This document shows, piece after piece, positions 1 to 64,000 of a stretch of 64,000 nucleotides of DNA (the first letter of the stretch is position 1; every line of letters begins with the position of its first letter). The DNA comes from an uncultured Gammaproteobacteria bacterium (GTDB lineage: Bacteria; Patescibacteriota; Patescibacteriia; Magasanikbacterales; JBBTQS01). The position numbers and the translations under genes are program-made. The stretch spans positions 246,359-310,358 of the forward strand of contig OZ246400.1 of the NCBI GenBank assembly GCA_965230935.1. The letters are read 5' to 3'. The notes below the pieces were generated by a model. It worked only from the letters and a program-made list of their open reading frames with translations, was not told where the DNA came from and ran no database searches.

Positions 1-10
1 GCCATGTAAT

Positions 11-925
11 ATGACTTCAATTATTTTTTTTGGAACAGATGATTTTGCTGCGACGATCCTCTCACAACTCCTCCAAGAATCCTCAGTTACTATTGCTGCT
101 GTCGTTACCAAACCAGATCGTAAACAAGGACGCGGCAGACGACTCCAAAAACCACCTGTTGCAGCCATGATTCCTGATGGCATCGATCTACTTCAACCGG
201 AAAAGCTCAACTTAGAATTTTTAAATACTCTTCGTGCTTATCAAGCGGATCTATTCGTTGTGGTTGCCTATGGTAAACTTCTTCCTAAAGAACTGCTTGA
301 TATCCCGCCAATGAAAACTTGGAATATTCATCCATCGCTTCTCCCTCAATATCGCGGTCCATCCCCTATTGCTTCAGCAATTCTTGCTGGAGATCAATAT
401 ACCGGAACCACAATAATGGAGCTGGACGAAGAAATGGACCATGGGCCAATATTCACCCAACAAAAAATAGCCATTGAGTCGAAAGATACAACAAATACAT
501 TACGCCAAAAACTAGCGACTGTTTCCGGTGATTTACTCCTGAACACTCTTGATCAAGTGATCAATCAAGGCCTCAAACCAACAGAGCAAGATCACGGTCA
601 AGCTACATACACTCACAAACATGGAACAGATGACTATGCCCTTGATTTTACCCAATCAGCTAAATCTGTTTTGCGCAAAATCCGTACTTTTTCTGGCGAA
701 GCATGGTTTATGTTGCCAAATGGCAAACGCTGCAAGGTTTTTGAAGCTAGAATTGTCAATAATTTTCCTGACAATTTACCAACTGGTCATTTGTATTGTC
801 AAAAACAGGGGTGCAGTATTATCTGTGATGAACAAGCAATAGAACTCGCATCTGTTCAGATCGAAGGCAAACAACGTATCGACGGAAAATCATTTGCAAA
901 CGGTATGCGTCACCAAAAAACGTAG
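11..925 (+). CDS. fmt: methionyl-tRNA formyltransferase
   Basis: 304 aa ORF; N-terminal formyltransferase fold motifs (FFGTDDFA, HPSLLPQYRG) and Fmt C-terminal domain. Confidence 0.9.
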   Translation: MTSIIFFGTDDFAATILSQLLQESSVTIAAVVTKPDRKQGRGRRLQKPPVAAMIPDGIDLLQPEKLNLEFLNTLRAYQADLFVVVAYGKLLPKELLDIPPMKTWNIHPSLLPQYRGPSPIASAILAGDQYTGTTIMELDEEMDHGPIFTQQKIAIESKDTTNTLRQKLATVSGDLLLNTLDQVINQGLKPTEQDHGQATYTHKHGTDDYALDFTQSAKSVLRKIRTFSGEAWFMLPNGKRCKVFEARIVNNFPDNLPTGHLYCQKQGCSIICDEQAIELASVQIEGKQRIDGKSFANGMRHQKT

Positions 926-953
926 TTTCATACTCTATCATATTTTTTTCATT

Positions 954-975
954 CCACTTTTCAGTGGTTTTTTAT
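954..975 (+). terminator. intrinsic terminator of fmt
   Basis: hairpin CCACT-tttc-AGTGG followed by TTTTTTAT directly after the fmt stop. Confidence 0.6.
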
Positions 976-976
976 A

Positions 977-1005
977 TTGACAAAAGGCTAATTTTTAGGT
1001 ATAGT
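977..1005 (+). promoter_or_regulatory. sigma70-like promoter of GC-rich cassette A
   Basis: TTGACA (977-982), 17-nt spacer, TATAGT (1000-1005). Confidence 0.6.
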
Positions 1006-1049
1006 ATGTGGTCGCTTTCAAAGACGTGCACAGCTTTCGTGCATCAGTT

Positions 1050-1074
1050 CCTGGGGAGTGTAACATTCCCCAGG
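1050..1074 (+). promoter_or_regulatory. 5' leader stem-loop of cassette A
   Basis: perfect 8-bp inverted repeat CCTGGGGA-N9-TCCCCAGG between promoter and RBS. Confidence 0.5.
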
Positions 1075-1111
1075 GATTGGTGTATGAGAGAATCCTTGGA
1101 AGGGGGAAGTA

Positions 1112-1516
1112 ATGAAACAGCGTCAGGAAAACATCGACAGATTGCTCGCCCGAGTGGTGCATGGGATCTACCCGCACCTCCTCATTGTATGGGTCGAGCC
1201 GAGCGAGCTCCTGGCGCACTCTCGTGCCGGATCGTTTCGCCTAGAAAGCAAAGTGCCGCTGCAATATCGCGCACTGACCGACCGCCGTACGTACGCGCTG
1301 CATTTTGCTCGACACTACCAGGTATGTGAGCAAAACACATGGCGCCCGATCAAGCTCTTTGTGACGTGCGAGGCGCGGATCAAAGATGTGAGCGATGCGA
1401 TGGCCAAACATTTGTTGCACTTGGCACAAACGGCCGCACGCACACAGCCCCGGGGCCGCCTACTGCATTTGCACGATGCCGAGCGGCGCTTTCGTCGAAT
1501 GAACACCCAACACTAA
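1112..1516 (+). CDS. GC-rich orphan protein A (134 aa, unknown function)
   Basis: ORF with strong SD GGAAGGGGGAAG 4 nt upstream of ATG; high-GC codon usage (CTG/GCC/CGC) unlike flanking genes; own promoter and terminator. Confidence 0.7.
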   Translation: MKQRQENIDRLLARVVHGIYPHLLIVWVEPSELLAHSRAGSFRLESKVPLQYRALTDRRTYALHFARHYQVCEQNTWRPIKLFVTCEARIKDVSDAMAKHLLHLAQTAARTQPRGRLLHLHDAERRFRRMNTQH

Positions 1517-1533
1517 CCAACAGAAACAACGAA

Positions 1534-1558
1534 CATCTCAGCCTAGCTGAGATGTTTT
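1534..1558 (+). terminator. intrinsic terminator of cassette A
   Basis: 9-bp stem CATCTCAGC-cta-GCTGAGATG followed by TTTT. Confidence 0.75.
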
Positions 1559-1566
1559 CAATTATC

Positions 1567-1595
1567 TTGACAAATACTATTCTTTGACCTATACT
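1567..1595 (+). promoter_or_regulatory. sigma70-like promoter of cassette B
   Basis: TTGACA (1567-1572), 17-nt spacer, TATACT (1590-1595). Confidence 0.6.
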
Positions 1596-1602
1596 CATCT
1601 CT

Positions 1603-1651
1603 TATATGCAGTGACCAGGAGACGAACCATCGCCTCCTTCTACTGCATATA
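1603..1651 (+). promoter_or_regulatory. structured 5' leader of cassette B
   Basis: 10-bp stem TATATGCAGT...ACTGCATATA enclosing a nested AGGAG...CTCCT stem; a second small CCGC/GCGG stem lies before the SD. Confidence 0.5.
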
Positions 1652-1684
1652 GACCCGCACCGCGGGAAAGGAGCACATCGGCCT

Positions 1685-3109
1685 GTGGCTGATACTCAAC
1701 AGGGTCCCCGCGCTAACGCGCACAACCAGCAGGGCTTTACCCTGCTGCAGGCGATCGCCTATCTGATCGCTCCCGCAGGTGTACTCGCACTGGTGGCAGC
1801 AGGAACAGTGTGGATTGACCTGCCGTTTGTCAGCGAACGCTTCCAGTTCAGGAGCAAGTGGGAGAACTGGATGTTGTCTCAAGTGGTGTTCGGCATGACG
1901 ATGTTGGCGGGCTTTGCACGAGTGCGGCTCCGCCGATACTCAATGATCCACATGGCGATCCTCGGACTGATCATCGTTGTGGGCGTGCGCATCGGCATAA
2001 CCGACATCATGAAGTCCGCGTACTTCGCGCCGCTGGACAATCGTGTCGATTGGCACACCCAACACATCTTCCAGGAAGAAATCAAGGCGCGGTATAGCTT
2101 TGGTTCGGCTGAGCGATCAAAGAGGAACTACCCCCGCTTCACCGAGGAGGAGTGCACGTTCGAGCAGGCCAAGATCGATGACCCGCGGTATTACGAGAGC
2201 GCCTACCGCGAACTTGAGCAGGAGCGACAAGGATACGTGGGCGCAATCAAGGAGCTTCAGGAGGATGTGCAGCGTGGCAAACAGTTGCGCCTTCACCTAC
2301 GGTTGGAATCTTTAGTCTTCCCTACCGTTGCCATCGTTCGCTTGGATCCTAACGCCCGCGTGAGCGCGCGTTACCTGGACAATGGCGTGTGCAGACTCCG
2401 TACAGATCAAGAGGTTGATAAGGTGGGGTTCAGCATGAACCTTGACCCAAAGGACGGCTGGGGTTTTCTGCTTGTGCGTATCGTACGTGCGCTGAACAAC
2501 ACACAGAGTCGAACCGGGATCAGGTGTAACATCAACCAGCTACAAGACCCGATTCGAGAAGTTGGTTGTTTCACCGCAATGACTGAGTACCTTGTCTATG
2601 GTGTGCTCGCAAGAAGGATCCTTCCCTATACCGGCCGGGAATTCGGGAACATAAAAGACTCCCTCAACTGGGACTTCCTGATCCAGGCCTGGAAGGCTGC
2701 TGATGTGATCGCCCAGGATGAGGGGCTGCTATGGGCCGTCATGACAAGCTTTGTGCAGCACCAACTCCCTCGGCTTGATGACCTGGGTCAGGGTCGACTG
2801 GCAGGCTTGCTGTGGGTTCTCTGGCACAAGAGCCACCGAAACCTGGCTGCACTTGCCACAAACACGTTCCTTGAGGCTCGCATACCCACCTCGGTTGAGG
2901 CTTGGTTCATGCGCCGATGGGCCGATGCCGGTCGGCAGGCTCCTGGGATGCGGCAGCTCTGGATCTACCGCTACTGGTTGCTTCGGGCCGGCGAGACGTT
3001 CAAGGTTCCGCAAAAGCTGCTGACGCAGTGGAACCAGGAGCTCAAGCCGGCGATCGGAGGCGCGACCACGCTCAAGCTCAAGGGGCTCTACCTGAAGGAC
3101 CTCAAGTAG
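1685..3109 (+). CDS. GC-rich membrane-anchored protein B (474 aa); paralog of protein C
   Basis: GTG start preceded by AAGGAG with slightly long spacing, so start uncertain; 3 predicted N-terminal TM helices; C-terminal EAWFMRRWADAG...LWIYRYW...GGATTLKLKGLY block shared with ORF 3368-4678. Confidence 0.7.
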   Translation: MADTQQGPRANAHNQQGFTLLQAIAYLIAPAGVLALVAAGTVWIDLPFVSERFQFRSKWENWMLSQVVFGMTMLAGFARVRLRRYSMIHMAILGLIIVVGVRIGITDIMKSAYFAPLDNRVDWHTQHIFQEEIKARYSFGSAERSKRNYPRFTEEECTFEQAKIDDPRYYESAYRELEQERQGYVGAIKELQEDVQRGKQLRLHLRLESLVFPTVAIVRLDPNARVSARYLDNGVCRLRTDQEVDKVGFSMNLDPKDGWGFLLVRIVRALNNTQSRTGIRCNINQLQDPIREVGCFTAMTEYLVYGVLARRILPYTGREFGNIKDSLNWDFLIQAWKAADVIAQDEGLLWAVMTSFVQHQLPRLDDLGQGRLAGLLWVLWHKSHRNLAALATNTFLEARIPTSVEAWFMRRWADAGRQAPGMRQLWIYRYWLLRAGETFKVPQKLLTQWNQELKPAIGGATTLKLKGLYLKDLK

Positions 3110-3145
3110 CGCTCGGAGGCTCAACAACACACAAACAACTACACG

Positions 3146-3169
3146 ATCTAGGATTTCCACATCCTAGAT
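3146..3169 (+). terminator. terminator-like hairpin after cassette B
   Basis: perfect 9-bp inverted repeat ATCTAGGAT-ttccac-ATCCTAGAT; weak T tract. Confidence 0.45.
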
Positions 3170-3199
3170 TCTGTAATTTAGCTAATTTTAGACTCATAC

Positions 3200-3228
3200 T
3201 TGACAAATTCCTCTAATTTTGGTATTGT
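3200..3228 (+). promoter_or_regulatory. sigma70-like promoter of cassette C
   Basis: TTGACA (3200-3205), 17-nt spacer, TATTGT (3223-3228); leader of about 135 nt follows. Confidence 0.55.
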
Positions 3229-3367
3229 TAGTCGTCCAAACCTGGACTCAGGATGCGAGTGTAGCAGCTCGTTTCTGTGACAGTTTTGGAACCTGGGCAC
3301 AAGAAGTGTTCATTGTTTTCCATGAGGGAATTGACAATTAGCTCAGACAGCCACGAGGAGGCAACAC

Positions 3368-4678
3368 ATGAGCGATACGACGAGCGGGGATACCCCCGAG
3401 ATGGTTACCATCCCGTGCACCGAGTGCCGTGCGGACGTGAACATCAGCAAAGAGAGAGCAGCACTGGCCGGCATGATCGGTTGCACCGACTGCGGCAAGG
3501 AGTTCATGTACTCCGGGCCCAGCAGCGAAACCGAGGACTCGGGCCCGCTGGAGCTCCCAAGCCAGGCGAAGCGGCTCAACCCGTTCGTCATCATCGGCCT
3601 CTCGACCATCCTGCTGGTGTCTCTGCTCATCTGGCACCAGTCCACGTCGGGCGACGCCGATCAGGAGGCCGAGAGTACGGCCCCGAGCGCGGTGACGGAG
3701 GACACCCCTGCGGCGGCCGAAGAGGACGAGTCGAATACCTGCACCGACGAGGATGGGTGTGGGGGTGGGAAGCGCTGCTTGAACGGCAAGTGCCAGCTGA
3801 TGGTCAACCACGACTGGGAGTCGGTCAAGGCCATCAACGGCCAAATCGCCAACCCGGTTGCCACCGCGACAGCGTCGACGCCGGTCTTCCCCAAGGACAG
3901 CGAAGACGTTCCGGAGTTCGACGGTTCGGCGACCATGTTGTTGGCCGCGGCGCTCTCCAAGCTCAACCACGACGACATGTGGCCGTATTGGTTGCTCAAG
4001 TGGGGCACGTTCGAGAAGGCCGATGATGCCGATGAGGACGCAGATGGGGTTTACATCTCCCTCGTCGATTCGGTTCTCACCGTCAAGTGGCTTCCGGAGA
4101 TGAGCAGTCCGTCGTGGAAGGGGCCGAGCGACACGCCCGAGTTCACCTACGGCGATCACCTGGTCATCGCGCTTCGGAAGATCGCCGAGGACGAGGAGCA
4201 GTTGGCCGCGCTCATGCCGTGGGCGCTGGGCTACGCCAAGGTTCACCTGCGGCCGCAGTTCTACCCCATGTACCAGGAGTGGCTGCGTCGGCTCTGGCAA
4301 GCGTCCAACACCAACCTCGCCCTGGTCAAGCATCAGGTGCAGAACGGCATCGGCGACCCGGAGGATGACGAGTACACCCGTCCGGGCGACGTGCTGTACG
4401 ACAACGACCTGAAGTTGGAGGGGTGGTTCATGCGCCGCTGGAGCAACGCCGGGGGCGGCAAGGCAGGGAGCGATCGGATCCTGCTGTACCGCTACTGGAT
4501 CGTCAAGGTCATGCAGATGCTCGAGGGCGGCTGCAGTCCGGCCGGGGACACACCCGCGTGTTCCGAGGAGTTGCTGGGATGGGCCAGCGCCGTTCAAGGT
4601 TCGTTCCAGAACGGTGAGGGCGCCACCCTGAAGCACAAGGGGACCTACTTCAGCCAGATCGACACGTTCTGGCCCTGA
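3368..4678 (+). CDS. GC-rich protein C (436 aa): N-terminal Cys4 zinc ribbon, single TM, acidic linker, C-terminal domain paralogous to protein B
   Basis: SD GAGGAGG 6 nt upstream of ATG; CTEC...CTDCG zinc-ribbon-like motif then TM helix FVIIGLSTILLVSLLIW; C-terminal EGWFMRRWSNAG...LLYRYW...GEGATLKHKGTY. Confidence 0.75.
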   Translation: MSDTTSGDTPEMVTIPCTECRADVNISKERAALAGMIGCTDCGKEFMYSGPSSETEDSGPLELPSQAKRLNPFVIIGLSTILLVSLLIWHQSTSGDADQEAESTAPSAVTEDTPAAAEEDESNTCTDEDGCGGGKRCLNGKCQLMVNHDWESVKAINGQIANPVATATASTPVFPKDSEDVPEFDGSATMLLAAALSKLNHDDMWPYWLLKWGTFEKADDADEDADGVYISLVDSVLTVKWLPEMSSPSWKGPSDTPEFTYGDHLVIALRKIAEDEEQLAALMPWALGYAKVHLRPQFYPMYQEWLRRLWQASNTNLALVKHQVQNGIGDPEDDEYTRPGDVLYDNDLKLEGWFMRRWSNAGGGKAGSDRILLYRYWIVKVMQMLEGGCSPAGDTPACSEELLGWASAVQGSFQNGEGATLKHKGTYFSQIDTFWP

Positions 4679-4730
4679 GGTCGGCTCCGACGGCTCCTGA
4701 GCACACACCACAACACAACAACTACTTGCA

Positions 4731-4759
4731 GGCCCGCAGCGCGTACAGCGATGCGGGCC
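4731..4759 (+). terminator. intrinsic terminator of cassette C
   Basis: 8-bp stem GGCCCGCA-N13-TGCGGGCC followed by a T-rich tract. Confidence 0.65.
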
Positions 4760-4794
4760 TCAGTAATTTTAGCTAGTAATCGCCTACCATTCTT

Positions 4795-5487
4795 CTACTC
4801 CAACTTATGCTTTTTTTGCACAATTGATTTGGCAGCCTGATAATCCTGAACTTTTTTACTCCAAGGAAACATCTTATACCAAAACTCTGGAAGCCAACTA
4901 CTCATTGTTCCGGAAGAAATAATCTGAAAAAGAATTTCTGGGACCATCACACCATATTTGCTTTGCTCTGCCATACTAAGCCACACATCCCAATCTTGAA
5001 ATCGCTTCAATTCCGGATCAAATCCACAAAAATCTTTTGCACGAATTAACGCACTGGTGTGAATGTAATTGTTCTGTTTTAACTTTTCTAGATCAAATGG
5101 TTGCGGTGAAAATGTTTTCCATCCAAGTTTGAACCCACCATAGCTATACGACGCTTTTGGATTAGCCACCAAAGCAGTATGGAGTTTTTCAAACATTCTA
5201 GAGTTAAGGACAAGGTCAGCATCACAAAACAATACATACTCCCCTGTTGTCCTACTAAATGCAACATTGCGTGCTGTTGGTGCACCTTGATTCTCTTGCG
5301 TAATATAGTGAGTAGCAGCAAAGTCCTGCGCGACTGATTTGATATCTTCAGTGCTTCCATCATTCACAACAATCACCTCAATCGGCTGGTATGTCTGTGC
5401 ACATATAGACTCAAGTGTTCGACGGAGTGCACCCGACCGATTAAATACCGGCACAACAACGCTAATGAGATTAGGAATCATACTCAA
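4795..5487 (-). CDS. family 2 glycosyltransferase
   Basis: VVVPVFNRSG...VIVVNDGSTED GT2 signature; DAD motif. Confidence 0.8.
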   Translation of the reverse strand: MSMIPNLISVVVPVFNRSGALRRTLESICAQTYQPIEVIVVNDGSTEDIKSVAQDFAATHYITQENQGAPTARNVAFSRTTGEYVLFCDADLVLNSRMFEKLHTALVANPKASYSYGGFKLGWKTFSPQPFDLEKLKQNNYIHTSALIRAKDFCGFDPELKRFQDWDVWLSMAEQSKYGVMVPEILFQIISSGTMSSWLPEFWYKMFPWSKKVQDYQAAKSIVQKKHKLE

Positions 5488-6625
5488 ATATCTGTGTTTT
5501 TTCCTGTTCCCAATTCTGCCATGAAAATTCTTGTGTATACCGTGCCTTTGCTTGAGCTCCCATCTGCTCTCGAGTTGATTGATCCCCGATTAAGTAAATC
5601 ATTGCGTGCGCAAGTGATGGTATGTCCCCTGCAGGAACTACCACACCAGTTTTTCCTTGCAAAACTGCTTCTGGTGCTCCACCGGCATCACTTGCAATAC
5701 TTGACTTGCCATATGATGCAGCCTCAATATAGCTCATACCAAACCCTTCGACATCAGTTCCTGATTGCTGGGTAGGCATAATATATACATCAGCAATTTG
5801 ATACCAAACTGCTTTTTCACTAGCTGAAACAGCACCAATGAACCGTACATTATTTTGTAATTGGTATTGTTGCATCAAAGCCTGTAAGCGTGCAGATTCT
5901 GGCCCTTCTCCAATGACCGCATAGGCAACATTAGGGTGAGTCTTAACCACTTGTGCAAGCGCGATAAGCGTCTGATCAATCCCCTTTCGCGCAACCAATC
6001 GTGCGACAGTAATCATGAGTATTTTCCCTTCAAGTGCATACTGCGAACGCAATGACTCTTGTGCTGCCAAATGAGACTCCTGCGGTGCATCGACATGGGG
6101 ATACCACAACATAATATCTTGTCGATTTGGCACGATTTGCTGAACTTGTGCAGCAGTAAACTTACTATTTGCAACAAGTGTTTTGGCGTTACGTAAAATG
6201 TTTATAAGACGTTTTTTCGCAAATCGTTTTTTCTTAGCCAACAAAATATCCATTCCATGAAAATAAATCCGATACGGAGTACCTAGCTTCTTTTGAATCC
6301 AATAGCAAATAGTCCCAATAGGAAGCACATGCGAGCAATGAATCTCATCAAATTGATATTGTTTTTGTAAACGCCATACGCGGATAAAGAGAAAAAACCA
6401 TCGTGGCCAAAGCCACCGACTAAAAAATCTGGTGTAGAGCATGGTGGGTGGATGCTCATTAACTTTCCAAATGTCTTGCGCACTTTTGTCGCTTTTCTTA
6501 AGATTCTGATCAAGTAAAATCGTAAGCTTGTCAGATGGATATCGACGGTACAGCCCAGAAAGATATTGGGCAACTCCTCCAAGACGTGGAGGAAAGTCAT
6601 GAGTAATTAATAGAATATTCTTCAT
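5471..6625 (-). CDS. family 4 (GT1-type) glycosyltransferase
   Basis: 384 aa; C-terminal EGFGMSYIEAASYGKSSIASDAGG retaining-GT motif. Confidence 0.8.
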   Translation of the reverse strand: MKNILLITHDFPPRLGGVAQYLSGLYRRYPSDKLTILLDQNLKKSDKSAQDIWKVNEHPPTMLYTRFFSRWLWPRWFFLFIRVWRLQKQYQFDEIHCSHVLPIGTICYWIQKKLGTPYRIYFHGMDILLAKKKRFAKKRLINILRNAKTLVANSKFTAAQVQQIVPNRQDIMLWYPHVDAPQESHLAAQESLRSQYALEGKILMITVARLVARKGIDQTLIALAQVVKTHPNVAYAVIGEGPESARLQALMQQYQLQNNVRFIGAVSASEKAVWYQIADVYIMPTQQSGTDVEGFGMSYIEAASYGKSSIASDAGGAPEAVLQGKTGVVVPAGDIPSLAHAMIYLIGDQSTREQMGAQAKARYTQEFSWQNWEQEKTQIFEYDS

Positions 6626-8052
6626 ATGGATGAACGTCGAAACAAATGAGTAAGCTCCTGTGTTGTAGTAACTCGCAAAAAGAGTGCGGCACTAATATAT
6701 ACTACAGAACCAATTAAAATCTCGATCACAAGCGGCACTCGCTGTTGGACAGCAAAAACCACTATTACCATAATAGCGGTTGCCCCAATAATCCGAAAGG
6801 TTTGTGAAAATAATTGTTTCCACGGGATAACAATAATCTTACGGATCATCACTAATCCTACGCCAAACAACAGCGCAAAGCCAAAGGTTGCTGCACCTGC
6901 TGCAGCCAATGCTCCATATTTGGGAATGAGTGCAATGTTAAGCCCAGCGTTTACCACCATAACCAAACCCATAATTGCGGTTTGTACATGTTGTTTGTTG
7001 CATGCATTGAGCACGGAACCCACTGGAAAACTTGCAAAAGAAAAAATAATGCTGAGTATTAATACTTGCAATGGCACTACTGATGCATGATATTGCGCAC
7101 CATAAAAAACAGAGATGATGTCGCTGCTGGTCACTAAAATACCCAATGAGATTGGAAATGCAATGAGCAGAAGGTATCGTGTTGAGTTCACAAATAGTGA
7201 AGCGAGTTTTGCTTTGTTACTTACAAAATACTCACTCATCTTTGGATATACTGACGCAATTAGCGCCATAGGGATAAACTGAAATGCAAATGCGATTTTA
7301 AACGGTACACTATAAATCCCTGCTTCATGTTCACCCACCAGTCGCTCAAGGAGAACACTATCAAATGATGAAGACACTCGGGCAAACACTCCAGCCAATG
7401 CAAATGGAATTGCCATAATAATAATCTTTTTCACTAAGGAGCCGTCCCACGTAAATGAGAACCGAATATCATGTTTTCGTGACAGCATGGTGGCAATATA
7501 TACCACGTTAATTGCACTTGAAATTGCAAATACCCAAATTAATGAAACAAGTGGCAATCCAAAATGAACAGCATACAGTCCTAAAATCATGGTTAATACT
7601 TGACTCCCAAACATACCAATAGCTTCCCAGCGCACATCGTGGAGCGAACGAAATACGGCATAATAGGACAAGTGGATTGAATCTAAAATCATGACAATAC
7701 CTGCTACCAAGATCAACTCACGGAGTTCGGCAGAATACCCGAGCAATATAGTCGTTCCCCAAATTATTCCATAGGCCAAAATTCCGGTAAGAACTTTGGT
7801 ACTCATGATAGTACGTAAATACACACTCGCCTGACTTGATCGCTTTGCTACTTCTCGAGTAAGTACTGGCGACATACCCACGTCGATTAAGATTGAAAAC
7901 ATGGTAGTAAATGACAGTGCAACAAAGTATTTACCGATCTGTGAAACATCAAGCAAGTTTGCCAAAAGCGTAAAATACAAAAAAGAAACGACTTTCTGTC
8001 CTACAGATGCCGTTGTCATAAACGCCGTATTTTTGGCAATCGAGCGAGCCAT
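6622..8052 (-). CDS. polysaccharide biosynthesis protein / Wzx-like flippase (MOP superfamily)
   Basis: about 12 TM helices; start placed at MARSIAKNTAF (the ORF-track start at 8199 runs into the next cassette). Confidence 0.7.
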   Translation of the reverse strand: MARSIAKNTAFMTTASVGQKVVSFLYFTLLANLLDVSQIGKYFVALSFTTMFSILIDVGMSPVLTREVAKRSSQASVYLRTIMSTKVLTGILAYGIIWGTTILLGYSAELRELILVAGIVMILDSIHLSYYAVFRSLHDVRWEAIGMFGSQVLTMILGLYAVHFGLPLVSLIWVFAISSAINVVYIATMLSRKHDIRFSFTWDGSLVKKIIIMAIPFALAGVFARVSSSFDSVLLERLVGEHEAGIYSVPFKIAFAFQFIPMALIASVYPKMSEYFVSNKAKLASLFVNSTRYLLLIAFPISLGILVTSSDIISVFYGAQYHASVVPLQVLILSIIFSFASFPVGSVLNACNKQHVQTAIMGLVMVVNAGLNIALIPKYGALAAAGAATFGFALLFGVGLVMIRKIIVIPWKQLFSQTFRIIGATAIMVIVVFAVQQRVPLVIEILIGSVVYISAALFLRVTTTQELTHLFRRSSI

Positions 8053-8164
8053 AGCAATACTCTTATTGTACGAAAATGAATAAGAAATAGCAATAAAAAG
8101 CAAAATCGTCCAGAGTTCTCTGCACGAAGACGCGTTGTGTATTTTGCTGTGACCCGTGGGCTGC

Positions 8165-8596
8165 TCATGGCGCAGCGACAGCTGTTGTGTGAACCTCAAG
8201 ACTCCAGCTCCGCCAGCTCAAGCCAAGACTTGTCAACGTCTCGACCTCCGAGGGTAGATACTGGAACCACTGACACTTCCGGTCGCACTTGACCACACTC
8301 AACAATAGCTGGTATCCACGAACTGTGGCACGCATGTCGCTCATGAGCGGCACGCGAACCCCGAAGTCCGCCTGACACCCGGCCAACGCAGGCAGGCCGG
8401 CATGACCTTCATCGACCAGCATCATGTCGTCGTCCCCCACAACGCCGGCGCCAAAGAGGGCGACGACGAGACTCCATGCTTGCGATCGATCGATCCCGCT
8501 CCCAAAGACTACTCCCCACTTTCCGGCGTGGCGAGATTGGTGCACAAAGGCGCCTTGGGTCATGTCCCCAACAGCGGCCTCTCCTCGTTGCGGCAT
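8165..8596 (-). CDS. GC-rich orphan protein D (143 aa, unknown function)
   Basis: ATG preceded by AGGAGG (8603-8608 on minus strand); GC-rich codons; sits between Wzx gene and the S9 operon terminator. Confidence 0.65.
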   Translation of the reverse strand: MPQRGEAAVGDMTQGAFVHQSRHAGKWGVVFGSGIDRSQAWSLVVALFGAGVVGDDDMMLVDEGHAGLPALAGCQADFGVRVPLMSDMRATVRGYQLLLSVVKCDRKCQWFQYLPSEVETLTSLGLSWRSWSLEVHTTAVAAP

Positions 8597-8633
8597 ACAT
8601 ACCTCCTACCGCGGTTGTTGAACATATATTCAG

Positions 8634-8662
8634 CATACTCAGATTACTACACCTTTGTCAAC
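8634..8662 (-). promoter_or_regulatory. promoter of cassette D
   Basis: TTGACA at 8662-8657 on the minus strand, immediately after the S9 terminator; -10 hexamer ambiguous (GAGTAT / TATGCT). Confidence 0.45.
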
Positions 8663-8685
8663 AAAAAGGCCGCCTATCGGCGGCC
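8663..8685 (-). terminator. intrinsic terminator of the ribosomal protein operon (after rpsI)
   Basis: GGCCGCC-gata-GGCGGCC hairpin followed by TTTTT on the minus strand. Confidence 0.75.
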
Positions 8686-8710
8686 ATACTATGATTGACT
8701 GAGATGTGCT

Positions 8711-9154
8711 TTAACGTTTACTCCATTGATGTGCACGACGTGCTTTGTGTCGTCCAGGCTTCTTACGTTCTTTAACTCGTGCATCACGAGAAAGAAGTCC
8801 AAGTGATTTAAGCGACTTACGAAGCTCGGCATCAAGGGCTACCAATGCACGTGCAATACCAAGTTGCACCGCTTCCGATTGACCGCGCTTTCCTCCACCG
8901 ACTACTTTAACGGTTACATCAACACCGTCCTCTCGACCGACCGCTTTCAGCGGTGCCATAATAGTCTCTTGCATAGCGACTGTTGGAAAGTATGCTTTCC
9001 AATCTTGATCATTAATGGTAAGTGCTCCTTTTCCAGCAGGAAATAGTCGGATGCGTGCTGATGCACTTTTTCGACGCCCTACTGCTGGGATATAGTCACC
9101 ATTTTTCTCAGGGGCAGCCGTTGTCTTTGTTTCTGAAACGGAAATATTTTCCAT
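8711..9154 (-). CDS. rpsI: 30S ribosomal protein S9
   Basis: C-terminal GGGKRGQSEA...KARRAHQWSKR. Confidence 0.95.
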   Translation of the reverse strand: MENISVSETKTTAAPEKNGDYIPAVGRRKSASARIRLFPAGKGALTINDQDWKAYFPTVAMQETIMAPLKAVGREDGVDVTVKVVGGGKRGQSEAVQLGIARALVALDAELRKSLKSLGLLSRDARVKERKKPGRHKARRAHQWSKR

Positions 9155-9155
9155 A

Positions 9156-9515
9156 TTAAACGGTAATCTTCAAATTCTTAAGTCGTGGTGCGCGGAGTCG
9201 ATTCTTTGGAAGCATTTTTTCTACTGCCATACGCACTACTGCTGTTGGATCTTTTTCCATCATCTTCTTCAAATTGGTTTGTCGCAATCCACCAGGATAC
9301 ATCGTATGTCGGTAATAAATCTTTCCTTCTAATTTACGTTGATCAAAACGCAATTTTGCAGCATTGGTCACTTCAACCTTATCTCCACATAGCTGATGAG
9401 GAGCAAATGTTGGTTTGTGTTTACCTAACAACAAGGTTGCGACTTGGGTAGCTAAACGCCCAACTGATTTGCCAGTTGCATCAATTACATGAGTTGAAAC
9501 TTCGTTTTGCGTCAT
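9156..9515 (-). CDS. rplM: 50S ribosomal protein L13
   Basis: 119 aa, ATGKSVGRLATQVATLL L13 signature. Confidence 0.95.
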   Translation of the reverse strand: MTQNEVSTHVIDATGKSVGRLATQVATLLLGKHKPTFAPHQLCGDKVEVTNAAKLRFDQRKLEGKIYYRHTMYPGGLRQTNLKKMMEKDPTAVVRMAVEKMLPKNRLRAPRLKNLKITV

Positions 9516-9517
9516 AT

Positions 9518-9868
9518 TTAGGTCAATTCAATTACTGCCATTGCCGCTCCATCTCCAGCACGGGGAGGCGTCTTGGTAATACGAGTATACCCACCGGCAC
9601 GATCTGCATACCGAGGAGCGATCTCTTGTGTCAATTTACGCATTGCGCCTTTGGTATACACAGTTTTCAAAATCTGTCGCTTTCCATGCAAAGTATTTTT
9701 CTTTGCTTGGGTGATAAGCTTTTCAACCAATGGCCGAACCGCTTTTGCTTTGGCATGAGTGGTCTGAATCTTTTCACGCAAAATAATCGCTTCAACAAGT
9801 GAACGCAACAATGCCTGGCGGGAAGACGCCTTTCGATCAAGAGTTACTTTTGCGTTTTTATGTCTCAT
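9518..9868 (-). CDS. rplQ: 50S ribosomal protein L17
   Basis: 116 aa, MRHKNAKVTLDRKASSRQALLRSL L17 N-terminus. Confidence 0.95.
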   Translation of the reverse strand: MRHKNAKVTLDRKASSRQALLRSLVEAIILREKIQTTHAKAKAVRPLVEKLITQAKKNTLHGKRQILKTVYTKGAMRKLTQEIAPRYADRAGGYTRITKTPPRAGDGAAMAVIELT

Positions 9869-9871
9869 ACA

Positions 9872-10648
9872 CTATGATACTTGTTCCTCAATGACTCCCT
9901 CCTCCACTGCTTCTGCTACTGGCTCTTCTGCACCTTCATCTGTCAGCTCAGCAGCTACTGATCCACCATCACTGATAACTTGTAAATGACTGGACAAAAT
10001 AGCAGTTGACTGCTCCATTGCCTCTTTCGGTGTAAGCGTGCCATCAGTTTGGATCTTCAACGTCAACTTTTCGTAGTTGGTAATATCACCCACACGGGTG
10101 TTTTCAACGCTATATCCCATGTCAACAACTGGAGTAAAAATGGAATCAATCGCAATCATGCCAAGCTCAAGATTTTCTTCTTCGCGTTGTTCGACGGTAA
10201 CATATCCACGACCGCGCTTCACTACAATATCCATTTCAAGCTCAGTACCAGCATCCGTAATCTCTGCCAAATGGAGATCAGAATTCACCACTTCAACATC
10301 AGCGTTTGCTTCTATGTCTGCAGCAGTCACTGCTCCGGCGCCTTTTTTCTTCAGATGAAGTTTTACTTCACCATCAGCATGTACGCGAACACGTAATTTT
10401 TTTAAGTTAAGCAATACCTGCACTACATCCTCAGCAACACCATCAATACCATCAAATTCATGAGAAACACCTTTAATCTTTACTGCGGTTGCAGCAGCAC
10501 CTGGCAATGATGAAAGTAACACACGGCGATACATATTCCCGAGCGTGGTTCCATATCCGTGATAACACGGAGTAATAATAACCTCAGCGGTGTTATCGGC
10601 ATCAAGGTCAGTATAGGTAACTGAATTTGGTAAAAGTAATTCCTCCAT
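9872..10648 (-). CDS. rpoA: DNA-directed RNA polymerase alpha subunit, lacking the C-terminal domain
   Basis: alpha NTD motifs (ITPCYHGYGTTLGNMYRRVLLSSLPG); only 258 aa, ends in an acidic tail, no alpha-CTD. Confidence 0.85.
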   Translation of the reverse strand: MEELLLPNSVTYTDLDADNTAEVIITPCYHGYGTTLGNMYRRVLLSSLPGAAATAVKIKGVSHEFDGIDGVAEDVVQVLLNLKKLRVRVHADGEVKLHLKKKGAGAVTAADIEANADVEVVNSDLHLAEITDAGTELEMDIVVKRGRGYVTVEQREEENLELGMIAIDSIFTPVVDMGYSVENTRVGDITNYEKLTLKIQTDGTLTPKEAMEQSTAILSSHLQVISDGGSVAAELTDEGAEEPVAEAVEEGVIEEQVS

Positions 10649-10653
10649 ATGAT

Positions 10654-11277
10654 TTAGCGTGAATAAAACTCAATAATTCGTTTAGTATCAAATGCGGTGT
10701 CAAAATCATTGCTTCCCGGGATAGCAACCACTTTCCCTTCAAGTTTACTTGCATCAAGGCTCAACCATGACGGTGGGTCAAACTTCTCTAGTTTTTTTGC
10801 AAGCGGAGCAAAGACTTTAGGATCTTTAACTGTGATACTATCGCCAATTTTGACTCGATACGACGGGATATTTACCTTCTTTCCATTTACACGAATATGT
10901 GCATGAGATACCCGCTGACGCGCTTCAAAACGACTGGCAGCCAGTCCAAGTCGATATACAACATTGTCCAAGCGCAATTCAAGCAGCTGACGTAATACCA
11001 CTTCGGTGTCCCCTTCTTTACGGTTTGCACTTTGCACGTATCGCAAAAATTGGCCTTCAGTCAAGCCGTATGTGCGCTTTGCTTTTTGTTTTTCGCGAAG
11101 CTGCTTACCAAAGTCAGAAAGTCGTCCACGTCGACGCTTGTTTCCGTGCATTCCTGGTGCATATGGCCGACGAGAAACCGGACATTTTGTAGTATAACAC
11201 TTCTCTCCTTTGAGGAAGAGCTTTACTCCTTCGCGGCGACACATGCCACATTTTCCTTTTTGATACTGTACTGGCAT
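10654..11277 (-). CDS. rpsD: 30S ribosomal protein S4
   Basis: start placed at MPVQYQKGKCGMCRREG (typical S4 zinc-ribbon N-terminus); the ORF-track extension to 11340 would overlap rpsK. Confidence 0.9.
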   Translation of the reverse strand: MPVQYQKGKCGMCRREGVKLFLKGEKCYTTKCPVSRRPYAPGMHGNKRRRGRLSDFGKQLREKQKAKRTYGLTEGQFLRYVQSANRKEGDTEVVLRQLLELRLDNVVYRLGLAASRFEARQRVSHAHIRVNGKKVNIPSYRVKIGDSITVKDPKVFAPLAKKLEKFDPPSWLSLDASKLEGKVVAIPGSNDFDTAFDTKRIIEFYSR

Positions 11278-11281
11278 AAAA

Positions 11282-11680
11282 TTAGACTCGACGTCGCTTA
11301 CGAGCTCGACATCCATTATGGGGAACCGGTGTAACATCACGCATAGAAACTACGGCAATATTATTAGCATTGAGCGCACGAATTGCTCCCTCACGCCCTT
11401 GACCAATTCCTTTTACAAAAACATTTACTTCTTTAAGTCCATACACTTCAAGCTTTTCTGCAACATCTTTTACAATCATGCTTGCAGCATATGGCGTTGC
11501 TTTTTTCGGACCTTTAAACCCCACTTGTCCTGCGCTGCTCCATGCCAACACATTCCCTTGTTCGTCAGTAACGGAGACAATGGTATTGTTATAGGTCGCC
11601 TGAATATAGGCATTCCCACGGGAAACCGAGGTAATAACTTTCTTTTTTTTCTTTTTCGCAACTTGCTTTTTAGCAGCCAT
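11282..11680 (-). CDS. rpsK: 30S ribosomal protein S11
   Basis: 132 aa, S11 core with Lys-rich N-terminus. Confidence 0.95.
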   Translation of the reverse strand: MAAKKQVAKKKKKKVITSVSRGNAYIQATYNNTIVSVTDEQGNVLAWSSAGQVGFKGPKKATPYAASMIVKDVAEKLEVYGLKEVNVFVKGIGQGREGAIRALNANNIAVVSMRDVTPVPHNGCRARKRRRV

Positions 11681-11689
11681 AAATAATCA

Positions 11690-12076
11690 TTAGGTCTTTT
11701 GCAATGTTCGGCGACCGGATCCCATAGTAGATCGCTTGTTACCACGAACCGTACGAGAATTCACCTTAGTGCGTTGTCCGCGAACAGGTAATCGCTTAAG
11801 ATGGCGAGAGCCGCGATAACTTTTAATGTCTTTGAGTCGCTTAACGTTACTACTAAGCAATCGGCGTAAATCACCTTCAGTTCGATATTCCTTTTCCACA
11901 ACACGACGCAAACGGTCTTCTTCCTCTTGGGTAAGGTCTTTTACACGGGTATTGGAATCAATATTCGCTTTTTTCAAAATCGCTTGCGCCAAACTTAATC
12001 CAATACCAAATACATATGTGAGAGCTACCTCAACACGCTTATCTTTTGGAATGGTTACTCCTGAGATTCGAGCCAT
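11690..12076 (-). CDS. rpsM: 30S ribosomal protein S13
   Basis: MARISGVTIPKDKRVEVALTYVFGIG. Confidence 0.95.
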   Translation of the reverse strand: MARISGVTIPKDKRVEVALTYVFGIGLSLAQAILKKANIDSNTRVKDLTQEEEDRLRRVVEKEYRTEGDLRRLLSSNVKRLKDIKSYRGSRHLKRLPVRGQRTKVNSRTVRGNKRSTMGSGRRTLQKT

Positions 12077-12079
12077 AGC

Positions 12080-12193
12080 TTATCCTTGACGTTGTTTATG
12101 TTTAGGATTTTTACAAAATACAACCACACGGCGCTTACGGCGTGTTGTCTTACAATCTTTACACATCTTTTTAACCGATGCTCGTACTTTCAT
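12080..12193 (-). CDS. rpmJ: 50S ribosomal protein L36
   Basis: 37 aa [37 protein letters not shown] read by hand from the minus strand; below the ORF-track length cut-off. Confidence 0.9.
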
Positions 12194-12259
12194 GTTTGTG
12201 GTTTTTGCAGTAAAAACGCCGATCACACTGTGATCGGAAAACGTCAGATGAGTACCGCT

Positions 12260-12475
12260 TCAAAATCGGTAGGTAATACGCCCTTTGGTTAAATCATAGG
12301 GCGTCATTTCTACTTTTACACGGTCACCTGCCGTAAGGCGTATACGAAATCTCCGCATCTTTCCTGAAAGATGAGCGATGATTTCATGCGCATTGTCAAG
12401 TTGGACGCGAAAGGTCCCACCAGGTAGTGATTCTTCGATCACTCCTTTAAATTCAACGACGTCTTTTTTTGTCAT
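12260..12475 (-). CDS. infA: translation initiation factor IF-1
   Basis: 71 aa S1-like fold, [19 protein letters not shown]. Confidence 0.95.
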
Positions 12476-12489
12476 AATTGACTGCCAAT

Positions 12490-12518
12490 AGTATAGAGAA
12501 TACGCTCAATCCTGTCAA
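12490..12518 (-). promoter_or_regulatory. sigma70-like promoter upstream of infA
   Basis: minus strand TTGACA-17 nt-TATACT about 15 nt upstream of the infA ATG. Confidence 0.55.
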
Positions 12519-12599
12519 CATTTTTGCCTATACTTTGTGAACCTTATTTTTGGCCTAATTTAGCTAATTAATTTTTTACTTAAACTATACACAACCAAT

Positions 12600-14279
12600 T
12601 TAGTATGTATTCAACAACTCCTGAAACTTCCCATCTGCATAAAATAATACCACAACTTCTCCAGTATCACGATGCTGTTTTTGTGGAGAATCATCACGAA
12701 AAACTAGCTTTACCTGTTCTCCCCTAAAGAGGGCATAGTCATACTCCCATAGTTCTGTGAGAATATATGGTGACTCATACACCGCTTGACCATACCAAAA
12801 CTTGGCATGCACCGGAGTCCCTAAAAAACCATTATCAACCTGCTCCCAGGCAATTGACTGTATTGTATCTGCTGATTTATCACGAGTATAGATCGGCACC
12901 CGTTCTACCACGAATTGCCGTTGTCCATATAATAAGTCAACTGCTTGAGCCAAACCGTTGCGCAATATTGGCGCAACACCATTTGATTCCGGCACACCAA
13001 TAATTACAAGGTGCTTCCCTGGATACGTCTGAGCAATATCTTGAAATTGTGACACAAGTTGTTCGCTTTGCTGACTTGCTTGTGCCCATACTACATGACG
13101 CTCATACACAAATCCACCAAAATAAACCAGGAGAATACCAAGTATAATTGCGCCAACTACTCGACGAGCATTAAGCACCCTCACAAGAAGTACGGCAATG
13201 ATAATACTTATGAAGATACTTGGCGTATATGCAAAACGCTCTCCTTCAATGCTCACAGGATCAAAAGCTAATACCAACATAGGAATGGCACTTACCACGG
13301 CGCTTATCATGAGTAGTGTAACTGTTTTTACAAATTGTTTGCTATACAACAGTACGGCCGTGATTACTCCCAAACCAGCTATTCCTGAAATAACCGGATA
13401 CATCTTCAATACATCAACTCCATTGTGGAGCCATGTTGCCACAGGAATAATAGGGACTAGCATAATATAGGCAAACGTTTCAATCATGCTCCAAACCTGT
13501 ATCTGATTAATACTCACACTATACCCACCTATGGCACCATCAAGCGCAAAGAAGCGTACTCCGACATATATAGCGCCGACAAGTGCAAAGGGAATAAACC
13601 AATATGCCACTTCTTTGTACCAAAGATCATTGCGTGTTTTTCCAAGATTGTAGTATTGGATCCGATCCAAACATACCAACAAAAATGGAAGCATGATTGC
13701 ATGCTCTTTTGAAAGCAATGCAACACCCCACGCAATAAGAGAAAACACTAACCACAATGGTGCGTGTGTTTTGCGGTACCACAAAAATATCACCATGCTT
13801 ATTACCATAAAGGTTGCGGCAAGTGCATCAGGATATCCCGCCACCCACATGATTACCTCAGTATGAGTTGGCATAAGCAAAAATAGTAACGCACTTACTG
13901 CTCCGATTACTCGACTCAGCTTTGTTCGTGAAAAAATACTAGAACACAGCACATACAGTCCAAAACTTGTTACAACATGCAAAGCTAAACTCACAAGATG
14001 GTATGGCACGACCGCAGTTCCAAAACCACGATACAATATGCTCATGAGTAACGTCACCATTGGGCGATACGAGCCACTCGCCTGCTCTCCGGCATAGTTA
14101 CTCAAAAAATATTCTGGAAACTGTGCATCACGTCCAATTACCAACCAATCAAAGGTATCTGAAAGAAAAAAATTATCTACCATGGGAAACCATGCTAATA
14201 CTCCGACAAGCGCAAGGAGCACAAAAAACATTCCCGGACGAAGAAGACGTGCAATTACAAATCCAACCCGTTGGCTCAT
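12600..14279 (-). CDS. GT-C family membrane glycosyltransferase (ArnT/PMT-like)
   Basis: multi-TM; start placed at MSQRVGF; adjacent to a GT2 polyprenyl-phosphate sugar synthase-like gene. Confidence 0.7.
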   Translation of the reverse strand: MSQRVGFVIARLLRPGMFFVLLALVGVLAWFPMVDNFFLSDTFDWLVIGRDAQFPEYFLSNYAGEQASGSYRPMVTLLMSILYRGFGTAVVPYHLVSLALHVVTSFGLYVLCSSIFSRTKLSRVIGAVSALLFLLMPTHTEVIMWVAGYPDALAATFMVISMVIFLWYRKTHAPLWLVFSLIAWGVALLSKEHAIMLPFLLVCLDRIQYYNLGKTRNDLWYKEVAYWFIPFALVGAIYVGVRFFALDGAIGGYSVSINQIQVWSMIETFAYIMLVPIIPVATWLHNGVDVLKMYPVISGIAGLGVITAVLLYSKQFVKTVTLLMISAVVSAIPMLVLAFDPVSIEGERFAYTPSIFISIIIAVLLVRVLNARRVVGAIILGILLVYFGGFVYERHVVWAQASQQSEQLVSQFQDIAQTYPGKHLVIIGVPESNGVAPILRNGLAQAVDLLYGQRQFVVERVPIYTRDKSADTIQSIAWEQVDNGFLGTPVHAKFWYGQAVYESPYILTELWEYDYALFRGEQVKLVFRDDSPQKQHRDTGEVVVLFYADGKFQELLNTY

Positions 14280-14280
14280 G

Positions 14281-14973
14281 TTAGTGTCGTTTACGAATAG
14301 CAATAATATCTTTACACATCTGTATGGTTTGTGGAACAAGACGGATGGTCGATTGACTATTGCGCACAAGCCGTACCGGCAACTCAACGACCTTTATATT
14401 CTCTTGATGCGCACGAGTAAGCAGCTCAACATCAAAGGCAAATCCTGGTGTATGTAAGTCAGTAAAAAGTTGTTGAGCAACATCTTTAGTAAAAAACTTT
14501 ATGCCACACTGTGAATCTTTCCACGGAATACCGGTTATCTTACGTGTCAATACCGAAAATATTTTACTTGCCAGCGAACGTGTGGCACCGTATCCAATCG
14601 TCTTGTGTGCCTGAGGATGTGTTCGCGAACCAATGACAATGTGTGTTCCTGTGTTATCGCGTAATTCATCATACGCAACCCGAATAACCTGCAAATCGTA
14701 AGGTAAATCAATGTCAGTAAACCCCACCACTGATCCACGTGCCTGGAGTATTCCGGTTTGCACAGCTCGACCTTTCCCTTGGTTATTTTTATGTCGCAAT
14801 ACGCGCACTGATGCTCCCCAATGCTCTTGTATTACAATCGGTGTGATACTCCCATCATCAACAATAATAATCTCATAGGCAATGCCAGCCTGATCCAGCC
14901 ATGAGGAAAGCTGCGATACTGAGGTATCGGCAATATCGGCACTTTCATATGCCGGAAGGATTATACTCAACAT
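14281..14973 (-). CDS. GT2 glycosyltransferase (polyprenol-phosphate sugar synthase-like)
   Basis: start placed at MLSIILPAYESADIA...IIIVDDGS; DID motif. Confidence 0.75.
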   Translation of the reverse strand: MLSIILPAYESADIADTSVSQLSSWLDQAGIAYEIIIVDDGSITPIVIQEHWGASVRVLRHKNNQGKGRAVQTGILQARGSVVGFTDIDLPYDLQVIRVAYDELRDNTGTHIVIGSRTHPQAHKTIGYGATRSLASKIFSVLTRKITGIPWKDSQCGIKFFTKDVAQQLFTDLHTPGFAFDVELLTRAHQENIKVVELPVRLVRNSQSTIRLVPQTIQMCKDIIAIRKRH

Positions 14974-14974
14974 A

Positions 14975-16783
14975 CTATGATGTCTGATTGGCGCTGACCG
15001 TTGCTTTAATACGCCGAATTCCTGCAGAACATGATTCTTCTTTGGTAATTGTGAACGAACCAAGCTCCTGCGTATTACTCACGTGTGGCCCACCACAAAT
15101 CTCCACAGAGAAAAATCCCTGCTCATCATCACCAACATAATACACTTTCAGCTTATCCAGAGTAGCATACTTATCATCAAAGTACCCCAACGCATCCTGT
15201 GCCTTGGCTTCTGCAGGAGTGAGTTCTTTACAATACACCGGCAACCCCTTCTTGATTTGTTCATTTACCACTTGCTCAACTTGCGCAATTTGCTCAGAGG
15301 TTAACTTTTGCGGATAATTAAAATCAAACCGAAGTCGCTTGGCAGTAATATTACTCCCTTTTTGTTGCACATCCTCACCCAACACATTTTTAAGCGCTTT
15401 ATGCATCAAATGAGTTGCGGTATGCAAGCGGACTGTTTCTGCTGAATGATCAGCCAGCCCACCTTCAAATTTTTGTGCTGCACCGGCGCGAGAAAGTTCT
15501 TGGTGTTTACAAAATTCTTCTTGAAACTTCTGTTTATCTATCACTTGCCCATATTCTGCGACCACCTCTTGTGTTAACTCGATAGGAAACCCATACGACT
15601 GATACAAATTAAATGCATCAGTACCGGTAATCTTGCCTTGTGCATCCCACATTTTTTTAAGCTCCTGAAGTCCATTGGCTAGTGTTTTTTCAAACTTTTG
15701 CACTTCTTGAATAAGCACGTCAGTAATTGTCTTTTCTTGTCCATCAAGATGTGTGTACAGTGGTTGCATAGTTTGTACGGATGCCATAGCAGTTTGGGCA
15801 ATCATATCTTGAATCACCGTCACCTCAAGCGTGCGAGCGATGCGAACAACTCTTCGAATGAGCCGACGCAATACATACCCTTGATCCTTATTGCTCGGAA
15901 ATACTCCATCAGCAATCATCATTGCACTTGCACGCACATGATCAGCAATAACACGCACGTTCCGTTGTACTGACACATCAGTATGCGCGTGTTTTGCATC
16001 TTCAACCCAACTCAAAATAGTACTCATGATTGGAGCGAACAGCTCGGTGTCATAGACACTCTGCTTTCCTTGCAATACCATCAATACCCGCTCAAGCCCC
16101 AAACCGGTATCTACGTTTTGCTGTGCCAAAGGTTGATATGATCCGTCCACCTGCTTGTCATATTGCATGAATACATCATTCCAAATCTCAACCCACCGGT
16201 CATCTAATGGGTCAAAGTCTTCTGGTGGTTCTTGATCAGCACTCCAATAAAACATCTCCGTATCAGGACCACACGGACCGGTTTGACCAGCCGGACCCCA
16301 CCAGTTTTCTTTTCGATCAAGATAGGCAATACGTTGCGTGCTCACACCAAGTGATCGCCAAATATCAGCAGATTCCGTATCTCGAGGAACAACATCATCC
16401 CCTTGATACACGGTAAATGCCAAGTGTGACAATGGAATATATAATTGTTCTGTTAGAAAAGAAAAGCTCCACGTAATTGCTTCTTGCTTAAAGTAATCAC
16501 CAAGCGACCAGTTCCCAAGCATGGTAAAAAAAGTATTGTGAGTTGCATCACCAACTTCATCAATATCTCCGGTACGTACACATCGTTGATAATCGACCAA
16601 ACGCGTACCGCACGGATGCTTCTCTCCCATTAAATATGGGACTAGTGGATGCATCCCAGCTGTAGTAAATAGCACGGTAGGGTCATTTTCTGGAATGAGT
16701 GGTGCTGAAGGAATCTGCACATGGCCATGCGATTCAAAAAACCCAATATACTGATCGATAAGTTGTTTCGCGGTAATTTGCAT
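14975..16783 (-). CDS. alaS: alanine--tRNA ligase, short form lacking the C-Ala domain
   Basis: class II AlaRS catalytic core plus HxxxH...CxxxH editing domain; 602 aa. Confidence 0.9.
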   Translation of the reverse strand: MQITAKQLIDQYIGFFESHGHVQIPSAPLIPENDPTVLFTTAGMHPLVPYLMGEKHPCGTRLVDYQRCVRTGDIDEVGDATHNTFFTMLGNWSLGDYFKQEAITWSFSFLTEQLYIPLSHLAFTVYQGDDVVPRDTESADIWRSLGVSTQRIAYLDRKENWWGPAGQTGPCGPDTEMFYWSADQEPPEDFDPLDDRWVEIWNDVFMQYDKQVDGSYQPLAQQNVDTGLGLERVLMVLQGKQSVYDTELFAPIMSTILSWVEDAKHAHTDVSVQRNVRVIADHVRASAMMIADGVFPSNKDQGYVLRRLIRRVVRIARTLEVTVIQDMIAQTAMASVQTMQPLYTHLDGQEKTITDVLIQEVQKFEKTLANGLQELKKMWDAQGKITGTDAFNLYQSYGFPIELTQEVVAEYGQVIDKQKFQEEFCKHQELSRAGAAQKFEGGLADHSAETVRLHTATHLMHKALKNVLGEDVQQKGSNITAKRLRFDFNYPQKLTSEQIAQVEQVVNEQIKKGLPVYCKELTPAEAKAQDALGYFDDKYATLDKLKVYYVGDDEQGFFSVEICGGPHVSNTQELGSFTITKEESCSAGIRRIKATVSANQTS

Positions 16784-16823
16784 ACATCACTAGTGTACAG
16801 AATGTACTCTTTTTGGACAAGAT

Positions 16824-17897
16824 TTAGGTAATAACTCCTCCGCCCAAACACTCGGTCTTGTTATACAATACTGCATACTGTCCCGGAGTGACCCCCCATT
16901 GCTTATCAACAAAAACAATTATAATACCTTCTCCATTTGCCGCATATGTAATTTCAGCAGTAACAAGTGACTGTCGGTGACGCAATCGAACAAAGCATGA
17001 AAGAGGCAATGAAGGTTCTTTACCGCTAATCCAATGCATATCTTTCACCGTAACAGTATCATCAAACAACAATGCGCTTTCTTTGCGCACTACAATGAGC
17101 TGATTCTTTTCCCAATTCTTTTTCGCAACATAAAGCGGGTCACCCCCACCAGGTTGCGTAAACCCATGCCGTTGCCCACGCGTGTACAATGGCAACCCAT
17201 CATGCCTGCCAATGACGTTTCCATCTTCTGCCACTACATTTCCTGGCGTGCAGCCCACCCTTCCCTTTAAAAACTCACGCATAGGAACTTCTCCAACAAA
17301 ACAAATCCCCATACTCTCCGGCATATCCTCAGTTCCTAATCCTCGCTCTTGTGCCATGTGTTTCACTTGCGTTTTAGTGTATTTGCACAATGGAAAAAAC
17401 GCTTTACTCAATTGATCTTGATTAAGTTGATGGAGAAAATACGTTTGATCTTTATTCTCATCCTTTGCACGCAATAAATGATATCCGTCTTTATCCTGAG
17501 ATACACCAGCATAGTGTCCGGTGGCCACTGCATCACACCCCAATCGCTCTGCGGCACGCAAAAAATAACCAAACTTAATAAATTGATTACATAACACATC
17601 AGGATTTGGTGTGTTCCCCTGTGCATACTGCTTAAGCATGGACTGATACACATGCTCGCGATACTGTTTTTCAAAATCAAAAAAATGCAGTGCGATACCG
17701 AGTTTAGCTGCAACACGCTGCGCACTCCGATGATCGGCACGCCAGGCACATACACCATACTGATCTTTTTCATCTGACCAGTTTTTCATAAAGCCCCCCA
17801 CTACTTCATACCCTTGCTCAACCAAAAGTGCCGCAGCGACTGATGAGTCAACACCACCACTAATGCCAACTAATATTTTTCGAGACTTTTTGACCAT
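16824..17897 (-). CDS. mnmA: tRNA-specific 2-thiouridylase
   Basis: ILVGISGGVDSSVAA PP-loop, MnmA length and motifs. Confidence 0.9.
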   Translation of the reverse strand: MVKKSRKILVGISGGVDSSVAAALLVEQGYEVVGGFMKNWSDEKDQYGVCAWRADHRSAQRVAAKLGIALHFFDFEKQYREHVYQSMLKQYAQGNTPNPDVLCNQFIKFGYFLRAAERLGCDAVATGHYAGVSQDKDGYHLLRAKDENKDQTYFLHQLNQDQLSKAFFPLCKYTKTQVKHMAQERGLGTEDMPESMGICFVGEVPMREFLKGRVGCTPGNVVAEDGNVIGRHDGLPLYTRGQRHGFTQPGGGDPLYVAKKNWEKNQLIVVRKESALLFDDTVTVKDMHWISGKEPSLPLSCFVRLRHRQSLVTAEITYAANGEGIIIVFVDKQWGVTPGQYAVLYNKTECLGGGVIT

Positions 17898-17981
17898 AGG
17901 GTACTAGTGTGTCGCAACAGAGTCTGTCTGTCAATACAAAAGAGCCTTTTCAGGCTCTTTTGCACCTTTGTAAGTAATACA

Positions 17982-20900
17982 TTATTCAGCAACAAACCCC
18001 GTTGGGAACTTAATCATCTCTTCACGGTCTACAATCTGAGACCCGAGCACAAAGGTAAGTGCTGCTGGAGAAACATCTCGATACAACTCTGGAATAGCAT
18101 TTGCCTCAATAGCTGCATCATTTGCAAACATTCGCCACATACCACCTTCAACAAAGTAGGTTTGATCATCTTGAATTACTACTGCTCCATTTGGATATCG
18201 CACTGTGTCAATCACCTCGCCTAGATCATAATTCACAAACATAGCATCAGAAACATCAATTACACGATCTGCCCAATCATCTCCATATAACGCAGTTGCC
18301 AACTCTTCAGTTTTGATCCAGTGCAGCTTTGATCCGGTACCAATAGCATACGTCGCCTCTACTGTAGTGAGTTTAATCAATTTAGTCCCGGGACGTACTG
18401 TCATATTTGCACCAAGAGTGATTGCAGACATTACATCTTGCGACACAGTCCGAACTCCTGAGAAATCATCGCCATACCATGTGGCATACACTGATTGACT
18501 TGGGAATGCATGACGTTTTCCATCAACGCCGTAGTAATACACGGTATCAACATCAGCGGTTTTAATCAGATCTGCACGGGATAACTCAGCGACCTCTTGT
18601 ACAACTTCGACAGGGGCACCTGGAGCCGGTGTAGACGTGCCAGGATCTACCGGTTCATTTGCTGGTGGCTCAGATGGTGGGATAACAAGCAAATCACTTG
18701 CCAACTCAATCGTATCGGAGACAACTACAGAGGTGAACCCGCCCGAATTGGCGAACTTAGCATATACGGTCTTTACCCCATCACCTTCAGATAAGGTAAA
18801 GCTTTTACTAGATACATACGGCTCCCAAACACTATTGGCAAATGTTGGATCTTCACTCACTAACATTTCAGACGCACCACTCACACCCAATGACAATGTC
18901 ACGGTTTGCGTTGTGGTTATTTCATTTCCTTGATCAATACTAATTGATGGATCTTGCGGATAGTTTGGTGATGATTGGGTGTCATCGCCGCTCAAAGCAA
19001 CACTCTTAAGCGCAAGAGTTGCGCTTCCGGTATCAGTACCATCCTCATTATCAGTATACGCAATACTCAATGTTTCAGCGCCACTTACCTCTAAAATACT
19101 GTTTGACGCAATCGCATTACTGGTGTTATCCACAATAATTGATCCGGTAAATGTCTCTGAGACCACCGTTGTCTCTGTTAATGTCACGGTTTCACTATCA
19201 CCAAGCTGTGAAGTCACCGTAACAGTAACCGTTTCCGCTGAAGCGGCGTCTAAATTTTCATCTTGATCAACCACTCGGAAATACAGTGTCATACCATCCT
19301 CTAGTGTTGTCGAGATAATTGTGTTTTGTCCACTATCAGTGGCATTGACCCCCTCTTGCCCTTTCAAAATAACCGATGAACCACCTTGGGTGATCTCACC
19401 AGTATTGGTGATATCACCAGTCACGGTCAGATTGTTATTGTTTACATTAATAGTACTATTAACATTACTCACACTTAAGGCACCTTCAACCGTAACATTG
19501 GATTGTAATGTGTAAGTAGTACTTCCGTTTACCGTCAAATTTCCAAACGGTCCTCCAGTCACGTTAGTTGCAGAACCACCTGAAAGGATTACAGTTGAAT
19601 CCTCAGCAAAATCATGATTACCATCTCCGGCAAATATCGCACTAGTCCCATCAACAGTGAGGGTTGATCCTGAATTAAGTTGGAACAGACTGCCAGTTCC
19701 TATAGTCAATGAGCTGATAGTTAAACTATCGTCCGTTAACAATTCAGCATCATCACTATCAATATCCACAGCACCAAGATCCAAAGATCCGGAAGAAACA
19801 GTAATCGTTGAAGTTGAACTTCCATCAAATGTATATGCACCTGATCCATGAGTTACCGTCCCACCTGCTTGAGTAAAGCTACCGGCATGGTTGATTGCTG
19901 ACGTACCCCATTGAAGTGTTCCATTTGATGAAACCGTCACCAGACCTTCAATGTCGGCAGCATTGTTATTTGTTGAAAGATCAAGCGTGCTTGAGGTAAT
20001 AGTAACGGCGCCATTAACATCAAGGGTTGTTGTGTCAGCAGCAATCACAATTCCACCAGTGTTATTGATGGTCATATTTTGAAAAGCGGCAGTACTTGAA
20101 ACTGTCTGTGCCGCGCTTGTCCCATCAAAGGTTAAGGTTCCTGAACCCGGTGTAACCACACCTGCACCATTTTGTGTAAGGTTTCCAGCCATAGTAACGG
20201 CGCCCGAACCCCACGCAAGTGCTGCATTGGCATTGTCTGCAACACTAATCGCACCATCAGCATTAAGTACAGCATTATTTGTTGATAGATCGAGCGTACT
20301 TGATGTAATTGTAAGTGTGCCACCTACTGTAAGCGTTTGCCCAGATGCTACAATCACATTTCCAGCGGTTTTGTTAATGGTCAGTCCACCTTCAAGAGAT
20401 TGGTTATCAAAATCAATAGTTTGATTCCCGGCTGTTTGATCACCATCTAAGGTAAGTGTGGCTGAACCCGAGGACATAGTTGCTGAGTCATTTACCGTAA
20501 TATTCCCGGAAACAGTGATCGCTCCACTTCCCCATTGCATAGTAGCTTCCGCAGCATCAGCCAAAGTTAAACTTCCACCAGCACCACCCTCTTGGAGATC
20601 CATTGCCGCATTATTGGTCTCAAGGTTAAGATTGCCTAGTGTGATGGTGAACGTACCAGCGATAGTTAAATTACCACTCACAGTAAGATCATCGCTCGTG
20701 CCGCCGCCAGAATTATTTAATGTCATTGGGCCATATACCTCTCCAGCGCCCCCGGTAGTAAATTCTTGATCAGCAGCTCCATCAAATGTAATTTGTGGAC
20801 AATGCCCTTCTCCACAATCAAAAAATGTTCCACTGTTCACCGCAAAATCACCCGCAGCAGTAACTGTGGCTGCAAGCTGTAGTGTGCCAGAATCTAAATC

Positions 20901-21371
20901 AACTCCACCATCGAAATCCATTGTCCCTGCGCTAAACGTTGAGGTTACTGTTCCACCATTCACGAATGTCGGACCGCTAATTTTAAGACTATTACTCCCA
21001 ACATTAAGCGTTCCAGCAATTACTGTAGTTGACGCAATCGTTAACGTGCTACTACTTAATGTCACCGTTCCGGTATACCCGGTTGCCAAATGCACTTGCA
21101 AATCTTGGGCTGAGATAAAACTACTATCCCAGGTTGCATTATTTCCAGATGTCGCATCAAACGTGAGAATATCCCCTGCACTTGGCAATGTATTTGCATC
21201 CCAATTGGCAGCAGTACTCATGTTGGTATCACCTGCTCCACCACCATCCCAGGTCTTAACAGCAGCATGTGCACTTTGCATGCTTAATAATATGGCGACG
21301 AGCGCAATTCCCAAACTTAAAAGAAATCTCTTCTGTGAAAGAAGATGATAAAACAAGTGTCCTGAATTCAT
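17982..21371 (-). CDS. large secreted surface protein with beta-helix-like Thr/Gly/Asn-rich repeats
   Basis: 1129 aa; N-terminal signal peptide ending ..SAHAA; three roughly 75-aa internal repeats (TITSSTLDLSTNN...GSGTLTFDG); distinct C-terminal domain of about 250 aa. Confidence 0.8.
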   Translation of the reverse strand: MNSGHLFYHLLSQKRFLLSLGIALVAILLSMQSAHAAVKTWDGGGAGDTNMSTAANWDANTLPSAGDILTFDATSGNNATWDSSFISAQDLQVHLATGYTGTVTLSSSTLTIASTTVIAGTLNVGSNSLKISGPTFVNGGTVTSTFSAGTMDFDGGVDLDSGTLQLAATVTAAGDFAVNSGTFFDCGEGHCPQITFDGAADQEFTTGGAGEVYGPMTLNNSGGGTSDDLTVSGNLTIAGTFTITLGNLNLETNNAAMDLQEGGAGGSLTLADAAEATMQWGSGAITVSGNITVNDSATMSSGSATLTLDGDQTAGNQTIDFDNQSLEGGLTINKTAGNVIVASGQTLTVGGTLTITSSTLDLSTNNAVLNADGAISVADNANAALAWGSGAVTMAGNLTQNGAGVVTPGSGTLTFDGTSAAQTVSSTAAFQNMTINNTGGIVIAADTTTLDVNGAVTITSSTLDLSTNNNAADIEGLVTVSSNGTLQWGTSAINHAGSFTQAGGTVTHGSGAYTFDGSSTSTITVSSGSLDLGAVDIDSDDAELLTDDSLTISSLTIGTGSLFQLNSGSTLTVDGTSAIFAGDGNHDFAEDSTVILSGGSATNVTGGPFGNLTVNGSTTYTLQSNVTVEGALSVSNVNSTINVNNNNLTVTGDITNTGEITQGGSSVILKGQEGVNATDSGQNTIISTTLEDGMTLYFRVVDQDENLDAASAETVTVTVTSQLGDSETVTLTETTVVSETFTGSIIVDNTSNAIASNSILEVSGAETLSIAYTDNEDGTDTGSATLALKSVALSGDDTQSSPNYPQDPSISIDQGNEITTTQTVTLSLGVSGASEMLVSEDPTFANSVWEPYVSSKSFTLSEGDGVKTVYAKFANSGGFTSVVVSDTIELASDLLVIPPSEPPANEPVDPGTSTPAPGAPVEVVQEVAELSRADLIKTADVDTVYYYGVDGKRHAFPSQSVYATWYGDDFSGVRTVSQDVMSAITLGANMTVRPGTKLIKLTTVEATYAIGTGSKLHWIKTEELATALYGDDWADRVIDVSDAMFVNYDLGEVIDTVRYPNGAVVIQDDQTYFVEGGMWRMFANDAAIEANAIPELYRDVSPAALTFVLGSQIVDREEMIKFPTGFVAE
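19930..20800 (-). repeat. in-frame tandem coding repeats within the surface protein gene
   Basis: repeated peptide blocks L(D/N)L(S/E)TNN...WGSGA(I/V)T..GN(I/L)T; coordinates approximate. Confidence 0.4.
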
Positions 21372-21434
21372 ATAGTAATCATTTTTACTATTTTATATGG
21401 TAGTAGTATATCAAATCTCTGATATATGAACAAA

Positions 21435-22037
21435 CTAATTTGTCACCAAATACAGACGATCAGCCAATGAATCGTATGGTTCTACGGCCACAACCTCAAC
21501 ACCAGTCTGTTGTGCTTGTTGCACCAACCTATCATTGAGTGCACAAACATATGCGACTTCCTTTTCTTTTGCCTTCACTGTTTTGGCCCATAGCCCCCGC
21601 TGCATAATATTATTTTTGATGGTTTGATGATTGGCCTCCAACAGAACATAGCGCACACGAAGATCATACTTGGCAAATTCTCCAACATGAGTTGGCATAA
21701 GGTTTACCCCCTCAATAACCACACCAACATCGCGTAGAGCTGGATTTTCGCTTGTAATAAGGTCTTGTACCACCGGCCAAATTTCCCCTGCCTCATCACA
21801 AAACTGACGGATAAAATCATCAACCGTGTGCTCAAAAAAATACTTTTCCGGGTCTTTTTCCAAAAAAAAGTGGATTCCTGGATAGGTGTGTTTATGACTA
21901 ACGCTGCGCGCGATCCGGCGAATCGTATCAGTACCCAAATAATCAAACTTGAACTGATGTGCCAAAGCACGCGCAGCGGTGCTCTTCCCGATTGCAGGCG
22001 CACCACCGATCAACAATATTGATTTTTGTTTTTGCAT
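21435..22037 (-). CDS. P-loop NTPase / kinase-like protein
   Basis: Walker A GGAPAIGKST near the N-terminus; 200 aa. Confidence 0.6.
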   Translation of the reverse strand: MQKQKSILLIGGAPAIGKSTAARALAHQFKFDYLGTDTIRRIARSVSHKHTYPGIHFFLEKDPEKYFFEHTVDDFIRQFCDEAGEIWPVVQDLITSENPALRDVGVVIEGVNLMPTHVGEFAKYDLRVRYVLLEANHQTIKNNIMQRGLWAKTVKAKEKEVAYVCALNDRLVQQAQQTGVEVVAVEPYDSLADRLYLVTN

Positions 22038-22039
22038 AT

Positions 22040-24091
22040 CTACTCAAAGGTTACCACATCACCGGCCTTGAGTGGCTTGGCTGAAGTATCCTCCTGTTGT
22101 GTGTTTTGCACTGCGTTTTGTACTGGTTGAGGTGACGCTGGCGCCGCTTCAGCTGGCTGCTCTGATTGAACCTTTTCTTTCTTTGGCGAACCCACCTCTT
22201 CTTTCTTCTTCCGTTTACGACGGCGACGTTTGCGCTTCTTCTTCTCTTCAGATGATGGAGATTCTGTCTCGTCATCAGTAGCATTAGGCTGTAACGTCTC
22301 AAGAGTAACGTCTGGCTCAGTAGGCGCTGGAGATTCCACAGGTTCAGTTGTATCAGGCAACTGGCGCTTTTGCTCTTTTTCTTTAGTTGGTGGCGTTTTC
22401 TTTTTCTTTTTTTCTCCTGTTGAAAGAGGCTCAGCAGCTTCAGTTGGTTTCTTAGAGTTTTTTGTATCTTGAATTTCTTTTTTCGGTTCTCTTTTCTCAA
22501 TCGCCTTTTTTCCTTGTTTTAGTGCTTCTTTTTGTTCTTTAAGTGCATCAAGAACCTGCTGTGGCACTGACGGTGGTGGCTTACCCTCCTGTCGGTCTTT
22601 CATCGCATCTGGATAACAGTCACGACAATAAGTTGGTCGCTTTCCATCCGGTGGGAAAGGCACATCAGTTTCATTAAGACATCGCCAACAATGTGTTTTA
22701 TACGGATGGCGCTGCTCATCCGGAATATCAGCTTCTTTCACGCGGGATGCTTTTTTCTTACCACCAGATTCTTTTGCGGACAAAAATTCTTCAACATCAA
22801 CTTCGGCCATACCACTCCACTCTAAAATCTTCTCCTCAATTTGTGCTCGTGGTGTTGCATATCGCTCTCGAGTGACCTTGATGACCTTGTCCGCACTTGC
22901 AGTTGATGAACCAATTGGCGGTAACCCAGACGCACTAAACGGCTTTGACGCTACCCCATCGATCATCAGCCGCATATATACATGAAACTTTGGCAAGTTC
23001 ACAATATCCTGCTCCGTAAACACCGGGTCAAACTCTTTTGCTAAAAACTCCGCATCCTTAGCACCTACCCGATACGCAATAATAGTTCCGACGTTACCAA
23101 ATACTGCAGAAGCAACAGTTTCCTCGAGCTGCTCAATGTATTGATGTGCCATTACCAAACCAAGTCGATACTTACGAGCTTCCGATAGAATATTGGCAAA
23201 TGAATCTGTGGCAAAGTTTTGAAACTCATCAACATAGAGGAAAAAATCTTTACGGTCTTCTTCCGGAATATCAACGCGCTCCATTGCTGAAAGCTGCAAC
23301 TTCGTCACCAACATACCACCCAGCAACCGCGACGCATCCTCACCCACACGTCCTTTAGACAAGTTGATGATAAAAATCTTGCGCTCATCCATGATCTTGC
23401 GAATATCGATTGTGGATTTTACCTGGGCAACAATATTTCGCATGATCGAACCAGACAAAAACTGACCGATTTTGTTTTGAATTGGTGCTACTGCCTCTTG
23501 CTGATACCGATCATTATAGTTCGCAAATTCTGTGAGCCAAAATGCCTTTACCACCGGGTCAGTAACATTGACGATAATTTTTTTACGATATACCGGATCA
23601 GCAAGTAAACGATTGATACCGAGCAAGGTAGTTCCTGGATTTTCCAAAAGTGCCAAAATGGTGTTATTCAAGATGTATTCCATTCGTGAACTCCACATGT
23701 CAATCCAGATTTTTTTGAACACACTCATCAAGCCTGATGCAATCAAATGGCGATGCGACTCATTTTTAAGTTCCAAAATATTGAAACCAATCGGATAATC
23801 TGCGTCAGACGGGTTGAAGTACACCACATCGTTGATTCGCTCATTGGGAATATAATCAATAATTTTCTCAGCTGAATCGCCGTGTGGGTCAATCAGCGCA
23901 ATACCATGGCCATTATAAATGTCTGATAGCACCATGTTTTCAAGCATGGTCGTTTTTCCCATGCCGGTTTTCCCAATCAAGTACACATGACGGCGACGAT
24001 CATCCAATTTGATACCAAAACGCCGCTTCTGATTACGAAAATCAGTTTGCGCAAACACGGTTACTTCACTTTTAATCGGATTTTCTGACAT
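22040..24091 (-). CDS. VirD4/TraD-like (type IV coupling protein family) ATPase with Lys/Glu-rich C-terminal tail
   Basis: Walker A GKTGMGKTT, Walker B FLYVDEFQNF, AHQ motif; C-terminal CWRC...CRDC zinc-finger-like motif and KKKRKRRRRKRKKKEE low-complexity tail. Confidence 0.7.
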   Translation of the reverse strand: MSENPIKSEVTVFAQTDFRNQKRRFGIKLDDRRRHVYLIGKTGMGKTTMLENMVLSDIYNGHGIALIDPHGDSAEKIIDYIPNERINDVVYFNPSDADYPIGFNILELKNESHRHLIASGLMSVFKKIWIDMWSSRMEYILNNTILALLENPGTTLLGINRLLADPVYRKKIIVNVTDPVVKAFWLTEFANYNDRYQQEAVAPIQNKIGQFLSGSIMRNIVAQVKSTIDIRKIMDERKIFIINLSKGRVGEDASRLLGGMLVTKLQLSAMERVDIPEEDRKDFFLYVDEFQNFATDSFANILSEARKYRLGLVMAHQYIEQLEETVASAVFGNVGTIIAYRVGAKDAEFLAKEFDPVFTEQDIVNLPKFHVYMRLMIDGVASKPFSASGLPPIGSSTASADKVIKVTRERYATPRAQIEEKILEWSGMAEVDVEEFLSAKESGGKKKASRVKEADIPDEQRHPYKTHCWRCLNETDVPFPPDGKRPTYCRDCYPDAMKDRQEGKPPPSVPQQVLDALKEQKEALKQGKKAIEKREPKKEIQDTKNSKKPTEAAEPLSTGEKKKKKTPPTKEKEQKRQLPDTTEPVESPAPTEPDVTLETLQPNATDDETESPSSEEKKKRKRRRRKRKKKEEVGSPKKEKVQSEQPAEAAPASPQPVQNAVQNTQQEDTSAKPLKAGDVVTFE

Positions 24092-24093
24092 AA

Positions 24094-25635
24094 TTACACA
24101 AATGGGAGATTCTCTGGTGGGGTATCATCGACCGGCTCAGTTGGTTCTTCTGTTGATTGTACCACCTCTTCACCTGTATCTACGGGTGTATCTGATGACT
24201 CTGACATATCAAACGGCTCATCAGCATACGGCAAAGGCTGATCAGCAAGCGCCGTAGTCGCCACTTTTCCACTTCCAGGGCGCGATCCACCAACCGGTGC
24301 TAAGGTATCGCCAGACGGCAACCCCATAGGCGCTTCGCCACGCTTCCCAACTGTTTTTTGCAGTAATGGCGCGCGAACCGTATTTACTGGGAAATGCCAC
24401 AACGACGCCAACTCCTCGACATTCAAAATAAACTTTTCAACACCAAGCCATGCACTGCGCCCCTTATACGCACTCATAATCTTAGTGCGGCGAGAATCTT
24501 TGCGGGTTTCCATAAACACGTAGTGCGCCGATGTTCCGGTGCGCTTATACGCGGGTTTGAGTCCATTCGTATCTTCTTTGGTAAACTGCTTAATCGCACC
24601 GACCACCCCGTAGACAATCCGCGACTTATCAAATACTTCGTGCTTTGCAATATATAAATTGCGCACTTTTACCATCCAACCGATCTTCGATACTTTGCGC
24701 TCAATAGCTTTGACCTTGTCAACCTCCCCCGGTGTCATGCTCCAAATACCGGTATTAAAATCAGGCTTGTCAGGTTCTGAATCTCCAGCATCAAATGCTG
24801 GTGGATCACCTTCCCCAATCAGGCCATGGATCGCGAGTTGCATCAAATAAATTGGGAAAAAGAATATTTTAAACAGCGGCCCGGCTTTTTTCTTGGTCGC
24901 CTTACCCAACATCTCTCGCGCCATTTCAAATCCACCTTCTTTCCAGCTCTGCCCGGTTGGGAACAAAATAATCTGAAACCATGCTTGCTCATCCTTACCA
25001 ATACGCGAGTACGTCTCCAAAAGCGCAGCCATCGGGTCTTTAAACTCCTGAGAAAGCTTATCTTCAAACTCCATGTGGGTTTTGATTGGGATGTAATGCG
25101 AATCAACAAGCTCAAACTCACACCCCCACACCTTCCACACAGGATCAGGAAATTTTGTTGGAAAATCTGTCGTATAATCTTCAATCTCTGTAATCTCGGC
25201 ATCAGGATATTGGGCATAAATAATTGATTCAACTAAATCTCGAAAGAGCTTTTCAGTCATGATCACAAACTGGATATATCCTTCAATGCTGATGATTTCA
25301 AAACTAAACCATTGTTGAAATTGTCCATCCCAATAAATCTCTCGCAAATCTCGGGTCATGTGCGCACCGGCTAAATGCGCAAAAATGTTCTCTACCGCGA
25401 GCGGGCTTTGTTCATTTTCCTTTGGAATATCAATCGCCAAAAATTGCCACTCAAATCGCCCAATGAACACACCAAACCGACGAATCTGATACATTTCCAT
25501 GCTCATGCGAAAGAGCACATAAAACAAAATCATCCATCCACCATAGTAATACATGAACACAAACAAATCACGGCCAGAGACGATGTTCTGTCCGAATACA
25601 AGATTAATGCTTTCGATGAATGAGTCTAAAAACAC
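24094..25635 (-). CDS. integral membrane protein of unknown function, operonic with the VirD4-like ATPase
   Basis: 513 aa, N-terminal TM helices, acidic C-terminus; stop abuts the downstream ATPase start (3-nt gap). Confidence 0.65.
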   Translation of the reverse strand: MFLDSFIESINLVFGQNIVSGRDLFVFMYYYGGWMILFYVLFRMSMEMYQIRRFGVFIGRFEWQFLAIDIPKENEQSPLAVENIFAHLAGAHMTRDLREIYWDGQFQQWFSFEIISIEGYIQFVIMTEKLFRDLVESIIYAQYPDAEITEIEDYTTDFPTKFPDPVWKVWGCEFELVDSHYIPIKTHMEFEDKLSQEFKDPMAALLETYSRIGKDEQAWFQIILFPTGQSWKEGGFEMAREMLGKATKKKAGPLFKIFFFPIYLMQLAIHGLIGEGDPPAFDAGDSEPDKPDFNTGIWSMTPGEVDKVKAIERKVSKIGWMVKVRNLYIAKHEVFDKSRIVYGVVGAIKQFTKEDTNGLKPAYKRTGTSAHYVFMETRKDSRRTKIMSAYKGRSAWLGVEKFILNVEELASLWHFPVNTVRAPLLQKTVGKRGEAPMGLPSGDTLAPVGGSRPGSGKVATTALADQPLPYADEPFDMSESSDTPVDTGEEVVQSTEEPTEPVDDTPPENLPFV

Positions 25636-25698
25636 AAAAGCGTCTTTGGCTTAGTATACCATAAGACGCCTGCCTTTTATACTGGATTGTCCTGAAAA

Positions 25699-25866
25699 TT
25701 AATCTGGAACTAAGAAACTAAAGACCGCCATGTATGCAATCGGCAAAAAGATTACTCCCATCCACCACCATCCCTTACCACCAGCATAGTACGCAGCACT
25801 AAACACCACAAAAAACATGATAGTCGTAATGAACGAGTAAATATGTCGCCAGACTTTATCCTCCAT
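25699..25866 (-). CDS. small hydrophobic protein (55 aa)
   Basis: hand-translated MEDKVWRHIYSFITTIMFFVVFSAAYYAGGKGWWWMGVIFLPIAYMAVFSFLVPD; GGAGG-like SD not obvious. Confidence 0.35.
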   Translation of the reverse strand: MEDKVWRHIYSFITTIMFFVVFSAAYYAGGKGWWWMGVIFLPIAYMAVFSFLVPD

Positions 25867-25902
25867 AGATGTCAGTAGTATACCACAGCAATGTGTGGCC
25901 TG

Positions 25903-26808
25903 CTATTGTTTTTTACGCCAATTGGAAAAATCCACCAAAAGCGGTGAGGCTAGGAAAATCGAAGAGTAGGTACCGGCGACAGTACCGATGATCAGCACTA
26001 ACATAAAGTCCTTAACGGTCTCACCACCAAAAAAATAGATAGCAACCATGGCAAACAACGTTGTGATTGAGGTATTGATCGAACGCGTAATTGTTTCATT
26101 AATACTATTGGTCACATTATCAACAAACGATCGCTTTGGATGCAGCAGTAAATTCTCGCGAATTCGGTCAAAGGTCACAATAGTGTCATTAACTGAAAAT
26201 CCAAAGATGGTCAGCAATGCCACCACAAACAAAGTGTCTGCTTCAAATCCGCCAAACTGACCAAGTGCCGCCACAACTCCGGCCGGAATTGCCACATCAT
26301 GAATCAGTGCAACAATTGCAGCAATACCATATTTCCATGAGGATACTGGACGAGAAACTTTGCGAAATGCCCATGCAACATAGAGTACGATTGCCAACAC
26401 CACAATACCAATTGCCCAAAATGATTTGGACTTCAACTCACTACTAATTGACGGTCCGATGGTTTCGTACCGAATCTCGCTCAGTGGAGTCTCCGGTGCT
26501 AAATCTTCTAGATGCGCGACAACCGTCTTATGTTCGTCCACAGACAAGAACGGCAAACGCAACAATACATTTTGCTCTTCCACTGGTTGTACTACTGCAC
26601 TGGCAATAAAGTCCAATCCTTCGATATCTGCACGAACCTCCTGAATATCCGGTCGTGCACCATCATACGACACCTCCATAAGCGCACCGCCGGTAAAGTC
26701 AATTCCTAGTCGAAAACCCCACAACGAAATCGCAACAAAACTCAGAACGACTAAGATACCGGAAAGGGTGTACCAAATTTTTCGTGTTTGAACAATTGGA
26801 ATACGCAT
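25903..26808 (-). CDS. secF: protein translocase subunit SecF
   Basis: 301 aa, SecF TM topology, GIDFTGG motif. Confidence 0.9.
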   Translation of the reverse strand: MRIPIVQTRKIWYTLSGILVVLSFVAISLWGFRLGIDFTGGALMEVSYDGARPDIQEVRADIEGLDFIASAVVQPVEEQNVLLRLPFLSVDEHKTVVAHLEDLAPETPLSEIRYETIGPSISSELKSKSFWAIGIVVLAIVLYVAWAFRKVSRPVSSWKYGIAAIVALIHDVAIPAGVVAALGQFGGFEADTLFVVALLTIFGFSVNDTIVTFDRIRENLLLHPKRSFVDNVTNSINETITRSINTSITTLFAMVAIYFFGGETVKDFMLVLIIGTVAGTYSSIFLASPLLVDFSNWRKKQ

Positions 26809-26811
26809 AGC

Positions 26812-28863
26812 TTACAAGTCACTATCTACTTTAGGTGTCCCCAAGATCGCCCGAGTATGCTCATCAAGACGCGGCAAGAAAAACCGCAACAAGAATCGCG
26901 TAATAAAGATGGCACTGATCATACTAATGATCACACCGATGGAAAGCGTGAGGGCAAATCCTTTAATCACACTGGTCCCAAACCAGAACAAAATACCACT
27001 CGTAATCAATGTCGAAACGTTTGCATCACGAATTGATGTCCATGCCCGACGGAATCCAAGCTCGACCGCTTGATGGAGACGCTTTCCCTTCCATCGCTCT
27101 TCTTTAATGCGCTCAAAGATAATGATATTAGCATCCACAGCAATTCCAAGTGACAAGATAAACCCAGCTACTCCTGAGACAGTCAAGGTCACCGGGATAA
27201 ATTTGAAAATCGCTAACACAATTATGCTGTAGATCACGAGTGCAAAAAACGCGAGTAAGCCAGCAAGACGATAGTACGCGATAATAAAGATGCTGACCAA
27301 AATGAATCCGATAAGCGCTGCATTAAGACTGCGCGCCAATGACTCTGCTCCAAGACTCGCGCCAACACGCTGCTCACTCACCAACTCAATTGGAAGTGGC
27401 AATGCACCGGCATTAAGGTCTTTGGCCAAATCTTTCGCCTCAGTAATACTAAAGTTGCCGCTGATGACTGCTTCGCCATTGGTAATCTCTTGCTGGACGG
27501 TTGGCACGCTGATCGCCACACCATCAAGGAAAATCGCCACTGGCTGATTCAAGTTTCGTTTTGTAATTTCTGCAAACAACTCTTTTCCTTGTTTGTTAAA
27601 CCGAAGTCCTACCTGCGGAATTCCGGAGTTTGGATCAAACTGAACAGTTGCACGCTCAAGATACGCACCGGTAAGCTCAGTATTTTTCCACTCACTTACC
27701 GGAGGGCGAAGATCAGTCTCAGTGGTTTTCTCAATAAACACTGCTGAAAGATTATATTGCGTACCACGAGTCTCGTCACGCTTATGAATCAAATGATATC
27801 CAAATGGCGTTTCCACCGCAGATGAGATTTCATCAACGCTAAGAGCAAACAACGCCGCTTCAAATTCAGGGACCGTCTGCCCACGAGAAAGCTCACCAAG
27901 TTCTCCACCGGCCGCTGCGGACTCGTCATTTGAATGAATGGTTGCTAGTGCGGCAAAATTTTGTGTGGTTGCTTGAGTTGCAATTTCAGAAATTTTGGCG
28001 AACGCCTCTTCCTTGTTAAGTCCACTTGGACATTGCTCTACCGCTGAACCCTCAAAACAGACCAAAATATGGCTTGCCGTTGCTGTTATTGCCACTTCTT
28101 CCTCTCCTCTATCTTTAAGCAAATAATATCCGTTTTCAAAATCCTCAACAACTCGAGAAACAAAGCCGGTTTGATGTGCCGTGGCCCATTCAATCACTTG
28201 TGCATTAGCCTCGCCTTCACGAATGCTAAATTCACCATTTTGCTTTGCTGAAACTTCGTCCTCACTAAATTCAGCCGCCACTTCTTCAAATGACTTGCTG
28301 CGCAAAGCCGCGAGTGCCTCTTGCGCTTTAGCAAACGCTTCTTCGTTTTTACTATTGAGCTGCGCTTGTTCCTCTTCAGTCAATGGCGGCTGCTCACTTA
28401 CTCCGGGCTCTTTAAACTCCAAAAGTGGTGTTTCTCCAATAGAATCAACTGCTGCTTGAATATCAGTAACTCCAGGAAGCTCAACAATGACACGGTTGAT
28501 GTCCCCTTGCTTATTGGTCTGTACCAATGGTTCACCAACACCAAATGCATTTACGCGTCGCTCGATCACATCACGTACCCCACGAACCGCCTCATCCACA
28601 TCTTGATCAGGAGCCAGTGGTGTAGTATTTACTTCATAAACTAAGTGCGCACCACCCACCAAATCAAGACCCAATCGAAAAGTATCTTTTTCAAAATTCA
28701 ACTCACCAATACCAAACCCTACTGAGCCTTTAAGCCATTGCGAAGTCTTGTTATACGTAGCTGGAAAATCAAAAATCGCCAACAACACAAATAGAACAAT
28801 AAGCCCCAGTAGTTTTAGGCGCATTTTCTTGTGAGAATCTGGTCGATCTTTAACTTCCATCAT
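26812..28863 (-). CDS. secD: protein translocase subunit SecD with an inserted parvulin-type PPIase domain
   Basis: SecD N- and C-terminal TM domains (LGLDLVGGAHLVYEV...); internal ASHILV...GGELGELSRGQTVPEFEAALFAL...TPFGYHLI parvulin signature. Confidence 0.85.
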   Translation of the reverse strand: MMEVKDRPDSHKKMRLKLLGLIVLFVLLAIFDFPATYNKTSQWLKGSVGFGIGELNFEKDTFRLGLDLVGGAHLVYEVNTTPLAPDQDVDEAVRGVRDVIERRVNAFGVGEPLVQTNKQGDINRVIVELPGVTDIQAAVDSIGETPLLEFKEPGVSEQPPLTEEEQAQLNSKNEEAFAKAQEALAALRSKSFEEVAAEFSEDEVSAKQNGEFSIREGEANAQVIEWATAHQTGFVSRVVEDFENGYYLLKDRGEEEVAITATASHILVCFEGSAVEQCPSGLNKEEAFAKISEIATQATTQNFAALATIHSNDESAAAGGELGELSRGQTVPEFEAALFALSVDEISSAVETPFGYHLIHKRDETRGTQYNLSAVFIEKTTETDLRPPVSEWKNTELTGAYLERATVQFDPNSGIPQVGLRFNKQGKELFAEITKRNLNQPVAIFLDGVAISVPTVQQEITNGEAVISGNFSITEAKDLAKDLNAGALPLPIELVSEQRVGASLGAESLARSLNAALIGFILVSIFIIAYYRLAGLLAFFALVIYSIIVLAIFKFIPVTLTVSGVAGFILSLGIAVDANIIIFERIKEERWKGKRLHQAVELGFRRAWTSIRDANVSTLITSGILFWFGTSVIKGFALTLSIGVIISMISAIFITRFLLRFFLPRLDEHTRAILGTPKVDSDL

Positions 28864-28914
28864 AATCTGAAAACCTGGGCACAGTGTATCGTAAAGTTAT
28901 TTTAAGGACAAGGC

Positions 28915-31671
28915 CTACCCATGACATTTCTTATATTTCTTTCCACTTCCACAATGGCATGGGTCATTACGTCCAATCTTCTGCCCATGATCGTCTCGTG
29001 CTTTTACCTCTACTGGGGACAACGCACTCATGGCAGTGCCGACATTATCTTTAGTGCGCTGTGCCAATGCTGATTGCTTTGCCATGGTTTTGGCCGCACC
29101 ACTTACACTTACCCCTTGGCGATTCAATAATCCTTGATATTGTTCAATTGCTCCGTGAACTTTAAACATGGCATATACCACATCTTTACGTACCAATTGT
29201 TGCATTTGATCAAATAATTGATGCCCTTGCCGTTTATACTCCACCAGTGGGTCACGTTGCCCATATCCTTGCAACCCGATTCCGGAACGTAGATAACTCA
29301 TAGCTTGCAAATGATCCACCCACAACGAATCATATGCCCGTAGCAAAATATTCTTTTCAATATCTTGCAGATAGGGCGCATTTTCAGCACTACTCACCAC
29401 TTCTTGATACTGCTCTTGTGCATAGGTTTGTACCATTTGAGTCAGTTCTTCGCGCTTTTTGATCACTGGAATATTCTTGTTTTCCCACAATACCCCAAGT
29501 TCTTTCACAAAACTCTCGGAGAGTGGTAATCCTTTTTTAAGATCTTCAACACACTCCTCAAAGCGCCATATGGTCTCATCTGGAGAGTTCGTGAACCACC
29601 CAATTACAGCGGCCATCTCTTCTGTTACCATCTGTCCAATCAGTTGATTAAGTCCATCTTCGATCTCTGTAGCATCCAACACCGCCCGTCGTTTGCCATA
29701 CATTACTTCACGATGACGATTGAGCACATCATCATATTCCAGTAAGTGTTTACGTGAATCAAAGTTATTCCCTTCCACTTTTTTCTGCGAACTCTCGAGT
29801 GCGCGCGAGATCAAATTGTGCTGGATAGGAGTGTCATCAGGCAACTTAAGCCGCTGCATCATGGTTTTCATCCGATCACCAGAGAAAATACGCATCAAAT
29901 CATCTTCGGTTGAGACAAAAAACTGCGTCTCACCCGGATCACCTTGTCGTCCAGCACGACCACGTAACTGATTATCAATGCGACGCGACTCATGGCGCTC
30001 AGTACCAATAACAAACAATCCACCAATTCCTTTAATTTCTTGCGAACTCTCTGCAGTACCAGGATTTCCACCCAACACAATATCCACACCACGACCAGCC
30101 ATGTTCGTAGCGAGCGTCACTGCTCCGCGTTTACCAGCCTGCGCAATAATTTCTGCCTCTCGTTTGTGATTTTTCGCATTGAGCACTTCATGCGCAACAC
30201 CATTGCGTTCCAAAAGCTGACTTAACGCCTCGTTTTTCTCAATTGAAATCGTACCTACCAACACCGGTTGGCCAGCAGTATTACGCTTTTTAATCTCGGC
30301 CAGCACCGCATTCATCTTTGCTTGCTCAGTTTTGAAAATCAAATCCTGCTGGTCAATGCGGGCAATTGACTTGTTGGTCGGAATAACCACGACATTTAAC
30401 CCATAAATCTTGTAAAACTCCTCACTTTCAGTAAAAGCCGTACCAGTCATTCCAGAAAGCTTAGGATACATACGAAAATAATTCTGAAATGTCACCGTAC
30501 CTAGAGTTTGGCTTTCTTTTTGTACCTCTACTCCTTCTTTCGCTTCAATTGCTTGATGCAACCCTTCACTATATCGACGTCCTGGCATCAATCGGCCGGT
30601 AAACTGATCCACAATCATGACTTGCCCATCACGCACCACATAATCTTTATCTCGTGCAAAAACAGCCATTGCCTTAAGCGCCTGCTCAATATGATGCACC
30701 GTACGCAGGCCACCTTCAACATAAATATTGCCCATACCAAGTGTTTGCTCCACTTTGGCAATTCCAGCATCAGTCAATGTTGCAGCTCGCGCCTTTTCAT
30801 CAACCTTATAGTCTGTTTCTTTTTGAAGACTGCGAACCAGACGGGCAAATTTAAAATACTCTTCTGTTGCCTCAGCTGCTGGTGCACTAATAATCAGTGG
30901 GGTCCGTGCCTCATCAATCAAGATTGAGTCAATTTCATCAACAATAGCGTAATTGTATGGCCGCTGAACCATATTCGCCTTATCACGCACCATGTTGTCA
31001 CGCAAGTAATCAAATCCAAACTCATTGTTGGTTCCGTACGTGATGTCGCACTGATAGGCTTCTTGGCGTTGTGCCGGACGCAAATAGGATTCTTCTACTT
31101 CAAAACTGCCGGTTTCATCGCGATGCTCATCGCGCTCAGATCCTTCGTCTGGCTGTGGCGCGTTTTGATAAGTTTTGTCATAAATAAACGTACGATTTTG
31201 TGTTTGGATGATTCCAATGGAAAGCCCTAAGAAATCATAAATCTGTCCCATCCATACGGCGTCACGTTTGGCCAAATAATCATTGACGGTCACAACATGC
31301 GCCCCCTTACCTGAAAGTGCATTCAAATATACTGGTGCAGTTGAAGTAAGTGTTTTTCCTTCACCAGTACGCATTTCAGCGATTTGTCCTTGATGCAATG
31401 CTGCCCCACCCATAAGCTGCACATCATAATGCCGCTGACCAAGCACGCGCTTTGCTGCTTCACGAACTGTAGCAAATGCTTCTGGCAAAAGCTCATCAAC
31501 GCTCTCGCCAGCATCAAGACGCTTCCTAAATTCAGGGGTTTTTGCCTTCAATTGCTCATCAGTCAAAGGGGTAAATTGATCTTCCAGTGCATTTACTGCT
31601 TTGGCCACTCCCTGAAGACGTTTAAGCTCTTTTTTATTAGGATCTCCTAGTAGTTTTTTCAAAAATGACAT
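28915..31671 (-). CDS. secA: preprotein translocase ATPase SecA
   Basis: 918 aa, DEAD-like motor, C-terminal CHCGSGKKYKKCHG zinc-binding tail. Confidence 0.95.
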   Translation of the reverse strand: MSFLKKLLGDPNKKELKRLQGVAKAVNALEDQFTPLTDEQLKAKTPEFRKRLDAGESVDELLPEAFATVREAAKRVLGQRHYDVQLMGGAALHQGQIAEMRTGEGKTLTSTAPVYLNALSGKGAHVVTVNDYLAKRDAVWMGQIYDFLGLSIGIIQTQNRTFIYDKTYQNAPQPDEGSERDEHRDETGSFEVEESYLRPAQRQEAYQCDITYGTNNEFGFDYLRDNMVRDKANMVQRPYNYAIVDEIDSILIDEARTPLIISAPAAEATEEYFKFARLVRSLQKETDYKVDEKARAATLTDAGIAKVEQTLGMGNIYVEGGLRTVHHIEQALKAMAVFARDKDYVVRDGQVMIVDQFTGRLMPGRRYSEGLHQAIEAKEGVEVQKESQTLGTVTFQNYFRMYPKLSGMTGTAFTESEEFYKIYGLNVVVIPTNKSIARIDQQDLIFKTEQAKMNAVLAEIKKRNTAGQPVLVGTISIEKNEALSQLLERNGVAHEVLNAKNHKREAEIIAQAGKRGAVTLATNMAGRGVDIVLGGNPGTAESSQEIKGIGGLFVIGTERHESRRIDNQLRGRAGRQGDPGETQFFVSTEDDLMRIFSGDRMKTMMQRLKLPDDTPIQHNLISRALESSQKKVEGNNFDSRKHLLEYDDVLNRHREVMYGKRRAVLDATEIEDGLNQLIGQMVTEEMAAVIGWFTNSPDETIWRFEECVEDLKKGLPLSESFVKELGVLWENKNIPVIKKREELTQMVQTYAQEQYQEVVSSAENAPYLQDIEKNILLRAYDSLWVDHLQAMSYLRSGIGLQGYGQRDPLVEYKRQGHQLFDQMQQLVRKDVVYAMFKVHGAIEQYQGLLNRQGVSVSGAAKTMAKQSALAQRTKDNVGTAMSALSPVEVKARDDHGQKIGRNDPCHCGSGKKYKKCHG

Positions 31672-31764
31672 AGTGGGTCGAAAACAGACCTATTTTAGCA
31701 CTAAGTCAAATAAACAACAAGCCCAACAATTTAGTCTTTTTGGCTAATTTTAGCTATCAAAGCC

Positions 31765-31793
31765 TTGACAAAAGGCCAAAAATGTGCTATGAT
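31765..31793 (+). promoter_or_regulatory. sigma70-like promoter of cassette E
   Basis: TTGACA (31765-31770), 17-nt spacer, TATGAT (31788-31793); preceded by a CTAATTTTAGCTA motif. Confidence 0.6.
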
Positions 31794-31839
31794 AGACACA
31801 CGTTTTTTGACATTCTCACCTTTTGTCCCGGGAGGACCC

Positions 31840-32130
31840 ATGAACCAGAACTCGAACCCCATCACCTTCGCCGACTTCTTCAGTGCCTTCGCGCTCCTGC
31901 TGCTCGCGGTGCTCGTCGTCACGATCCCGGTGTGGGCCCCGAGCCTCTTCGACGAGGCGGCCTTCCCGGTCAACCTGAGCCAGTTCGCTCAGGCCACGAT
32001 CATCGGGTGCCTCTTCGGCGCCGGCCTGGCCACGCTGATGGTCCGCGCGATGTGCGCGACCACCCACCTGGCGCCGGCCTACGCCACGGAGTGCGACGAC
32101 GACTACGTCGACCTCGACTTCGACGGCTGA
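31840..32130 (+). CDS. GC-rich small membrane protein E (96 aa)
   Basis: SD GGGAGGA 3 nt upstream of ATG; two predicted TM segments; acidic C-terminus ECDDDYVDLDFDG; the ORF-track start at 31765 would begin inside the promoter. Confidence 0.65.
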   Translation: MNQNSNPITFADFFSAFALLLLAVLVVTIPVWAPSLFDEAAFPVNLSQFAQATIIGCLFGAGLATLMVRAMCATTHLAPAYATECDDDYVDLDFDG

Positions 32131-32172
32131 TCACCACACAGCGCGGGCAGCGCTAAACCCACCTGCCCACCG

Positions 32173-32214
32173 AAAGCCCCGACGCGGATTTCTAACACGC
32201 GACGGGGCTTTTCG
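32173..32214 (+). terminator. intrinsic terminator of cassette E
   Basis: AAAGCCCCGACGCG...CGCGACGGGGCTTT stem followed by TTTCG. Confidence 0.65.
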
Positions 32215-32239
32215 AATACAAAAATTGTGAGGTGATTAT

Positions 32240-32590
32240 TTATTCTTGCACAAACTCTTTTTGTGCACGAATCGCATTACGATCCTTGTGCTTCTGCTTG
32301 CCTTTCAATTTTTCAAGTTCAATTTTAAGGTGGTCTTTTACTTTATCAATTGCCTTGTACAGATCCTCTGCATCTTTGGTCACACGAATGGTGTGAAGTT
32401 TTGGTACATGCAGATTTACTTCAGCATAAAAAATCTTACCTTTATTATGATGGTGGGTGCGCATTCCGATATCAATCTCTACTTTGACAATATGATCATG
32501 GAATTTACTTAGTGATTCAATTTTATCAGTTGCATATTGTTTAAGCGCTTCTGTCAAATCAATCCCGGTTCCTTGAATAGTTATGGTCAT
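32240..32590 (-). CDS. hpf: ribosome hibernation promoting factor
   Basis: start placed at MTITIQGTGIDLTEALKQYATDKI (S30AE/RaiA family). Confidence 0.85.
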   Translation of the reverse strand: MTITIQGTGIDLTEALKQYATDKIESLSKFHDHIVKVEIDIGMRTHHHNKGKIFYAEVNLHVPKLHTIRVTKDAEDLYKAIDKVKDHLKIELEKLKGKQKHKDRNAIRAQKEFVQE

Positions 32591-32601
32591 AGTATTTTTG
32601 T

Positions 32602-33588
32602 TTAAAATCCGAGTAAACAAATCTCCTCTTCTAAAGAGATCCCATATTGAGTATACACTGTGGTTTTGATCTGCTCAATGAGCTCTTTTACCTGTGCTGC
32701 GGAAGCGCCTTTTTCATTGAGAATAAAGTTGCCATGAGCTTGCGACACTGATGCCTTACCAACATGGGTGCCTTTAAGCCCGCTATGCTCAATAAGCCAT
32801 CCTGCTGGTATTTTTTTGGAGTCTAAAAACTGCTGTGGGATGTCATGACCCTTTAAATCGATAATTTCTTGATCGGTTATCTCTTTGTTTTTAAAAATAC
32901 ACCCGGTTGAAGCATACCCTTTTGGTTGGGTTTCCATACGATACTGCAGATATTCTTGCAGCTTTTTCATACTCTCTTGCTTGTCACCATGGACCAACGT
33001 AAGAGTCACTGACAATACAATCCCGCCGTTCTCTTTAAACATACTGTGGCGATACCCAAATGCACATTCAGCGTTGCCTAAGTCCACTATCTCGCCATCA
33101 ATAAGTGCCGTCACTGAGGTAACTGCATCTTTCATCTCACCTGTTGATGCACCGGAATTTCCCCGCACGGCTCCGCCAATTGTTCCCGGGACTCCAACTC
33201 CCCATTCAAATCCAGTGAGTCCTGCAGCAACACTTTTTTGTGCGATCTCAACCGTCTTGACTCCTGCTTGTGCTATAACCACGGTATCGGCAATCGTGAG
33301 TTCAGTGAGTTTAAGCTGAATCACTACACCATCAAATCCTTCATCAGCCACCAAAAGATTGCTTCCTCCACCCAATACAAAGGTTTGGATATCATATTCT
33401 GCTGCAAGCGCGAGCACGTCTTGGAGTTGTGCAATTGACGTTACCGTAACTAGATATCGTGCCGGCCCACCAATTTTAAAAGAGGTCAGTCGACTCATGG
33501 AAACATTGCGCTTCACTGATTCCGCCACCTCTTGAAGTTGCGAATACATTACATCATTGCTCATACTATTTGACCAAGTTCCTTGCAA
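32602..33588 (-). CDS. murB: UDP-N-acetylenolpyruvoylglucosamine reductase
   Basis: FAD-binding FKIGGPARYLV motif; exact start uncertain. Confidence 0.85.
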   Translation of the reverse strand: MQGTWSNSMSNDVMYSQLQEVAESVKRNVSMSRLTSFKIGGPARYLVTVTSIAQLQDVLALAAEYDIQTFVLGGGSNLLVADEGFDGVVIQLKLTELTIADTVVIAQAGVKTVEIAQKSVAAGLTGFEWGVGVPGTIGGAVRGNSGASTGEMKDAVTSVTALIDGEIVDLGNAECAFGYRHSMFKENGGIVLSVTLTLVHGDKQESMKKLQEYLQYRMETQPKGYASTGCIFKNKEITDQEIIDLKGHDIPQQFLDSKKIPAGWLIEHSGLKGTHVGKASVSQAHGNFILNEKGASAAQVKELIEQIKTTVYTQYGISLEEEICLLGF

Positions 33589-34966
33589 TCAAATCTATAG
33601 TTCCTGCACCCATAACTAACACAACATCGTCGGGCTCTACAATATCGCGCAAACGCTGCTCTGTTGCCTCAAGCGAACCAGTATATTCCACTGTGCATTC
33701 CGGATGTGCTTTGGCAATTGCATCAGTGAGTGCGCGTGAGTTTATATTTTGATATTGTGCCTCTTCTCTTCCGGCGACGTCATAGACATCACTCATCAAT
33801 ACATGATCTGCATGATGAAAACTATTCACAAAATCGTCAAATAACTCTTTGGTGCGCGCATGTTGATGGGGCTGATATGCCACAATGATACGATGATTTT
33901 CATACCATTCGCGTGCTGCATGGATAGTCGCATCAATAGCAGTTGGATGATGTGCATAATCAGAAACTACAGTTGCCATATTATACTTACCCACCACCTC
34001 AAATCGACGCCAAATTCCGGTAAAACCCTCAAGCGAATCACGAATACTTGGCAATGGAACCTGCATCTCTTGCGCCACTACAATTGCTGCTAATGCATTA
34101 CTTACATTAAAACGCCCAGGAATCCGCACACTCATTTTCGTATCCTCATATCCCTGTGTGGTTGGCAGTGTTGCTGTAAAATAAGACACTCCATTGTGGA
34201 GCACCACATTGCTGGCCATAATATCAGCCTCTTCGGCAATACCATAAAGCAACGTTTTACCGCCCCAGTTTAAGCGAGCACGGACTGAGCGATCATCATA
34301 ATTTTTAACGTACACTCCGGATTTTGGTAAACGATTCACAAACTCTTGCATTTGCACGAACACATCATCCACACTTTGATAGTAATCAGGATGATCATAT
34401 TCAACGTTGGTGACAACCGCAATATCCGGACTCAGTAATCGCATGTTTCCCTGATACTCACATGCTTCCACCACCAAAATATTACTCTCTCCCATATCGA
34501 GATTGCCATGGGTGAACGCAGTGCATCGTGAGCCAACAAATACGGTTGGTGCAAAACCAGCATTCTTTAAAATCAATCCAATCATTGCGGTCACGGTAGA
34601 CTTACCATGCGTACCACTAATCGCAATAGTTTTCTTTTTCTCACTTAGTAACGCAAGAAATCCCGGGTAATTCAGTGTTGGAATCTTGCGCTCATATGCC
34701 AAAGTCAACTCCTCATTGGATGACGGCACTGCAGGTGAGTAGATCACCAGATCAACTTGTTTTGGTAAATTTCGTGCGTCATTCCCAACAAATATGGTAA
34801 TACCCAAATCGCGCAACTCGTCCAATGTCTCGGACTCTACCGCATCAGAGCCCAGCACAGTAATACCTGACAAATGCAAATATTTAGCGGCAGCACTGAC
34901 ACCAATGCCTCCGATTCCGACACAGTACGCGGTCTTAATATTGTCGAGTGTAGGTGTTTTTGTCAT
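33566..34966 (-). CDS. murC: UDP-N-acetylmuramate--L-alanine ligase
   Basis: GIGGIGVSAAA..., Mur ligase GTHGKSTVT P-loop. Confidence 0.9.
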   Translation of the reverse strand: MTKTPTLDNIKTAYCVGIGGIGVSAAAKYLHLSGITVLGSDAVESETLDELRDLGITIFVGNDARNLPKQVDLVIYSPAVPSSNEELTLAYERKIPTLNYPGFLALLSEKKKTIAISGTHGKSTVTAMIGLILKNAGFAPTVFVGSRCTAFTHGNLDMGESNILVVEACEYQGNMRLLSPDIAVVTNVEYDHPDYYQSVDDVFVQMQEFVNRLPKSGVYVKNYDDRSVRARLNWGGKTLLYGIAEEADIMASNVVLHNGVSYFTATLPTTQGYEDTKMSVRIPGRFNVSNALAAIVVAQEMQVPLPSIRDSLEGFTGIWRRFEVVGKYNMATVVSDYAHHPTAIDATIHAAREWYENHRIIVAYQPHQHARTKELFDDFVNSFHHADHVLMSDVYDVAGREEAQYQNINSRALTDAIAKAHPECTVEYTGSLEATEQRLRDIVEPDDVVLVMGAGTIDLIARNLVK

Positions 34967-34998
34967 ACAACTTGTGTGTACTGTACCAGGTTCGTGAG

Positions 34999-35027
34999 TT
35001 GCTGTCGATATGAAAAAATGGTATCAT
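34999..35027 (+). promoter_or_regulatory. promoter-like element upstream of GC-rich mini-ORF
   Basis: TTGCTG-17 nt-TATCAT ending 28 nt before the ATG. Confidence 0.4.
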
Positions 35028-35055
35028 AATGGCACAACCTCTCCTGGAGTACACC

Positions 35056-35184
35056 ATGCTCGACAACCATGAGCCCCAGCGGGCTGTTGAGCGTGGATCA
35101 GGTCTGCCGTTCGTGGCCACTCTCTTTTTGACTCTGACCCTCCTGCTCGGTGCACTCCTGAATCTGGCCTCGTACCTTGGCTGA
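35056..35184 (+). CDS. GC-rich mini-ORF (42 aa, single TM)
   Basis: hand-translated MLDNHEPQRAVERGSGLPFVATLFLTLTLLLGALLNLASYLG; GC-rich codons; below the ORF-track cut-off. Confidence 0.45.
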   Translation: MLDNHEPQRAVERGSGLPFVATLFLTLTLLLGALLNLASYLG

Positions 35185-35227
35185 CCTTCTCTCCCCGCCG
35201 GCCGCCTGCTCCAAGGACCCCCACGTT

Positions 35228-35252
35228 CCCGCGATTTCGAACGATCTCGCGG
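35228..35252 (+). terminator. hairpin after mini-ORF
   Basis: CCCGCGA-N11-TCGCGGG inverted repeat; no clear T tract. Confidence 0.35.
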
Positions 35253-35413
35253 GTCCGACTCTCTTAAGTCCAATTTTCATGATTTTTATCTCACTTGAAC
35301 ATCAATAAGAGGACTTGTAAGGCCGATATTGTGCCCGAGATCTTAGGGCGCGGTACTGGCCTTTTTCATTTATGTAAATTCTGATAAAGTTTGGTTACCT
35401 AATTGACATTGCT

Positions 35414-36703
35414 ATGCATACACTTCCTATACAAGATCCTGATATCGCGTCGCTTATTCAGGCGGAAACTGCGCGACAGCAACACGGACTTGAAATGATC
35501 CCCAGTGAAAATCACACCTCGCCTGCAGTACTTGAGGCATTAGGTTCACGATTAACTGACAAATACTCTGAAGGTTATCCTGGCCTGCGCTATTACGGAG
35601 GATGTGATGTTGTAGACCAAGTAGAAAACATTACCCGTGATCGAGCAAAAGCATTGTTTGGCGTTGATCATGCCAATGTACAACCCTACTCCGGATCACC
35701 AGCGAATATGGCGGTCTATTACGCCCTCGCTGATCCAGGAGATACTATCATGGGCATGAAGCTTTTTTTTGGTGGACATATGACGCACGGACTTAAAGTG
35801 AATTTTTCCGGCACACTATACCGTTCAGTACAATATGGTACCGGTGAAGATGGTGTACTTGACTATGAACAAATGAAAGAGCTGGCTTTGGCAGAACAAC
35901 CCAAAGTGATTTACGCCGGCGCAACCGCATATCCGCGATTCTTTGACTGGAAAAAACTTCGTGAGATCGCTGATGCGTGTGGCGCTTGGTTTGTTGCTGA
36001 TATTTCTCATATTGCTGGACTGATTGTTGGTGATGCCCATCCATCGCCTGTTGGATTTGCCCATGTGATTACTACCACAACACACAAAACCCTTCGCGGC
36101 CCACGCGGGGCAATGATTTTGTGTAACGGAAACAAGTCTACACCACTTAAAAAAGTGCAGCGCACTGCAGAAAACCTTCCCACTTTAATTGATCGTGCAG
36201 TAATTCCAGGTTTGCAAGGTGGGCCACACAACCACCAAACCGCAGCAATTGCCGTTGCGCTCAAAGAGGCGGCGCAACCAGAATTTAAAACGTATGCGCA
36301 GCAGATTGTGAAAAACGCGGCAGCATTAGCTGAGACATTACTGGAGAATGACTTTGAGCTGGTTACTGGTGGCACCGACAATCATTTGATCCTCAGTGAT
36401 CTAACTACCAAGAACGTCAGTGGAAAGGATGCAGAAGCTGCACTGGGCAAGGCCGGAATTACGGTTAACAAAAACACAGTTCCATTTGATAAGCGCTCAC
36501 CGTTCGATCCCTCTGGTATTCGTATGGGAACCCCGGCAATCACTACTCGTGGCATGCATGAGGAACACATGAAACAAATCGGAATATGGATTACTGAAGC
36601 GGTCCACCATCATGATGATGATGCCAAATTGCACACCATTCACGAACAAGTTACGAAGTTGTGTGCTGAGTTCCCAATCTACCCATCAACCAATGCCAAC
36701 TAA
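35414..36703 (+). CDS. glyA: serine hydroxymethyltransferase
   Basis: 429 aa; PLP site TTTTHKTLRGPRG. Confidence 0.95.
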   Translation: MHTLPIQDPDIASLIQAETARQQHGLEMIPSENHTSPAVLEALGSRLTDKYSEGYPGLRYYGGCDVVDQVENITRDRAKALFGVDHANVQPYSGSPANMAVYYALADPGDTIMGMKLFFGGHMTHGLKVNFSGTLYRSVQYGTGEDGVLDYEQMKELALAEQPKVIYAGATAYPRFFDWKKLREIADACGAWFVADISHIAGLIVGDAHPSPVGFAHVITTTTHKTLRGPRGAMILCNGNKSTPLKKVQRTAENLPTLIDRAVIPGLQGGPHNHQTAAIAVALKEAAQPEFKTYAQQIVKNAAALAETLLENDFELVTGGTDNHLILSDLTTKNVSGKDAEAALGKAGITVNKNTVPFDKRSPFDPSGIRMGTPAITTRGMHEEHMKQIGIWITEAVHHHDDDAKLHTIHEQVTKLCAEFPIYPSTNAN

Positions 36704-37550
36704 ATACCTCAACGGAAAACACCTTGCCCAGCAAGTGATCGCTCAGCTCAAAACCATTGTTGCTGAGGATTCAATGACGCCAGGAATGGCGGCGATTTTG
36801 GTTGGTGATGATGCTGCGTCTGAGTTGTATGTTCGGCTAAAAGAAAAAAGTTGCAAGACCATTGGCACCCACTTTGAAAAACACACCTTTCCCAAGGATG
36901 TAGAACAAAAAACTCTTGAGAAGGTTATTACCCAGCTCAATACTCGTGAAGACATTCATGCTATTTTGGTACAACTCCCTCTTCCTGAGCATCTTAATGC
37001 TGATGCCGTGATTGCCTGTATTGATCCGAACAAAGATGTTGATGGCTTTCATCCAAAAAACATCGCGCGGTATCTTGCATACGAAAAACCATTCATCCGA
37101 CCGGTGCTTATTCGTGCGATTTTACGTTTGATTCAAGCTACTGAGGAATTTCTTCGGGGAAAACATGCTGTGATTCTTGGGAACAGCGATGTGTTTATGC
37201 GCCCACTTGGCACGTCGCTACTGCGTCGAGATATGCAGGTCATTTGGCAAACACTTGATGATGAGGGTTGGGAGGAGCATGTGGCTCAAGCAGACTTACT
37301 CATCACCGCATTGGGCAAACCACATATTATTACTAAAAAGCATGTAAAGCCTGGGGTGATTTGTATTGACATTGGTATCACCAAACAAGAAGACGCTGTG
37401 CACGGTGATATTACTCCAGACGTGTCAGCGGTGGCAAGTTGGATGACTCCGGTTCCTGGTGGTGTTGGTCCGATGACTGTTGCCATGTTAATGCAAAACG
37501 TTGTTGAATTAGCACAACAAATCTATGTCAAAGAGTACCGTGGTTCCTAA
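36693..37550 (+). CDS. folD: bifunctional methylenetetrahydrofolate dehydrogenase/cyclohydrolase
   Basis: start placed at MPTKYLNGKHLAQQV, overlapping the glyA stop; ILVQLPLP motif. Confidence 0.9.
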   Translation: MPTKYLNGKHLAQQVIAQLKTIVAEDSMTPGMAAILVGDDAASELYVRLKEKSCKTIGTHFEKHTFPKDVEQKTLEKVITQLNTREDIHAILVQLPLPEHLNADAVIACIDPNKDVDGFHPKNIARYLAYEKPFIRPVLIRAILRLIQATEEFLRGKHAVILGNSDVFMRPLGTSLLRRDMQVIWQTLDDEGWEEHVAQADLLITALGKPHIITKKHVKPGVICIDIGITKQEDAVHGDITPDVSAVASWMTPVPGGVGPMTVAMLMQNVVELAQQIYVKEYRGS

Positions 37551-37965
37551 AACACAAATGGATTCATTTGCACAAACACTCACCACTTCATTACACGGTG
37601 GTGATGTGGTGCTACTCTCCGGAGAGCTTGGCGCCGGCAAAACAACACTCACCAAAGGAATTGCACGTGCCCTTGGGTTATCCAACACTATCACGAGTCC
37701 AACGTTTACCTTGATGAATATTTATTCGGTCAATACCCATCCCACAATCAAAACATTGGCGCATATTGATACATATCGACTGGAGACTTTGGACGAACTG
37801 CGTACTATTGGTGTGCAAGAATATGTTGGACGCAATGATGTACTTACCATTGTTGAATGGCCAGAAAAACTGACAGAATTTTTTGCGCAAAAAAATATCC
37901 CACTACCCTATCGTGAGATTCATATTGAGGGCACTGGGGACGAACGCAAGATCACGTCCCAATAA
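37525..37965 (+). CDS. tsaE: tRNA threonylcarbamoyladenosine biosynthesis protein TsaE
   Basis: 146 aa; P-loop LSGELGAGKTTL. Confidence 0.85.
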   Translation: MSKSTVVPKTQMDSFAQTLTTSLHGGDVVLLSGELGAGKTTLTKGIARALGLSNTITSPTFTLMNIYSVNTHPTIKTLAHIDTYRLETLDELRTIGVQEYVGRNDVLTIVEWPEKLTEFFAQKNIPLPYREIHIEGTGDERKITSQ

Positions 37966-39069
37966 CTAGAGAATTGGCGACATCCATTCACCAATTTGCT
38001 CAAGGATCTGATTGCGAATTGGCCGCGCTTTCCATTCTTGTGGGTCAAACAACTTTGCCTCTTTTTTCCAAGAACGTAAAATACCATCAAGATCGCTCAC
38101 CATTTTCTTTTTTGTAAACGACAAATCTGCCTCGTGGTTATAAAAAAAACTTCGCGGATCAATGTTACTACTCCCTACCATACCAAAGTTTCCATCAACC
38201 ACAAGTGCTTTGCCGTGCATCATTCGTCCAAGAAGATGTAATGTGATCCCCATATGATGGAACGTAGGAATTCGCGCATGGATTGCATAGGTAATGAGCG
38301 CAATATCAGAAAATAATGGGGTAATTACATCAATAGTTACCCCACGCGCAATTGCTTTTTCCATTGCAGCCATGAGTTTTTTATCCGGCAAAAAATACGG
38401 TGTGGCAATAACTACCCGCTGCTTTGCCTGACGCATAGCATTAAGATACACCCGTCGGATTGCACTGTGCTCTTTAAACCGACGATACGGATGTGTAAAC
38501 ACAAATTTGATGTGCCGCGCCTGCTCTTTGGCACGGCGAATCGGATGACGCAGCAGTGTTTTCACATGATGACGAACCCCACCGCCATGCAACCAAATCT
38601 TTGCAAACGAACGTACTAATGGCGCAACCCAATCCTCACCAACAATTTTGACATGTACATCAAGCCAGTGGCCAAAATCTTTTCGAACATTAACCCCACC
38701 GATAAAGCCAACCCTACGATCAATAATAAGCACCTTACGATGATTGCGATGAAACAATCGACGAAAACTTTTAAAAATCCGCTTAAACGCCAAGGATTGA
38801 AACGACAATACTTTAGCTCCGGCGGCTTGCAATCGCCTGAGTGCTGAAACCGAAAACCAAAAACTACCAATACCATCTAATACCACCTTGACATCAAGAC
38901 CGGCTTGAGCACGTTCGACCAAAATATCAACAAACGCGTGACCAATCTCATCATCAACAAAAACATAGGATTCAAGATAAATAGAACGCTCTGCTTGGCG
39001 CAGCGCATCTTTCATTGCCTCCCAAGTATCTTCAGTATTCTTATAAAATTCCCACTGCATACCGATCAA
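37966..39069 (-). CDS. phospholipase D family protein (cardiolipin synthase-like)
   Basis: 367 aa; two HxK(x4)D-type motifs (HAKIVG..., HGKALVVDGNFGMVGSSN). Confidence 0.75.
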   Translation of the reverse strand: MIGMQWEFYKNTEDTWEAMKDALRQAERSIYLESYVFVDDEIGHAFVDILVERAQAGLDVKVVLDGIGSFWFSVSALRRLQAAGAKVLSFQSLAFKRIFKSFRRLFHRNHRKVLIIDRRVGFIGGVNVRKDFGHWLDVHVKIVGEDWVAPLVRSFAKIWLHGGGVRHHVKTLLRHPIRRAKEQARHIKFVFTHPYRRFKEHSAIRRVYLNAMRQAKQRVVIATPYFLPDKKLMAAMEKAIARGVTIDVITPLFSDIALITYAIHARIPTFHHMGITLHLLGRMMHGKALVVDGNFGMVGSSNIDPRSFFYNHEADLSFTKKKMVSDLDGILRSWKKEAKLFDPQEWKARPIRNQILEQIGEWMSPIL

Positions 39070-39881
39070 CGGACAAATGCACTGCGCAACTTTGCCACAA
39101 TAAATAGTATGGTAAACACAGCAGCACCAAACAACACAATGATCGCGCCGGATGGCATATCAAGATAATACGAGCTTACAAGCCCCCCTAGGACAATAAC
39201 CTCGGAAAATAAAATACTTTGCACAAACATGCTCTTAAATGATCGAGCGAGCAGTCGCCCGGTCGCAACCGGCAAAATCAATAATGCACTAATCAATACG
39301 ATTCCCAAGAGCTTCACTCCAATAACGACGGTAACCGCTAAAAAGATGTAGAGGAGTAACTCAGCGGCCAACACCGGGATGCCCGAAAGCCATGCCATTT
39401 CTTTGTTAATAATCATCAGTACAATACTTTTGTATAACAAAAGTAGTACCACAGTGGTCACTACTGAAAATGGAATAATCACCAACAGATCACTATACGC
39501 AATGGTTAAGATGTTTCCAAACAAATAACTGATAAGGTCTGGTTGATATCCACTTTGCAATGACATCAAGACAATACCCAACGCCAAACCAGTGGTGAAT
39601 AAAAATCCTAATACGGTATCGCTTTTGAGTTTTGAATACCGATCAAAAAGCACCATCACGATGGCGAATACTACGGCGATAATCAGTGCTGTCCACAAAG
39701 GATTAACTCCAACCAATAACCCAATAGCAATACCGGCAAGCGATGCATGAGCTACTCCATCGCCAAAAAACGCCATCCCACGTGCGGTTACAAACACTCC
39801 AAGCAACGCAAGTGGAACGGCCACTGCGGCACCAGCAATAAGTGCGCGTTGCATAAATGGAAGCGTAAATAGCTCAAGCAT
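39066..39881 (-). CDS. metal ABC transporter permease (ZnuB-like)
   Basis: 271 aa, 8 TM, ABC-3 family pattern. Confidence 0.8.
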   Translation of the reverse strand: MLELFTLPFMQRALIAGAAVAVPLALLGVFVTARGMAFFGDGVAHASLAGIAIGLLVGVNPLWTALIIAVVFAIVMVLFDRYSKLKSDTVLGFLFTTGLALGIVLMSLQSGYQPDLISYLFGNILTIAYSDLLVIIPFSVVTTVVLLLLYKSIVLMIINKEMAWLSGIPVLAAELLLYIFLAVTVVIGVKLLGIVLISALLILPVATGRLLARSFKSMFVQSILFSEVIVLGGLVSSYYLDMPSGAIIVLFGAAVFTILFIVAKLRSAFVR

Positions 39882-39882
39882 A

Positions 39883-40641
39883 CTAATGATGGTGATGGTG
39901 ATGAGTAGCTCCTTCGCCGTAAAGTGCTGCCAAATTCTTGTCTTTCATCACTTGCTGCGGCGCACCAGAACACAACAGCCGTTGATTCACACACAGCACA
40001 AGGTCGGCATACTTATGAACGACTTCCATTTCATGCGACACAACTAAAATGGTCACGTCATATCGTTGTCGAATACGATCAATGTGTTCGTAAATAGATT
40101 TGGAACCAACCGTATCGATATTACTTACCGGCTCATCAAGCACCAAGAGTTTTGGTTTTCCCAAAAGCGCTCTGGCAATCAGTACGCGTTGCAATTGCCC
40201 ACCTGACAATGCGGACAGTGCCGAGCTGCCATGGTCTTCCATGGCAACTTCAGCAAGTGCTCGCTTCATCGTACGCCCAGATTTACCTGCGCTGGTGAGT
40301 GATAAAAATTCATTTACGGTAATTGGAAAATCCGAGTCAACAAAAAACCGCTGTGGTACATAGCCGATTTGTTCACGAATTTGTTTTGGTTTTTTACCAA
40401 AAATTCTAATCGTACCATCATCTACTGGCATAATACCCATGATAGCTCGCACCAATGTGGTCTTACCACTCCCATTAGGGCCAACGAGCATGGTGATACT
40501 TTTTCGTGGAACCTCAAAAGAGATGTTTTGCAACACCTCTCGAGAGTCAATGCGCACACTTACATTGTTTACCGCAATGACATTGTCTTTTGTTTTGACG
40601 GCTTCTGCCATGTGAATATGACTACTCAAGTGCTTCAACAA
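39883..40641 (-). CDS. metal ABC transporter ATP-binding protein (ZnuC-like) with C-terminal hexahistidine
   Basis: Walker A GPNGSGKTT, signature LSGGQLQRV; ends GEGATHHHHHH. Confidence 0.85.
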   Translation of the reverse strand: MLKHLSSHIHMAEAVKTKDNVIAVNNVSVRIDSREVLQNISFEVPRKSITMLVGPNGSGKTTLVRAIMGIMPVDDGTIRIFGKKPKQIREQIGYVPQRFFVDSDFPITVNEFLSLTSAGKSGRTMKRALAEVAMEDHGSSALSALSGGQLQRVLIARALLGKPKLLVLDEPVSNIDTVGSKSIYEHIDRIRQRYDVTILVVSHEMEVVHKYADLVLCVNQRLLCSGAPQQVMKDKNLAALYGEGATHHHHHH

Positions 40642-41581
40642 CAGTATTCACATTATACCGCATCATGTCAATGTAGGATACTCGGTCGGCGACTCCACCA
40701 AGAGGATCAAGCATTACCACCGGCAATCCAGTGTCAGAAGAAAAGGACGCGATAGCGGCATCGGAAAGCTGCGCTTCGCTCCAAATCATCTGTACCGGCT
40801 CATCACTATGCTCAATTGCCTCAAGCAACTCATGTAAATATTGTGGTGTTGGCTCTTCACCTGCTGCCGGTTCAAATACGCCTACAATCTCCAAATCAAA
40901 ACTATCAGCAAAATACCCCCATGCATCATGTAACGTAATCACATGCGTATCTTCATATGGTGCAATCACCTTTGTAAGTTCTTCTTGGGTTCTATCGAGT
41001 GTTGTGCGGTATGTCGTAGCACGCTGTTGGTATTGTGCAGCATGTGCCGGATCAAGTCCTGCTAAGGTATTGGCCGCTGTCTGAGCCATCTTGCTAGCAT
41101 TATCAAACGCAAGCCAATAATGTGGGTCAATTCCCTCATGGCCATGGCCATCGTCATCTTCGTCAGCCTCATCATGGCCATGTTCGTCTTCTTCGGCAAA
41201 TTCACGTAACGTAACCCCATCGTCAACTACAATAACGTTGATACCAGGAATATTTTCTTGAACAGACAACACCCAATGATCAATCCCATGACCAATGGCA
41301 AAAATCGTTCTCACGTCTTGGAGTTCTCGAATTTGTTTGGGTGAAAACGAAAACAGGTGTGGACTTGCACCGCTTGGTAGAATCTGTACAACATCAGCGG
41401 TATCACCTGCAACTTGGGATACGATATCGGCAAGGGGAGCAATCGTTGCCGCAACAGTTATTTTTCCATCAGGGATGCTCGCAGTGGTATGATCTTCTTG
41501 TAGCTCACTGGCGACATACCATAACCCGGCTGCGCCAAAAATAATCACGAGAACGCTTACAACTAACAGTGTTTTTTTCAT
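40622..41581 (-). CDS. metal-binding lipoprotein (ZnuA-like)
   Basis: signal peptide; His/Asp/Glu-rich loop EEDEHGHDEADEDDDGHGHEG typical of Zn-specific cluster A-I SBPs. Confidence 0.85.
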   Translation of the reverse strand: MKKTLLVVSVLVIIFGAAGLWYVASELQEDHTTASIPDGKITVAATIAPLADIVSQVAGDTADVVQILPSGASPHLFSFSPKQIRELQDVRTIFAIGHGIDHWVLSVQENIPGINVIVVDDGVTLREFAEEDEHGHDEADEDDDGHGHEGIDPHYWLAFDNASKMAQTAANTLAGLDPAHAAQYQQRATTYRTTLDRTQEELTKVIAPYEDTHVITLHDAWGYFADSFDLEIVGVFEPAAGEEPTPQYLHELLEAIEHSDEPVQMIWSEAQLSDAAIASFSSDTGLPVVMLDPLGGVADRVSYIDMMRYNVNTVVEALE

Positions 41582-41618
41582 AGGTAAAAAGAAAATTATT
41601 ATAAGAGAAGAATAGTAG

Positions 41619-41690
41619 TACCGCCAAGGGGAATCGAACCCCTGTTCCCAGGATGAGAACCTGATGTCCTAACCACTAGACGATGGCGGC
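41619..41690 (-). tRNA. tRNA-Glu (anticodon CUC)
   Basis: hand-folded cloverleaf: acceptor GCCGCCA/TGGCGGT (G1-U72), D-arm GTCT-AGTGGTTA-GGAC, anticodon stem TCAGG/CCTGG with loop TTCTCAT, T-arm AGGGG-TTCGATT-CCCCT; CCA not encoded. Confidence 0.75.
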
Positions 41691-41738
41691 GGTTAGTGGC
41701 CCTATTGTGCCGCAGCGTATTGGTTTTGTCAATGACTA

Positions 41739-43040
41739 CTAACTCGTCAACCACTTCCCATACTGGCGCACCAACACTTGTTTTGCTTCAAGTGGATTAG
41801 CCATAACCTCACGAGTTACTTTTTCCATACGCACACCTTGTGACCCTTTGATAAGGATAACATCACCTTGTTTGATTTTCTCTTGAACAAATTTTCCAGC
41901 ACTGACTGAATCATTAAACTTAGCAATCCGATGCTCCTCCATACCAGCTTCCTGTGCCCCATGGGCAATATGTTTGCTTGCTTCACCAGCCGTTACCAAA
42001 AAATCAATCTGATACTGCGCAATTAACTCCCCTATCTTTGCATGTTCATCTTCAGTCATGCTCCCCAACTCCAACATATCCCCGAGCACGGCATAGCGTT
42101 CCGCTCCTTGAGAGATCTCAACCATTGCCAATGCTTCGATCGCGCGACGGGCCGCCAAAGGTGATGAGTTGTAGGTATCATCAATCAACATTGTGTTCTT
42201 AATACCAGGAACCAAATGCATGCGTCCCGGAGCACCACGATAATGCGAAAGGCCTTCGCCTATCTCAATGATATTCATGCCATAGGAAAGTCCTACCGCA
42301 ACTGCCGCCAACCCAGGATAAATATGCTGCCGGCCAATTACATTTGGGAGTGTGATTGGCACAGTAGAACCTTTGTGTTCAATTTTAAACTGCATCCCCA
42401 TGACCAGTCCACGTTCACCATACGCCAGACGCATATCAGACGCACGCACATCAGCATGGTCGGTAAACCCATACGTAAATACATGGGATTTCAATTTTGG
42501 TTTAATTTGCATGACGCGCTCATCATCAGCATTAATAACCGCAGCTCCGGCAGTTGGCACTGACAACACCAGGTGTTGTTTTTCTTTAGCAACACGCTCG
42601 ATAGTTTTGAAAAATTCAACGTGTGCCGGAGCAATAGCGGTTAACACACCAACTTTCGGCGGGCAAAATTCAACCAAATAGGCAATGTCACCTGGATGAT
42701 CTGCACCCATTTCCACGATCAACATCTCTGGATATTGTGGATCTTTGTGGAGCAACAATCGAAACCCCTCGAACATCAACTCAACCCAACCAGTGATTGA
42801 TCGGCCGGGGCTCTCCAATCCTAAAATGGTCATCGGCACACCAATTTGGTCATTGTAACTTCGAATACTCTGACGAACTCGAAATTTAGGAGATAGCGCA
42901 GCATAAATCGCCTCTCGCGTTGAAGTTTTCCCAACTGATCCAGTAATGGCAATGACTTCGGGCTTATATTTAGTAAGAATGGCACGACTGAGAATACGGA
43001 GTAACCAATGGACAATAGCTCGCATACAATAATTATTCAC
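41739..43040 (-). CDS. murF: UDP-N-acetylmuramoyl-tripeptide--D-alanyl-D-alanine ligase
   Basis: Mur ligase P-loop ITGSVGKTSTREA; MurF length; start may be a few codons downstream. Confidence 0.8.
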   Translation of the reverse strand: MNNYCMRAIVHWLLRILSRAILTKYKPEVIAITGSVGKTSTREAIYAALSPKFRVRQSIRSYNDQIGVPMTILGLESPGRSITGWVELMFEGFRLLLHKDPQYPEMLIVEMGADHPGDIAYLVEFCPPKVGVLTAIAPAHVEFFKTIERVAKEKQHLVLSVPTAGAAVINADDERVMQIKPKLKSHVFTYGFTDHADVRASDMRLAYGERGLVMGMQFKIEHKGSTVPITLPNVIGRQHIYPGLAAVAVGLSYGMNIIEIGEGLSHYRGAPGRMHLVPGIKNTMLIDDTYNSSPLAARRAIEALAMVEISQGAERYAVLGDMLELGSMTEDEHAKIGELIAQYQIDFLVTAGEASKHIAHGAQEAGMEEHRIAKFNDSVSAGKFVQEKIKQGDVILIKGSQGVRMEKVTREVMANPLEAKQVLVRQYGKWLTS

Positions 43041-44811
43041 TAGGAGGAATACTTAAATACTGTACCAGGAATTTTGCCATTCTACCAAAATAGGGCGCTG
43101 CGCTTTGTGAAGACCACCTACGTGCCGGTTTTTCGAACTTACTCAAAATCACAAACTGCGGATCCTCGGTTGGGCCATATCCAACAAAGGTGTGATTAGT
43201 CTCTTCAGTATATCCTCCTGGTCCTGGAATCTGCGCGGTTCCGGTTTTCCCACCTAAATGATAGCCTTCTACGCCAGCTTGGCGTTTGTACGTTTGTTCA
43301 ATAACACTGGTAAGCATTCCGGAGATAAGATTTGCCGCCCGTGAAGAGATGACCCGCTCCACTTCGCGCGGTTCGATGACATGTACGGTGCCATCGGCAT
43401 GACGAATCTCTTCAACAATGTATGGTTGCATGCGAATCCCATTGTTTGCCATGGCAGCATAGGCTGATGCCAGTTGGAGTGGTGTTGCCGTTAATCCTTG
43501 TCCAAATGAACCGGTTGCTGCGTAAATATCACCATCTTTGTCCAGAGAATCTACATTACCAGCAACTTCGGTGTCTAACTCAATGCCACTTTTCTCACCA
43601 AATCCGAACTTACGCACATATTTAGCAAAATCTTTATTACCGAGCTTATCAACTACAAAAATCATTCCGGTATTAATTGATTCTTCTAGCACCTTGGTCA
43701 TACTTACCTCATTACCAAACGACTTTTGCAATGCATTGCGAATGGTAAACTGACCCAACTTAACTGAACCAGGATCATCAAACGTGAGCTCTGGAGTTAC
43801 CACTCCTTTATCCAGTGCTGCTGCCATGGTCACGGTTTTAAACACCGAACCTGGTTCATATGCCGTAAAAATTGCTTGATTGTTATAGATCGTCACTCCT
43901 TCCACCTCGTTATAGATGTTTGGATCAAACGTTGGCCAACTACACATCGCTTTAATCGCGCCAGTTTTGGGATCCATAATCACTGCTGCAGCTTGTTGCG
44001 CTTCAACTTCGATCGCAATATTTTCCAACTCATCACATGCTTTATTTTGAATGACACGATCAATGGTTAACACCACATCAGTGCCATCTTTAGCTGCTTT
44101 GTGTGATCGCGTAGCAACCGGAATCCATGCCCCAAACGCATCACGCTCCCCCTCTATAAATCCTTGGTCACCGGCAAGCAGTTCTTGATGATACCCTTCA
44201 ATACCATACAAACCCGTAGGCTGCCCATCAGAATTCAGGCCATAAAATCCTAACACATGCGATGCAAAATCTCCTTCAGGAAAAAAACGATATGGTTTGC
44301 GTACAAAATACACCCCTGGGAACTCCTTAGCGTCGATTGCTTGCTTATGTTCTTCGCTCACCCGCGACTCATGCGAGATGGGAATGTACGGATCATCGCT
44401 AGCTGACTGATCAATTTCTAAAAATACGTTGAAACGTGTATCAGCATCCCAACCAAGAATCCCGGCAAGCCCTACTGCAGTTTCTTCTGGATCTGGATTT
44501 TCTCGATTGTCGATGAAAAGCTGATAAACATTACGGTTCATGGCAAGTGGATAGAGGTCATCTGGATTATTCGCATCTCGAACAAAAATTGATCCGCGCG
44601 ATGGAAGTAATGATCGATACAAATCATGAGTTCCAGAAGCTAGCGCCGTATAGAATGTATGCTGAATCACCTGCATACTGAACAAACGCAAAATCATAAT
44701 CACCACAAAAATAATGACGCCTATAGTGACAAGACGCAGCCGAGATTCGTACGGCTGCGTAAGCACGAGGGTGTTGCGTTTGCGTGATGAACCTTGTCCT
44801 TTAACGCGCAT
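43033..44811 (-). CDS. class B penicillin-binding protein (FtsI/PBP2-like transpeptidase)
   Basis: SVFK (SxxK), SIN (SxN), KTGTAQ (KTG) motifs; start placed at MRVKGQ before the TM anchor. Confidence 0.85.
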   Translation of the reverse strand: MRVKGQGSSRKRNTLVLTQPYESRLRLVTIGVIIFVVIMILRLFSMQVIQHTFYTALASGTHDLYRSLLPSRGSIFVRDANNPDDLYPLAMNRNVYQLFIDNRENPDPEETAVGLAGILGWDADTRFNVFLEIDQSASDDPYIPISHESRVSEEHKQAIDAKEFPGVYFVRKPYRFFPEGDFASHVLGFYGLNSDGQPTGLYGIEGYHQELLAGDQGFIEGERDAFGAWIPVATRSHKAAKDGTDVVLTIDRVIQNKACDELENIAIEVEAQQAAAVIMDPKTGAIKAMCSWPTFDPNIYNEVEGVTIYNNQAIFTAYEPGSVFKTVTMAAALDKGVVTPELTFDDPGSVKLGQFTIRNALQKSFGNEVSMTKVLEESINTGMIFVVDKLGNKDFAKYVRKFGFGEKSGIELDTEVAGNVDSLDKDGDIYAATGSFGQGLTATPLQLASAYAAMANNGIRMQPYIVEEIRHADGTVHVIEPREVERVISSRAANLISGMLTSVIEQTYKRQAGVEGYHLGGKTGTAQIPGPGGYTEETNHTFVGYGPTEDPQFVILSKFEKPARRWSSQSAAPYFGRMAKFLVQYLSIPPSE

Positions 44812-44830
44812 ATGCGAGTAGTATACCACC

Positions 44831-44858
44831 TTTACTTTTTGGCTAAAAATGCTATAGT
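44831..44858 (+). promoter_or_regulatory. promoter-like element upstream of cca
   Basis: TTTACT-16 nt-TATAGT ending 8 nt before the cca ATG. Confidence 0.4.
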
Positions 44859-44866
44859 CGTGGAGT

Positions 44867-46345
44867 ATGAGCAAGAAATTGACCTTACCACAATTTATTG
44901 AAGAGGTTTTGCAAACGCTTCGTGATGCCAATCACCAAGCGTATGTTGTTGGTGGTGCAATTCGTGACTTGCTCATGGGCAACACTACGACTGATTGGGA
45001 CTTGGCCACTGACGCAACACCGGAGCAAATTCAAGCATTATTTGCAGATCATGTATATGAAAATGAATTTGGAACCGTGACACTCAAATGCGTGTCAGAA
45101 AATTCCCCAAACGCTGTTGTACCAGTAGGGCAGAAAGTGGAAATCACTCCTTTTCGTAGTGAGCATGGGTATGCAGACAAACGTCGTCCAGACACAGTAC
45201 AATTTGGTGTATCGCTCAAAGAAGATTTGTCACGACGCGACTTTACTATCAATGCCATTGCTTATGATGGTACCGCTCTTGTCGATCCTTTCAACGGACG
45301 AGATGATATTGCACAAAAGATTATTCGCACGGTTGGCTCACCTGATGAACGTCTTACAGAAGATGCGTTGCGCATGTTACGCGCTATTCGTTTTGCCACC
45401 ACACTTGGATTTACCATTGATCCGCAGACACAGGAGTCGATTAAAAAACACAGCAAGGCGATCACACAAATCTCTGCAGAACGTATTCGGGATGAGCTGA
45501 TCAAAATTGTTGAGGCACACACAAAGCCATCGACCGGCTTTCGACTCATGCATGATACTGGCTTACTTGCGTACATCATGCCAGAGCTTGAAGTTGGTAT
45601 TGGTGTTGGACAAAACAAACACCATATTTATACGGTGTTTGAACATAATTTGCTTTCACTCGACTTTGCAGCTGAGTATGAATATAGCACTGCAGTGCGT
45701 TTGGCGGCACTACTTCATGACATTGGAAAACCGGCAACCAAAGAAGGCGAAGGCCATGACTGCACGTTTTACAATCACGCCCAAGTTGGTGCCAAACAAG
45801 CACGTGATATTTTGATCCGACTTAAATTACCAAAAGCACTTGGTAAAAAAATCGTAACCTTGGTGCGCAATCATATGTTTTTCTATGATGTAGATGCCGT
45901 TACTGATGCTGCGATTCGCCGGTTAGTCAAAAAAGTTGGTCCAGAGAATATTCAAGATCTACTCAAAGTACGTATTGCCGAGCGTAAAGGTTCGGGTGTT
46001 CCTAAGGCACGACCGTACCGATTGCGTCACTTGGAGTATATGATTGAAAAAGTTGCTCGCGATCCGATTTCAGTGAAGATGCTTAAGCTCAATGGGGACA
46101 TCATGATCAATGAATTTGACATGAAGCCGGGTCCGCGTATGGGTTGGATTTTGAATGCCTTACTTGAAGACGTGCTGGATGACCCTACGCGCAACACTCG
46201 TGAGTATCTTGAAGCACGTATGAAGGAATTGGATGCCATGAGTGATGATCAACTCAGTGCATTAGCACAAGCTGGAAAAGAAGCAGCGGCACAAAAAGAA
46301 GCGCAAGCGCTGGGTGAGATCAAGAAAAAATTTCACGTTAAATAG
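44867..46345 (+). CDS. cca: CCA-adding tRNA nucleotidyltransferase with HD domain
   Basis: VVGGAIRDLLMG...DWDLAT polymerase beta head motifs; HD domain LLHDIGKP. Confidence 0.85.
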   Translation: MSKKLTLPQFIEEVLQTLRDANHQAYVVGGAIRDLLMGNTTTDWDLATDATPEQIQALFADHVYENEFGTVTLKCVSENSPNAVVPVGQKVEITPFRSEHGYADKRRPDTVQFGVSLKEDLSRRDFTINAIAYDGTALVDPFNGRDDIAQKIIRTVGSPDERLTEDALRMLRAIRFATTLGFTIDPQTQESIKKHSKAITQISAERIRDELIKIVEAHTKPSTGFRLMHDTGLLAYIMPELEVGIGVGQNKHHIYTVFEHNLLSLDFAAEYEYSTAVRLAALLHDIGKPATKEGEGHDCTFYNHAQVGAKQARDILIRLKLPKALGKKIVTLVRNHMFFYDVDAVTDAAIRRLVKKVGPENIQDLLKVRIAERKGSGVPKARPYRLRHLEYMIEKVARDPISVKMLKLNGDIMINEFDMKPGPRMGWILNALLEDVLDDPTRNTREYLEARMKELDAMSDDQLSALAQAGKEAAAQKEAQALGEIKKKFHVK

Positions 46346-46361
46346 TGCGGTGCAAAAAGAA

Positions 46362-46394
46362 GAAGCGCTCCATCAGGGCGCTTTCTTGTTGTTT
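46362..46394 (+). terminator. intrinsic terminator of cca
   Basis: GAAGCGC-loop-GCGCTTT stem followed by CTTGTTGTTT. Confidence 0.55.
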
Positions 46395-46452
46395 GATGTA
46401 GTATTTTGTTGACGTCTAACTTCCGCTGAGGCGCGTCGCGATCCCCTTCTTC

Positions 46453-47667
46453 CTAAGCAGACGGGCGTTTCAGCCAGGTCCAAGGAACGGTAAATCGGCG
46501 ACTCTCACGCCAGATATACCCTTCCTCTTGTGCTCGGGAGATATATGCACGAATCGAATCAGTTGAAATTCCACCACCAAATGATTCTGGGGTCAGATGA
46601 TGATGATAGAAGTCACGGCCGCCGGTGGAATCCCAAAGATGAACCAGTCGGTCAGACCAAGGCATCTCGAGCCGGGTTACCTGTGGTGGAGATGGGGCCT
46701 TCAACCAGTAGCACGCATTCGGATGGTTCTCAGCGCACCGGATGTACCCTTCCTTGCGTGCACGGCCCAGGTACGATTTAAGAGTGCCTTTAGAAACGCC
46801 ACCACCGAACGATTCGGCGCTGATCTCATCTCGAGAAAAGTCACTTCCACCGGTAGACTTCCAAAAGTAAAAAAGCCGCAATTCCCAAGGAATTTTTTGC
46901 TTATTCACTCTACTGCGATGTCGATTTGGTTCTTCACCACGCACACTACTATCAGCAGTTGCACCAACGTTCGTAGGCCTAGATGAAGGTTTCTGACCGT
47001 ACGGGTGTTCGCCTATCAAGGCAAAACCAGAGACCGAGATGCTATACCAATCACCCTCAAGACAAGCGCCGGTCAAGCGGTCTTCGTCGCAGCGAGACAA
47101 CAACATGTGATCCAACAGCATATCCATTACATCACCGATCTGCTCAAAGCCCAGTTTACCGAGCTTATCATCAGTAGCGGTTCTACGAATTGCCTGCCGA
47201 ACCAAGTCTTCCGGGAACGTCGGAATCTCGTTTAGATGGTATCCTGTCTGCTCGAAGATGTGGTGCAACACACGACGTAGTGCTTCATCAATCTGCAGCG
47301 AAGTACTCACATCGCCATCATAGCAAACACCAGGACGGTACGGTTCCCCTTCCCGGAACCACCCAACGTGACTCCTCCCGATCATGTCAAAAGCCGATGC
47401 CGTCATCTGAAGACGACGGTTCCTTCTTCCCTTGTACCCCACACTACCACGTGTGAGCAAGAAACGCTCTTCCATCACCGCAACCAACTGGGCACGACTC
47501 TTCACACCTAACTGTCTTTGCAGTTGTGTAGGCAGCGCTTCGCGAATCCATTTCTTAAGCTGCGCTTGTGTGAATGTGCGACGAACGCCTCTCCGGTATC
47601 CTGTTTTGCGAAAAAGCGCTTTGACCACTTCACGAAGAAGGTCGTACTGCGCCTGATTTCTCTGCAT
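46453..47667 (-). CDS. GC-rich protein F (about 405 aa) with internal tandem roughly 65-aa repeat
   Basis: start placed at MQRNQAQ (ATG 47665-47667) because of the strong SD AGGGGGGAG; repeats WELRLFYFWKSTGGSDF...ESFGGGVS...EGYI and WSDRLVHLWDSTGGRDF...ESFGGGIS...EGYI. Confidence 0.7.
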   Translation of the reverse strand: MQRNQAQYDLLREVVKALFRKTGYRRGVRRTFTQAQLKKWIREALPTQLQRQLGVKSRAQLVAVMEERFLLTRGSVGYKGRRNRRLQMTASAFDMIGRSHVGWFREGEPYRPGVCYDGDVSTSLQIDEALRRVLHHIFEQTGYHLNEIPTFPEDLVRQAIRRTATDDKLGKLGFEQIGDVMDMLLDHMLLSRCDEDRLTGACLEGDWYSISVSGFALIGEHPYGQKPSSRPTNVGATADSSVRGEEPNRHRSRVNKQKIPWELRLFYFWKSTGGSDFSRDEISAESFGGGVSKGTLKSYLGRARKEGYIRCAENHPNACYWLKAPSPPQVTRLEMPWSDRLVHLWDSTGGRDFYHHHLTPESFGGGISTDSIRAYISRAQEEGYIWRESRRFTVPWTWLKRPSA

Positions 47668-47809
47668 TTTGATCTCCCCCCTAAGGGTCTTGTGTTGATG
47701 AAATTGACCAATTAGCTGAGTATAGTTAATCATTTTATATTATTTTGTCAAGAATAAATTAAGACAAATATAAAATTTACATATCCTTTTACTCCGTGTA
47801 CACTAAATT

Positions 47810-49132
47810 GTGAAACACATCAGTAACAGTATGAAAAAACTCCTAAAAAAACTCTTCCCCGAATCAGTTTGGCTCCTCTACCATCGCCTGCAAGCAACGT
47901 TGGCAAGTATTTGGTATCGCAATCCATCCAAATCACTCGTGATTGTTGGCGTAACCGGCACAAAAGGAAAATCCACAACATGCAACTTTATCTGGTCAGT
48001 CTTGCAAACCACGGGACACAAAACCGCGTTGACCGGCACGGCCAATTTTCGTATTGGTGGTCATGAGGAGCTTAATCCGTATCACCTTTCCATGCCAGGC
48101 CCATGGATTATTCAAAAGTTTTTGCGCAGGGCAGTCAAAGCAGGCTGCTCGCACGCCGTGGTTGAAGTAACGTCTGAGGGAATTAAACAACACCGTCACC
48201 GTGGCATTGACTATGATGTTGCTGTGTTTACTAATCTTACTCCAGAACATCTTCCGTCTCATGGTGGGAGTTTTGAAAACTATCGTGCTGCAAAAGGCCA
48301 GTTGTTTGCAACGCTTGCACGATCGTCCAAAAAATCAACGATAAAAGTACTCAACAATGACAGTGATCAAGTCGACTTTTTTGCTCAATTTCACTCAAGC
48401 AAAACCATTACCTATGGTATGCACCACCAAGCAGATTTGATGGCAACGGATATTGCGCATAGTGCTCATGGTGTACAATTTGTAATCGGTTCTGGACAGT
48501 ATAGTATACAATTTCCTGGCTATTTTAATGTAAGTAATGCATTAGCAGCGGTAGCAGTTGCCAGAGCGCTTGGTATCGGTGTGGATCATATTCGTGCTGG
48601 GATTGCGCATCTTGAAGGCGTGCCCGGACGAATGGAGCGCATTGACGCTGGGCAGAACTTTTCCGTATGGGTTGATTATGCTCATGAGAAAGAATCAATG
48701 GGTGGTTTGCTCGAAGCGCTTCATGCGATTCGAAAAGAAATGAGCCAAAATATTATTGTACTGCTTGGTGCTGAGGGCGGCGGGCGTGATAAAACCAAAC
48801 GCCCGATCATGGGACACCAAGTTGGTGAGATGGCTGACTATGTCGTGATAAGCAATGTTGATCCCTATGAAGATGATCCGCTCCCGATTATTGAAGACAT
48901 TGCGAAAGCAGCTGAAGAAAAAGGGAAAGTTCGAGATAAAAATCTATTTTGTATTGAAGATCGTCGTGCTGGGATTGCCAAAGCGCTATCACTTGCAAAC
49001 CCTGGCGATCTCGTGGCGATCACCGGCAAAGGAGCCGAACAATCAATCGTGATCGGTGGGGTCAAAAGTGATTGGGACGATCGAGATGTGGTTCGTGAAG
49101 AATTACAAAAGATGTCATCATACATGCTTTAA
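47810..49132 (+). CDS. Mur ligase family protein (MurE-like)
   Basis: VIVGVTGTKGKSTT P-loop; Mur ligase middle and C-terminal domains. Confidence 0.75.
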   Translation: MKHISNSMKKLLKKLFPESVWLLYHRLQATLASIWYRNPSKSLVIVGVTGTKGKSTTCNFIWSVLQTTGHKTALTGTANFRIGGHEELNPYHLSMPGPWIIQKFLRRAVKAGCSHAVVEVTSEGIKQHRHRGIDYDVAVFTNLTPEHLPSHGGSFENYRAAKGQLFATLARSSKKSTIKVLNNDSDQVDFFAQFHSSKTITYGMHHQADLMATDIAHSAHGVQFVIGSGQYSIQFPGYFNVSNALAAVAVARALGIGVDHIRAGIAHLEGVPGRMERIDAGQNFSVWVDYAHEKESMGGLLEALHAIRKEMSQNIIVLLGAEGGGRDKTKRPIMGHQVGEMADYVVISNVDPYEDDPLPIIEDIAKAAEEKGKVRDKNLFCIEDRRAGIAKALSLANPGDLVAITGKGAEQSIVIGGVKSDWDDRDVVREELQKMSSYML

Positions 49133-49153
49133 TCCAGATGTCAAGATAAAAAA

Positions 49154-49173
49154 CAGCTCACTTTCGTGAGCTG
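49154..49173. terminator. bidirectional hairpin between convergent genes
   Basis: CAGCTCAC-tttc-GTGAGCTG, with an A tract upstream (T tract on the minus strand). Confidence 0.55.
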
Positions 49174-49196
49174 CCTAAATATAAATCAACTTTTTA

Positions 49197-49502
49197 CTAT
49201 TTCTTGCCACCAAAATCCTCCCAATGCTTTTTCAAATATTCAGTGAGGAACTCCTTTACATCACCGGCAATGTGTTTGTGCTGCGCATATTCATCAACCA
49301 ACTTCTTCACCACACGATTGTAGGCTGCTTTGGTTGGTTTTTTCAGATCTTTCATGCGCTCTTGCGCCAGGTTCAACAATTCCTGAGCCTTTTTCTCAAG
49401 CTTTTTCTTGGTTTTCTTCCCTTGCGCAGTTTGTAAATACTTTGATGCAAACACACCAACAGCAAGACCTAACAACAGGCCCTTGCCAAACTTCTTTTTC
49501 AT
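49197..49502 (-). CDS. YtxH-like small membrane-anchored coiled-coil protein
   Basis: 101 aa; N-terminal TM GLLLGLAVGVFASKYL then a Lys/Glu-rich helix. Confidence 0.55.
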   Translation of the reverse strand: MKKKFGKGLLLGLAVGVFASKYLQTAQGKKTKKKLEKKAQELLNLAQERMKDLKKPTKAAYNRVVKKLVDEYAQHKHIAGDVKEFLTEYLKKHWEDFGGKK

Positions 49503-49511
49503 AGTGCGATA

Positions 49512-49916
49512 TTAGAGTGCTAAGGTTGCACCAAGTGAAAATGCGCCACCACCAAGTACATAGAGCATCAGCCCCAGTACAAAGAGCATAAGGTTGTAAT
49601 CATACCCTCCCTTAAACCCTTTTTCAAATCCAGTAACCGCAATTGCCACGATCATGATCATCGCGAGCAAGAACCCCCAAATCGGTGTCATAAACCCAAT
49701 GAGGACAAACAGTCCACCAAAGAATTCTACAAACCCGACAAGGTAGACGAAAAACCGTGGAGACGGAATACGTTTTTTCTTAAAAAACTTTGTAGTCTCC
49801 TTGACAGTCTTTGCGTCAAAGATCTTTGGGTAGCCGTGTGCCATAAAAATGAACCCCACGACAATACGTACCAACAATAATGATACGTGTACAGCCAATG
49901 TTGACATAAAGATCAA
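49512..49916 (-). CDS. DoxX family membrane protein
   Basis: 134 aa, 4 TM, DoxX-like pattern. Confidence 0.7.
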   Translation of the reverse strand: MIFMSTLAVHVSLLLVRIVVGFIFMAHGYPKIFDAKTVKETTKFFKKKRIPSPRFFVYLVGFVEFFGGLFVLIGFMTPIWGFLLAMIMIVAIAVTGFEKGFKGGYDYNLMLFVLGLMLYVLGGGAFSLGATLAL

Positions 49917-49940
49917 AAATGAACGAATTAAAAGTTATGA

Positions 49941-51179
49941 TTACGTGGCTTGAGTATACCACAGATGATAGGTATCTGCCATGGAATCCCAAGAAAAATC
50001 CTGCTGAACCTTTTGTAATGCATGTTGGATATATTGTTGACGCTTTTGCGGATGCTGAATCAAATCATCAAGTGCGTTTGTGAGTGCACTGATCGAACCA
50101 GGCGCAACCAATACCCCGGATTTACCATGATCCATCACTGTTGCGACTCCCGGTAAATCACTCGCAACACAAAATACTTGCGCTGCCATCGCTTCTAAAA
50201 GCACCAAACCAAAGGCTTCTCCCCTACCAATTGAGGGCAATACAAAGATGTCCGCTGCCCAAAACCACTGTGGCAACTCTTGATAATCAACTGCCCCAAC
50301 AAAATGAATGCGACTGTCAAACGAAGTGGTAAGTCGCTCATACACCGACCGTCTATCTCCATCTCCTACAATAATAAGTTGTGCCGGGCTTTTTACTTTG
50401 CTCCACGCTTGAATCAAGATATCCACACCTTTAAACGCATGAGCAGTATCTAACCCACCAACAAATAAAACCGTGGGTAACTGTGGATCTAAGCCATGCT
50501 GACGATAAAATTCATCTGCAACCGGTTGTCGTAAAAACCGATCGACATCTACACCAAATGGCGCTTCAACCACTTTTGCATTATTTGCTTTGAACCACTC
50601 CCCATTAGTATGCGCCTGTGCATATTCTTTGGTACTCACAAATACAGTATCAGCAGCGCTTAATATTTTTTGTGTATGGTGATGGGCATACCACCGCGCA
50701 TACAGACCACGCAATCCTGGAAGGTCCGGGTCCATGTGATAGGTCACAAAAAATCTTTTGCTTGGGTATTGCTTGCGCCATTTTGGCAACAGCTCTGCAG
50801 TAAAATAAAACGGATAATGTAAATGGACAATATCAGCATCTTGGAGCTGATCTGCTATTTTGATCCGCGCTGAATTACCATAATGAAAAGATGACCTGAT
50901 GCGATGAGTGATATATGTTTGCTCCGCTTCTTTTTGCACCGCAGACTCCGCCGTATTGCCGACAGTCGCCTTACCCGGCTGTGGCGACTGGAGGGAATTG
51001 GGCGGAGTCGGTGATGGAGAATACGCAGGAGCAAACACCTCAACATCATACCCACGCTTGGCCATCTGCTCAGCATGGCGTTTGGCAACATACCCAATAC
51101 CACCATGGTACGGTGGAAACACCGGAGTAATAATCGCCAAGCGTGGCATATTATTTGCTATTCTTTTTACGATACTCAC
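49941..51179 (-). CDS. family 4 (GT1-type) glycosyltransferase
   Basis: 412 aa; GT-B fold motifs (EAFGLVLLEAMA). Confidence 0.8.
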   Translation of the reverse strand: MSIVKRIANNMPRLAIITPVFPPYHGGIGYVAKRHAEQMAKRGYDVEVFAPAYSPSPTPPNSLQSPQPGKATVGNTAESAVQKEAEQTYITHRIRSSFHYGNSARIKIADQLQDADIVHLHYPFYFTAELLPKWRKQYPSKRFFVTYHMDPDLPGLRGLYARWYAHHHTQKILSAADTVFVSTKEYAQAHTNGEWFKANNAKVVEAPFGVDVDRFLRQPVADEFYRQHGLDPQLPTVLFVGGLDTAHAFKGVDILIQAWSKVKSPAQLIIVGDGDRRSVYERLTTSFDSRIHFVGAVDYQELPQWFWAADIFVLPSIGRGEAFGLVLLEAMAAQVFCVASDLPGVATVMDHGKSGVLVAPGSISALTNALDDLIQHPQKRQQYIQHALQKVQQDFSWDSMADTYHLWYTQAT

Positions 51180-51492
51180 TCAGTGCCTCATCGCGCACTG
51201 AGGAAGTGAGATGATCTTCCAATTTTTCAAGCCGGACAAAAATTTTGAAAATAAGGTAAAAAATAACGAGAATGGAAATATACGTTGCGGTGTCTACCCC
51301 CCGACCCACACCAATAACTTCGGCAATACGATCAAGCCACTCAGGCTGCAGAGCAAATGCAATCACTGATGCCCATATCACTACTGCTAATGATCCTAAT
51401 GCATGAGACAACTCCCGTTTGCGTACCCGGACAAACACTCGCGTGAGTGCAAACAGGGCAAAGAGAATAAAAATTACTTGAACAACTACCAT
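51151..51492 (-). CDS. small membrane protein (DUF2304-like) associated with GT2 genes
   Basis: 113 aa, 3 TM; the pairing with a downstream GT2 is typical of this family. Confidence 0.5.
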   Translation of the reverse strand: MVVVQVIFILFALFALTRVFVRVRKRELSHALGSLAVVIWASVIAFALQPEWLDRIAEVIGVGRGVDTATYISILVIFYLIFKIFVRLEKLEDHLTSSVRDEALSEYRKKNSK

Positions 51493-51495
51493 AGA

Positions 51496-52170
51496 TTACA
51501 AAAATTTACGTAAGGCAATCTTTGCTACCGTACGAAATCCACCTCCAAGACTTTGCCCCTTACTTAATGAATATTCAGTATATACCGGTTTAATGGGCAC
51601 TTCTTGGATATTCAAATTCAGGCGATGGACTTCACGTACAAACTCAGACGACACATCCATATGATTAGCACTGATGTGCAAGCGCCCCAACGTGTCTCGC
51701 GAAAATGCACGCAATCCTGATTGACTATCGCTCACCCATGCACCATGAAATACCCATGTAACAACATTTCCAATCCAGTTAAACACCCGCCGAGTCCATG
51801 GCATTTGTCCACTTTGTAAAAATCGGGAACCGATCACCATATCGACACTGTTCTCAATAATAGGCGCAGCAACGCGTGCAACATCTTGAGAATCATGTTG
51901 TCCATCAGCATCATATGTCACCACCACTTGTGCACCGAGCTCATGGGCAAGGGTGAGTCCGGTTTTAAGCGCTGCTCCTAATCCACGATTGATACGATGA
52001 TGCACTACATGCACGCCACACTCTTGTGCAATGGCACCAGTTGCATCTGCAGAACCATCGTTAACCACAATCACGCGCGATGGACTCACGCGTTGGGTAA
52101 GTTGCGCCAACACTGCTCCGATAACTGGAGCTTCGTTGTACGCTGGCATAACGACATACACCTGCTCCAT
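51496..52170 (-). CDS. family 2 glycosyltransferase
   Basis: start placed at MEQVYVVMPAYNEAP...VIVVNDGSAD. Confidence 0.8.
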   Translation of the reverse strand: MEQVYVVMPAYNEAPVIGAVLAQLTQRVSPSRVIVVNDGSADATGAIAQECGVHVVHHRINRGLGAALKTGLTLAHELGAQVVVTYDADGQHDSQDVARVAAPIIENSVDMVIGSRFLQSGQMPWTRRVFNWIGNVVTWVFHGAWVSDSQSGLRAFSRDTLGRLHISANHMDVSSEFVREVHRLNLNIQEVPIKPVYTEYSLSKGQSLGGGFRTVAKIALRKFL

Positions 52171-52180
52171 ACTCCGTAAT

Positions 52181-53194
52181 TTATAACCCGAGAATTTGCT
52201 TGTGGGCAATCGTATAATCAATAGTCTTAGTCAATCCGTCCTCAAGACGTACGAGTGGCAACCAACCAAGTCGCTCTTTGGCCTTAACCGTATTTGGCAT
52301 TGCGAGTGGCGACATAAATGGCAAAGGATCCTCATGTGTAATGGTTGAGGTAGAGCTGGTCTTAGCAATAATCATCTGCGCAACATCAACAATGACGTGA
52401 GACTCTGATCCACCAAAGTTTACCGGCCCCAATCCCGGACCTGACTTCATGAGCTTGGTCATGCCGTCCACAGCATCAGTAACATACATAAGTGAGGTAG
52501 TAAAACTATCATCTCCATATACCACCATATCCTTGCCCTCGAGCGCATCAACGATAAAATCAGGAATCATTTGACCATCAAATAACTTCATGCGTGGGCC
52601 GTATGTACGGAAAATTCGAGCGATTTTAACATCAATGCCATGTACTTGCTCGTATGTCGCTACACAAGTTTCTCCAAATCGCTTACCTTCATCATAACAT
52701 CCACGAGGAGATAAGTGATTCATGGTTCCTTCATGACTTTCTTCAAATGCATTCCCATCAGCTGGGCGCGGACCATACACTACCGATGAACTTGCATACA
52801 AAAACTTGGCTTTATACCGTACGGCAAGATCAAGCGCATTGATCACGCCAATGCTGTTGCTCTGCAAGGTGTTCATCTTTAAATCATCAAAATTCTTGGC
52901 ACTGGTTGGACACGCAAGGTGATAGATCTCCTGCACTCCTTGAAATTGCACTTTGAATTTCTCAAGCTCTGGAAACCTCTCTAAATCAAGCGGTTGATTA
53001 ATGTCATGCTTAATAAATTCAAAATTCTCAAATTGCATCAGGTGCTCGATGTTCTTGGCAGTACTGTTGGATAAATCGTCCAAACAGATCACTTTTGCGT
53101 CTTTAAGCAACTTTTCACATAAATGCGAACCGATAAACCCGGCACCACCGGTAACGAGCACATTTTTTTGTTCAAAAATAGGAGTTTCTGACAT
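52181..53194 (-). CDS. UDP-glucuronate decarboxylase (UDP-xylose synthase-like SDR)
   Basis: VLVTGGAGFIGSHL, YxxxK, UXS-like length. Confidence 0.8.
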   Translation of the reverse strand: MSETPIFEQKNVLVTGGAGFIGSHLCEKLLKDAKVICLDDLSNSTAKNIEHLMQFENFEFIKHDINQPLDLERFPELEKFKVQFQGVQEIYHLACPTSAKNFDDLKMNTLQSNSIGVINALDLAVRYKAKFLYASSSVVYGPRPADGNAFEESHEGTMNHLSPRGCYDEGKRFGETCVATYEQVHGIDVKIARIFRTYGPRMKLFDGQMIPDFIVDALEGKDMVVYGDDSFTTSLMYVTDAVDGMTKLMKSGPGLGPVNFGGSESHVIVDVAQMIIAKTSSTSTITHEDPLPFMSPLAMPNTVKAKERLGWLPLVRLEDGLTKTIDYTIAHKQILGL

Positions 53195-53256
53195 ACAATT
53201 GATAGTTGAAATCTAGGCGTATTGTACAGGAAATCGCCCACATATAGCAAGAAATA

Positions 53257-53285
53257 TTGACAGAAACTCAATTACTTACTACAAT
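53257..53285 (+). promoter_or_regulatory. sigma70-like promoter of cassette G
   Basis: TTGACA (53257-53262), 17-nt spacer, TACAAT (53280-53285). Confidence 0.6.
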
Positions 53286-53343
53286 ACCTTTCCATTGAAG
53301 GAAACAACACCAACCTCTAGTAGCGAAAGCTAAGGAGTCTGAC

Positions 53344-54021
53344 GTGCACACCAATCCGATCCTAACCGCTGCCTTGCTGATCGTGGCATTGACGTTGGCC
53401 GGGTGCGGCGGCCCGGAGCAGCTCGTCAACACCGGGCAGACGCATTTGATCCGCACCGGGACGGAGGACGCCGAACATCATCCCGCCTGCATCGACCTGC
53501 CGTTGCAAGTCAAGCAGGGTGAGCACATCACGCTGAAGCACGTCCCCGAGACGTCACAACAGCACGCGGTGTGCTATGTCGGCGATTGGGATGAGTTGTT
53601 TGGACGAAGCACCAGTGTGCTGATTAATCCTGCGCGGTATTGGCCGACCATCATTGACCTGAACCTGTGGTGGGACAAGGTGATGAAGGGTCAGAGCAAG
53701 CCGCAGCAGGGCTCTACCGAGAACCTCACCTACTGGTACGTCTTCGACAAGGGAGCCGTGTACAACGGCAGCATTCTCACGATCTGTACCAAGGACGTTC
53801 GAGAAAACCTCAAAAAAGGCGGCCACGCGTCGGTAGGATGGGGAGTCCAAATGACAACTGGAATGTCGGAGTTTTTCCTGCATGTTGTGAAGACGCTCAT
53901 CGAAAGTGGAACACTCGGATCTGATGCCACCATCGACCCGCTGATGCCGATCCCAGCGGCACTGGATGGCCTTGGTAAGGATCCGCGATTCTGCTCGCAG
54001 GTCTTGATCAAGCACAACTAA
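53344..54021 (+). CDS. GC-rich predicted lipoprotein G (225 aa, unknown function)
   Basis: GTG start after SD AAGGAG; signal peptide with lipobox LTLAGC; GC-rich codons. Confidence 0.7.
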   Translation: MHTNPILTAALLIVALTLAGCGGPEQLVNTGQTHLIRTGTEDAEHHPACIDLPLQVKQGEHITLKHVPETSQQHAVCYVGDWDELFGRSTSVLINPARYWPTIIDLNLWWDKVMKGQSKPQQGSTENLTYWYVFDKGAVYNGSILTICTKDVRENLKKGGHASVGWGVQMTTGMSEFFLHVVKTLIESGTLGSDATIDPLMPIPAALDGLGKDPRFCSQVLIKHN

Positions 54022-54037
54022 CAACTTACAACCACAA

Positions 54038-54071
54038 CGACCTGCACGTAATGCGGGTCGTTTGTATTTTT
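54038..54071 (+). terminator. intrinsic terminator of cassette G
   Basis: CGACCTGC-acgtaat-GCGGGTCG stem (one G-U pair) followed by TTTGTATTTTT. Confidence 0.65.
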
Positions 54072-54088
54072 AATTGTAATGGCTATTC

Positions 54089-56218
54089 TTATGGCAAAAT
54101 TCCCACTTGCAACCCCCCTCGATAAAATCGATCAAATGCACGAAATTCACTCAATAACTGCCCACTCAGCGAGAATACACGAACAAATGATTGTGCGCCT
54201 TTACCTGGACCAGCCACAATTGCGCCACGTGCTGCTGCAACATTGATTCCTCCACGAAATCCTGCATCCCAGGCCAAGAATAGATTTTGCGTCTGTGTAT
54301 TATCAAATGGACGTGTTGCAATATATGGTCGCGTACCAGGAGAAGCACCGAGTACAATATCGGCCACACCATTATTATCTACATCATCAAGTGCTAATCG
54401 TGGACGCGCAGACTTCATGTCAGTAATAATCCAATGATTAGCAAATGCGCCGTCTGCACTCCATGCTTCAATAAATTGATCATCCCCTTTTTGCTCGCTT
54501 ACAATTACTCGCGGCCTCCCATTGACCAACCCTGACCCCATATACATCCCGAATGGATACTGTCGCTGGCCAGGCGAGAACTTACTAAAGCGCTTCCCTT
54601 CGTGGGTAAAAATTTTGATAAACTCGGAGTCACCTGAGAGCGGCACTGCACCAATTTCAAATTTGCCATCCTTACCAACATCAATCACACTCACGCGAAC
54701 CCCGCGCGTGTCATCAAGCTCACCGACAAAAAACGATTGCTCGAGCTGACCGGTTTTCGAAAATATCCGAACCTCTGGCGTAGAACCAACTCCTTTTCCA
54801 ACAACAATCTCAGATTCCCCATCACCATCGACGTCACCACCTGCCAAAGTTACCCCACCAATAAAGTCATCTTCAAATGCACTAAACACGGTCTGCAAAT
54901 CTCCCTGACTATCAAATAGTTTGATCGTTGCAGATCGCCCATATTGCGGACCAACAATAATGTCCCAACCAAACGCCGACGGCGTTGGTGTAGCGATTAG
55001 CTCGATAGTTGGCGGACTGACCTCTGGTTCGTCTGTACCCTCTGGCTCTTGTACAACGTCTGGCTCGTCTGTAGAAATATTTTGCTGTGCCAACAATAAT
55101 GCAGCCTCAACATTAAGTCTGCCAGTCCCCATGTCAAGCGCCTTCAGTTTATTTTTATCGGATATATCATCAGTACTTTGTTTGATAAAACCGGTAATCT
55201 GCTCCGGAGTAAATGTTGGGTCAATCGATTTAATAAGCGCAGCCGTGCCACTAACCAGTGGTGCGGCAACTGAAGTGCCGCTCCATTGCCCACCATACGT
55301 CTGCGTAAATCCATCAGAAAGTGACTCCACTAAGGTGCTGGGTAAAAATTCACCTGGTGCACTCACATCGACGCATGCTGAACCATAATTTGAAAAGTCT
55401 GACAACGCGTCATTTTCATCAACAGCAGCTACACCAATAATCATGTCATATTTAATCACCGGATGGCGATAACATACCGGGTAATAGGGCTCGAAATCTA
55501 AATCTTTTGGGAGTTCATTCTCAAGTGCATTCCCTGCGGCTGCCACAATCGTAACTCCAGCGTTGTATGCATTGGTCAGTGCGGTTTGCAAATCACCAGC
55601 AGCAGCGTTTCCTACCAAACTCATATTGATAATGTCTGCACCTTGCGCAGTTGCATATTCAACTGCACGCAATGCCATGAGGGTATCCCCCACCCCGGTA
55701 CTGTCCAAAATTCGCAACGGCATAATGCGGACCTTCCAACTTACTCCAGTTCCAGCCGTGTTGTTGTTCCCAACCGCACCGATCAGCCCTGCCACAATGG
55801 TTCCATGGTTAAGCGCCACTTCATTAAAATCACCCGTGGTATCAGGACCAGGATCATTATCCTCAAACACAAAATCCCACCCATAATAATCATCAACAAA
55901 TCCATTGTTATCATTATCCACGCCATCATTTGGAATCTCAGCATCGTTAGTCCAGATATTGGCCGCCAAATCTGGATGGTCGACATCAACACCAGTATCG
56001 AGCACCGCAACGATAATCTCGCGATCTCCTCGAGTAATGTCCCACGCCCTCTCAAGTGCAATATTACCCCATGGTTTGAGCCGCATATACTGGGGATCGT
56101 TAGGTACAGCGGCCTGCGCAGTACTGCCAACAAACAAAAAAGTAACCGCAACTGTTGCGGTGATGAGTCTGAGCCATGTGAAGCCGACCAACCCTCTGGC
56201 CTTGAACAAAACAGTCAT
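54089..56218 (-). CDS. secreted S8 (subtilisin-like) peptidase with C-terminal FG-GAP/beta-propeller-like region
   Basis: signal peptide; catalytic D (VAVLDTGVD), H (HGTIVAG), S (GTSVAAP). Confidence 0.85.
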   Translation of the reverse strand: MTVLFKARGLVGFTWLRLITATVAVTFLFVGSTAQAAVPNDPQYMRLKPWGNIALERAWDITRGDREIIVAVLDTGVDVDHPDLAANIWTNDAEIPNDGVDNDNNGFVDDYYGWDFVFEDNDPGPDTTGDFNEVALNHGTIVAGLIGAVGNNNTAGTGVSWKVRIMPLRILDSTGVGDTLMALRAVEYATAQGADIINMSLVGNAAAGDLQTALTNAYNAGVTIVAAAGNALENELPKDLDFEPYYPVCYRHPVIKYDMIIGVAAVDENDALSDFSNYGSACVDVSAPGEFLPSTLVESLSDGFTQTYGGQWSGTSVAAPLVSGTAALIKSIDPTFTPEQITGFIKQSTDDISDKNKLKALDMGTGRLNVEAALLLAQQNISTDEPDVVQEPEGTDEPEVSPPTIELIATPTPSAFGWDIIVGPQYGRSATIKLFDSQGDLQTVFSAFEDDFIGGVTLAGGDVDGDGESEIVVGKGVGSTPEVRIFSKTGQLEQSFFVGELDDTRGVRVSVIDVGKDGKFEIGAVPLSGDSEFIKIFTHEGKRFSKFSPGQRQYPFGMYMGSGLVNGRPRVIVSEQKGDDQFIEAWSADGAFANHWIITDMKSARPRLALDDVDNNGVADIVLGASPGTRPYIATRPFDNTQTQNLFLAWDAGFRGGINVAAARGAIVAGPGKGAQSFVRVFSLSGQLLSEFRAFDRFYRGGLQVGILP

Positions 56219-56284
56219 TTTCGCTATAGTTCCTCCAGTTATTGATATATTTAGTATACGATGTAGTCCAGAGACTGTCTAGCT

Positions 56285-57676
56285 ATGCACGGATCTTCTG
56301 CAACAATTAAAAAAGTCTTTCTACTCTTGGGTGATGTAATTTTGCTCTATGGCGCCTTAGCACTGACCTTACGCCTGCGTTATGGCGCAGCTGACTTTGT
56401 CACCCAATGGGACGCGCACTTGCTACCATTTAGCATGATCTTTTTGCTGTGGATTGTAATCTTCTACATTAGTAGTTTGTACGACATCCAAAAGGCAAAA
56501 AATAATGTTCATTTTTATCGTCACTTTTTTGAAGCACTGATTGCTGCCGGCGCTATTGCCATTGGCTTTTTCTACGTAATCCCCTTCTTTTATATTGCGC
56601 CAAAAACAAACCTGGTGATTGTACTCGGTATTTTTGCATTTTTGTTTACCCTGTGGCGCATGGCATACAATCATTGGATTGCCCCACGATTACTTCGTCG
56701 TCGGTTGTTGTTTGTTGGTCGCACGGAAGAAGCTGAGGAATTGATTACTGCTTTTCAGGCTGATTCACAACTCGGGTATTTGCCGGTAGCATTGGTTGAT
56801 TTAACAGAACACGAAGGCAAACCAATTAAAAACGTTGAAATTTATAAATCACTCAAACATATCCGCGCCATTGTTACGGCATATGAGATCGATACGGTTG
56901 TGCTGGGAATTGATATTCACGAACAATCAGAACTTACTCAAGAATTGTATGAGTTAATCTTTTGGGACTTGGACATTGTGAACGTCAGCACATTATACGA
57001 GCATATCACAGGCCGTGTTGCACTCTCATCACTCTCTGAATCATGGTTTTTAGAAAATCTCAACTCCACACATACTCGACTGTATGACATTTTCCGCTGG
57101 GTCGTTGATTATGTTGTTGCTGCGGTCTTGATTTTACTTACCGCACTCTTAACGCCAATTATCGCACTACTCATTAAAAGTACCAGTCCGGGACCATTGT
57201 TTTATTCACAAAAACGAATTGGGAAAAACGGTAAGCCGTTTACGTTGTATAAATTTAGAACCATGAAAGCACTTTCAAAAGACGGTTCAGCTGAAGTAGA
57301 TGGTGCGCAAATGACCCAAGAAAAAGACGATCGCATCACACGCTTTGGTAACTTCTTGCGCAAGACCCGTATTGATGAGTTTCCTCAATCACTCAATATT
57401 TTAAAGGGTGAGATGAGTTTGATTGGACCACGACCAGAGCGCCAAGCATTTGTTGATAAAGTTGAGGGAACTATGCCATTTTTCACGGTTCGTAATATTG
57501 TTCGTCCTGGTATGACCGGCTGGGCACAAATTAATTATCCGTATGCGAAAAGTACGCGTGAGCTCCTGATCAAACTGCAGTACGATTTATACTATATTAA
57601 AAATCGCTCGATCATGATTGATATTGCGATCTTCTTGAAGACCATTAATGTGTTGGTGCGACGTAAAGGGATTTAG
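56285..57676 (+). CDS. polyprenyl glycosylphosphotransferase (WbaP/EpsB-like sugar transferase)
   Basis: 4-5 N-terminal TM helices; C-terminal bacterial sugar transferase domain (PGPLFYSQKRIGKNGKPF...KFRTM). Confidence 0.85.
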   Translation: MHGSSATIKKVFLLLGDVILLYGALALTLRLRYGAADFVTQWDAHLLPFSMIFLLWIVIFYISSLYDIQKAKNNVHFYRHFFEALIAAGAIAIGFFYVIPFFYIAPKTNLVIVLGIFAFLFTLWRMAYNHWIAPRLLRRRLLFVGRTEEAEELITAFQADSQLGYLPVALVDLTEHEGKPIKNVEIYKSLKHIRAIVTAYEIDTVVLGIDIHEQSELTQELYELIFWDLDIVNVSTLYEHITGRVALSSLSESWFLENLNSTHTRLYDIFRWVVDYVVAAVLILLTALLTPIIALLIKSTSPGPLFYSQKRIGKNGKPFTLYKFRTMKALSKDGSAEVDGAQMTQEKDDRITRFGNFLRKTRIDEFPQSLNILKGEMSLIGPRPERQAFVDKVEGTMPFFTVRNIVRPGMTGWAQINYPYAKSTRELLIKLQYDLYYIKNRSIMIDIAIFLKTINVLVRRKGI

Positions 57677-57700
57677 ACCACACCACATATCGTCATCATG

Positions 57701-57726
57701 CACACCACAACTGTGGTGTGTTTTGG
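57701..57726 (+). terminator. intrinsic terminator of the sugar transferase gene
   Basis: 9-bp stem CACACCACA-ac-TGTGGTGTG followed by TTTTGG. Confidence 0.7.
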
Positions 57727-57737
57727 TATGGCGCACA

Positions 57738-57766
57738 TTGACAATCTTCAAAAAATCTGCTATACC
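57738..57766 (+). promoter_or_regulatory. sigma70-like promoter of cassette H
   Basis: TTGACA (57738-57743), 17-nt spacer, TATACC. Confidence 0.55.
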
Positions 57767-57810
57767 ATGATCAGCTAAAACTCTGAAAGCCGAAAGGCAC
57801 CTGGAGGGCA

Positions 57811-58410
57811 ATGCCCACCTTTGAGGACTTGAAGCGCTGTCTTGTAATGGGAATGCGCGAGATTAAGCGACGTCATGAAGACGAGATGTATGAGCTGAGT
57901 GAGAAGCTGAACGACTTTTTGTACAGCATCCACGTCGCTCAATGGCAAAAGCATGATGACGCCGCCCCACTTCCCGAGGACTTCATCACCAAGACGCCCC
58001 CCGGAACACAGCTCACCTCCAAGGCGAGTGGCGTGTTTACCCGGATGCGGGCGTTTTTGGCGGAAAAAGACCTGGTGGCTGTCTACGACATCTATGTGAC
58101 ACCGGACAGTGACGGTGGCGCCACCTACACGCTCACGCGCAACGGCTCGCGACTCGAGCAAAAAAGGATCGCTGAGCTGGGCGACCCGGCGATCTTCAGT
58201 GAGATTGCCCTGGTCTGGCTGCCAAGGCAAAAACTCCACTCGAAAATCGGGCTTGACCTTGAGATCAAGGCGATCCGCGAAACCGCCATTGCGCAAGGCA
58301 TCTCGCCGGATGATACGGAGGCGTTCCAGGAGGCCACCGGCAAACACCTCGCTCTGGCAGCGGTAGGCCACCTGCTCAGAAGTGGAAAACTGCGAGACTC
58401 ATCGGACTAA
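57811..58410 (+). CDS. GC-rich orphan protein H (199 aa, unknown function)
   Basis: SD GGAGGG 3 nt upstream of ATG; GC-rich; own terminator. Confidence 0.7.
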   Translation: MPTFEDLKRCLVMGMREIKRRHEDEMYELSEKLNDFLYSIHVAQWQKHDDAAPLPEDFITKTPPGTQLTSKASGVFTRMRAFLAEKDLVAVYDIYVTPDSDGGATYTLTRNGSRLEQKRIAELGDPAIFSEIALVWLPRQKLHSKIGLDLEIKAIRETAIAQGISPDDTEAFQEATGKHLALAAVGHLLRSGKLRDSSD

Positions 58411-58426
58411 CAACTCACACAACAAC

Positions 58427-58463
58427 AAACCCACCAAGCGAACGCGAGGTGGGTTTGGGATTT
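58427..58463. terminator. hairpin terminator after cassette H (possibly bidirectional)
   Basis: 9-bp stem AAACCCACC-N12-GGTGGGTTT followed by GGGATTTT; the convergent minus-strand gene ends about 25 nt downstream. Confidence 0.7.
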
Positions 58464-58487
58464 TAAATTATTTGTAAACCTGTTTCC

Positions 58488-59339
58488 CTACTCAATAATT
58501 CCTGATTTAAACTTTTCAAGCTCTTGCTCAACGGTTGGCACTTCTTCGAGTGATTCACCCCGATCCTCAAGTATTTTGAGAAGACGCTCGTACTCTTCAA
58601 ATGCAGCAGTGTTTTGCGGTTCTAGTGCAGAAATCTTGGCGCGATCAGTCAGTGCTGCACGAATGTCATCAATAGATTCGTTGTACACTGCTCGAGACTT
58701 GAGTATTTCGTCAACACCAACCACAATACGATTTAACGCACGCGAATAAATTTCCAGGACCACACTTGGATCTGATTTCAAATTATACTGATGCACTTCT
58801 GCCAGCTTGACATAGTTAGCCGCAAGTCCGGGTGAAAGAGTGATCGCGCGCTCGTAAAACTCGATCGTTCGGTCATAATTGTTAAGCTCACGATGAATTC
58901 CGGCAGCGTTTTGATACAACAATCCATTATTCTCACCGAATAATTCGATCGCGTCATCATAAATACTAGCAGCATGTTGCAAACCGTACTCCAATCCATG
59001 AACTAACCCAACAGACTTCCAATAGCGTGCTGCTTCAATATGAGGGATCATGTCGTCTTTGGCATCAGTTCCAAACTTGGCTTTCCATTCATCTGCTTGA
59101 CGAATCAGATTAGCAACAGAATCCTGATCTTCTTGGGAGAGCTGCGCAACTTCTTTTTCAAATTTCGCATAGGCATACGACTCACTTTGGTAATACCATC
59201 CACCGGCTGCGAGTGCAATGACCAAAATGATAACTAACGTAAACACAAACCGCAATGAACGTGCCTGCTTTTTTTCGTGGGTACTTGGTTGCGTTGATGC
59301 TGGTTCTTGAGTGGTGTTTTCCATATGATTAGGCAACAT
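58488..59339 (-). CDS. membrane-anchored TPR repeat protein
   Basis: N-terminal TM then TPR-like helices (YYERAITLSPGLAANYVKLAEVH). Confidence 0.6.
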   Translation of the reverse strand: MLPNHMENTTQEPASTQPSTHEKKQARSLRFVFTLVIILVIALAAGGWYYQSESYAYAKFEKEVAQLSQEDQDSVANLIRQADEWKAKFGTDAKDDMIPHIEAARYWKSVGLVHGLEYGLQHAASIYDDAIELFGENNGLLYQNAAGIHRELNNYDRTIEFYERAITLSPGLAANYVKLAEVHQYNLKSDPSVVLEIYSRALNRIVVGVDEILKSRAVYNESIDDIRAALTDRAKISALEPQNTAAFEEYERLLKILEDRGESLEEVPTVEQELEKFKSGIIE

Positions 59340-60234
59340 TATAAAATTCTTTTACCTGACGAATTCCCTCTTCAATGTCCACTGACGGTGTCCAATTAAG
59401 AAGCTCTTTGGCAAGTGAGATGTCTGCTAAGGTGTCATGCGGTTCGAGTCGCGGTGGAATATATTCTGTCTCACCCCCAAACATAGCCGCAATATCATTG
59501 ATACTTTGATTGGCTCCTGCGCCAATATTGATTATCTCACCTTGGCCGGCCTTTTCACTGTTCATCGCTGCCAAGTTAGCACGCACCACATCGTCAACAT
59601 GGGTAAAGTCGCGGGTCTGGGTTCCATCACCAGTGATGGTAAGCTTTTTGCCTTCGCGAAGTTGGCGCACAAACACAGACATGACCGTGACGTATGCACC
59701 TTTCTCAGCCATACGTGGACCATACACATTAAAGTACCGAAGTGAAACGGTTTCTAAATTGTAGATCAAGGCAAAAAGACGGGCATAATGTTCGCCAACA
59801 TGTTTTTGCAATCCATACGGACTCATAGGGTTTGGAAACATATCCTCGCGTAGTGGCATTGGACTACCATCACCATACGCAGAGCTTGACGCACTATAGA
59901 CCACACGCTTCACCCCGGCATCGCGAGCTGCCACAAACACGTGCAGAGTGGCGTCGATATTATGCCCATGCGTTTCGATTGGATTTTCAATGGAGGTTTG
60001 TACCCGTGGGAGTGCGGCGCAATGGAATACACCATCCACGCCTTTAAACAGCGGACCAATCTTGTCGAGGTCTCGCAAATCTACATCATGATGAATAACA
60101 CCATCACGCAAATTTTCTTTTGCGCCGGTCAAAAAATTGTCGATCACATGGACGGTGTGTCCGTCTTTAAGGAGTGCATCGCAGATATGGGAGCCAATGA
60201 ATCCGGCTCCGCCAGTAACGAGGTAGGTCGCCAT
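59329..60234 (-). CDS. NAD-dependent epimerase/dehydratase (UDP-sugar 4-epimerase-like)
   Basis: YLVTGGAGFIGSH; SDR YxxxK; 301 aa. Confidence 0.8.
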   Translation of the reverse strand: MATYLVTGGAGFIGSHICDALLKDGHTVHVIDNFLTGAKENLRDGVIHHDVDLRDLDKIGPLFKGVDGVFHCAALPRVQTSIENPIETHGHNIDATLHVFVAARDAGVKRVVYSASSSAYGDGSPMPLREDMFPNPMSPYGLQKHVGEHYARLFALIYNLETVSLRYFNVYGPRMAEKGAYVTVMSVFVRQLREGKKLTITGDGTQTRDFTHVDDVVRANLAAMNSEKAGQGEIINIGAGANQSINDIAAMFGGETEYIPPRLEPHDTLADISLAKELLNWTPSVDIEEGIRQVKEFYNVA

Positions 60235-60323
60235 AACAGGAGTTTAAAGCTAAATATAGTGAAATAATACCCTATTTTTGCCTAAAGTGCAACTGGTTTT
60301 TTACCGTCAATAATCGGCTAAAA

Positions 60324-60352
60324 CTTGACAAATTTTCGTATTCATGGTAGGC
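60324..60352 (+). promoter_or_regulatory. sigma70-like promoter of cassette I
   Basis: TTGACA (60324-60329), 17-nt spacer, TAGGCT (weak -10). Confidence 0.45.
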
Positions 60353-60373
60353 TTACGCCACGTTCTTTGATTT

Positions 60374-60389
60374 TTGGCCCTCTAGGGCC
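60374..60389 (+). promoter_or_regulatory. perfect palindrome in the cassette I leader (candidate operator or RNA hairpin)
   Basis: TGGCCCT-ct-AGGGCCA between the promoter and the SD. Confidence 0.45.
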
Positions 60390-60413
60390 ACCACTTTTTG
60401 CCTTGGAGGCGCT

Positions 60414-61214
60414 ATGAAGCACCCGAGACAGTTGAGCAGGTTCGCTCTTTGGCTGAACATTGCCAGGCAGGCGTACCAGCGTTGGAATCACCGCCGTGCG
60501 GTGGTTCCAGCCCAGATGGGCTACCCGGACTCGTACCAGGAGCCCAAGGCCATCGAGGATCAGCTCCACATCCTGCGCCAGTACTTCCCCGAGCTGGGCG
60601 TTGCCCGGTTGGCGGACGCGCGCCAGGTGCTCCCTGAGGGCGCCGAGGGGTGGTTTGCCATCCCGAAGTGGCAGGCGCTGGGCGACACCTACTGTGAGGC
60701 GTTGCACCGCGTGTTTGCGGCGCTGCGCCAGAGCCGCTATGTGGAGGATCTGCTCAACCAGTTTGGGCCGGTCACGGATCTGCAGCTGCAGACCACCGAG
60801 CACACCCGCGACGCGATGAACTACATCGCCGCGGAGCAGGACCGCCGGACGTTCGAGGGGAACATCCTCATGATCCCCTGCCAGTTCGGCGCGAACCACG
60901 CGGGCGAGTCGGATCTTCGCGTGCGCGCCACGTTGCGCCACGACGAGTTCGCGCTCTCCACCTTCGCGGTGGCGTGCATGGTGTTGACCCACCCGGATCG
61001 GTTTGTCAGCGATGGCACCCTGGGTGTGCACTGCACCGGTGACGGCTTCAGCCAGATCACGCAGGACCACCGCGAGTTCCACGGCTTCTGCGACACGCCC
61101 TGCTTCTTCTTCGACCGCGGGAGCGACGGGCACGACAAGCTGTGGCTCAGCAGCGACCTGGTGCGGATCCCGCGATACCACACCGGGGCGGCCACCGGGT
61201 TCATAGTCGAGTAA
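60414..61214 (+). CDS. GC-rich orphan protein I (266 aa, unknown function)
   Basis: SD GGAGG 5 nt upstream of ATG; Cys/His-rich C-terminal half (HCTGDGF...HGFCDTPCFFFD). Confidence 0.7.
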   Translation: MKHPRQLSRFALWLNIARQAYQRWNHRRAVVPAQMGYPDSYQEPKAIEDQLHILRQYFPELGVARLADARQVLPEGAEGWFAIPKWQALGDTYCEALHRVFAALRQSRYVEDLLNQFGPVTDLQLQTTEHTRDAMNYIAAEQDRRTFEGNILMIPCQFGANHAGESDLRVRATLRHDEFALSTFAVACMVLTHPDRFVSDGTLGVHCTGDGFSQITQDHREFHGFCDTPCFFFDRGSDGHDKLWLSSDLVRIPRYHTGAATGFIVE

Positions 61215-61271
61215 CGCGTCGAGGCGCGGCCGACAACCCACCAGACATAAACCAATTCAAACAACCACTTC

Positions 61272-61310
61272 CCCGCCAAGGCGCACGCTGAGGCGGGTTA
61301 GTGTTTTTTC
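61272..61310 (+). terminator. hairpin after cassette I
   Basis: CCCGCC-N15-GGCGGG followed by TTAGTGTTTTTTC. Confidence 0.45.
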
Positions 61311-62149
61311 TTGCGATTTTTGATAACTTTAATCTTTTTAGCAAAAGAGTTTGGATAGTCTGTGTAAATTCCGACACGATAATCACCATCGTCCGGACGT
61401 GCCCACTTTTTCTTAATCTCGCCTCCTGGATAATATGGCAACTTGCCAATGGCAAAAAAGACTTGTTGAGGGTTTGTGTATACAAGCTTACCCGCCAAAA
61501 GTGCATTACGGTCAATTTCAGAAAGTAAAAATAATGTTTGATAAATCGCAACGAGCACCGCTCCAGCAAGCACGTTCATAAGTACGCTTCCGTCTCGCAA
61601 TTCAAATAACAACATGGCGATAATGAGTGAAAGTACAATCAAAATAAACCAATGCGTACCAGATACCACTGGCTTTGCCGTAAGTGATAGCTCTTGGTGA
61701 GTTTGATAGAGTGACTTTTTCTCATTCACCAAGTACGGATGGAGATTTTTTGCAACGTCTGTTTTGGGCTTCAGTAAATCCATGGCACTGATAATGTCTT
61801 TGAGATCATCTTTGCCATAGTATTCCAAAAACTGATAATCGAGTGATGCAATCATAAACGCATCAATTGCATTGGCTACTTTTTTAGCGCCAGCGCGACT
61901 GATTTGTTTTGCAGTTTCATAAACCGCCATCAATGTTGCATTAAGCTCTGCGATTAAGGTTTGCATGCGTAGATAATTGGACGTCGTGGTTCCAATAAAA
62001 AATCCAATAAGGATAACAAAGAACAATGCCACCACCGTAAGGATGGTTGCCACATCAAAAGTAAAATCAAAAAGTTCGACAAAAAAAGGACTGACAAATA
62101 GCAGGAGTCCAAGTACAACGTTCAAAAAAATCTTAAGGTGCTTGTGCAT
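61298..62149 (-). CDS. hypothetical membrane protein
   Basis: 283 aa; N-terminal and C-terminal TM helices; no recognised motif. Confidence 0.55.
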   Translation of the reverse strand: MHKHLKIFLNVVLGLLLFVSPFFVELFDFTFDVATILTVVALFFVILIGFFIGTTTSNYLRMQTLIAELNATLMAVYETAKQISRAGAKKVANAIDAFMIASLDYQFLEYYGKDDLKDIISAMDLLKPKTDVAKNLHPYLVNEKKSLYQTHQELSLTAKPVVSGTHWFILIVLSLIIAMLLFELRDGSVLMNVLAGAVLVAIYQTLFLLSEIDRNALLAGKLVYTNPQQVFFAIGKLPYYPGGEIKKKWARPDDGDYRVGIYTDYPNSFAKKIKVIKNRKKKH

Positions 62150-62185
62150 AGGTATCGCAAGTATACCATAGCGATGGCGTGCGCT

Positions 62186-62611
62186 CTACAAACTTTTTAT
62201 AAATGCGTCAGCTGAGTCAAAATGTTTGTTGAAAATCAAATACAAAGTTTCGGTTTCTTTTTGTTCACCCACCACAATACATTCTTTGCCCATTCCATAT
62301 GCTGCTCCGGCCTCCATGTGTGATGACTTCCCTGCTGGCAACAACAGAACCAATTTTTCTGAATCGCGTAGTGCGTTCATGTCAGTATCAAACACCTCGC
62401 GCACATCTGGATCAGTGCGCCAATCCTGTACTGCTTCAAACTTGGCCATGGCCTCTTCTGGATTGCAATTGAGATCGCCAACATGATTTTTTGATGCATC
62501 GGTTTCTAAAAAACAATAGACCTTTTTGCCTTTTTCGCGCATTTTAGCAAGTAAATCTAAGACAATGTCTTTGTTACGAAATCGGGAGGCAAGAAAATAC
62601 TCGTATTGCAT
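62186..62611 (-). CDS. nucleoside 2-deoxyribosyltransferase-like protein
   Basis: 141 aa; LLLPAGKSSHMEAGAAYGMGKECIVV resembles the NDT/Rcl-family nucleoside-binding core. Confidence 0.45.
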   Translation of the reverse strand: MQYEYFLASRFRNKDIVLDLLAKMREKGKKVYCFLETDASKNHVGDLNCNPEEAMAKFEAVQDWRTDPDVREVFDTDMNALRDSEKLVLLLPAGKSSHMEAGAAYGMGKECIVVGEQKETETLYLIFNKHFDSADAFIKSL

Positions 62612-62613
62612 AC

Positions 62614-63987
62614 TTACGACAGTGTTGGCGAACCAACCGCAATGATGGTATACCCTGCTTTTTGTAACTCAGCGTAATCATTTTGTACCATCCGACGACC
62701 ATCAACAATGCAATATGGCGCTGGTGCAAGTTCTTGAATGGTTTTGCCAACAGAACGGAATCGTGGCCAATCAGTAAGGATAAAACATGCACTAGTGTTG
62801 GTGATTGCCTCTTGCTCATTGTCATGACTGGTGATCTTGAGTCCATCAATAGCTGGGAGCTGGTCTGCTGACACTTCTGGATCATACACTTGAACTTGTG
62901 CAACCCCTTGCGCTTTTAACCACTCAAGTACCATTGGCCCGGCTGAGTTTCGAATATCATTGGTGTCTTGTTTAAATGCCATGCCAAGGACGGCCACACT
63001 CGCGCCTTTGAGCTGACATGTTTTTTCTTGGGCAACGCGGCTGAGAAAATCTTCAAAATGATTGTGATTGAGCGCAATGGCATTCTCTTGCATGGTAACA
63101 TCGGCTTGCTTTTGGGTAAGCTGATATGCCAAAGACTTGGTATCTTTTTCCAGACACGAGCCACCAGCGTAGAGACTGTCATAAAATCCCCAGTTGCCGA
63201 TGCGCTTATCAGAAGTGATGATCGAGCGAATATTTTCGAACTTCACATTGTCAAACTTCTCAGCAGTTCGTCCAACGACGTTGAAACAGGTCATGAGCCG
63301 ATTAAAGAGGAGAAAATTTGCCAGGAGTTTGCCGGCTGCTGCTTCGTGTGGATTGACTTCGATATACGGAATAGTGCTGCTGTTGTAAAACCGATCGTAA
63401 ATGTTTCGCATCACAACAAAATCTTGCTGGTTCCATGCACCAACCACGATTCGTGATGGGTGCAGATTTCCTTCGATTGCTTTTCCCTCAACGAGGAACT
63501 CTGGATTTGATACCACGCCAAAATTCTTTACCCCTTCTTTTTCAAGGACATCACTTGCATAGGTTGCGGTTTCGATTGGGACAGTGCTTTTGTTGACCAA
63601 AACAATGTATTTGGATTGATCGCCATTGTTGCGCTTGGCCATGGCAGTTGCAAGTTGCTCCAGGGCCGCGTCGTAGTACTTCATCTCGGTAGAGCCATCT
63701 TCGCGGTGCGGTGTTGGCACACAGATAAAGATTGCATCGGTGCTGTCAAGCTGACTCTCTACTTGAGTGTAATCTGTGGTAAAGCTGATGTTGTTTTTGT
63801 GTGAGATGAGCAGATCTGCCAAGCCGCGCTCGTATAGACAGGATTCGATCGTAGTTTTGTCGTTTGAGCCGAGTTTATCTACGCGCTCTTGGCTAATGTC
63901 AAAAACAAGCACGTTGTGCCCAGAGTCTGCCATGGCTGCTGCAGTTGTTGCGCCGACAAAGCCAGCGCCGATAAAGGTGAGGGTCAT
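62614..63987 (-). CDS. ugd: UDP-glucose/GDP-mannose dehydrogenase family protein
   Basis: LTFIGAGFVGATTAA Rossmann N-terminus, catalytic Cys region (ASTGCIFKN-like GGSCLEKD). Confidence 0.85.
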   Translation of the reverse strand: MTLTFIGAGFVGATTAAAMADSGHNVLVFDISQERVDKLGSNDKTTIESCLYERGLADLLISHKNNISFTTDYTQVESQLDSTDAIFICVPTPHREDGSTEMKYYDAALEQLATAMAKRNNGDQSKYIVLVNKSTVPIETATYASDVLEKEGVKNFGVVSNPEFLVEGKAIEGNLHPSRIVVGAWNQQDFVVMRNIYDRFYNSSTIPYIEVNPHEAAAGKLLANFLLFNRLMTCFNVVGRTAEKFDNVKFENIRSIITSDKRIGNWGFYDSLYAGGSCLEKDTKSLAYQLTQKQADVTMQENAIALNHNHFEDFLSRVAQEKTCQLKGASVAVLGMAFKQDTNDIRNSAGPMVLEWLKAQGVAQVQVYDPEVSADQLPAIDGLKITSHDNEQEAITNTSACFILTDWPRFRSVGKTIQELAPAPYCIVDGRRMVQNDYAELQKAGYTIIAVGSPTLS

Positions 63988-64000
63988 AGGTTATTCAAAA

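Follow-up and report, generated by a model that had tools for sequence, protein, structure and literature searches.

The 64-kb stretch of DNA analysed here (the window) raises the question of why ten GC-rich, monocistronic units lie among the housekeeping genes of a bacterial chromosome, and how their composition is kept. These units, cassettes A-J, account for 8,991 bp (14%) of the window, and at least four further cassettes are located directly outside it. The host is a deep-branching Patescibacterium (CPR). The SecA identity to its closest comparator is at best 54-62%, indicating that it has no close relative, and hence that no empty site is available for comparison. The public annotation places genes on the antisense strand at cassettes C, E, F and J. 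The cassettes are real and natural units with the following architecture.

977..1562, + strand: cassette A; predicted promoter TTGACA-17-TATAGT (977-1005); 100-nt leader with a long hairpin (folding energy -51.6 kcal/mol, z = -8); ORF 1112-1516, 134 aa, GC3 0.67; CA-rich tail; hairpin ~1532-1556, then a T-run
1567..3180, + strand: cassette B; predicted promoter TTGACA-17-TATACT (1567-1595); structured 83-nt leader; ORF 1685-3109, 474 aa, GTG start, two TM segments, GC3 0.70; tail CAACAACACACAAACAAC; hairpin 3145-3170
3200..4772, + strand: cassette C; predicted promoter TTGACA-17-TATTGT (3200-3228); 133-nt leader; ORF 3368-4678, 436 aa, zinc-ribbon-like N-terminus, one TM segment, Cys-rich stretch, GC3 0.87; tail CACACACCACAACACAAC; hairpin 4727-4762, which also serves the convergent GT2 gene
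8092..8661, - strand: cassette D; predicted promoter TTGACA-18-TATGCT (8661-8632); 29-nt leader; SD AGGAGG; ORF 8596-8165, 143 aa, GC3 0.66; hairpin 8133-8100, then a T-run
31765..32213, + strand: cassette E; predicted promoter TTGACA-17-TATGAT (31765-31793); 40-nt leader; ORF 31840-32130, 96 aa, two TM segments, GC3 0.97; hairpin ~32176-32209, then TTTT, common to the convergent hpf
34999..35270, + strand: cassette F, the least certain of the ten; weaker predicted promoter TTGCTG-17-TATCAT; ORF 35056-35184, 42 aa, one TM segment, GC3 0.65; hairpin ~35225-35256
46355..47751, - strand: cassette G; TTGACA 47751-47746; SD GGGGGGAG; ORF 47667-46453, 404 aa, wHTH-like repeat in duplicate, GC3 only 0.50; CA-rich tail; hairpin 46387-46360, common to the convergent cca
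53257..54072, + strand: cassette H; predicted promoter TTGACA-17-TACAAT (53257-53285); 52-nt leader; ORF 53344-54021, 225 aa, lipoprotein-type signal LTLAGC, GC3 0.74; tail CAACTTACAACCACAAC; hairpin ~54038-54060, T-run, common to the convergent S8 peptidase gene
57738..58465, + strand: cassette I; predicted promoter TTGACA-17-TATACC (57738-57766); 38-nt leader; ORF 57811-58410, 199 aa, GC3 0.70; tail CACACAACAACAAACCCA; hairpin 58426-58457, -19.4 kcal/mol
60325..61310, + strand: cassette J; predicted promoter TTGACA-17-TAGGCT (60325-60353); 54-nt leader with a hairpin; ORF 60414-61214, 266 aa, GC3 0.89; hairpin 61266-61303, then a T-run

An earlier note on this DNA claimed that nine of the ten cassettes have a -35 hexamer, a spacer of exactly 17 bp and a TAnnnT -10 hexamer. 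This strict pattern is found in six of them (A, B, C, E, H and J), but not in D, in which the spacer is 18 nt, in I, in which the -10 hexamer is TATACC, in F, in which the -35 hexamer is TTGCTG, or in G, in which the -10 hexamer is either TAACTA or, at a 21-nt spacer, TATACT. Perfect TTGACA-N16-18-TAnnnT sites occur 11 times in the window, as compared to 1.9 expected, and seven of these 11 sites are cassette promoters. The promoter flavour common to the cassettes is of the TTGACAAA type. As claimed, an SD sequence is present in all ten cassettes; it has a GGAG core and lies 3-10 nt upstream of the start codon. A hairpin is located downstream of the ORF in all ten, rather than in nine, and is followed by a T-run in most of them (a T tract had been counted in seven). 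The leaders are not uniform as described previously, because those of A, B, I and J are strongly hairpinned, whereas those of D, E and F have no hairpin. Two features had been missed. First, a C/A-rich, G-poor tail, specific to the cassettes, lies between the stop codon and the hairpin; the A+C value of the best 18-mer is 15.6 in the cassettes and 12.5 in the comparison (p = 2e-4). Second, eight of the ten cassettes are on the + strand, as compared to seven of 50 host genes (p = 9e-5). The common promoters and tails would fit a dispersed set of genes under similar regulation, but do not prove it. Integrase, transposase, reverse transcriptase (RT) and phage genes are not found within the window, in agreement with the reported lack of integrase and transposase, and the cassettes have no nucleotide repeats in common.

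The GC islands are present where the earlier note placed them. The cassette ORFs have a GC of 0.51-0.67 and a GC3 of 0.50-0.97, whereas the GC3 of the host genes is 0.28-0.47 with a mean of 0.38. The description of the cassettes as much richer in G+C is valid for the set, but not for cassette G, which is weakly GC-rich. The preference for CTG, GCC, CGC, GGC and GAC is found as described, and extends to ATC and AAG. The compositional edges are indeed sharp: maximum-likelihood change-points show that GC steps from 0.26-0.46 to 0.57-0.68 over a few bases, and the GC block roughly coincides with the predicted transcribed unit. A3 and T3 are both depleted in the cassettes. The GARP content is 0.26-0.31 in the cassettes and 0.35 in reference genes with GC3 >0.8, a difference of only about 1 SD from the trend. 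Translational optimisation is unlikely, because GC-ending codons are not preferred in the ribosomal protein genes of the host (GC3 of rpsI, 0.28). The GC3 spread of the cassettes is compatible also with staggered imports and amelioration.

The cassette proteins match no Pfam, PHROG, NCBIfam or PADLOC family. The statement that none belongs to a recognisable family nevertheless needs correction: protein J adopts a C-type-lectin (CLec/FGE-like) fold and is a member of a family targeted by diversity-generating retroelements (DGRs), and proteins B and C have a C-terminal domain in common. Membrane or lipoprotein features are predicted for B, C, E, F and H. Cassettes C and G have no relative among 5.8 billion proteins, and eight cassettes have no traceable relatives. 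Because two of about nine unrelated cassette families (J and B/C) are traceable, the reading given below is extended to the eight untraced cassettes by extrapolation.

The J family has at least 563 metagenomic members, identified as DNA-level relatives, and the 3' end of the gene is the variable repeat (VR) of phage and CPR DGRs. The loci analysed are the 80 most similar to J out of these at least 563, so that a selection bias is possible. At 69 loci, the J-family genes have a GC of 0.58 and a GC3 of 0.72, whereas the surrounding background averages 0.405 GC (range 0.28-0.61), and in 63 of them the GC of the gene exceeds the local background by more than 0.08. When the copies are binned by amino-acid identity (44-81%), GC3 is 0.67-0.80 in every bin, and the few copies in high-GC genomes form a clade apart. 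A near-consensus promoter of its own is predicted for 49 of 63 J-family genes (78%); among 315 control regions, the corresponding count is 11 (p = 6e-38). Thus, constant GC-richness and putative private promoters characterize this family. Some chromosomal copies have native GC, indicating that the maintenance of high GC is not universal. The earlier note took the sharp edges as a sign of recent arrival. This is contradicted for the J family, because its GC3 remains high far past synonymous saturation. Whole-gene GC-richness with a private consensus promoter was not found described for this family in DGR surveys.

The B/C family shows the same GC-rich syndrome in other CPR genomes. One relative (L179) is a monocistronic island with a GC3 of 0.90 within a CPR-like genome of 43% GC, and others (L177) are GC-rich paralogs in tandem with AT-rich spacers between them. 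The relatives to which J and B/C can be traced all belong to low-GC CPR-like genomes or to phages thereof, and are GC-rich there as well. As judged from these comparisons, the high G+C of both families is conserved and accompanies the gene together with its promoter, rather than being the fading mark of a high-GC donor.

We give an even chance to the explanation that the cassettes are moron-like accessory units from a CPR/phage gene pool, the GC-richness of which is actively maintained, as its conservation in the two traceable families suggests. Each cassette would be an autonomous single-gene transcription unit of a CPR chromosome, inserted at a junction that separates housekeeping transcription units and mostly antiparallel to them. 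It would be transcribed from its private near-consensus sigma70 promoter, translated from its strong GGAG-type SD sequence, and closed by the C/A-rich tail and a hairpin terminator that is often common to the convergent host gene, so that the neighbours would be left undisturbed. The cargo consists of unrelated, lineage-restricted proteins, many of them predicted to be membrane-anchored, lipoproteins or small membrane proteins, and one of them (J) a binding protein with a C-type-lectin fold, the family of which is hypermutated by DGRs in phages. These proteins may act at the cell envelope, either in attachment to a host cell or in phage exclusion or recognition. The pool is probably exchanged between CPR bacteria and phages. 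The cassettes are presumably mobile, although the window contains no phage genes, integrase or RT. As to the upkeep of GC, our leading guess is that selection acts on the transcript, perhaps for mRNA stability under AU-targeting decay.

It is possible, but unlikely, that the cassettes were instead acquired by repeated recent transfer from one or several high-GC bacteria, for instance from an actinobacterium on which an epibiotic CPR cell lives, by natural competence. The ORFs would then have gained, or have landed behind, local expression signals, and the spread in GC3 would arise because donors and the extent of amelioration differ. The codon usage is of the classical high-GC type and, like the higher R/(K+R) of the cassette proteins, resembles that of ordinary high-GC bacterial genes; FYMINK is lower than in host proteins. 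GC3 is heterogeneous, the edges are sharp, cassette E breaks into the conserved gene string murB-hpf-secA, and many high-GC ORFans are poorly sampled. However, no relative of a cassette protein is found in high-GC genomes among 5.8 billion and 1.84 billion proteins and metagenome DNA, the relatives of J and B/C stay GC-rich in low-GC genomes and phages far past synonymous saturation, and AT-rich flanks with common promoters and CA tails are not expected from independent imports. The horizontal acquisition proposed in the earlier note is plausible, but its actinobacterial donor is unsupported where testable, and the interpretation of that note as a whole is partly supported.

Another alternative that we regard as rather improbable is that the cassettes are long-resident, vertically inherited, clade-specific and similarly regulated genes, the GC of which results from transcript selection or from GC-biased gene conversion tied to frequent homologous exchange among strains. 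The nearest relatives of J (~40% identity) turn up at non-homologous sites across a range of unrelated genomes and phages, the island density is unmatched in the nearest available Patescibacteria loci, and GC-rich islands occupy 2.4% of the flanks of other J-family genes, as compared to 14% of the window; nor do host ribosomal protein genes prefer GC-ending codons. These results do not favour long residence. It is favoured by the promoter flavour and CA-rich tails, which are common to the cassettes but absent from J and B/C relatives elsewhere, by a 43-nt 3' module that M and N have in common (91% identity), by the tandem paralogs B and C, which are still GC-rich at 32% identity, by the rough match of GC block and predicted transcribed unit, and by the identity of the cassettes in three samples, in a window without mobility genes.

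It is very unlikely that a DGR encoded at a distant site of the 0.93 Mb genome actively targets J, and maybe other cassettes, and that the architecture serves hypermutation. The C-terminus of J aligns to the VR of DGR-targeted relatives, and one assembly from another sample breaks at 61013, ~45 nt before the VR-equivalent region, as VR heterogeneity in the population would cause; but GC-dependent coverage loss explains such breaks equally well. A template repeat (TR)-like copy, RT and Avd are absent from the window and 10 kb on each side, and the symmetrical loss of A3 and T3 indicates that the whole-gene GC is not a product of adenine mutagenesis. An artefact (chimeric assembly, contamination, or the engineered or synthetic insertions once proposed) is extremely improbable despite the designed-looking layout of consensus promoter, leader, SD, ORF, spacer and terminator and the ending of several assemblies within cassettes, because the host-cassette junctions recur at 99.95-100% identity in three sequencing runs and two assemblers (ENA MEGAHIT assemblies of two runs, a Logan assembly of the third, and the 931 kb NCBI contig), and because two of the gene families have natural relatives with the same syndrome in unrelated environmental metagenomes. 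Chimerism and engineered insertion are thus rejected, and the cassette-bearing sequence is natural. Cassette D is unchanged in two other samples.

The cassettes resemble phage morons ('more DNA' of the HK97/HK022 type; Cumby et al. 2012, PMC3594210) in that a single ORF of deviant GC with its own promoter and terminator lies between intact genes, and in that the cargo is often a lipoprotein or a small membrane protein. They differ from morons in that they are located amid housekeeping genes of a bacterial chromosome with no phage or prophage, are specifically GC-richer rather than merely atypical, are very dense, have their own CA-rich tail, and keep their GC deviation over long divergence, instead of showing it as a sign of recent transfer. 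The fold of J is that of DGR variable proteins, such as Mtd of Bordetella phage, TvpA of Treponema and CPR/archaeal targets. In phage/CPR contigs, the J family has a ~130-nt 3' variable repeat and an adenine-mutagenised TR beside bAvd and RT, whereas J has none of these partners within reach and the other nine cassettes have no DGR link. Islets of horizontally transferred ORFans likewise have deviant composition and codon usage, lineage-restricted proteins and intergenic positions; the cassettes, however, have no tRNA, integrase or direct-repeat border and no donor-clade homologs, every gene is predicted to be separately promoted and terminated, and two families show no amelioration. Integron cassettes are also compact single-ORF units with accessory genes, but typically lack a promoter. 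The cassettes described here have neither an attC-like common 3' repeat nor intI, are dispersed instead of arrayed at attI, and each have a predicted promoter of their own.

The GC-rich islands that the earlier note had located are evident in a 300-bp GC profile as discrete blocks of 0.55-0.68 GC on a background of 0.38-0.48. These ten single-gene units (cassettes A-J) total 8,991 bp, which is 14% of the window. Their ORFs have a GC content of 0.51-0.67, vs about 0.44 for the neighbouring host genes. When GC3 is computed in the reading frames implied by the promoter, Shine-Dalgarno (SD) sequence and terminator, it is 0.50 for cassette G, 0.65-0.74 for cassettes A, B, D, F, H and I, and 0.87-0.97 for cassettes C, E and J, as compared with 0.28-0.47 (mean 0.38) for 31 host genes. 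The contrast in codon usage claimed earlier is likewise observed: TTG, GCA, CGT, GGT, ATT and AAA are preferred in host genes, and CTG, GCC, CGC, GGC, ATC and AAG in cassettes. A GC3 scan of the window detects no cassettes beyond these ten. Four more GC-rich units with the same layout lie just outside:

L086 (a locus that reaches beyond the window), 4900-8200, reverse orientation, within 6 kb past the window end: cassettes K-N

In most cassettes, change-point analysis places the onset of the GC-rich block close to the predicted start of transcription, 13-104 nt 5' of the start codon; in I, and in M outside the window, the onset is inside the ORF. The block often ends past the terminator stem, and promoter DNA is mostly 0.26-0.36 GC. 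Because these edges lie near the transcription start and the terminator, and not exactly at codons, codon-level and regional causes of the high GC are not separated.

The layout of the cassettes is largely as first proposed. The promoter arrangement TTGACA, 17 bp, TAnnnT is exact in six cassettes, and D, F, G and I carry close variants only; near-consensus -35/-10 sites are present at 9-10 of the ten. Perfect TTGACA-N16-18-TAnnnT sites number 11 in the window vs 1.9 expected, and seven of them are cassette promoters. A TTGACAAA extension accompanies the promoter in 7/10 cassettes; the motif GGCTAATTTTAG is not enriched near promoters (10 matches vs 5.2 +/- 2 expected). The host gene infA (IF-1, 12260-12475) has a perfect TTGACA-17-TATACT promoter at 12490-12518 on the reverse strand without the TTGACAAA extension, indicating that the host's own strong promoters share their consensus with those of the cassettes. 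The SD sequence claimed for all ten is present in each, with a GGAG core 3-10 nt from the start codon. A downstream hairpin is also present in 10/10, and in six cassettes (C, E, G, H, I and J) the terminator is common to the cassette and a convergent host gene.

The leaders are heterogeneous. That of cassette A folds into one long hairpin (100 nt at 1012-1111, -51.6 kcal/mol, z = -8 vs shuffles), which could act as a 5' stabiliser or in regulation; those of B and J have z near -4, and those of D, E and F have no significant structure. At the Rfam gathering threshold no RNA family is detected in the leaders, including that of cassette A, the sole match being one tRNA. At the 3' side, a C/A-rich, G-poor tract (for example CAACAACACACAAACAAC) follows the stop codon, ahead of the terminator hairpin, in most cassettes; the earlier note does not mention it. 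When 3' ends are anchored on the stop codon, the A+C count of the best 18-mer is 15.6 for 14 cassettes vs 12.5 for 20 host 3' ends (p = 2e-4). Cassettes M and N have in common a 43-nt 3' module consisting of this tail and the hairpin (91% identity), which is the only nucleotide-level likeness between any two cassettes; no second copy of any other 3' end is found. A CA-rich tail with a hairpin also follows one host gene, the sugar transferase at 56285-57676; it is located at 57677-57735, directly upstream of the promoter of cassette I. In the cassettes, the CA-rich tail would, together with the hairpin, insulate the neighbours from strong, mostly antiparallel transcription.

The cassettes are natural sequences. 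ENA metagenome contigs of run ERR2281800 are 100% identical to the window, contigs of ERR2281801 (Logan assembly) and ERR2281805 cross the host-cassette junctions at 99.95-100% identity, and several cassette proteins are also encoded on an NCBI contig of 931,061 bp. The cassettes are thus unchanged in three samples of one project, and this reproduction of the junctions in separate assemblies excludes both a chimeric assembly and the engineered or synthetic insertion that had been proposed. In independent assemblies from this sample series, contigs break off at window positions 1114, 3830, 4182 and 61013, all in or at the edge of cassettes: 1114 is the start codon of A, 3830 and 4182 are inside C, and 61013 is inside J. 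These ends could be due to GC-dependent loss of coverage or to strain-level heterogeneity. In sample ERR2281805 the L096 contig differs from the window by two SNPs, and rpoA (L096 96-872, window about 10069-10481) is annotated there as two separate ORFs of 193 and 62 aa, owing perhaps to strain variation or to an assembly error.

The forward strand carries 8/10 cassettes vs 7/50 host genes (Fisher p = 9e-5), a bias unnoticed in the earlier note, and the cumulative GC skew falls monotonically across the window. These results suggest that the cassettes probably face replication head-on and converge with the operons of the host. Their neighbours are core genes, namely fmt, ribosomal protein genes, rpoA, infA, alaS, mnmA, secADF, murBC and other Mur ligase genes, the PBP2 gene, glyA, folD, tsaE, znuABC, cca and genes for envelope glycosyltransferases. 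The order murB-hpf-secA is conserved in other Patescibacteria (CPR), with a gap of ~170 nt between hpf and secA in comparison locus L076, and cassette E therefore lies inside a conserved gene string. The closest SecA proteins among 185,579 species representatives are only 54-62% identical and come from Patescibacteria MAGs, indicating that the host belongs to a deep CPR lineage without a close reference, for which the classic empty-site comparison is impossible. GC-rich islands are rare in the Patescibacteria loci retrieved with SecA, and additional islands constitute 2.4% of the sequence flanking other members of the J family (relatives of J), vs 14% of the window. The cassette density of this genome is unusual.

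None of the cassette proteins matches Pfam, PHROGs, NCBIfam or PADLOC, as the earlier note had anticipated in recognising no family. A C-terminal domain of 83 aa is common to B and C (E = 1e-9), and a wHTH-like repeat is duplicated within G; apart from the B/C domain, the cassette proteins are mutually unrelated. Transmembrane segments are present in B, C, E and F, and a lipoprotein signal in H. The cassette proteins probably act at the cell envelope. No relative of C or G is found among 5.8 billion proteins; single-protein viral scans with C and G, and a profile scan with B/C, give no match, nor does tblastn with J, H and I as queries against 50,697 GenBank phage records. Two families only are traceable, those of J and of B/C. 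In the ENA gene calls on identical contigs, the antisense strand is taken in four cassettes, and not the sense ORF supported by promoter and SD:

3338-4711, reverse strand, antisense call over cassette C
31816-32067, reverse strand, antisense call over cassette E
35098-35280, reverse strand, antisense call over cassette F
60342-61241, reverse strand, antisense call over cassette J

A gene caller trained on low GC thus appears to have a systematic tendency to place the genes of GC-rich islands on the wrong strand. A collection of 15 billion proteins lacks C, E and J, and a word-indexed protein search with J gives only six distant matches for a family of at least 563 members at the DNA level. 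Together these results suggest an annotation blind spot, so that protein databases may lack a considerable fraction of the accessory proteins of CPR and phages.

The AF2 model of J (pLDDT 73) predicts a C-type-lectin/FGE-like fold with a C-terminal variable region, typical of the variable proteins of diversity-generating retroelements (DGRs). The gene for one of its six protein matches, in locus L003, adjoins genes for the accessory protein bAvd and reverse transcriptase (RT):

L003, 2606-2737 and 3138-3269, repeat pair of a DGR with a J-family target

The 3' 132 nt of this target are 84% identical to the template repeat (TR), with 20/21 differences falling on TR adenines; L003 thus contains a textbook DGR. 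A J-family profile detects four IMG/VR viral contigs, all four of which carry the gene as a DGR target and as a GC island. L003 and L091-L094 contain complete DGRs (target, TR, bAvd and RT) on phage-like contigs with a J-family gene as the target; the changes from TR to variable repeat (VR) are almost all at adenines, mostly A-to-G, and the target gene is the main, usually the sole, GC island of its contig. J homologues with a 3' VR paired to a TR that differs at adenines are also found at metagenomic loci. For J, no cognate TR, RT or accessory gene is detected in the window and 10 kb on either side. J could, though with low probability, be acted on by a remote DGR elsewhere in the 931 kb genome. 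The only hint of VR variability in the population is the assembly break at 61013, about 45 nt 5' of the VR-equivalent region. The strongly conserved motifs of the family in alignment A1 are LPxGAEGWFAIPKWQ, DILVVPAQFGLRHRG, LLTHP and CxGDEF; no Pfam model covers the family, and its profile gives spurious TPR matches only against PDB sequences.

At the DNA level J has at least 563 metagenomic relatives, of which the 80 most similar (L097-L176) were analysed. In the 69 best loci with measurable flanks, the J-family genes have a mean GC of 0.58 and a mean GC3 of 0.72, on backgrounds with a mean of 0.405 and a range of 0.28-0.61 (from flanks of up to 6 kb). The gene exceeds its background by more than 0.08 in 63 of the 69 loci, and by less than 0.03 in none. 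Pairs of members that are both in low-GC replicons have 44-81% protein identity, with a mean GC3 of 0.67-0.80 in every divergence bin. The composition is thus stable at 69 or more loci, on backgrounds from 28 to 61% GC and over deep divergence, which indicates that something holds it against the mutational bias of the genome. An own near-consensus sigma70 promoter is present in 49/63 members vs 11/315 control regions (p = 6e-38). A strong private promoter with a GC-rich body is thus a conserved syndrome of the family and not the signature of a transient import. Some chromosomal copies are at native GC. An adenine-specific TR is found at 19 of the 47 loci with at least 3 kb of flank. GC3 is below 0.6 in 0/17 DGR-linked copies vs 6/24 unlinked copies, all six without a nearby TR; the difference in mean GC3 between linked and unlinked copies is not significant (p = 0.18).

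The B/C family repeats this pattern. An exhaustive HMMER search of 1.84 billion representatives detects only seven, weak relatives of B, all N-terminally anchored and with a EGWFMRRWINAGRG...LYRFW domain. The homologue in L179 is a monocistronic island (GC 0.64, GC3 0.90) between hicAB and the NAD kinase gene on a CPR-like contig at 43% GC, with a TTGACT-17-TAAAAT promoter, a long leader, an SD sequence and a terminator. L177, from a different metagenome, is a further case of clustered cassettes: AT-rich spacers set two tandem B/C paralogues (GC3 0.63) apart from each other and from a third GC-rich gene, much as in the A-B-C block of the window.

L177, 3337-3972, third GC-rich gene, GC3 0.83, beside the tandem paralogues; the product is a Pro/Gln-rich membrane protein with an acidic tail

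The CA-rich tail is absent after the J or B/C relatives inspected (L003, L177 and L179), which suggests that the non-coding framework was shaped in this genome and that the ORFs come from wider families.

We read the cassettes as accessory units drawn from a pool of genes common to CPR bacteria and their phages. They resemble phage morons, whose hallmarks are an own promoter and terminator, deviant GC and insertion between genes (PMC3594210), and the single ORF of each is flanked by its own promoter and terminator. Morons, however, live in a phage or prophage, whereas the cassettes are located amid housekeeping genes, with no phage structural gene, integrase or repressor among the window genes; we therefore do not file them as morons, and they would extend this concept from phages to a streamlined bacterial chromosome. 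An integron cassette has an attC 3' site, with intI/attI nearby, whereas the cassettes here have no common 3' repeat (the M/N module excepted) and no integrase. A genomic island from a high-GC donor, the first origin proposed, fits less well. The window contains no integrase or transposase, as claimed, and no RT; the sole tRNA gene (41618-41690) is not adjacent to any cassette, and no repeats are found at the cassette borders. No homologues are found in a putative donor clade: where relatives can be traced, those of J and B/C occur only in low-GC CPR-like or phage contexts, save for the few J-family copies in ~0.6 GC genomes, which branch as a separate clade rather than as the nearest relatives of the other copies. 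The standard inference from a sharp GC island to recent transfer from a GC-rich donor is thus broken here. In searches of the literature outside subscription journals, we found no earlier description of GC-rich CPR cassettes or GC-rich DGR targets. With their envelope proteins and a lectin-fold binder of DGR type, all behind strong private promoters, the cassettes provide a defined set of candidates for attachment to a host, or for interaction with phages, in a bacterium that is unculturable and probably episymbiotic.

The high GC may be due to selection on the transcript, to GC-biased gene conversion within an often exchanged gene pool, or to import from an unsampled reservoir. The proteins are shifted only modestly (R/(K+R) 0.69 vs 0.45; GARP 0.26-0.31), and their amino-acid composition is about one standard deviation below the trend for its GC3 (580 reference ORFs, with calibration on GC1/GC2 also). 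As a more speculative and rather doubtful extension, CPR and their phages might share 'GC-locked', self-promoted accessory genes, in which a dedicated force holds coding G+C near 0.6 in any replicon. This force could be transcript selection (for example, escape from AU-directed RNA decay or toxins), biased conversion specific to the gene pool, or a connection with turnover by retroelements. Under this reading, a deviant composition would identify a gene as part of a mobile functional class, not as a recent foreign arrival, and this genome would have accumulated such units to an extreme degree. Translational optimisation is unlikely, because GC-ending codons are not preferred in host ribosomal protein genes (GC3 of rpsI, 0.28). 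Adenine mutagenesis by a DGR as the source of whole-gene GC is ruled out, because third-position depletion is symmetrical (A3 and T3 are both lost, C3 about equals G3) and the AT skew of cassette C is positive.

Among the host genes of the window is a group of three that may encode a module by which the CPR cell translocates DNA or protein:

17982-25635, reverse strand, putative translocation module: a 1,129-aa protein without a Pfam domain, then a type-IV-secretion coupling-protein-like ATPase (TrwB/TraG/DUF87 domains and a treble-clef zinc finger), then a 513-aa protein annotated elsewhere as DUF8128

Follow-up and report, generated by a model that had tools for sequence, protein, structure and literature searches.

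The 64-kb stretch of DNA analysed here (the window) contains eight GC-rich cassettes, each with a single gene, that together occupy about 10% of its length. Three of them, termed A, B, and C, are arranged in tandem as an island flanked by fmt and glycosyltransferase genes (Table 1). The cassettes share a plan consisting of a TTGACA-N17-TAnnnT promoter, a 5′ untranslated region (UTR), an open reading frame (ORF) with high GC content at the third codon position (GC3), and a hairpin terminator, with promoters and terminators assigned from consensus scans and not from expression data. Chromosomal core genes flank the cassettes: fmt, glycosyltransferases, rpsI, and secA in the window, and secY or nusG in relatives. 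The flanks in the window also include an operon for ribosomal proteins, which are encoded at 8711-12076.

Table 1. Features of the A–B–C island, numbered from the first letter of the window.
Feature	Position	Strand	Description
Cassette A promoter	977..1005	+	TTGACA-17-TATAGT; 11/12 matches; perfect -35 hexamer; best promoter-like site in 900-8800
Cassette A ORF	1112..1516	+	134 aa; orphan without transmembrane (TM) helix; GC 0.575, GC3 0.667 (host GC3 ~0.3)
Cassette A terminator hairpin	1532..1556	+	11-bp perfect inverted repeat, then TTTTC
Cassette B promoter	1567..1595	+	TTGACA-17-TATACT; 11/12 matches
Cassette B 5′ UTR	1596..1684	+	89 nt; 55% GC; Shine-Dalgarno AAGGAG; no Rfam match at E ≤ 1
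Gene B	1685..3109	+	474 aa; GTG start; GC3 0.705 in frame; homologues match translation; 2-3 N-terminal TM helices and family ectodomain
B membrane anchor	1736..1999	+	Hydrophobic aa 18-44, 63-78, 87-105 (hydropathy); AlphaFold2 (AF2) helices 20-44, 60-138
B membrane-proximal ectodomain subdomain	2150..2473	+	Family-wide columns CT..., LPxLP, C, W..L
B conserved C-terminal all-helical domain	2666..3106	+	aa ~328-474; pLDDT 83-97; profile matches; three alignments
B 3′ UTR	3122..3170	+	18-nt A/C-only tract 3122-3139, then terminator hairpin 3145-3170
Cassette C promoter	3200..3228	+	TTGACA-17-TATTGT; TG before -10 hexamer
Cassette C 5′ UTR	3229..3367	+	139 nt; 49% GC; Shine-Dalgarno GAGGAGG; no Rfam match at E ≤ 1
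Antisense ORF, mis-call	3338..4711	-	457 aa; product P0032 in public record (NCBI, ENA)
Gene C	3368..4678	+	436 aa; ATG start; GC3 0.872 in frame; matches other-genome members, E down to 2.5e-22
C cytoplasmic CxxC-x18-CxxC	3416..3493	+	Zinc-ribbon-like; CTEC-x18-CTDC, aa 17-42
C TM helix	3584..3634	+	aa 73-89 (hydropathy); AF2 helix 72-98, pLDDT 76-82
C cysteine knot	3740..3793	+	C-x5-C-x5-C-x4-C, CTDEDGCGGGKRCLNGKC; aa 125-142
C conserved C-terminal all-helical domain	4148..4675	+	aa ~261-436; pLDDT 85-98; BLASTP, alignments, profile
C 3′ UTR	4702..4760	+	21-nt A/C-only tract 4702-4722, then GC-rich terminator hairpin 4730-4760

Composition and content of the cassettes

Cassette ORFs in the window have a GC content of 0.57–0.67 and a GC3 of 0.66–0.97, compared with approximately 0.41 and 0.33 for the host, and display strong three-base periodicity; the GC-rich ORFs of the island are separated by AT-rich promoters. 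This composition is foreign to the surrounding genome, and several candidate processes may underlie the GC bias. A donor genome was not found. All cassette cargos are orphans, and the cassette A ORF, without a match in Pfam, PHROGs, NCBIfam, or PADLOC, is a singleton in the protein collection. Since the cargos of A, G, and H lack TM helices, the cassettes do not encode surface proteins exclusively. Neither the island (blastn against plasmids) nor H (tblastn against phages and plasmids) produced a match, and viral contigs scanned with the cassette proteins F, G, and H contained no relatives.

Outside the coding regions, Rfam recognised no RNA family in the UTRs, either at gathering thresholds over the whole window or at E ≤ 1 between positions 900 and 4900. 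Target-site duplications or shared attC-like elements were not detected at cassette boundaries. The sequence GCTAATTTT occurs near three cassette promoters with marginal enrichment (4 sites against 0.93 expected, a count of 4 being reached in 3 of 100 shuffles). B, C, and G have conspicuous A/C-only tracts downstream of their stop codons; as such runs are frequent genome-wide (60 observed, 16 in shuffles), we make no claim that they mark cassettes specifically. The cassette A hairpin is palindromic, and the terminator scan lists the same hairpin on the - strand.

Both B and C are genuine coding genes of the + strand, and several cassettes are misread in the public annotation. Public gene calls start B at an internal ATG (position 1943), yielding a 388-aa product (P0001), and do not contain the exact C protein; exact-protein look-ups of B and C are empty because these calls differ from the ORFs described here, a discrepancy we recognise as mis-annotation. 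In the place of C, its antisense ORF is recorded. We rejected the latter as a gene, since its GC content peaks at codon position 1 (0.862) as the mirror image of the GC3 of C and homologues at the protein level favour the + strand. Public gene calls lack cassettes E, F, and H altogether.

B and C share an ectodomain

The earlier note had proposed that B and C share a C-terminal WFMRRW...YRYW...TLKxKG block with weaker matches upstream. BLASTP bears this out with a single significant segment of 83 aa (B 404-473, C 350-431; 33% identity, 47 bits, E = 6e-10) that includes the WFMRRW, YRYW, and ATLK.KG.Y motifs. MAFFT lengthens the match upstream to about 145–170 aa, pairing IAQDEGLL with IAEDEEQL and LWHKSHRNLAA with LWQASNTNLAL. 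Because the corresponding motif W..FW.AS..n..L is conserved throughout the family alignments, the weaker matches are real. The homology is, however, not limited to the C-terminus but spans the whole ectodomain, which in both proteins presents a CTxE cysteine, a P-rich turn, a second cysteine, and a W..L helix. The N-termini differ as described, according to hydropathy, AF2 models, and coordinates.

The two genes had also been described as tandem paralogs. Their kinship within one family holds, but they are not recent tandem duplicates: in a comparison with members from other genomes, B and C matched each other at about 1e-7, and each was closer to those members (C against an L005 member, E = 2.5e-22; C against an L011 member, E = 1.5e-20 over 337 aa).

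In B, whose AF2 model has a mean pLDDT of 74, an RVRLRRY loop joins the second and third hydrophobic segments, and relatives with two TM helices (P0006, P0014, P0020) align to the membrane anchor. The membrane-proximal subdomain comprises the CTFE cysteine (aa 157), a helical hairpin, an LVFPTV turn, a further cysteine (aa 236), and a DGWGFLL helix. It is followed by the C-terminal domain with the motifs IAQDE, LW.KS..NLA, EAWFMRRW, YRYW, and TLKLKGLY. In C, the first cysteine of the knot aligns with the family CTxE cysteine, and the knot spacing recurs in a lipoprotein ORF at another locus (L007, 13176-16394: CYYNSDCSEGQKCNKGVC).

A family with interchangeable anchors

A profile of the shared block retrieved 27 further metagenomic proteins at E ≤ 1e-3, 10 of them at E ≤ 1e-10, which places the block far beyond chance. 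Detection of these relatives required a full HMMER scan, word-indexed searches being insufficient: queries with C, B, and a 29-sequence alignment returned only the truncated record of B and the already-known P0024. A scan of JGI metagenomes with the domain pattern found no relatives, and a scan of genome representatives found one locus only, in a metagenome-assembled genome labelled Gammaproteobacteria, with neighbouring genes that resemble those of monoderms or of the Candidate Phyla Radiation (CPR). Homologues come from separate datasets (JGI, ENA, NCBI, and Logan) and show the same cassette anatomy; B, C, and every relative with readable context (six other loci) are single-gene cassettes. 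The family is conserved at the protein level across at least seven low-GC genomes, and its members' ORFs have a GC3 of 0.55–0.90 in genomes of about 40–48% GC with CPR-like core genes. Viral contigs scanned with the domain profile contained no relatives, and tblastn of C against phage records gave no match.

Members are attached to the membrane by a lipobox, a signal-anchor, two or three TM helices, or a cytoplasmic tail with one TM helix, a range of anchors which argues that the conserved part is extracytoplasmic. A regular-expression scan with the pattern [LVI][ASTVI][GAS]C, which is not a dedicated predictor, placed a plausible lipobox at positions 10–21 of P0003, P0008, P0012, P0018, P0019, P0023, and P0025, and none in B or C. 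The C-terminal ~145 aa form a confidently predicted all-helical domain (AF2). Its invariant residues cluster in a Trp/Arg-rich, amphipathic helix-loop-helix, EGWF[LM]RRW-x-AGRG-x2-G-x-D-x4-YRFW, in which RRW is invariant and W, G, and R nearly so. As the note had suspected of a novel domain, profile and fold searches against Pfam, NCBIfam, PHROGs, PADLOC, and PDB gave no significant match to a known family. Similarities to HD domains and the Hsp90 middle domain were dismissed as generic helical or sub-threshold. The literature held nothing relevant on the family motif strings or on GC-rich islands in Saccharibacteria/Patescibacteria.

Judged by sequence, B and C are members of a small family of extracytoplasmic, membrane-anchored proteins that has not been described before and has so far been found only in low-GC, reduced genomes with CPR/Patescibacteria-like core genes; gene content suggests that the carriers are affiliated with the CPR. 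The common architecture consists of an interchangeable N-terminal anchor, a variable and probably disulfide-braced helical/β-hairpin subdomain, and the conserved ~145-aa helical domain.

The cytoplasmic module of C

From the N-terminus, C is composed of the Cys4 motif, one TM helix, an acidic linker, the cysteine knot, and the family ectodomain, a topology the earlier note had likened to that of anti-sigma factors. ZAS membrane anti-sigma factors, such as RsrA, RslA, and ChrR, are zinc-binding proteins with which C shares a cytoplasmic Cys-rich N-terminus, one TM helix, and an extracytoplasmic domain. If C, and by extension the family, were a membrane anti-sigma factor or TM sensor, the ectodomain would control the cytoplasmic zinc module, a notion with which the CxxC-x18-CxxC motif and weak, sub-threshold zinc-ribbon matches (zf-HYPF, E = 0.014; LysW, E = 0.037) are compatible. 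Unlike ZAS proteins, however, C lacks the HxxxCxxC motif, and a Pfam scan at E ≤ 1 returned zf-HYPF, Dickkopf_N, and a TFIIS ribbon, all below the cut-off, and no anti-sigma domain. A zinc ribbon carries two zinc-binding CxxC knuckles on paired β-hairpins; for the Cys4 region, AF2 predicts short strands (residues 12–15 and 24–27) at a low pLDDT of 43–57. A sigma gene is not among the neighbours of C, which are cassettes A and B, fmt, and glycosyltransferases, and C carries a promoter and terminator of its own; the note, too, had recognised no partner. The Cys4 motif is not conserved in the family alignment. B lacks the cytoplasmic module, as do nearly all relatives, these being lipoproteins or signal-anchored proteins; three carry long, unrelated tails. 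The anti-sigma or sensor reading is largely refuted for the family and very improbable overall. The interpretation given in the note, of a modular, possibly signalling or surface-exposed family, is supported in part.

Possible roles and origins

In our best reading, B and C are proteins of the envelope or of host interaction that vary between strains and are encoded on accessory cassettes resembling morons. To the explanation as a whole, comprising autonomous cassettes and outward-displayed, ligand-binding accessory envelope proteins that are exchanged between genomes, we assign a probability of roughly 0.5. Each gene would be an autonomous expression unit placed between core genes, similar to a moron but chromosomal, and its product would be exposed on the outside of the cytoplasmic membrane. 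Proteins of the B/C type would be accessory and horizontally exchanged, as suggested by their composition, their recurrence beside different core genes, and the closer relationship of B and C to members from other genomes. The conserved distal domain may bind an envelope ligand, be it a polymer, lipid, or protein of the cell itself or of a host cell, with a role in an episymbiotic lifestyle and not in transmembrane signalling. Against this reading, the family is conserved in its distal domain and varies in its proximal part, and so does not look like a classical adhesin, in which the tip is usually what varies.

Several other explanations deserve consideration. Phage-exclusion or defence membrane proteins are typical cargo of moron-like units, and B and C could keep phages from adsorbing, or their DNA from entering, at the envelope. 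Units with their own promoter and terminator, foreign composition, membrane- or lipid-anchored products, and assemblies that tend to break in or near cassettes would fit this role, yet it is unlikely given that PADLOC and PHROGs yielded no match, phage records and viral contigs held no relatives, and the flanks are core and not prophage genes. That the proteins are effectors attacking or remodelling the host-cell membrane appears decidedly improbable. Trp/Arg-rich antimicrobial peptides insert into lipid bilayers; the conserved helices (WF[LM]RRW, YRFW) of the outward-facing ectodomain, with their invariant and nearly invariant residues in an amphipathic helix-loop-helix, would do the same. 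The motif lies, however, inside a helical bundle that is well packed and predicted with confidence, the searches found no toxin-like fold, and no adjacent immunity-like gene recurs across loci.

The cassettes might alternatively be recent, decaying neutral imports from an unsampled high-GC donor, with the similarity of B and C reflecting a shared donor family. GC3 values of up to 0.87–0.97 in a genome with a GC3 of ~0.33, the spread within the family, as expected for differing amelioration ages, and cargos that are all orphans are in line with this scenario. We nevertheless regard it as quite unlikely in view of intact ORFs with strong consensus promoters, Shine-Dalgarno sites, and terminators, of the protein-level conservation noted above, of the contexts read (7/7 are cassettes in low-GC genomes, 0 high-GC), and of the share of a reduced genome's window that the cassettes occupy. 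An artefact is scarcely credible, whether in the form of high-GC reads wrongly assembled into a low-GC contig or of chance ORFs in non-coding GC-rich DNA: two metagenome contigs do end within the island, and GC-rich DNA does give long ORFs on both strands, but overlapping contigs are 100% identical with both junctions spanned, AT-rich promoters alternate with ORFs of strong periodicity, homologues from unrelated datasets have the same anatomy, and Rfam returned no match. Possible, though rather doubtful, is that CPR-like bacteria possess a lineage-specific and hitherto unrecognised class of chromosomal "expression-ready" cassettes with dedicated upkeep, whose cargo of GC3-rich, mostly secreted or membrane orphans includes B and C. 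Compositional boundaries would then coincide with the transcript, from after the -10 element to the terminator, and the pool could be kept or replenished through import, either from a high-GC partner not yet sampled or from a mobile pool, perhaps with RNA-mediated capture; selection acting on synonymous sites is another candidate process. The low visibility of the cassettes in protein databases would result from host-trained gene callers choosing the wrong strand.

To our knowledge, CPR/Patescibacteria depend on host cells, and almost nothing is known of the surface molecules that mediate contact. If B and C are accessory envelope proteins, the family, with its recurring ectodomain on exchangeable anchors and its apparently new helical domain, would offer a concrete experimental candidate. 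Standard gene callers mis-annotate the cassettes, and protein-database surveys of such lineages would therefore under-count the likeliest host-interaction genes. The cassette context may matter more than the protein family itself: about one-tenth of the window, in a genome of ~0.9 Mb, consists of autonomous foreign orphan cassettes with unusually strong promoters, which would not be expected of a streamlined genome and suggests that an accessory-gene pool is active.

Comparison with known systems

Integron cassettes are usually promoterless, end in attC, and lie beside an intI gene. The units described here resemble them as single-ORF, mostly orphan elements in tandem (A-B-C), but a separate promoter and terminator accompany every unit, and the units are scattered over the genome and not collected in one array. 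No imperfect inverted repeat is shared at the cassette boundaries, where the hairpins have different sequences and resemble terminators, and the Pfam gene tables covering ~1,200-56,300 of the window list no integrase family.

The variable surface lipoproteins Vsp and Vlp of Mycoplasma exemplify multigene families found in parasitic bacteria that are wall-less or reduced. By analogy, the present family also belongs to a reduced, host-dependent bacterium with several paralogous anchored surface proteins that vary between strains; it differs in having no sequence or fold relationship to Vsp/Vlp and in being encoded on compositionally foreign units. Phase-variation repeats or invertible promoters were not seen at the cassettes.

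Phage morons, a concept of Hendrix and colleagues, are reportedly independent promoter-ORF-terminator units between phage genes. The cassettes differ from them in being flanked by chromosomal core genes instead of lying in a phage or prophage, in lacking PHROGs or viral relatives, and in being GC-rich within an AT-richer genome, where they make up such a large part of the window. They resemble morons in consisting of one ORF equipped with a strong promoter and a terminator of its own, in their distinct composition, in often carrying membrane or lipoprotein cargo, and in their placement between otherwise contiguous genes.

Gene models and genomic setting

An earlier note had called two neighbouring ORFs, and both B (474 aa, GTG start) and C (436 aa) are present and are real genes (see table). 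The region 1050-4750 has a GC content of 58-65% against a window mean of 46%, and in the plus frames B has a GC3 of 0.70 and C one of 0.87, versus 0.28-0.38 for host genes. In the public gene calls, B is begun at an internal ATG to give 388 aa (P0001), and C is represented by an overlapping antisense ORF (P0032), whose GC maximum falls on codon position 1, mirroring C. The plus-strand ORFs of C and of cassettes E, F and H are missing from these calls, with a 109-aa antisense ORF called for F instead. Homologues from other genomes match the plus-strand translations, for C down to E=2.5e-22, which settles the plus strand as the coding strand. Gene calling trained on the low-GC host apparently breaks down on cassettes rich in GC3.

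The remaining window carries unremarkable core genes of a small, CPR-like organism, with fmt, glycosyltransferases, a ribosomal operon, SecA/SecDF, Mur ligases and a VirD4-like ATPase; from this gene content, among other things, we infer a CPR host. A VirD4/TrwB-like coupling ATPase adjoins a DUF8128 protein and a 1129-aa orphan, in a type IV secretion-like cluster of the kind that episymbiotic CPR typically have. A chimeric origin of the island formed by B, C and the adjacent cassette A was rejected, as contigs assembled from independent runs match the window at 100% identity and together cross both junctions. Contigs from three assemblies of one population (L002, L003 and L001) end inside this island, at 1114, 1194 and 3830, and most other family members lie on very short contigs of 1.3-4 kb, which points to strain differences or a drop in coverage at cassettes.

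A divergent family with a conserved ectodomain

The C-terminal block proposed to be common to B and C was recovered as a single significant BLASTP segment (B 404-473, C 350-431; 33% identity, E=6e-10) that includes WFMRRW, YRYW and TLK.KG.Y. The weaker upstream matches also held, with a global alignment reaching IAQDEGLL/IAEDEEQL and LWHKSHRNLAA/LWQASNTNLAL. In the DNA, all that is left is a 35-nt stretch around WFMRRW with 80% identity, so the similarity is old and of protein level. Word-indexed searches for family homologues returned nothing; scanning 1.84 billion representatives in full with HMMER and a B+C profile retrieved 27 further proteins (E<=1e-3). Ten of these were looked up and proved to be metagenome singleton clusters, nine unnamed and one a 'hypothetical protein'. 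Because the strand mis-calls carry over into protein databases, the family is certainly larger than counted here. The closest relatives of B and of C lie in other genomes and the two are more distant from each other, indicating divergent members in adjacent cassettes and no recent duplication. Locus L008 holds a second tandem pair of divergent members, followed by a third, GC-rich orphan ORF whose product has one TM and a tail rich in Pro and Gln.

The full-length family alignment extends homology over the entire ectodomain, beyond the C-terminus, in the order 'CTxE' cysteine, helical hairpin, LPxLP turn, second cysteine, W..L helix and C-terminal domain. The last carries AEDE..L, W..P, WL..FW.AS..n..L and YL, then K.EGWF[LM]RRWI.AGRG..G.D....YRFWM.R.A..L.MP.A..W and TLK.K.WYL..L; RR is invariant, and W, G, R, A, S and W nearly so. 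AlphaFold2 models from a 29-sequence alignment (overall pLDDT 74 for B, 66 for C) predict this domain as a bundle of about eight helices at pLDDT 85-98. Foldseek against PDB and BFVD gave no match at E<=1e-3, and Pfam, NCBIfam, PHROGs, PADLOC and a PDB sequence profile nothing significant; within these searches the domain is undescribed. The searchable literature makes no mention of the motif, the project or such islets.

N-terminal anchors are interchangeable across the family: seven members have a lipobox, about 12 a single signal-anchor, three or four 2-3 TM helices (B, P0006, P0014, P0020) and three a long cytoplasmic tail with one TM (C, P0004, P0016). Placing the conserved part outside the membrane is the only reading consistent with all anchor types, and B and C belong to a new family of membrane-anchored proteins, by this reading displayed on the outside. 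The suggestion that C resembles a membrane anti-sigma factor did not hold for any of the defining features tested (motif, domain hit, partner sigma and conservation of the cytoplasmic module); its Cys4 motif may be a lineage-specific zinc ribbon. The cysteine knot of C (3740-3793) has the spacing C-x5-C-x5-C-x4-C, which recurs identically in a lipoprotein ORF of locus L007, where another ORF has a related Cys-rich stretch; both are otherwise unrelated to the family. Cassette cargos may share the knot as a small extracellular module.

GC-rich single-gene cassettes

Cassettes A, B and C alike consist of a consensus promoter (TTGACA-17-TATAGT, TTGACA-17-TATACT and TTGACA-17-TATTGT, respectively), a 5'UTR of about 90-140 nt with a Shine-Dalgarno site, a GC-rich ORF and a hairpin terminator. 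Besides B and C the window has six such cassettes (A and D-H), which lie between core genes and carry orphan ORFs with GC3 of 0.66-0.97; the cassettes together occupy about 10% of the window, and their cargos are orphans without exception. Of the 11 perfect TTGACA-N16-18-TANNNT sites in the 64 kb, seven are cassette promoters. GC rises directly 3' of the -10 element and falls past the terminator (promoters 28-37%, 5'UTRs 43-55%, ORFs 57-67%, 3'UTRs 43-64%; most host intergenic regions 20-46%).

The window's three longest A/C-only runs (3122-3139, 4702-4722 and 58416-58437; 18-22 nt, ACAACA-like) lie between stop codon and terminator in B, C and G, and other cassettes have similar tracts. A/C-only stretches exceed expectation throughout the genome as well (60 observed versus 16 expected), so the tracts may not be specific to cassettes; they could conceivably serve as rut-like or RNA-binding sites. 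Copies of the motif GCTAATTTT(AG) lie within or immediately upstream of the A, C and E promoters (987-995, 3181-3189, 31743-31751) and just past the terminator of C, and TAATTTTAGCT at 4764 and 31745. Enrichment of GCTAATTTT(AG) is marginal (4 observed, 0.93 expected), and it might mark cassette boundaries.

Genes and cassettes in the window and at loci of family members in other genomes
Feature	Position	Strand	GC or GC3	Remark
Cassette A	977-1560	+		single-gene, orphan ORF
B	1685-3109	+	GC3 0.70	family gene
C	3368-4678	+	GC3 0.87	family gene
Antisense ORF	3338-4711	-		457 aa
Cassette D	8661-8100	-	GC-rich	anatomy as A-C
Secretion-like cluster	17982-25635	-		ATPase 22040-24091
Cassette E	31765-32215	+	GC-rich	anatomy as A-C; ORF 31840-32130, 2-TM peptide
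Cassette F	53257-54062	+	GC-rich	anatomy as A-C; ORF 53344-54021, lipoprotein
Cassette G	57738-58456	+	GC-rich	anatomy as A-C
Cassette H	60325-61305	+	GC-rich	anatomy as A-C; ORF 60414-61214
L005			GC3 0.55	second cassette nearby, GC3 0.76
L007, family gene (P0005)			GC3 0.56	within 10-kb block of GC-rich orphans
L007, orphan block	6400-16394		GC 50-64%	consecutive ORFs
L007, Cys-rich ORF	6421-7752
L007, lipoprotein ORF	13176-16394
L008, P0014 and P0006	309-1556, 1787-2998		GC3 0.63-0.64	tandem pair, own flanking signals each
L008, third ORF	3337-3972		GC3 0.83
L011			GC3 0.90
L012			about 58% GC, flanks 40%	adjoins nusG, gyrB, FtsW, L25/TL5, DUF3048 genes
L019			strongly GC-rich, by eye	directly 3' of apparent secY, by eye

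All family members with readable context sit in the same cassette type in hosts of roughly 40-48% GC, and in none of the contexts read does the family occur natively in a high-GC genome. In a control of 305 kb around fmt at 28 more distantly related loci, islets above median+10% GC were almost absent, which argues that the islets are lineage-specific and no general CPR property. The L012 contig (CAYGHM010000012.1) comes from a MAG labelled 'uncultured Gammaproteobacteria'; its label or binning may be wrong, since the contig looks monoderm- or CPR-like. Among the products of the L007 block around P0005 are coiled-coil proteins and one of 1073 aa or more, which has a signal peptide of lipoprotein type and whose ORF leaves the contig end; cassettes can apparently build up into large islands.

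Interpretation

The family rides on moron-like, autonomous cassettes of foreign composition that adjoin different core genes in different genomes. These would be horizontally exchanged accessory genes; neutral recent import would be an alternative. The conserved helical domain at the distal end, which contains an invariant Arg-Arg-Trp helix, could be an envelope-ligand binding module, and the family might act in host or envelope interaction in an episymbiont. Roles in defence or exclusion, or as a membrane-active effector, remain open rivals to such an interaction role. The closest concept is the phage moron, from which the units described here differ in being chromosomal, numerous and GC-rich.

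Follow-up and report, generated by a model that had tools for sequence, protein, structure and literature searches.

We found that orfD, a 143-aa open reading frame in the junction between the ribosomal-protein gene rpsI and the flippase gene wzx, is probably a real, foreign protein-coding gene that forms a moron-like single-gene islet in a hot-spot junction of a Magasanikbacteria-like CPR host. We put the probability of this reading at about 0.6. The window, i.e., the whole 64-kb stretch of DNA analysed here, has ~43% GC and carries the majority of its genes on the minus strand. The best relatives of its ribosomal protein S9 and its Wzx carry Magasanikbacteria names, and on these protein sequences the organism is classed as a Patescibacteria (CPR) bacterium close to Magasanikbacteria.

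Layout of the rpsI–wzx junction

On the minus strand, the locus is arranged in the order rpsI terminator, TTGACA-18-TATGCT, AGGAGG-5-ATG, orfD, wzx promoter and wzx (Table 1). The rpsI gene is the last of the block infA-rpmJ-rpsM-rpsK-rpsD-rpoA-rplQ-rplM-rpsI, and the identical rpsI gene in L001/L002 matched the Pfam model Ribosomal_S9. The hairpin of the rpsI terminator had a folding z of -3.5, and none of 200 shuffled sequences was equally stable. An earlier note on this DNA had described a TTGACA box directly after this terminator, followed by an AGGAGG Shine–Dalgarno site and a 143-aa ORF of high GC content. Each of these elements was found on the minus strand, with TTGACA beginning one base past the terminator, and our translation of the ORF was identical to the one given in that note. 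TTGACA-18-TATGCT matches the consensus at 10 of 12 positions and is a predicted promoter located in AT-rich, host-like sequence; three promoter-like sites were counted in the 1-kb region as against 0.6 expected. The AT-rich hairpin 3′ of orfD folded at -18.4 kcal/mol, which was no better than its shuffles (z = -0.7).

Table 1. Features of the rpsI–wzx junction, listed in the direction of minus-strand transcription (coordinates are those of the window).
Feature	Coordinates	Strand	Description	Basis
rpsI (ribosomal protein S9)	8711..9154	-	upstream border of the junction	ORF and translation
rpsI intrinsic terminator	8663..8685	-	GGCCGCC-GATA-GGCGGCC (8685-8668) followed by TTTTT	terminator scan
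Putative orfD promoter, sigma-70-like	8632..8661	-	TTGACA (8661-8656), 18-nt spacer, TATGCT (to 8632)	promoter scan, consensus match only
GC-rich islet	8101..8640		58% GC vs ~43% background; nearly coextensive with orfD	composition profiles
Shine–Dalgarno site	8602..8607	-	AGGAGG, 5 nt before ATG 8596	sequence
orfD	8165..8596	-	143-aa ORFan, ATG 8596, TGA 8167-8165	ORF, codon statistics, database searches
Artefactual N-terminal extension of the wzx ORF track	8053..8199	-	49 codons	Pfam domain start, homologue alignment
Weak terminator-like hairpin 3′ of orfD	8094..8148	-	AGCAAAAT ... ATTTTGCT, inner stem, then TTTTT	inverted repeat I12; inferred
Native promoter-like site of wzx	8065..8093	-	TTGCTA, 17 nt, TACAAT	promoter scan
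wzx-type flippase (Polysacc_synt)	6622..8052	-	476 aa, ATG 8052; downstream border	Pfam, homologues, gene calls

The longest ORF of wzx (6622-8199, 525 aa, TTG 8199) reaches into orfD. The Pfam domain Polysacc_synt (1.1e-28) begins at residue 55 of this long ORF, and both the wzx homologues and independent gene calls (476 aa) begin with M-A-R-S-I-A-K at the equivalent of ATG 8052. Therefore, the long ORF is an artefact and the true start is ATG 8052, in agreement with the earlier suggestion that the N-terminal extension results from read-through. The extension consists of stop-poor, GC-rich DNA; the final 35 nt of orfD lie within it, read in a different frame. We rejected the idea that orfD is part of Wzx, as it lies in a different frame and the extension is absent from both the homologues and the domain model. 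By contrast, the statement that the end of orfD runs up to the wzx gene was not correct: a spacer of 112 nt, with the weak hairpin, its T-run and TACAAT, separates the two. A comparison of the junctions by eye showed that L026 and L029 also carry the TACAAT -10 element directly before the wzx ATG.

Coding character and foreign composition of orfD

orfD begins right at the edge of the islet, and its start codon follows a perfect AGGAGG at the ideal spacing of 5 nt. GC content at codon positions 1/2/3 was 0.67/0.49/0.66, and the three-base periodicity of bases by codon position was reached by 18 of 2000 shuffles. At the first codon position, G (0.43) was more frequent than C (0.24), as expected for a sense strand, which argues against the antisense frame. 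Although the same GC periodicity is present in the in-register antisense frame, this frame was rejected for its internal stops and wrong G1/C3 asymmetry. An ORF of at least 143 codons appeared in 3% of islet shuffles; therefore, the length of orfD alone is weak evidence (p ~0.03). Taken together, it is quite likely that the islet locus is real and that orfD is a gene.

The orfD product has a mass of 15.4 kDa and a pI of 5.7, with no signal peptide and no convincing transmembrane segment. V, G, A and L are plentiful in the protein and K, N and I are nearly missing, an amino-acid make-up that is typical of a GC-rich source. AlphaFold returned a pLDDT of 35.6 for orfD alone (no deep alignment) and of 41.5 for orfE, a candidate relative from a sister lineage described below, when folded with orfD. 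At these predicted confidences, the models of orfD are unusable.

The earlier note had recognised no motif in the protein. This view was borne out, as a homolog of orfD was absent from every library searched. No match was found in Pfam, PHROGs, PADLOC or NCBIfam (E <= 0.1-1 for Pfam, PADLOC and NCBIfam), including known anti-phage defence and toxin–antitoxin profiles (PADLOC, Pfam and NCBIfam at the same thresholds), and Pfam returned nothing for the five alternative six-frame translations of the islet or for shorter ORFs. PDB sequences matched neither orfD alone nor the combined profile of orfD and orfE. Only orfD itself was returned when 5.8 billion proteins were searched by word index and when 1.84 billion cluster representatives were scanned in full with HMMER. 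Plasmid and phage collections gave no match by blastn or tblastn, patterns taken from the alignment of orfD and orfE hit nothing in viral or metagenome contigs, and no donor was identified in plasmids, phages, viral contigs or metagenome contigs. The protein family is new only in the trivial sense in which orphans are new, and it is a kind of thing already known.

We then compared the composition of orfD with that of its host. The GC content of orfD was 60% vs ~43% in its surroundings, and its GC3 was 0.66 vs ~0.34 in host genes. In synonymous codon usage, orfD correlated with the other GC islands of the window (r = 0.51) and not with host genes (r = -0.01). The codon log-likelihood ratio per codon was +0.18 for orfD and -0.53 to -0.71 for host genes. 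Seven further GC-rich ORFan islets lie in the same 64 kb. A GGAG or GAGG motif was located upstream of 2 of 32 host genes, ribosomal-protein genes included, as compared with 6-7 of the 8 GC-island ORFs (Fisher p = 2e-4). The ribosomal genes of relatives are likewise devoid of Shine–Dalgarno sites, and orfE carries one. The anti-Shine–Dalgarno motif of 16S rRNA is reported to be absent in about half of Parcubacteria (PMC9297842). No 16S rRNA gene is located within the 64-kb window.

Because the genes of the host clade use no Shine–Dalgarno sites, the Shine–Dalgarno site of orfD, its GC-rich codons and its K/N/I-poor make-up can be read as donor signatures. The occurrence of Shine–Dalgarno sites on orfD and on the other GC-rich ORFans is consistent with import from Shine–Dalgarno-using donors. 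For the same reason, the AGGAGG of orfD is by itself no evidence of expression in this host; if the host ribosome has no anti-Shine–Dalgarno motif, AGGAGG would be useless for the expression of orfD. Among the other islands, a C/A-rich tract after the stop codon was strong in A1, A2, H and I. The corresponding tract of orfD (0.77) was within the host background; therefore, we do not claim that orfD shares this trait. The genes of islands I and A2 had no relatives in viral contigs or plasmids.

A horizontally acquired islet is recognised by deviant composition and codon usage together with absence from the same position in relatives, and orfD shows both. The borders of the islet carry no signs of mobility: its neighbours are rpsI and wzx and no mobility genes, and a repeat search over 8000-8760 found no flanking direct or inverted repeats and no target-site duplication. 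The only tRNA of the window (41618-41690) is not at the islet borders. The islet has no further copy in the window and has no repeats in common with the other islands. An insertion sequence or MITE was rejected, as no terminal inverted repeats or target-site duplication were found at the borders (8000-8760). Thus, orfD qualifies as a horizontally acquired islet by composition and by presence and absence, not by mobility genes or a donor.

The islet might also be a decaying, non-functional GC-rich import, in which the ORF was kept by the scarcity of stops and the promoter and Shine–Dalgarno site are fortuitous or relics. We regard this explanation as possible but unlikely. It is in line with the 3% of shuffles that hold an ORF of this length, with the lack of a homolog and of a confident fold, and with a GC3 (0.66) no higher than GC1 (0.67), an uncommon pattern for a gene native to a GC-rich donor. 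As host genes make no use of Shine–Dalgarno sites, AGGAGG may also be inert. However, a relic does not account for the frame-specific periodicity and the G1 enrichment on the orfD strand, or for an ORF that spans the whole islet at the optimal spacing from a perfect AGGAGG. In addition, a sister lineage has a collinear ORFan of similar size, orfE, at this site, and streamlined CPR genomes would be unlikely to retain 0.5 kb of junk for long.

The junction in related lineages and orfE

We surveyed the junction in ~23 related lineages. In every lineage where both genes were found, rpsI and wzx were adjacent, with wzx just downstream. The three nearest lineages showed Wzx identities of 64%, 64% and 54% to the window organism; over seven proteins, the first two were ~66% identical to it and the third, an outgroup, 58%. 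About a dozen lineages had an empty, AT-rich gap of 22-255 bp between the two genes, which held only a terminator and a -10 element near the wzx ATG; L023-25 (129 bp) and L029 (105 bp), two of the three nearest lineages, belong to this group. In the window, the TACAAT -10 element of wzx is in place and the rpsI terminator is intact, indicating that the orfD unit was inserted between two native signals. As relatives exist without orfD, the gene is dispensable.

About ten other lineages carried mutually unrelated inserts of 0.36-2.6 kb at the same junction, which were GC-richer than their own genome in all but one or two cases. The largest of these, in L038, was 2.6 kb with 55% GC. ORFs of 75-353 aa were located in the junctions of L017, L039, L042, L043, L044 and L045, and two minus-strand ORFs in that of L004. 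Inserts of ~360 bp in L008/L048 and L040/L041 held no ORF, and the latter carried inverted GCTCTCCCCCTATCAGGGGGAG repeats and was MITE-like. Several of the insert ORFs had Shine–Dalgarno-like sites. In Magasanikbacteria-like lineages, the rpsI–wzx junction is thus a recurrent hot spot of insertion. The earlier note described orfD as an orphan wedged into this junction, and the gap that is empty in about a dozen relatives agrees with that description. It also regarded the position as odd for a housekeeping gene; orfD indeed does not look like a housekeeping gene, but the position is less odd than was thought, as about ten lineages carry inserts there.

The junction of one of the two nearest lineages (L026-L028, GCA_964554065.1) holds orfE (P0122, L026:6167-6562), a 131-aa ORFan in the same orientation as orfD. 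orfE resembles orfD in being acidic (pI 4.9 vs 5.7 for orfD) and similar in size, with promoter-like sites of its own and a perfect GAGGAGG in place of AGGAGG. It differs in its GC content (48.5% in a genome of 41% GC), in a gap of 991 bp that also contains a repeat element of ~100 bp, and in a clear GC-rich terminator before wzx. BLASTP aligned the two proteins over 41 residues with E = 0.01. From end to end, the two proteins align collinearly with 24% identity; the semi-global z of the alignment was 4.35, and 1 of 1000 shuffles reached the score. Against orfD, orfE ranked first among 385 similar-sized control ORFs (score 76; runner-up 61). Two low-confidence AlphaFold models placed a predicted strand and helix near the N-terminus in aligned columns. 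A profile search with both proteins returned only orfD and orfE and no third member, and orfE was also an orphan in 5.8 billion proteins. The similarity of orfD and orfE is marginal but points the same way throughout, and we consider from these comparisons that they are probably homologous.

In the DNA upstream of the two genes, 'CTTTTTNTTGACA', 'GGTGTRGTA' and 'TTCAACAA' were seen by eye to be common to both before the Shine–Dalgarno site. Alignments of the upstream regions were no better than those of shuffles (73/1000 and 709/2000); therefore, this similarity was not used as evidence. The earlier note would have seen its reading undermined by a homolog of host-like composition at the same junction in related genomes. 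orfE in L026-28 touches on this point, but its similarity to orfD falls short of proof, and both genes differ from their hosts in composition.

If the homology is real, orfD could be an old, vertically inherited orthologue of orfE that predates the split of the three nearest lineages and was lost in the L023 lineage. The two genes agree in junction, orientation, size, acidity and autonomous signals, with a z of ~4.4 and rank 1/385, and the distances among the three lineages are about equal (66-68% identity across seven proteins), so that one gain and one loss would be parsimonious. We nevertheless consider this history improbable. In lineages whose ribosomal proteins are only 66% identical, the GC3 of orfD (0.66 vs ~0.34) should have drifted towards that of the host, and a perfect Shine–Dalgarno site would not last without selection in a clade whose genes make no use of it. 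Seven other GC-rich ORFan islets in 64 kb suggest ongoing import, and the similarity of orfD and orfE is itself unproven (BLASTP E = 0.01). Vertical descent is thus hard to reconcile with the unameliorated composition of orfD and its perfect Shine–Dalgarno site. If orfD and orfE are homologous, the horizontal circulation of a small family into the junction fits better than vertical descent. Recombination by way of the conserved flanks is one example of how such a family may reach the junction.

In AT-rich genomes, structured RNAs are known to stand out as GC-rich intergenic islands. The islet, which is GC-rich and lies directly upstream of wzx, could accordingly encode a structured non-coding RNA or act as a leader that regulates wzx, in which case the ORF would be incidental. 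This is very improbable: Rfam gave 0 matches at E <= 1, the folding of the islet was ordinary on both strands (z = -0.70 and -0.62), orfD shows a clear three-base periodicity, and wzx has its own promoter-like site downstream of the islet.

An assembly chimera or a contaminant joined into the contig would explain an abrupt compositional shift within a metagenome-derived genome, but it is barely credible, since host sequence lies on either side of the islet, its borders coincide with functional signals (terminator and promoter upstream, wzx promoter downstream), and the same arrangement was recovered from two different runs with different assemblers. The Logan assembly of ERR2281801 showed it at 100% identity over 8.6 kb; the ENA assembly of ERR2281805 showed it over 4.25 kb with two mismatches, which both fall in rpoA, and inside orfD neither assembly showed any variation. 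An NCBI record, a 931-kb contig, also carries the exact orfD protein.

Relation to known systems and possible operation

Phage morons are autonomous promoter–ORF–terminator units between two genes, often with atypical GC content. orfD resembles them in its predicted signals, with one ORF, a sigma-70-like promoter, a ribosome-binding site and a weak terminator-like hairpin. Like morons, it is located between two intact transcription units whose signals are undisturbed, its composition is sharply different, and it is dispensable, being missing from the same junction in relatives. However, orfD lies outside a prophage, with ribosomal-protein and glycan genes as neighbours, and it has no PHROG match or relative in viral contigs or phage genomes. 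Its location outside a prophage and the lack of a PHROG match place it outside the morons proper.

The acquired ORFan islets of Patescibacteria (PMC12455944) resemble orfD in their atypical GC content and codons, their restriction to a lineage, their lack of annotation and their location in a variable region by cell-surface glycan genes. In comparison with these islets, orfD is small (0.5 kb, one gene), is devoid of an integrase, tRNA, repeat borders and a traceable donor, and has a Shine–Dalgarno site in a clade without them. An integron gene cassette is likewise a single ORF that forms a discrete insertable unit; orfD differs in having its own promoter-like site and in standing outside an array with no adjacent integrase. 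Neither an attC-like imperfect inverted repeat nor a GTTRRRY core was found at its 3′ end, and an integron cassette was rejected.

We assume that orfD would be transcribed from TTGACA-18-TATGCT just past the rpsI terminator and translated from ATG 8596 behind the canonical AGGAGG. Its product would be a ~15-kDa acidic, soluble, cytoplasmic and probably alpha/beta protein. Since the 3′ hairpin is weak, some read-through from orfD into wzx is possible. The family appears to be tiny and very fast-evolving, and its only other candidate member is orfE, from the rpsI–wzx junction of a sister lineage. As a guess from context, orfD most likely has an accessory, dispensable role (phage/host conflict or niche) and is neither a housekeeping gene nor a glycan-pathway enzyme. 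Because the gene has its own signals and a strong terminator precedes wzx in the orfE lineage, we do not tie orfD to glycan export.

A broader reading is that the at least eight GC-rich, Shine–Dalgarno-bearing single-gene ORFan units in the 64 kb form one class of mobile moron-like cassettes that were repeatedly imported, with orfD and orfE as alleles of one family. We think this doubtful. The source of such cassettes would be a GC-rich, Shine–Dalgarno-using pool, e.g., the bacterial host of the episymbiont or an unknown element, and they would enter intergenic sites that tolerate insertion, downstream of terminators. Their translation might follow a different route from that used for the genes of the host itself, and the family of orfD and orfE might target, or recombine into, the rpsI–wzx junction.

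As a single locus, orfD adds one more CPR orphan gene, real, foreign and non-housekeeping, which is fairly ordinary. The part worth pursuing is the wider pattern of Shine–Dalgarno-bearing, GC-rich ORFans in a CPR genome whose own genes are devoid of such sites. If the contrast with host genes is genome-wide, Shine–Dalgarno sites and GC content, taken together, would offer a simple way to mark recent imports in those CPR lineages that have no anti-Shine–Dalgarno motif. It would also raise the questions of how, or whether, such imports are translated and of who their donors are, possibly the hosts of the episymbionts.

Further GC-rich islands of the window

Beyond orfD, the 143-aa ORF of the rpsI–wzx junction, the 64-kb window contains at least five further GC-rich islands, with a GC content of 54–67% against 43%; two additional GC-rich segments are listed alongside them in the table. 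Seven more ORFs lie in the GC-rich islands. All seven are on the plus strand, opposite to most host genes, and Pfam and PHROG searches of these seven ORFs returned no matches.

The 3.8-kb island holds two large ORFs (1685–3109 and 3368–4678, both +), which are paralogues: their proteins aligned locally with z = 7.3 and have a common EAWFMRRW...YRYW motif. This island is flanked by fmt and a GT2 gene. In the related lineage L024, the fmt–GT2 gap is only ~360 bp. An ORF of 79 aa in this gap has a CxxC motif and showed faint similarity (z = 2.7) to the N-terminus of the 3368–4678 protein.

Coordinates of features in the window and in contigs of related lineages (L handles)
Feature	Sequence	Positions	Strand	Remark
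GC-rich islands	window	1101–4800, 31801–32240, 53301–54060, 57901–58460, 60361–61300		
Additional GC-rich segments	window	35021–35300, 46401–46840		
Island ORF	window	1112–1516	+	
Island ORF	window	1685–3109	+	
Island ORF	window	3368–4678	+	
Island ORF	window	31840–32130	+	two transmembrane segments; GC3 0.97
Island ORF	window	53344–54021	+	lipoprotein, LAGC lipobox
Island ORF	window	57811–58410	+	
Island ORF	window	60414–61214	+	GC3 0.89
C/A-rich tracts downstream of A1, A2, H, I	window	3110–3135, 4695–4725, 58411–58437, 61230–61260		
wzx -10/ATG region	window	8052–8075		
wzx -10/ATG region	L026	6630–6653		
wzx -10/ATG region	L029	~2400–2420		
~100-bp segment, junction copy	L026	5942–6038		
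~100-bp segment, second copy	L026	1558–1655		inverted
ORF-less insert 1	L040 / L041	3638–3994 / 2004–2360		
ORF-less insert 2	L008 / L048	5073–5449 / 3627–3988		GC-enriched, several hairpins

Translation signals of host genes and island ORFs

A Shine–Dalgarno motif was found upstream of only 2 of the 32 host genes in the window, ribosomal-protein genes included, whereas 6–7 of the 8 GC-island ORFs have GGAGG-type motifs (Fisher p = 2e-4). The ribosomal genes of the relatives L023 and L026 likewise have no Shine–Dalgarno motifs. The anti-Shine–Dalgarno motif has reportedly been lost in about half of Parcubacteria (PMC9297842), and the lack of Shine–Dalgarno motifs in host genes fits this loss; the 64-kb window contains no 16S rRNA gene. 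In the window, L026 and L029, just ~6–12 nt separate the -10 element of wzx (TACAAT) from the ATG, implying that the wzx leader is very short or absent. Such a leader would be consistent with Shine–Dalgarno-independent initiation in the clade.

Other occupants of the rpsI–wzx junction in relatives

A ~100-bp segment of the 991-bp rpsI–wzx gap of the sister lineage L026 has a second, inverted copy with 80% identity elsewhere on that contig, also between genes; the segment is a small dispersed repeat. In other lineages, two distinct ORF-less inserts, each of ~360 bp, sit at this junction. The L040/L041 insert resembles a MITE in its inverted copies of GCTCTCCCCCTATCAGGGGGAG. An Rfam search of the L008/L048 insert returned no matches.

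C/A-rich tract downstream of island ORFs

After the stop codon of the island ORFs labeled A1, A2, H and I, we observed a C/A-rich tract similar to CAACAACACACAAACAAC (at least 0.9 C+A over 22 nt), followed by a hairpin. The tract was weaker (0.82) after the island ORFs A0, F and G, and the 3' tract of orfD, at 0.77 C+A, was inside the host background range. The imported units may have this C/A-rich tract in common as a 3' element.
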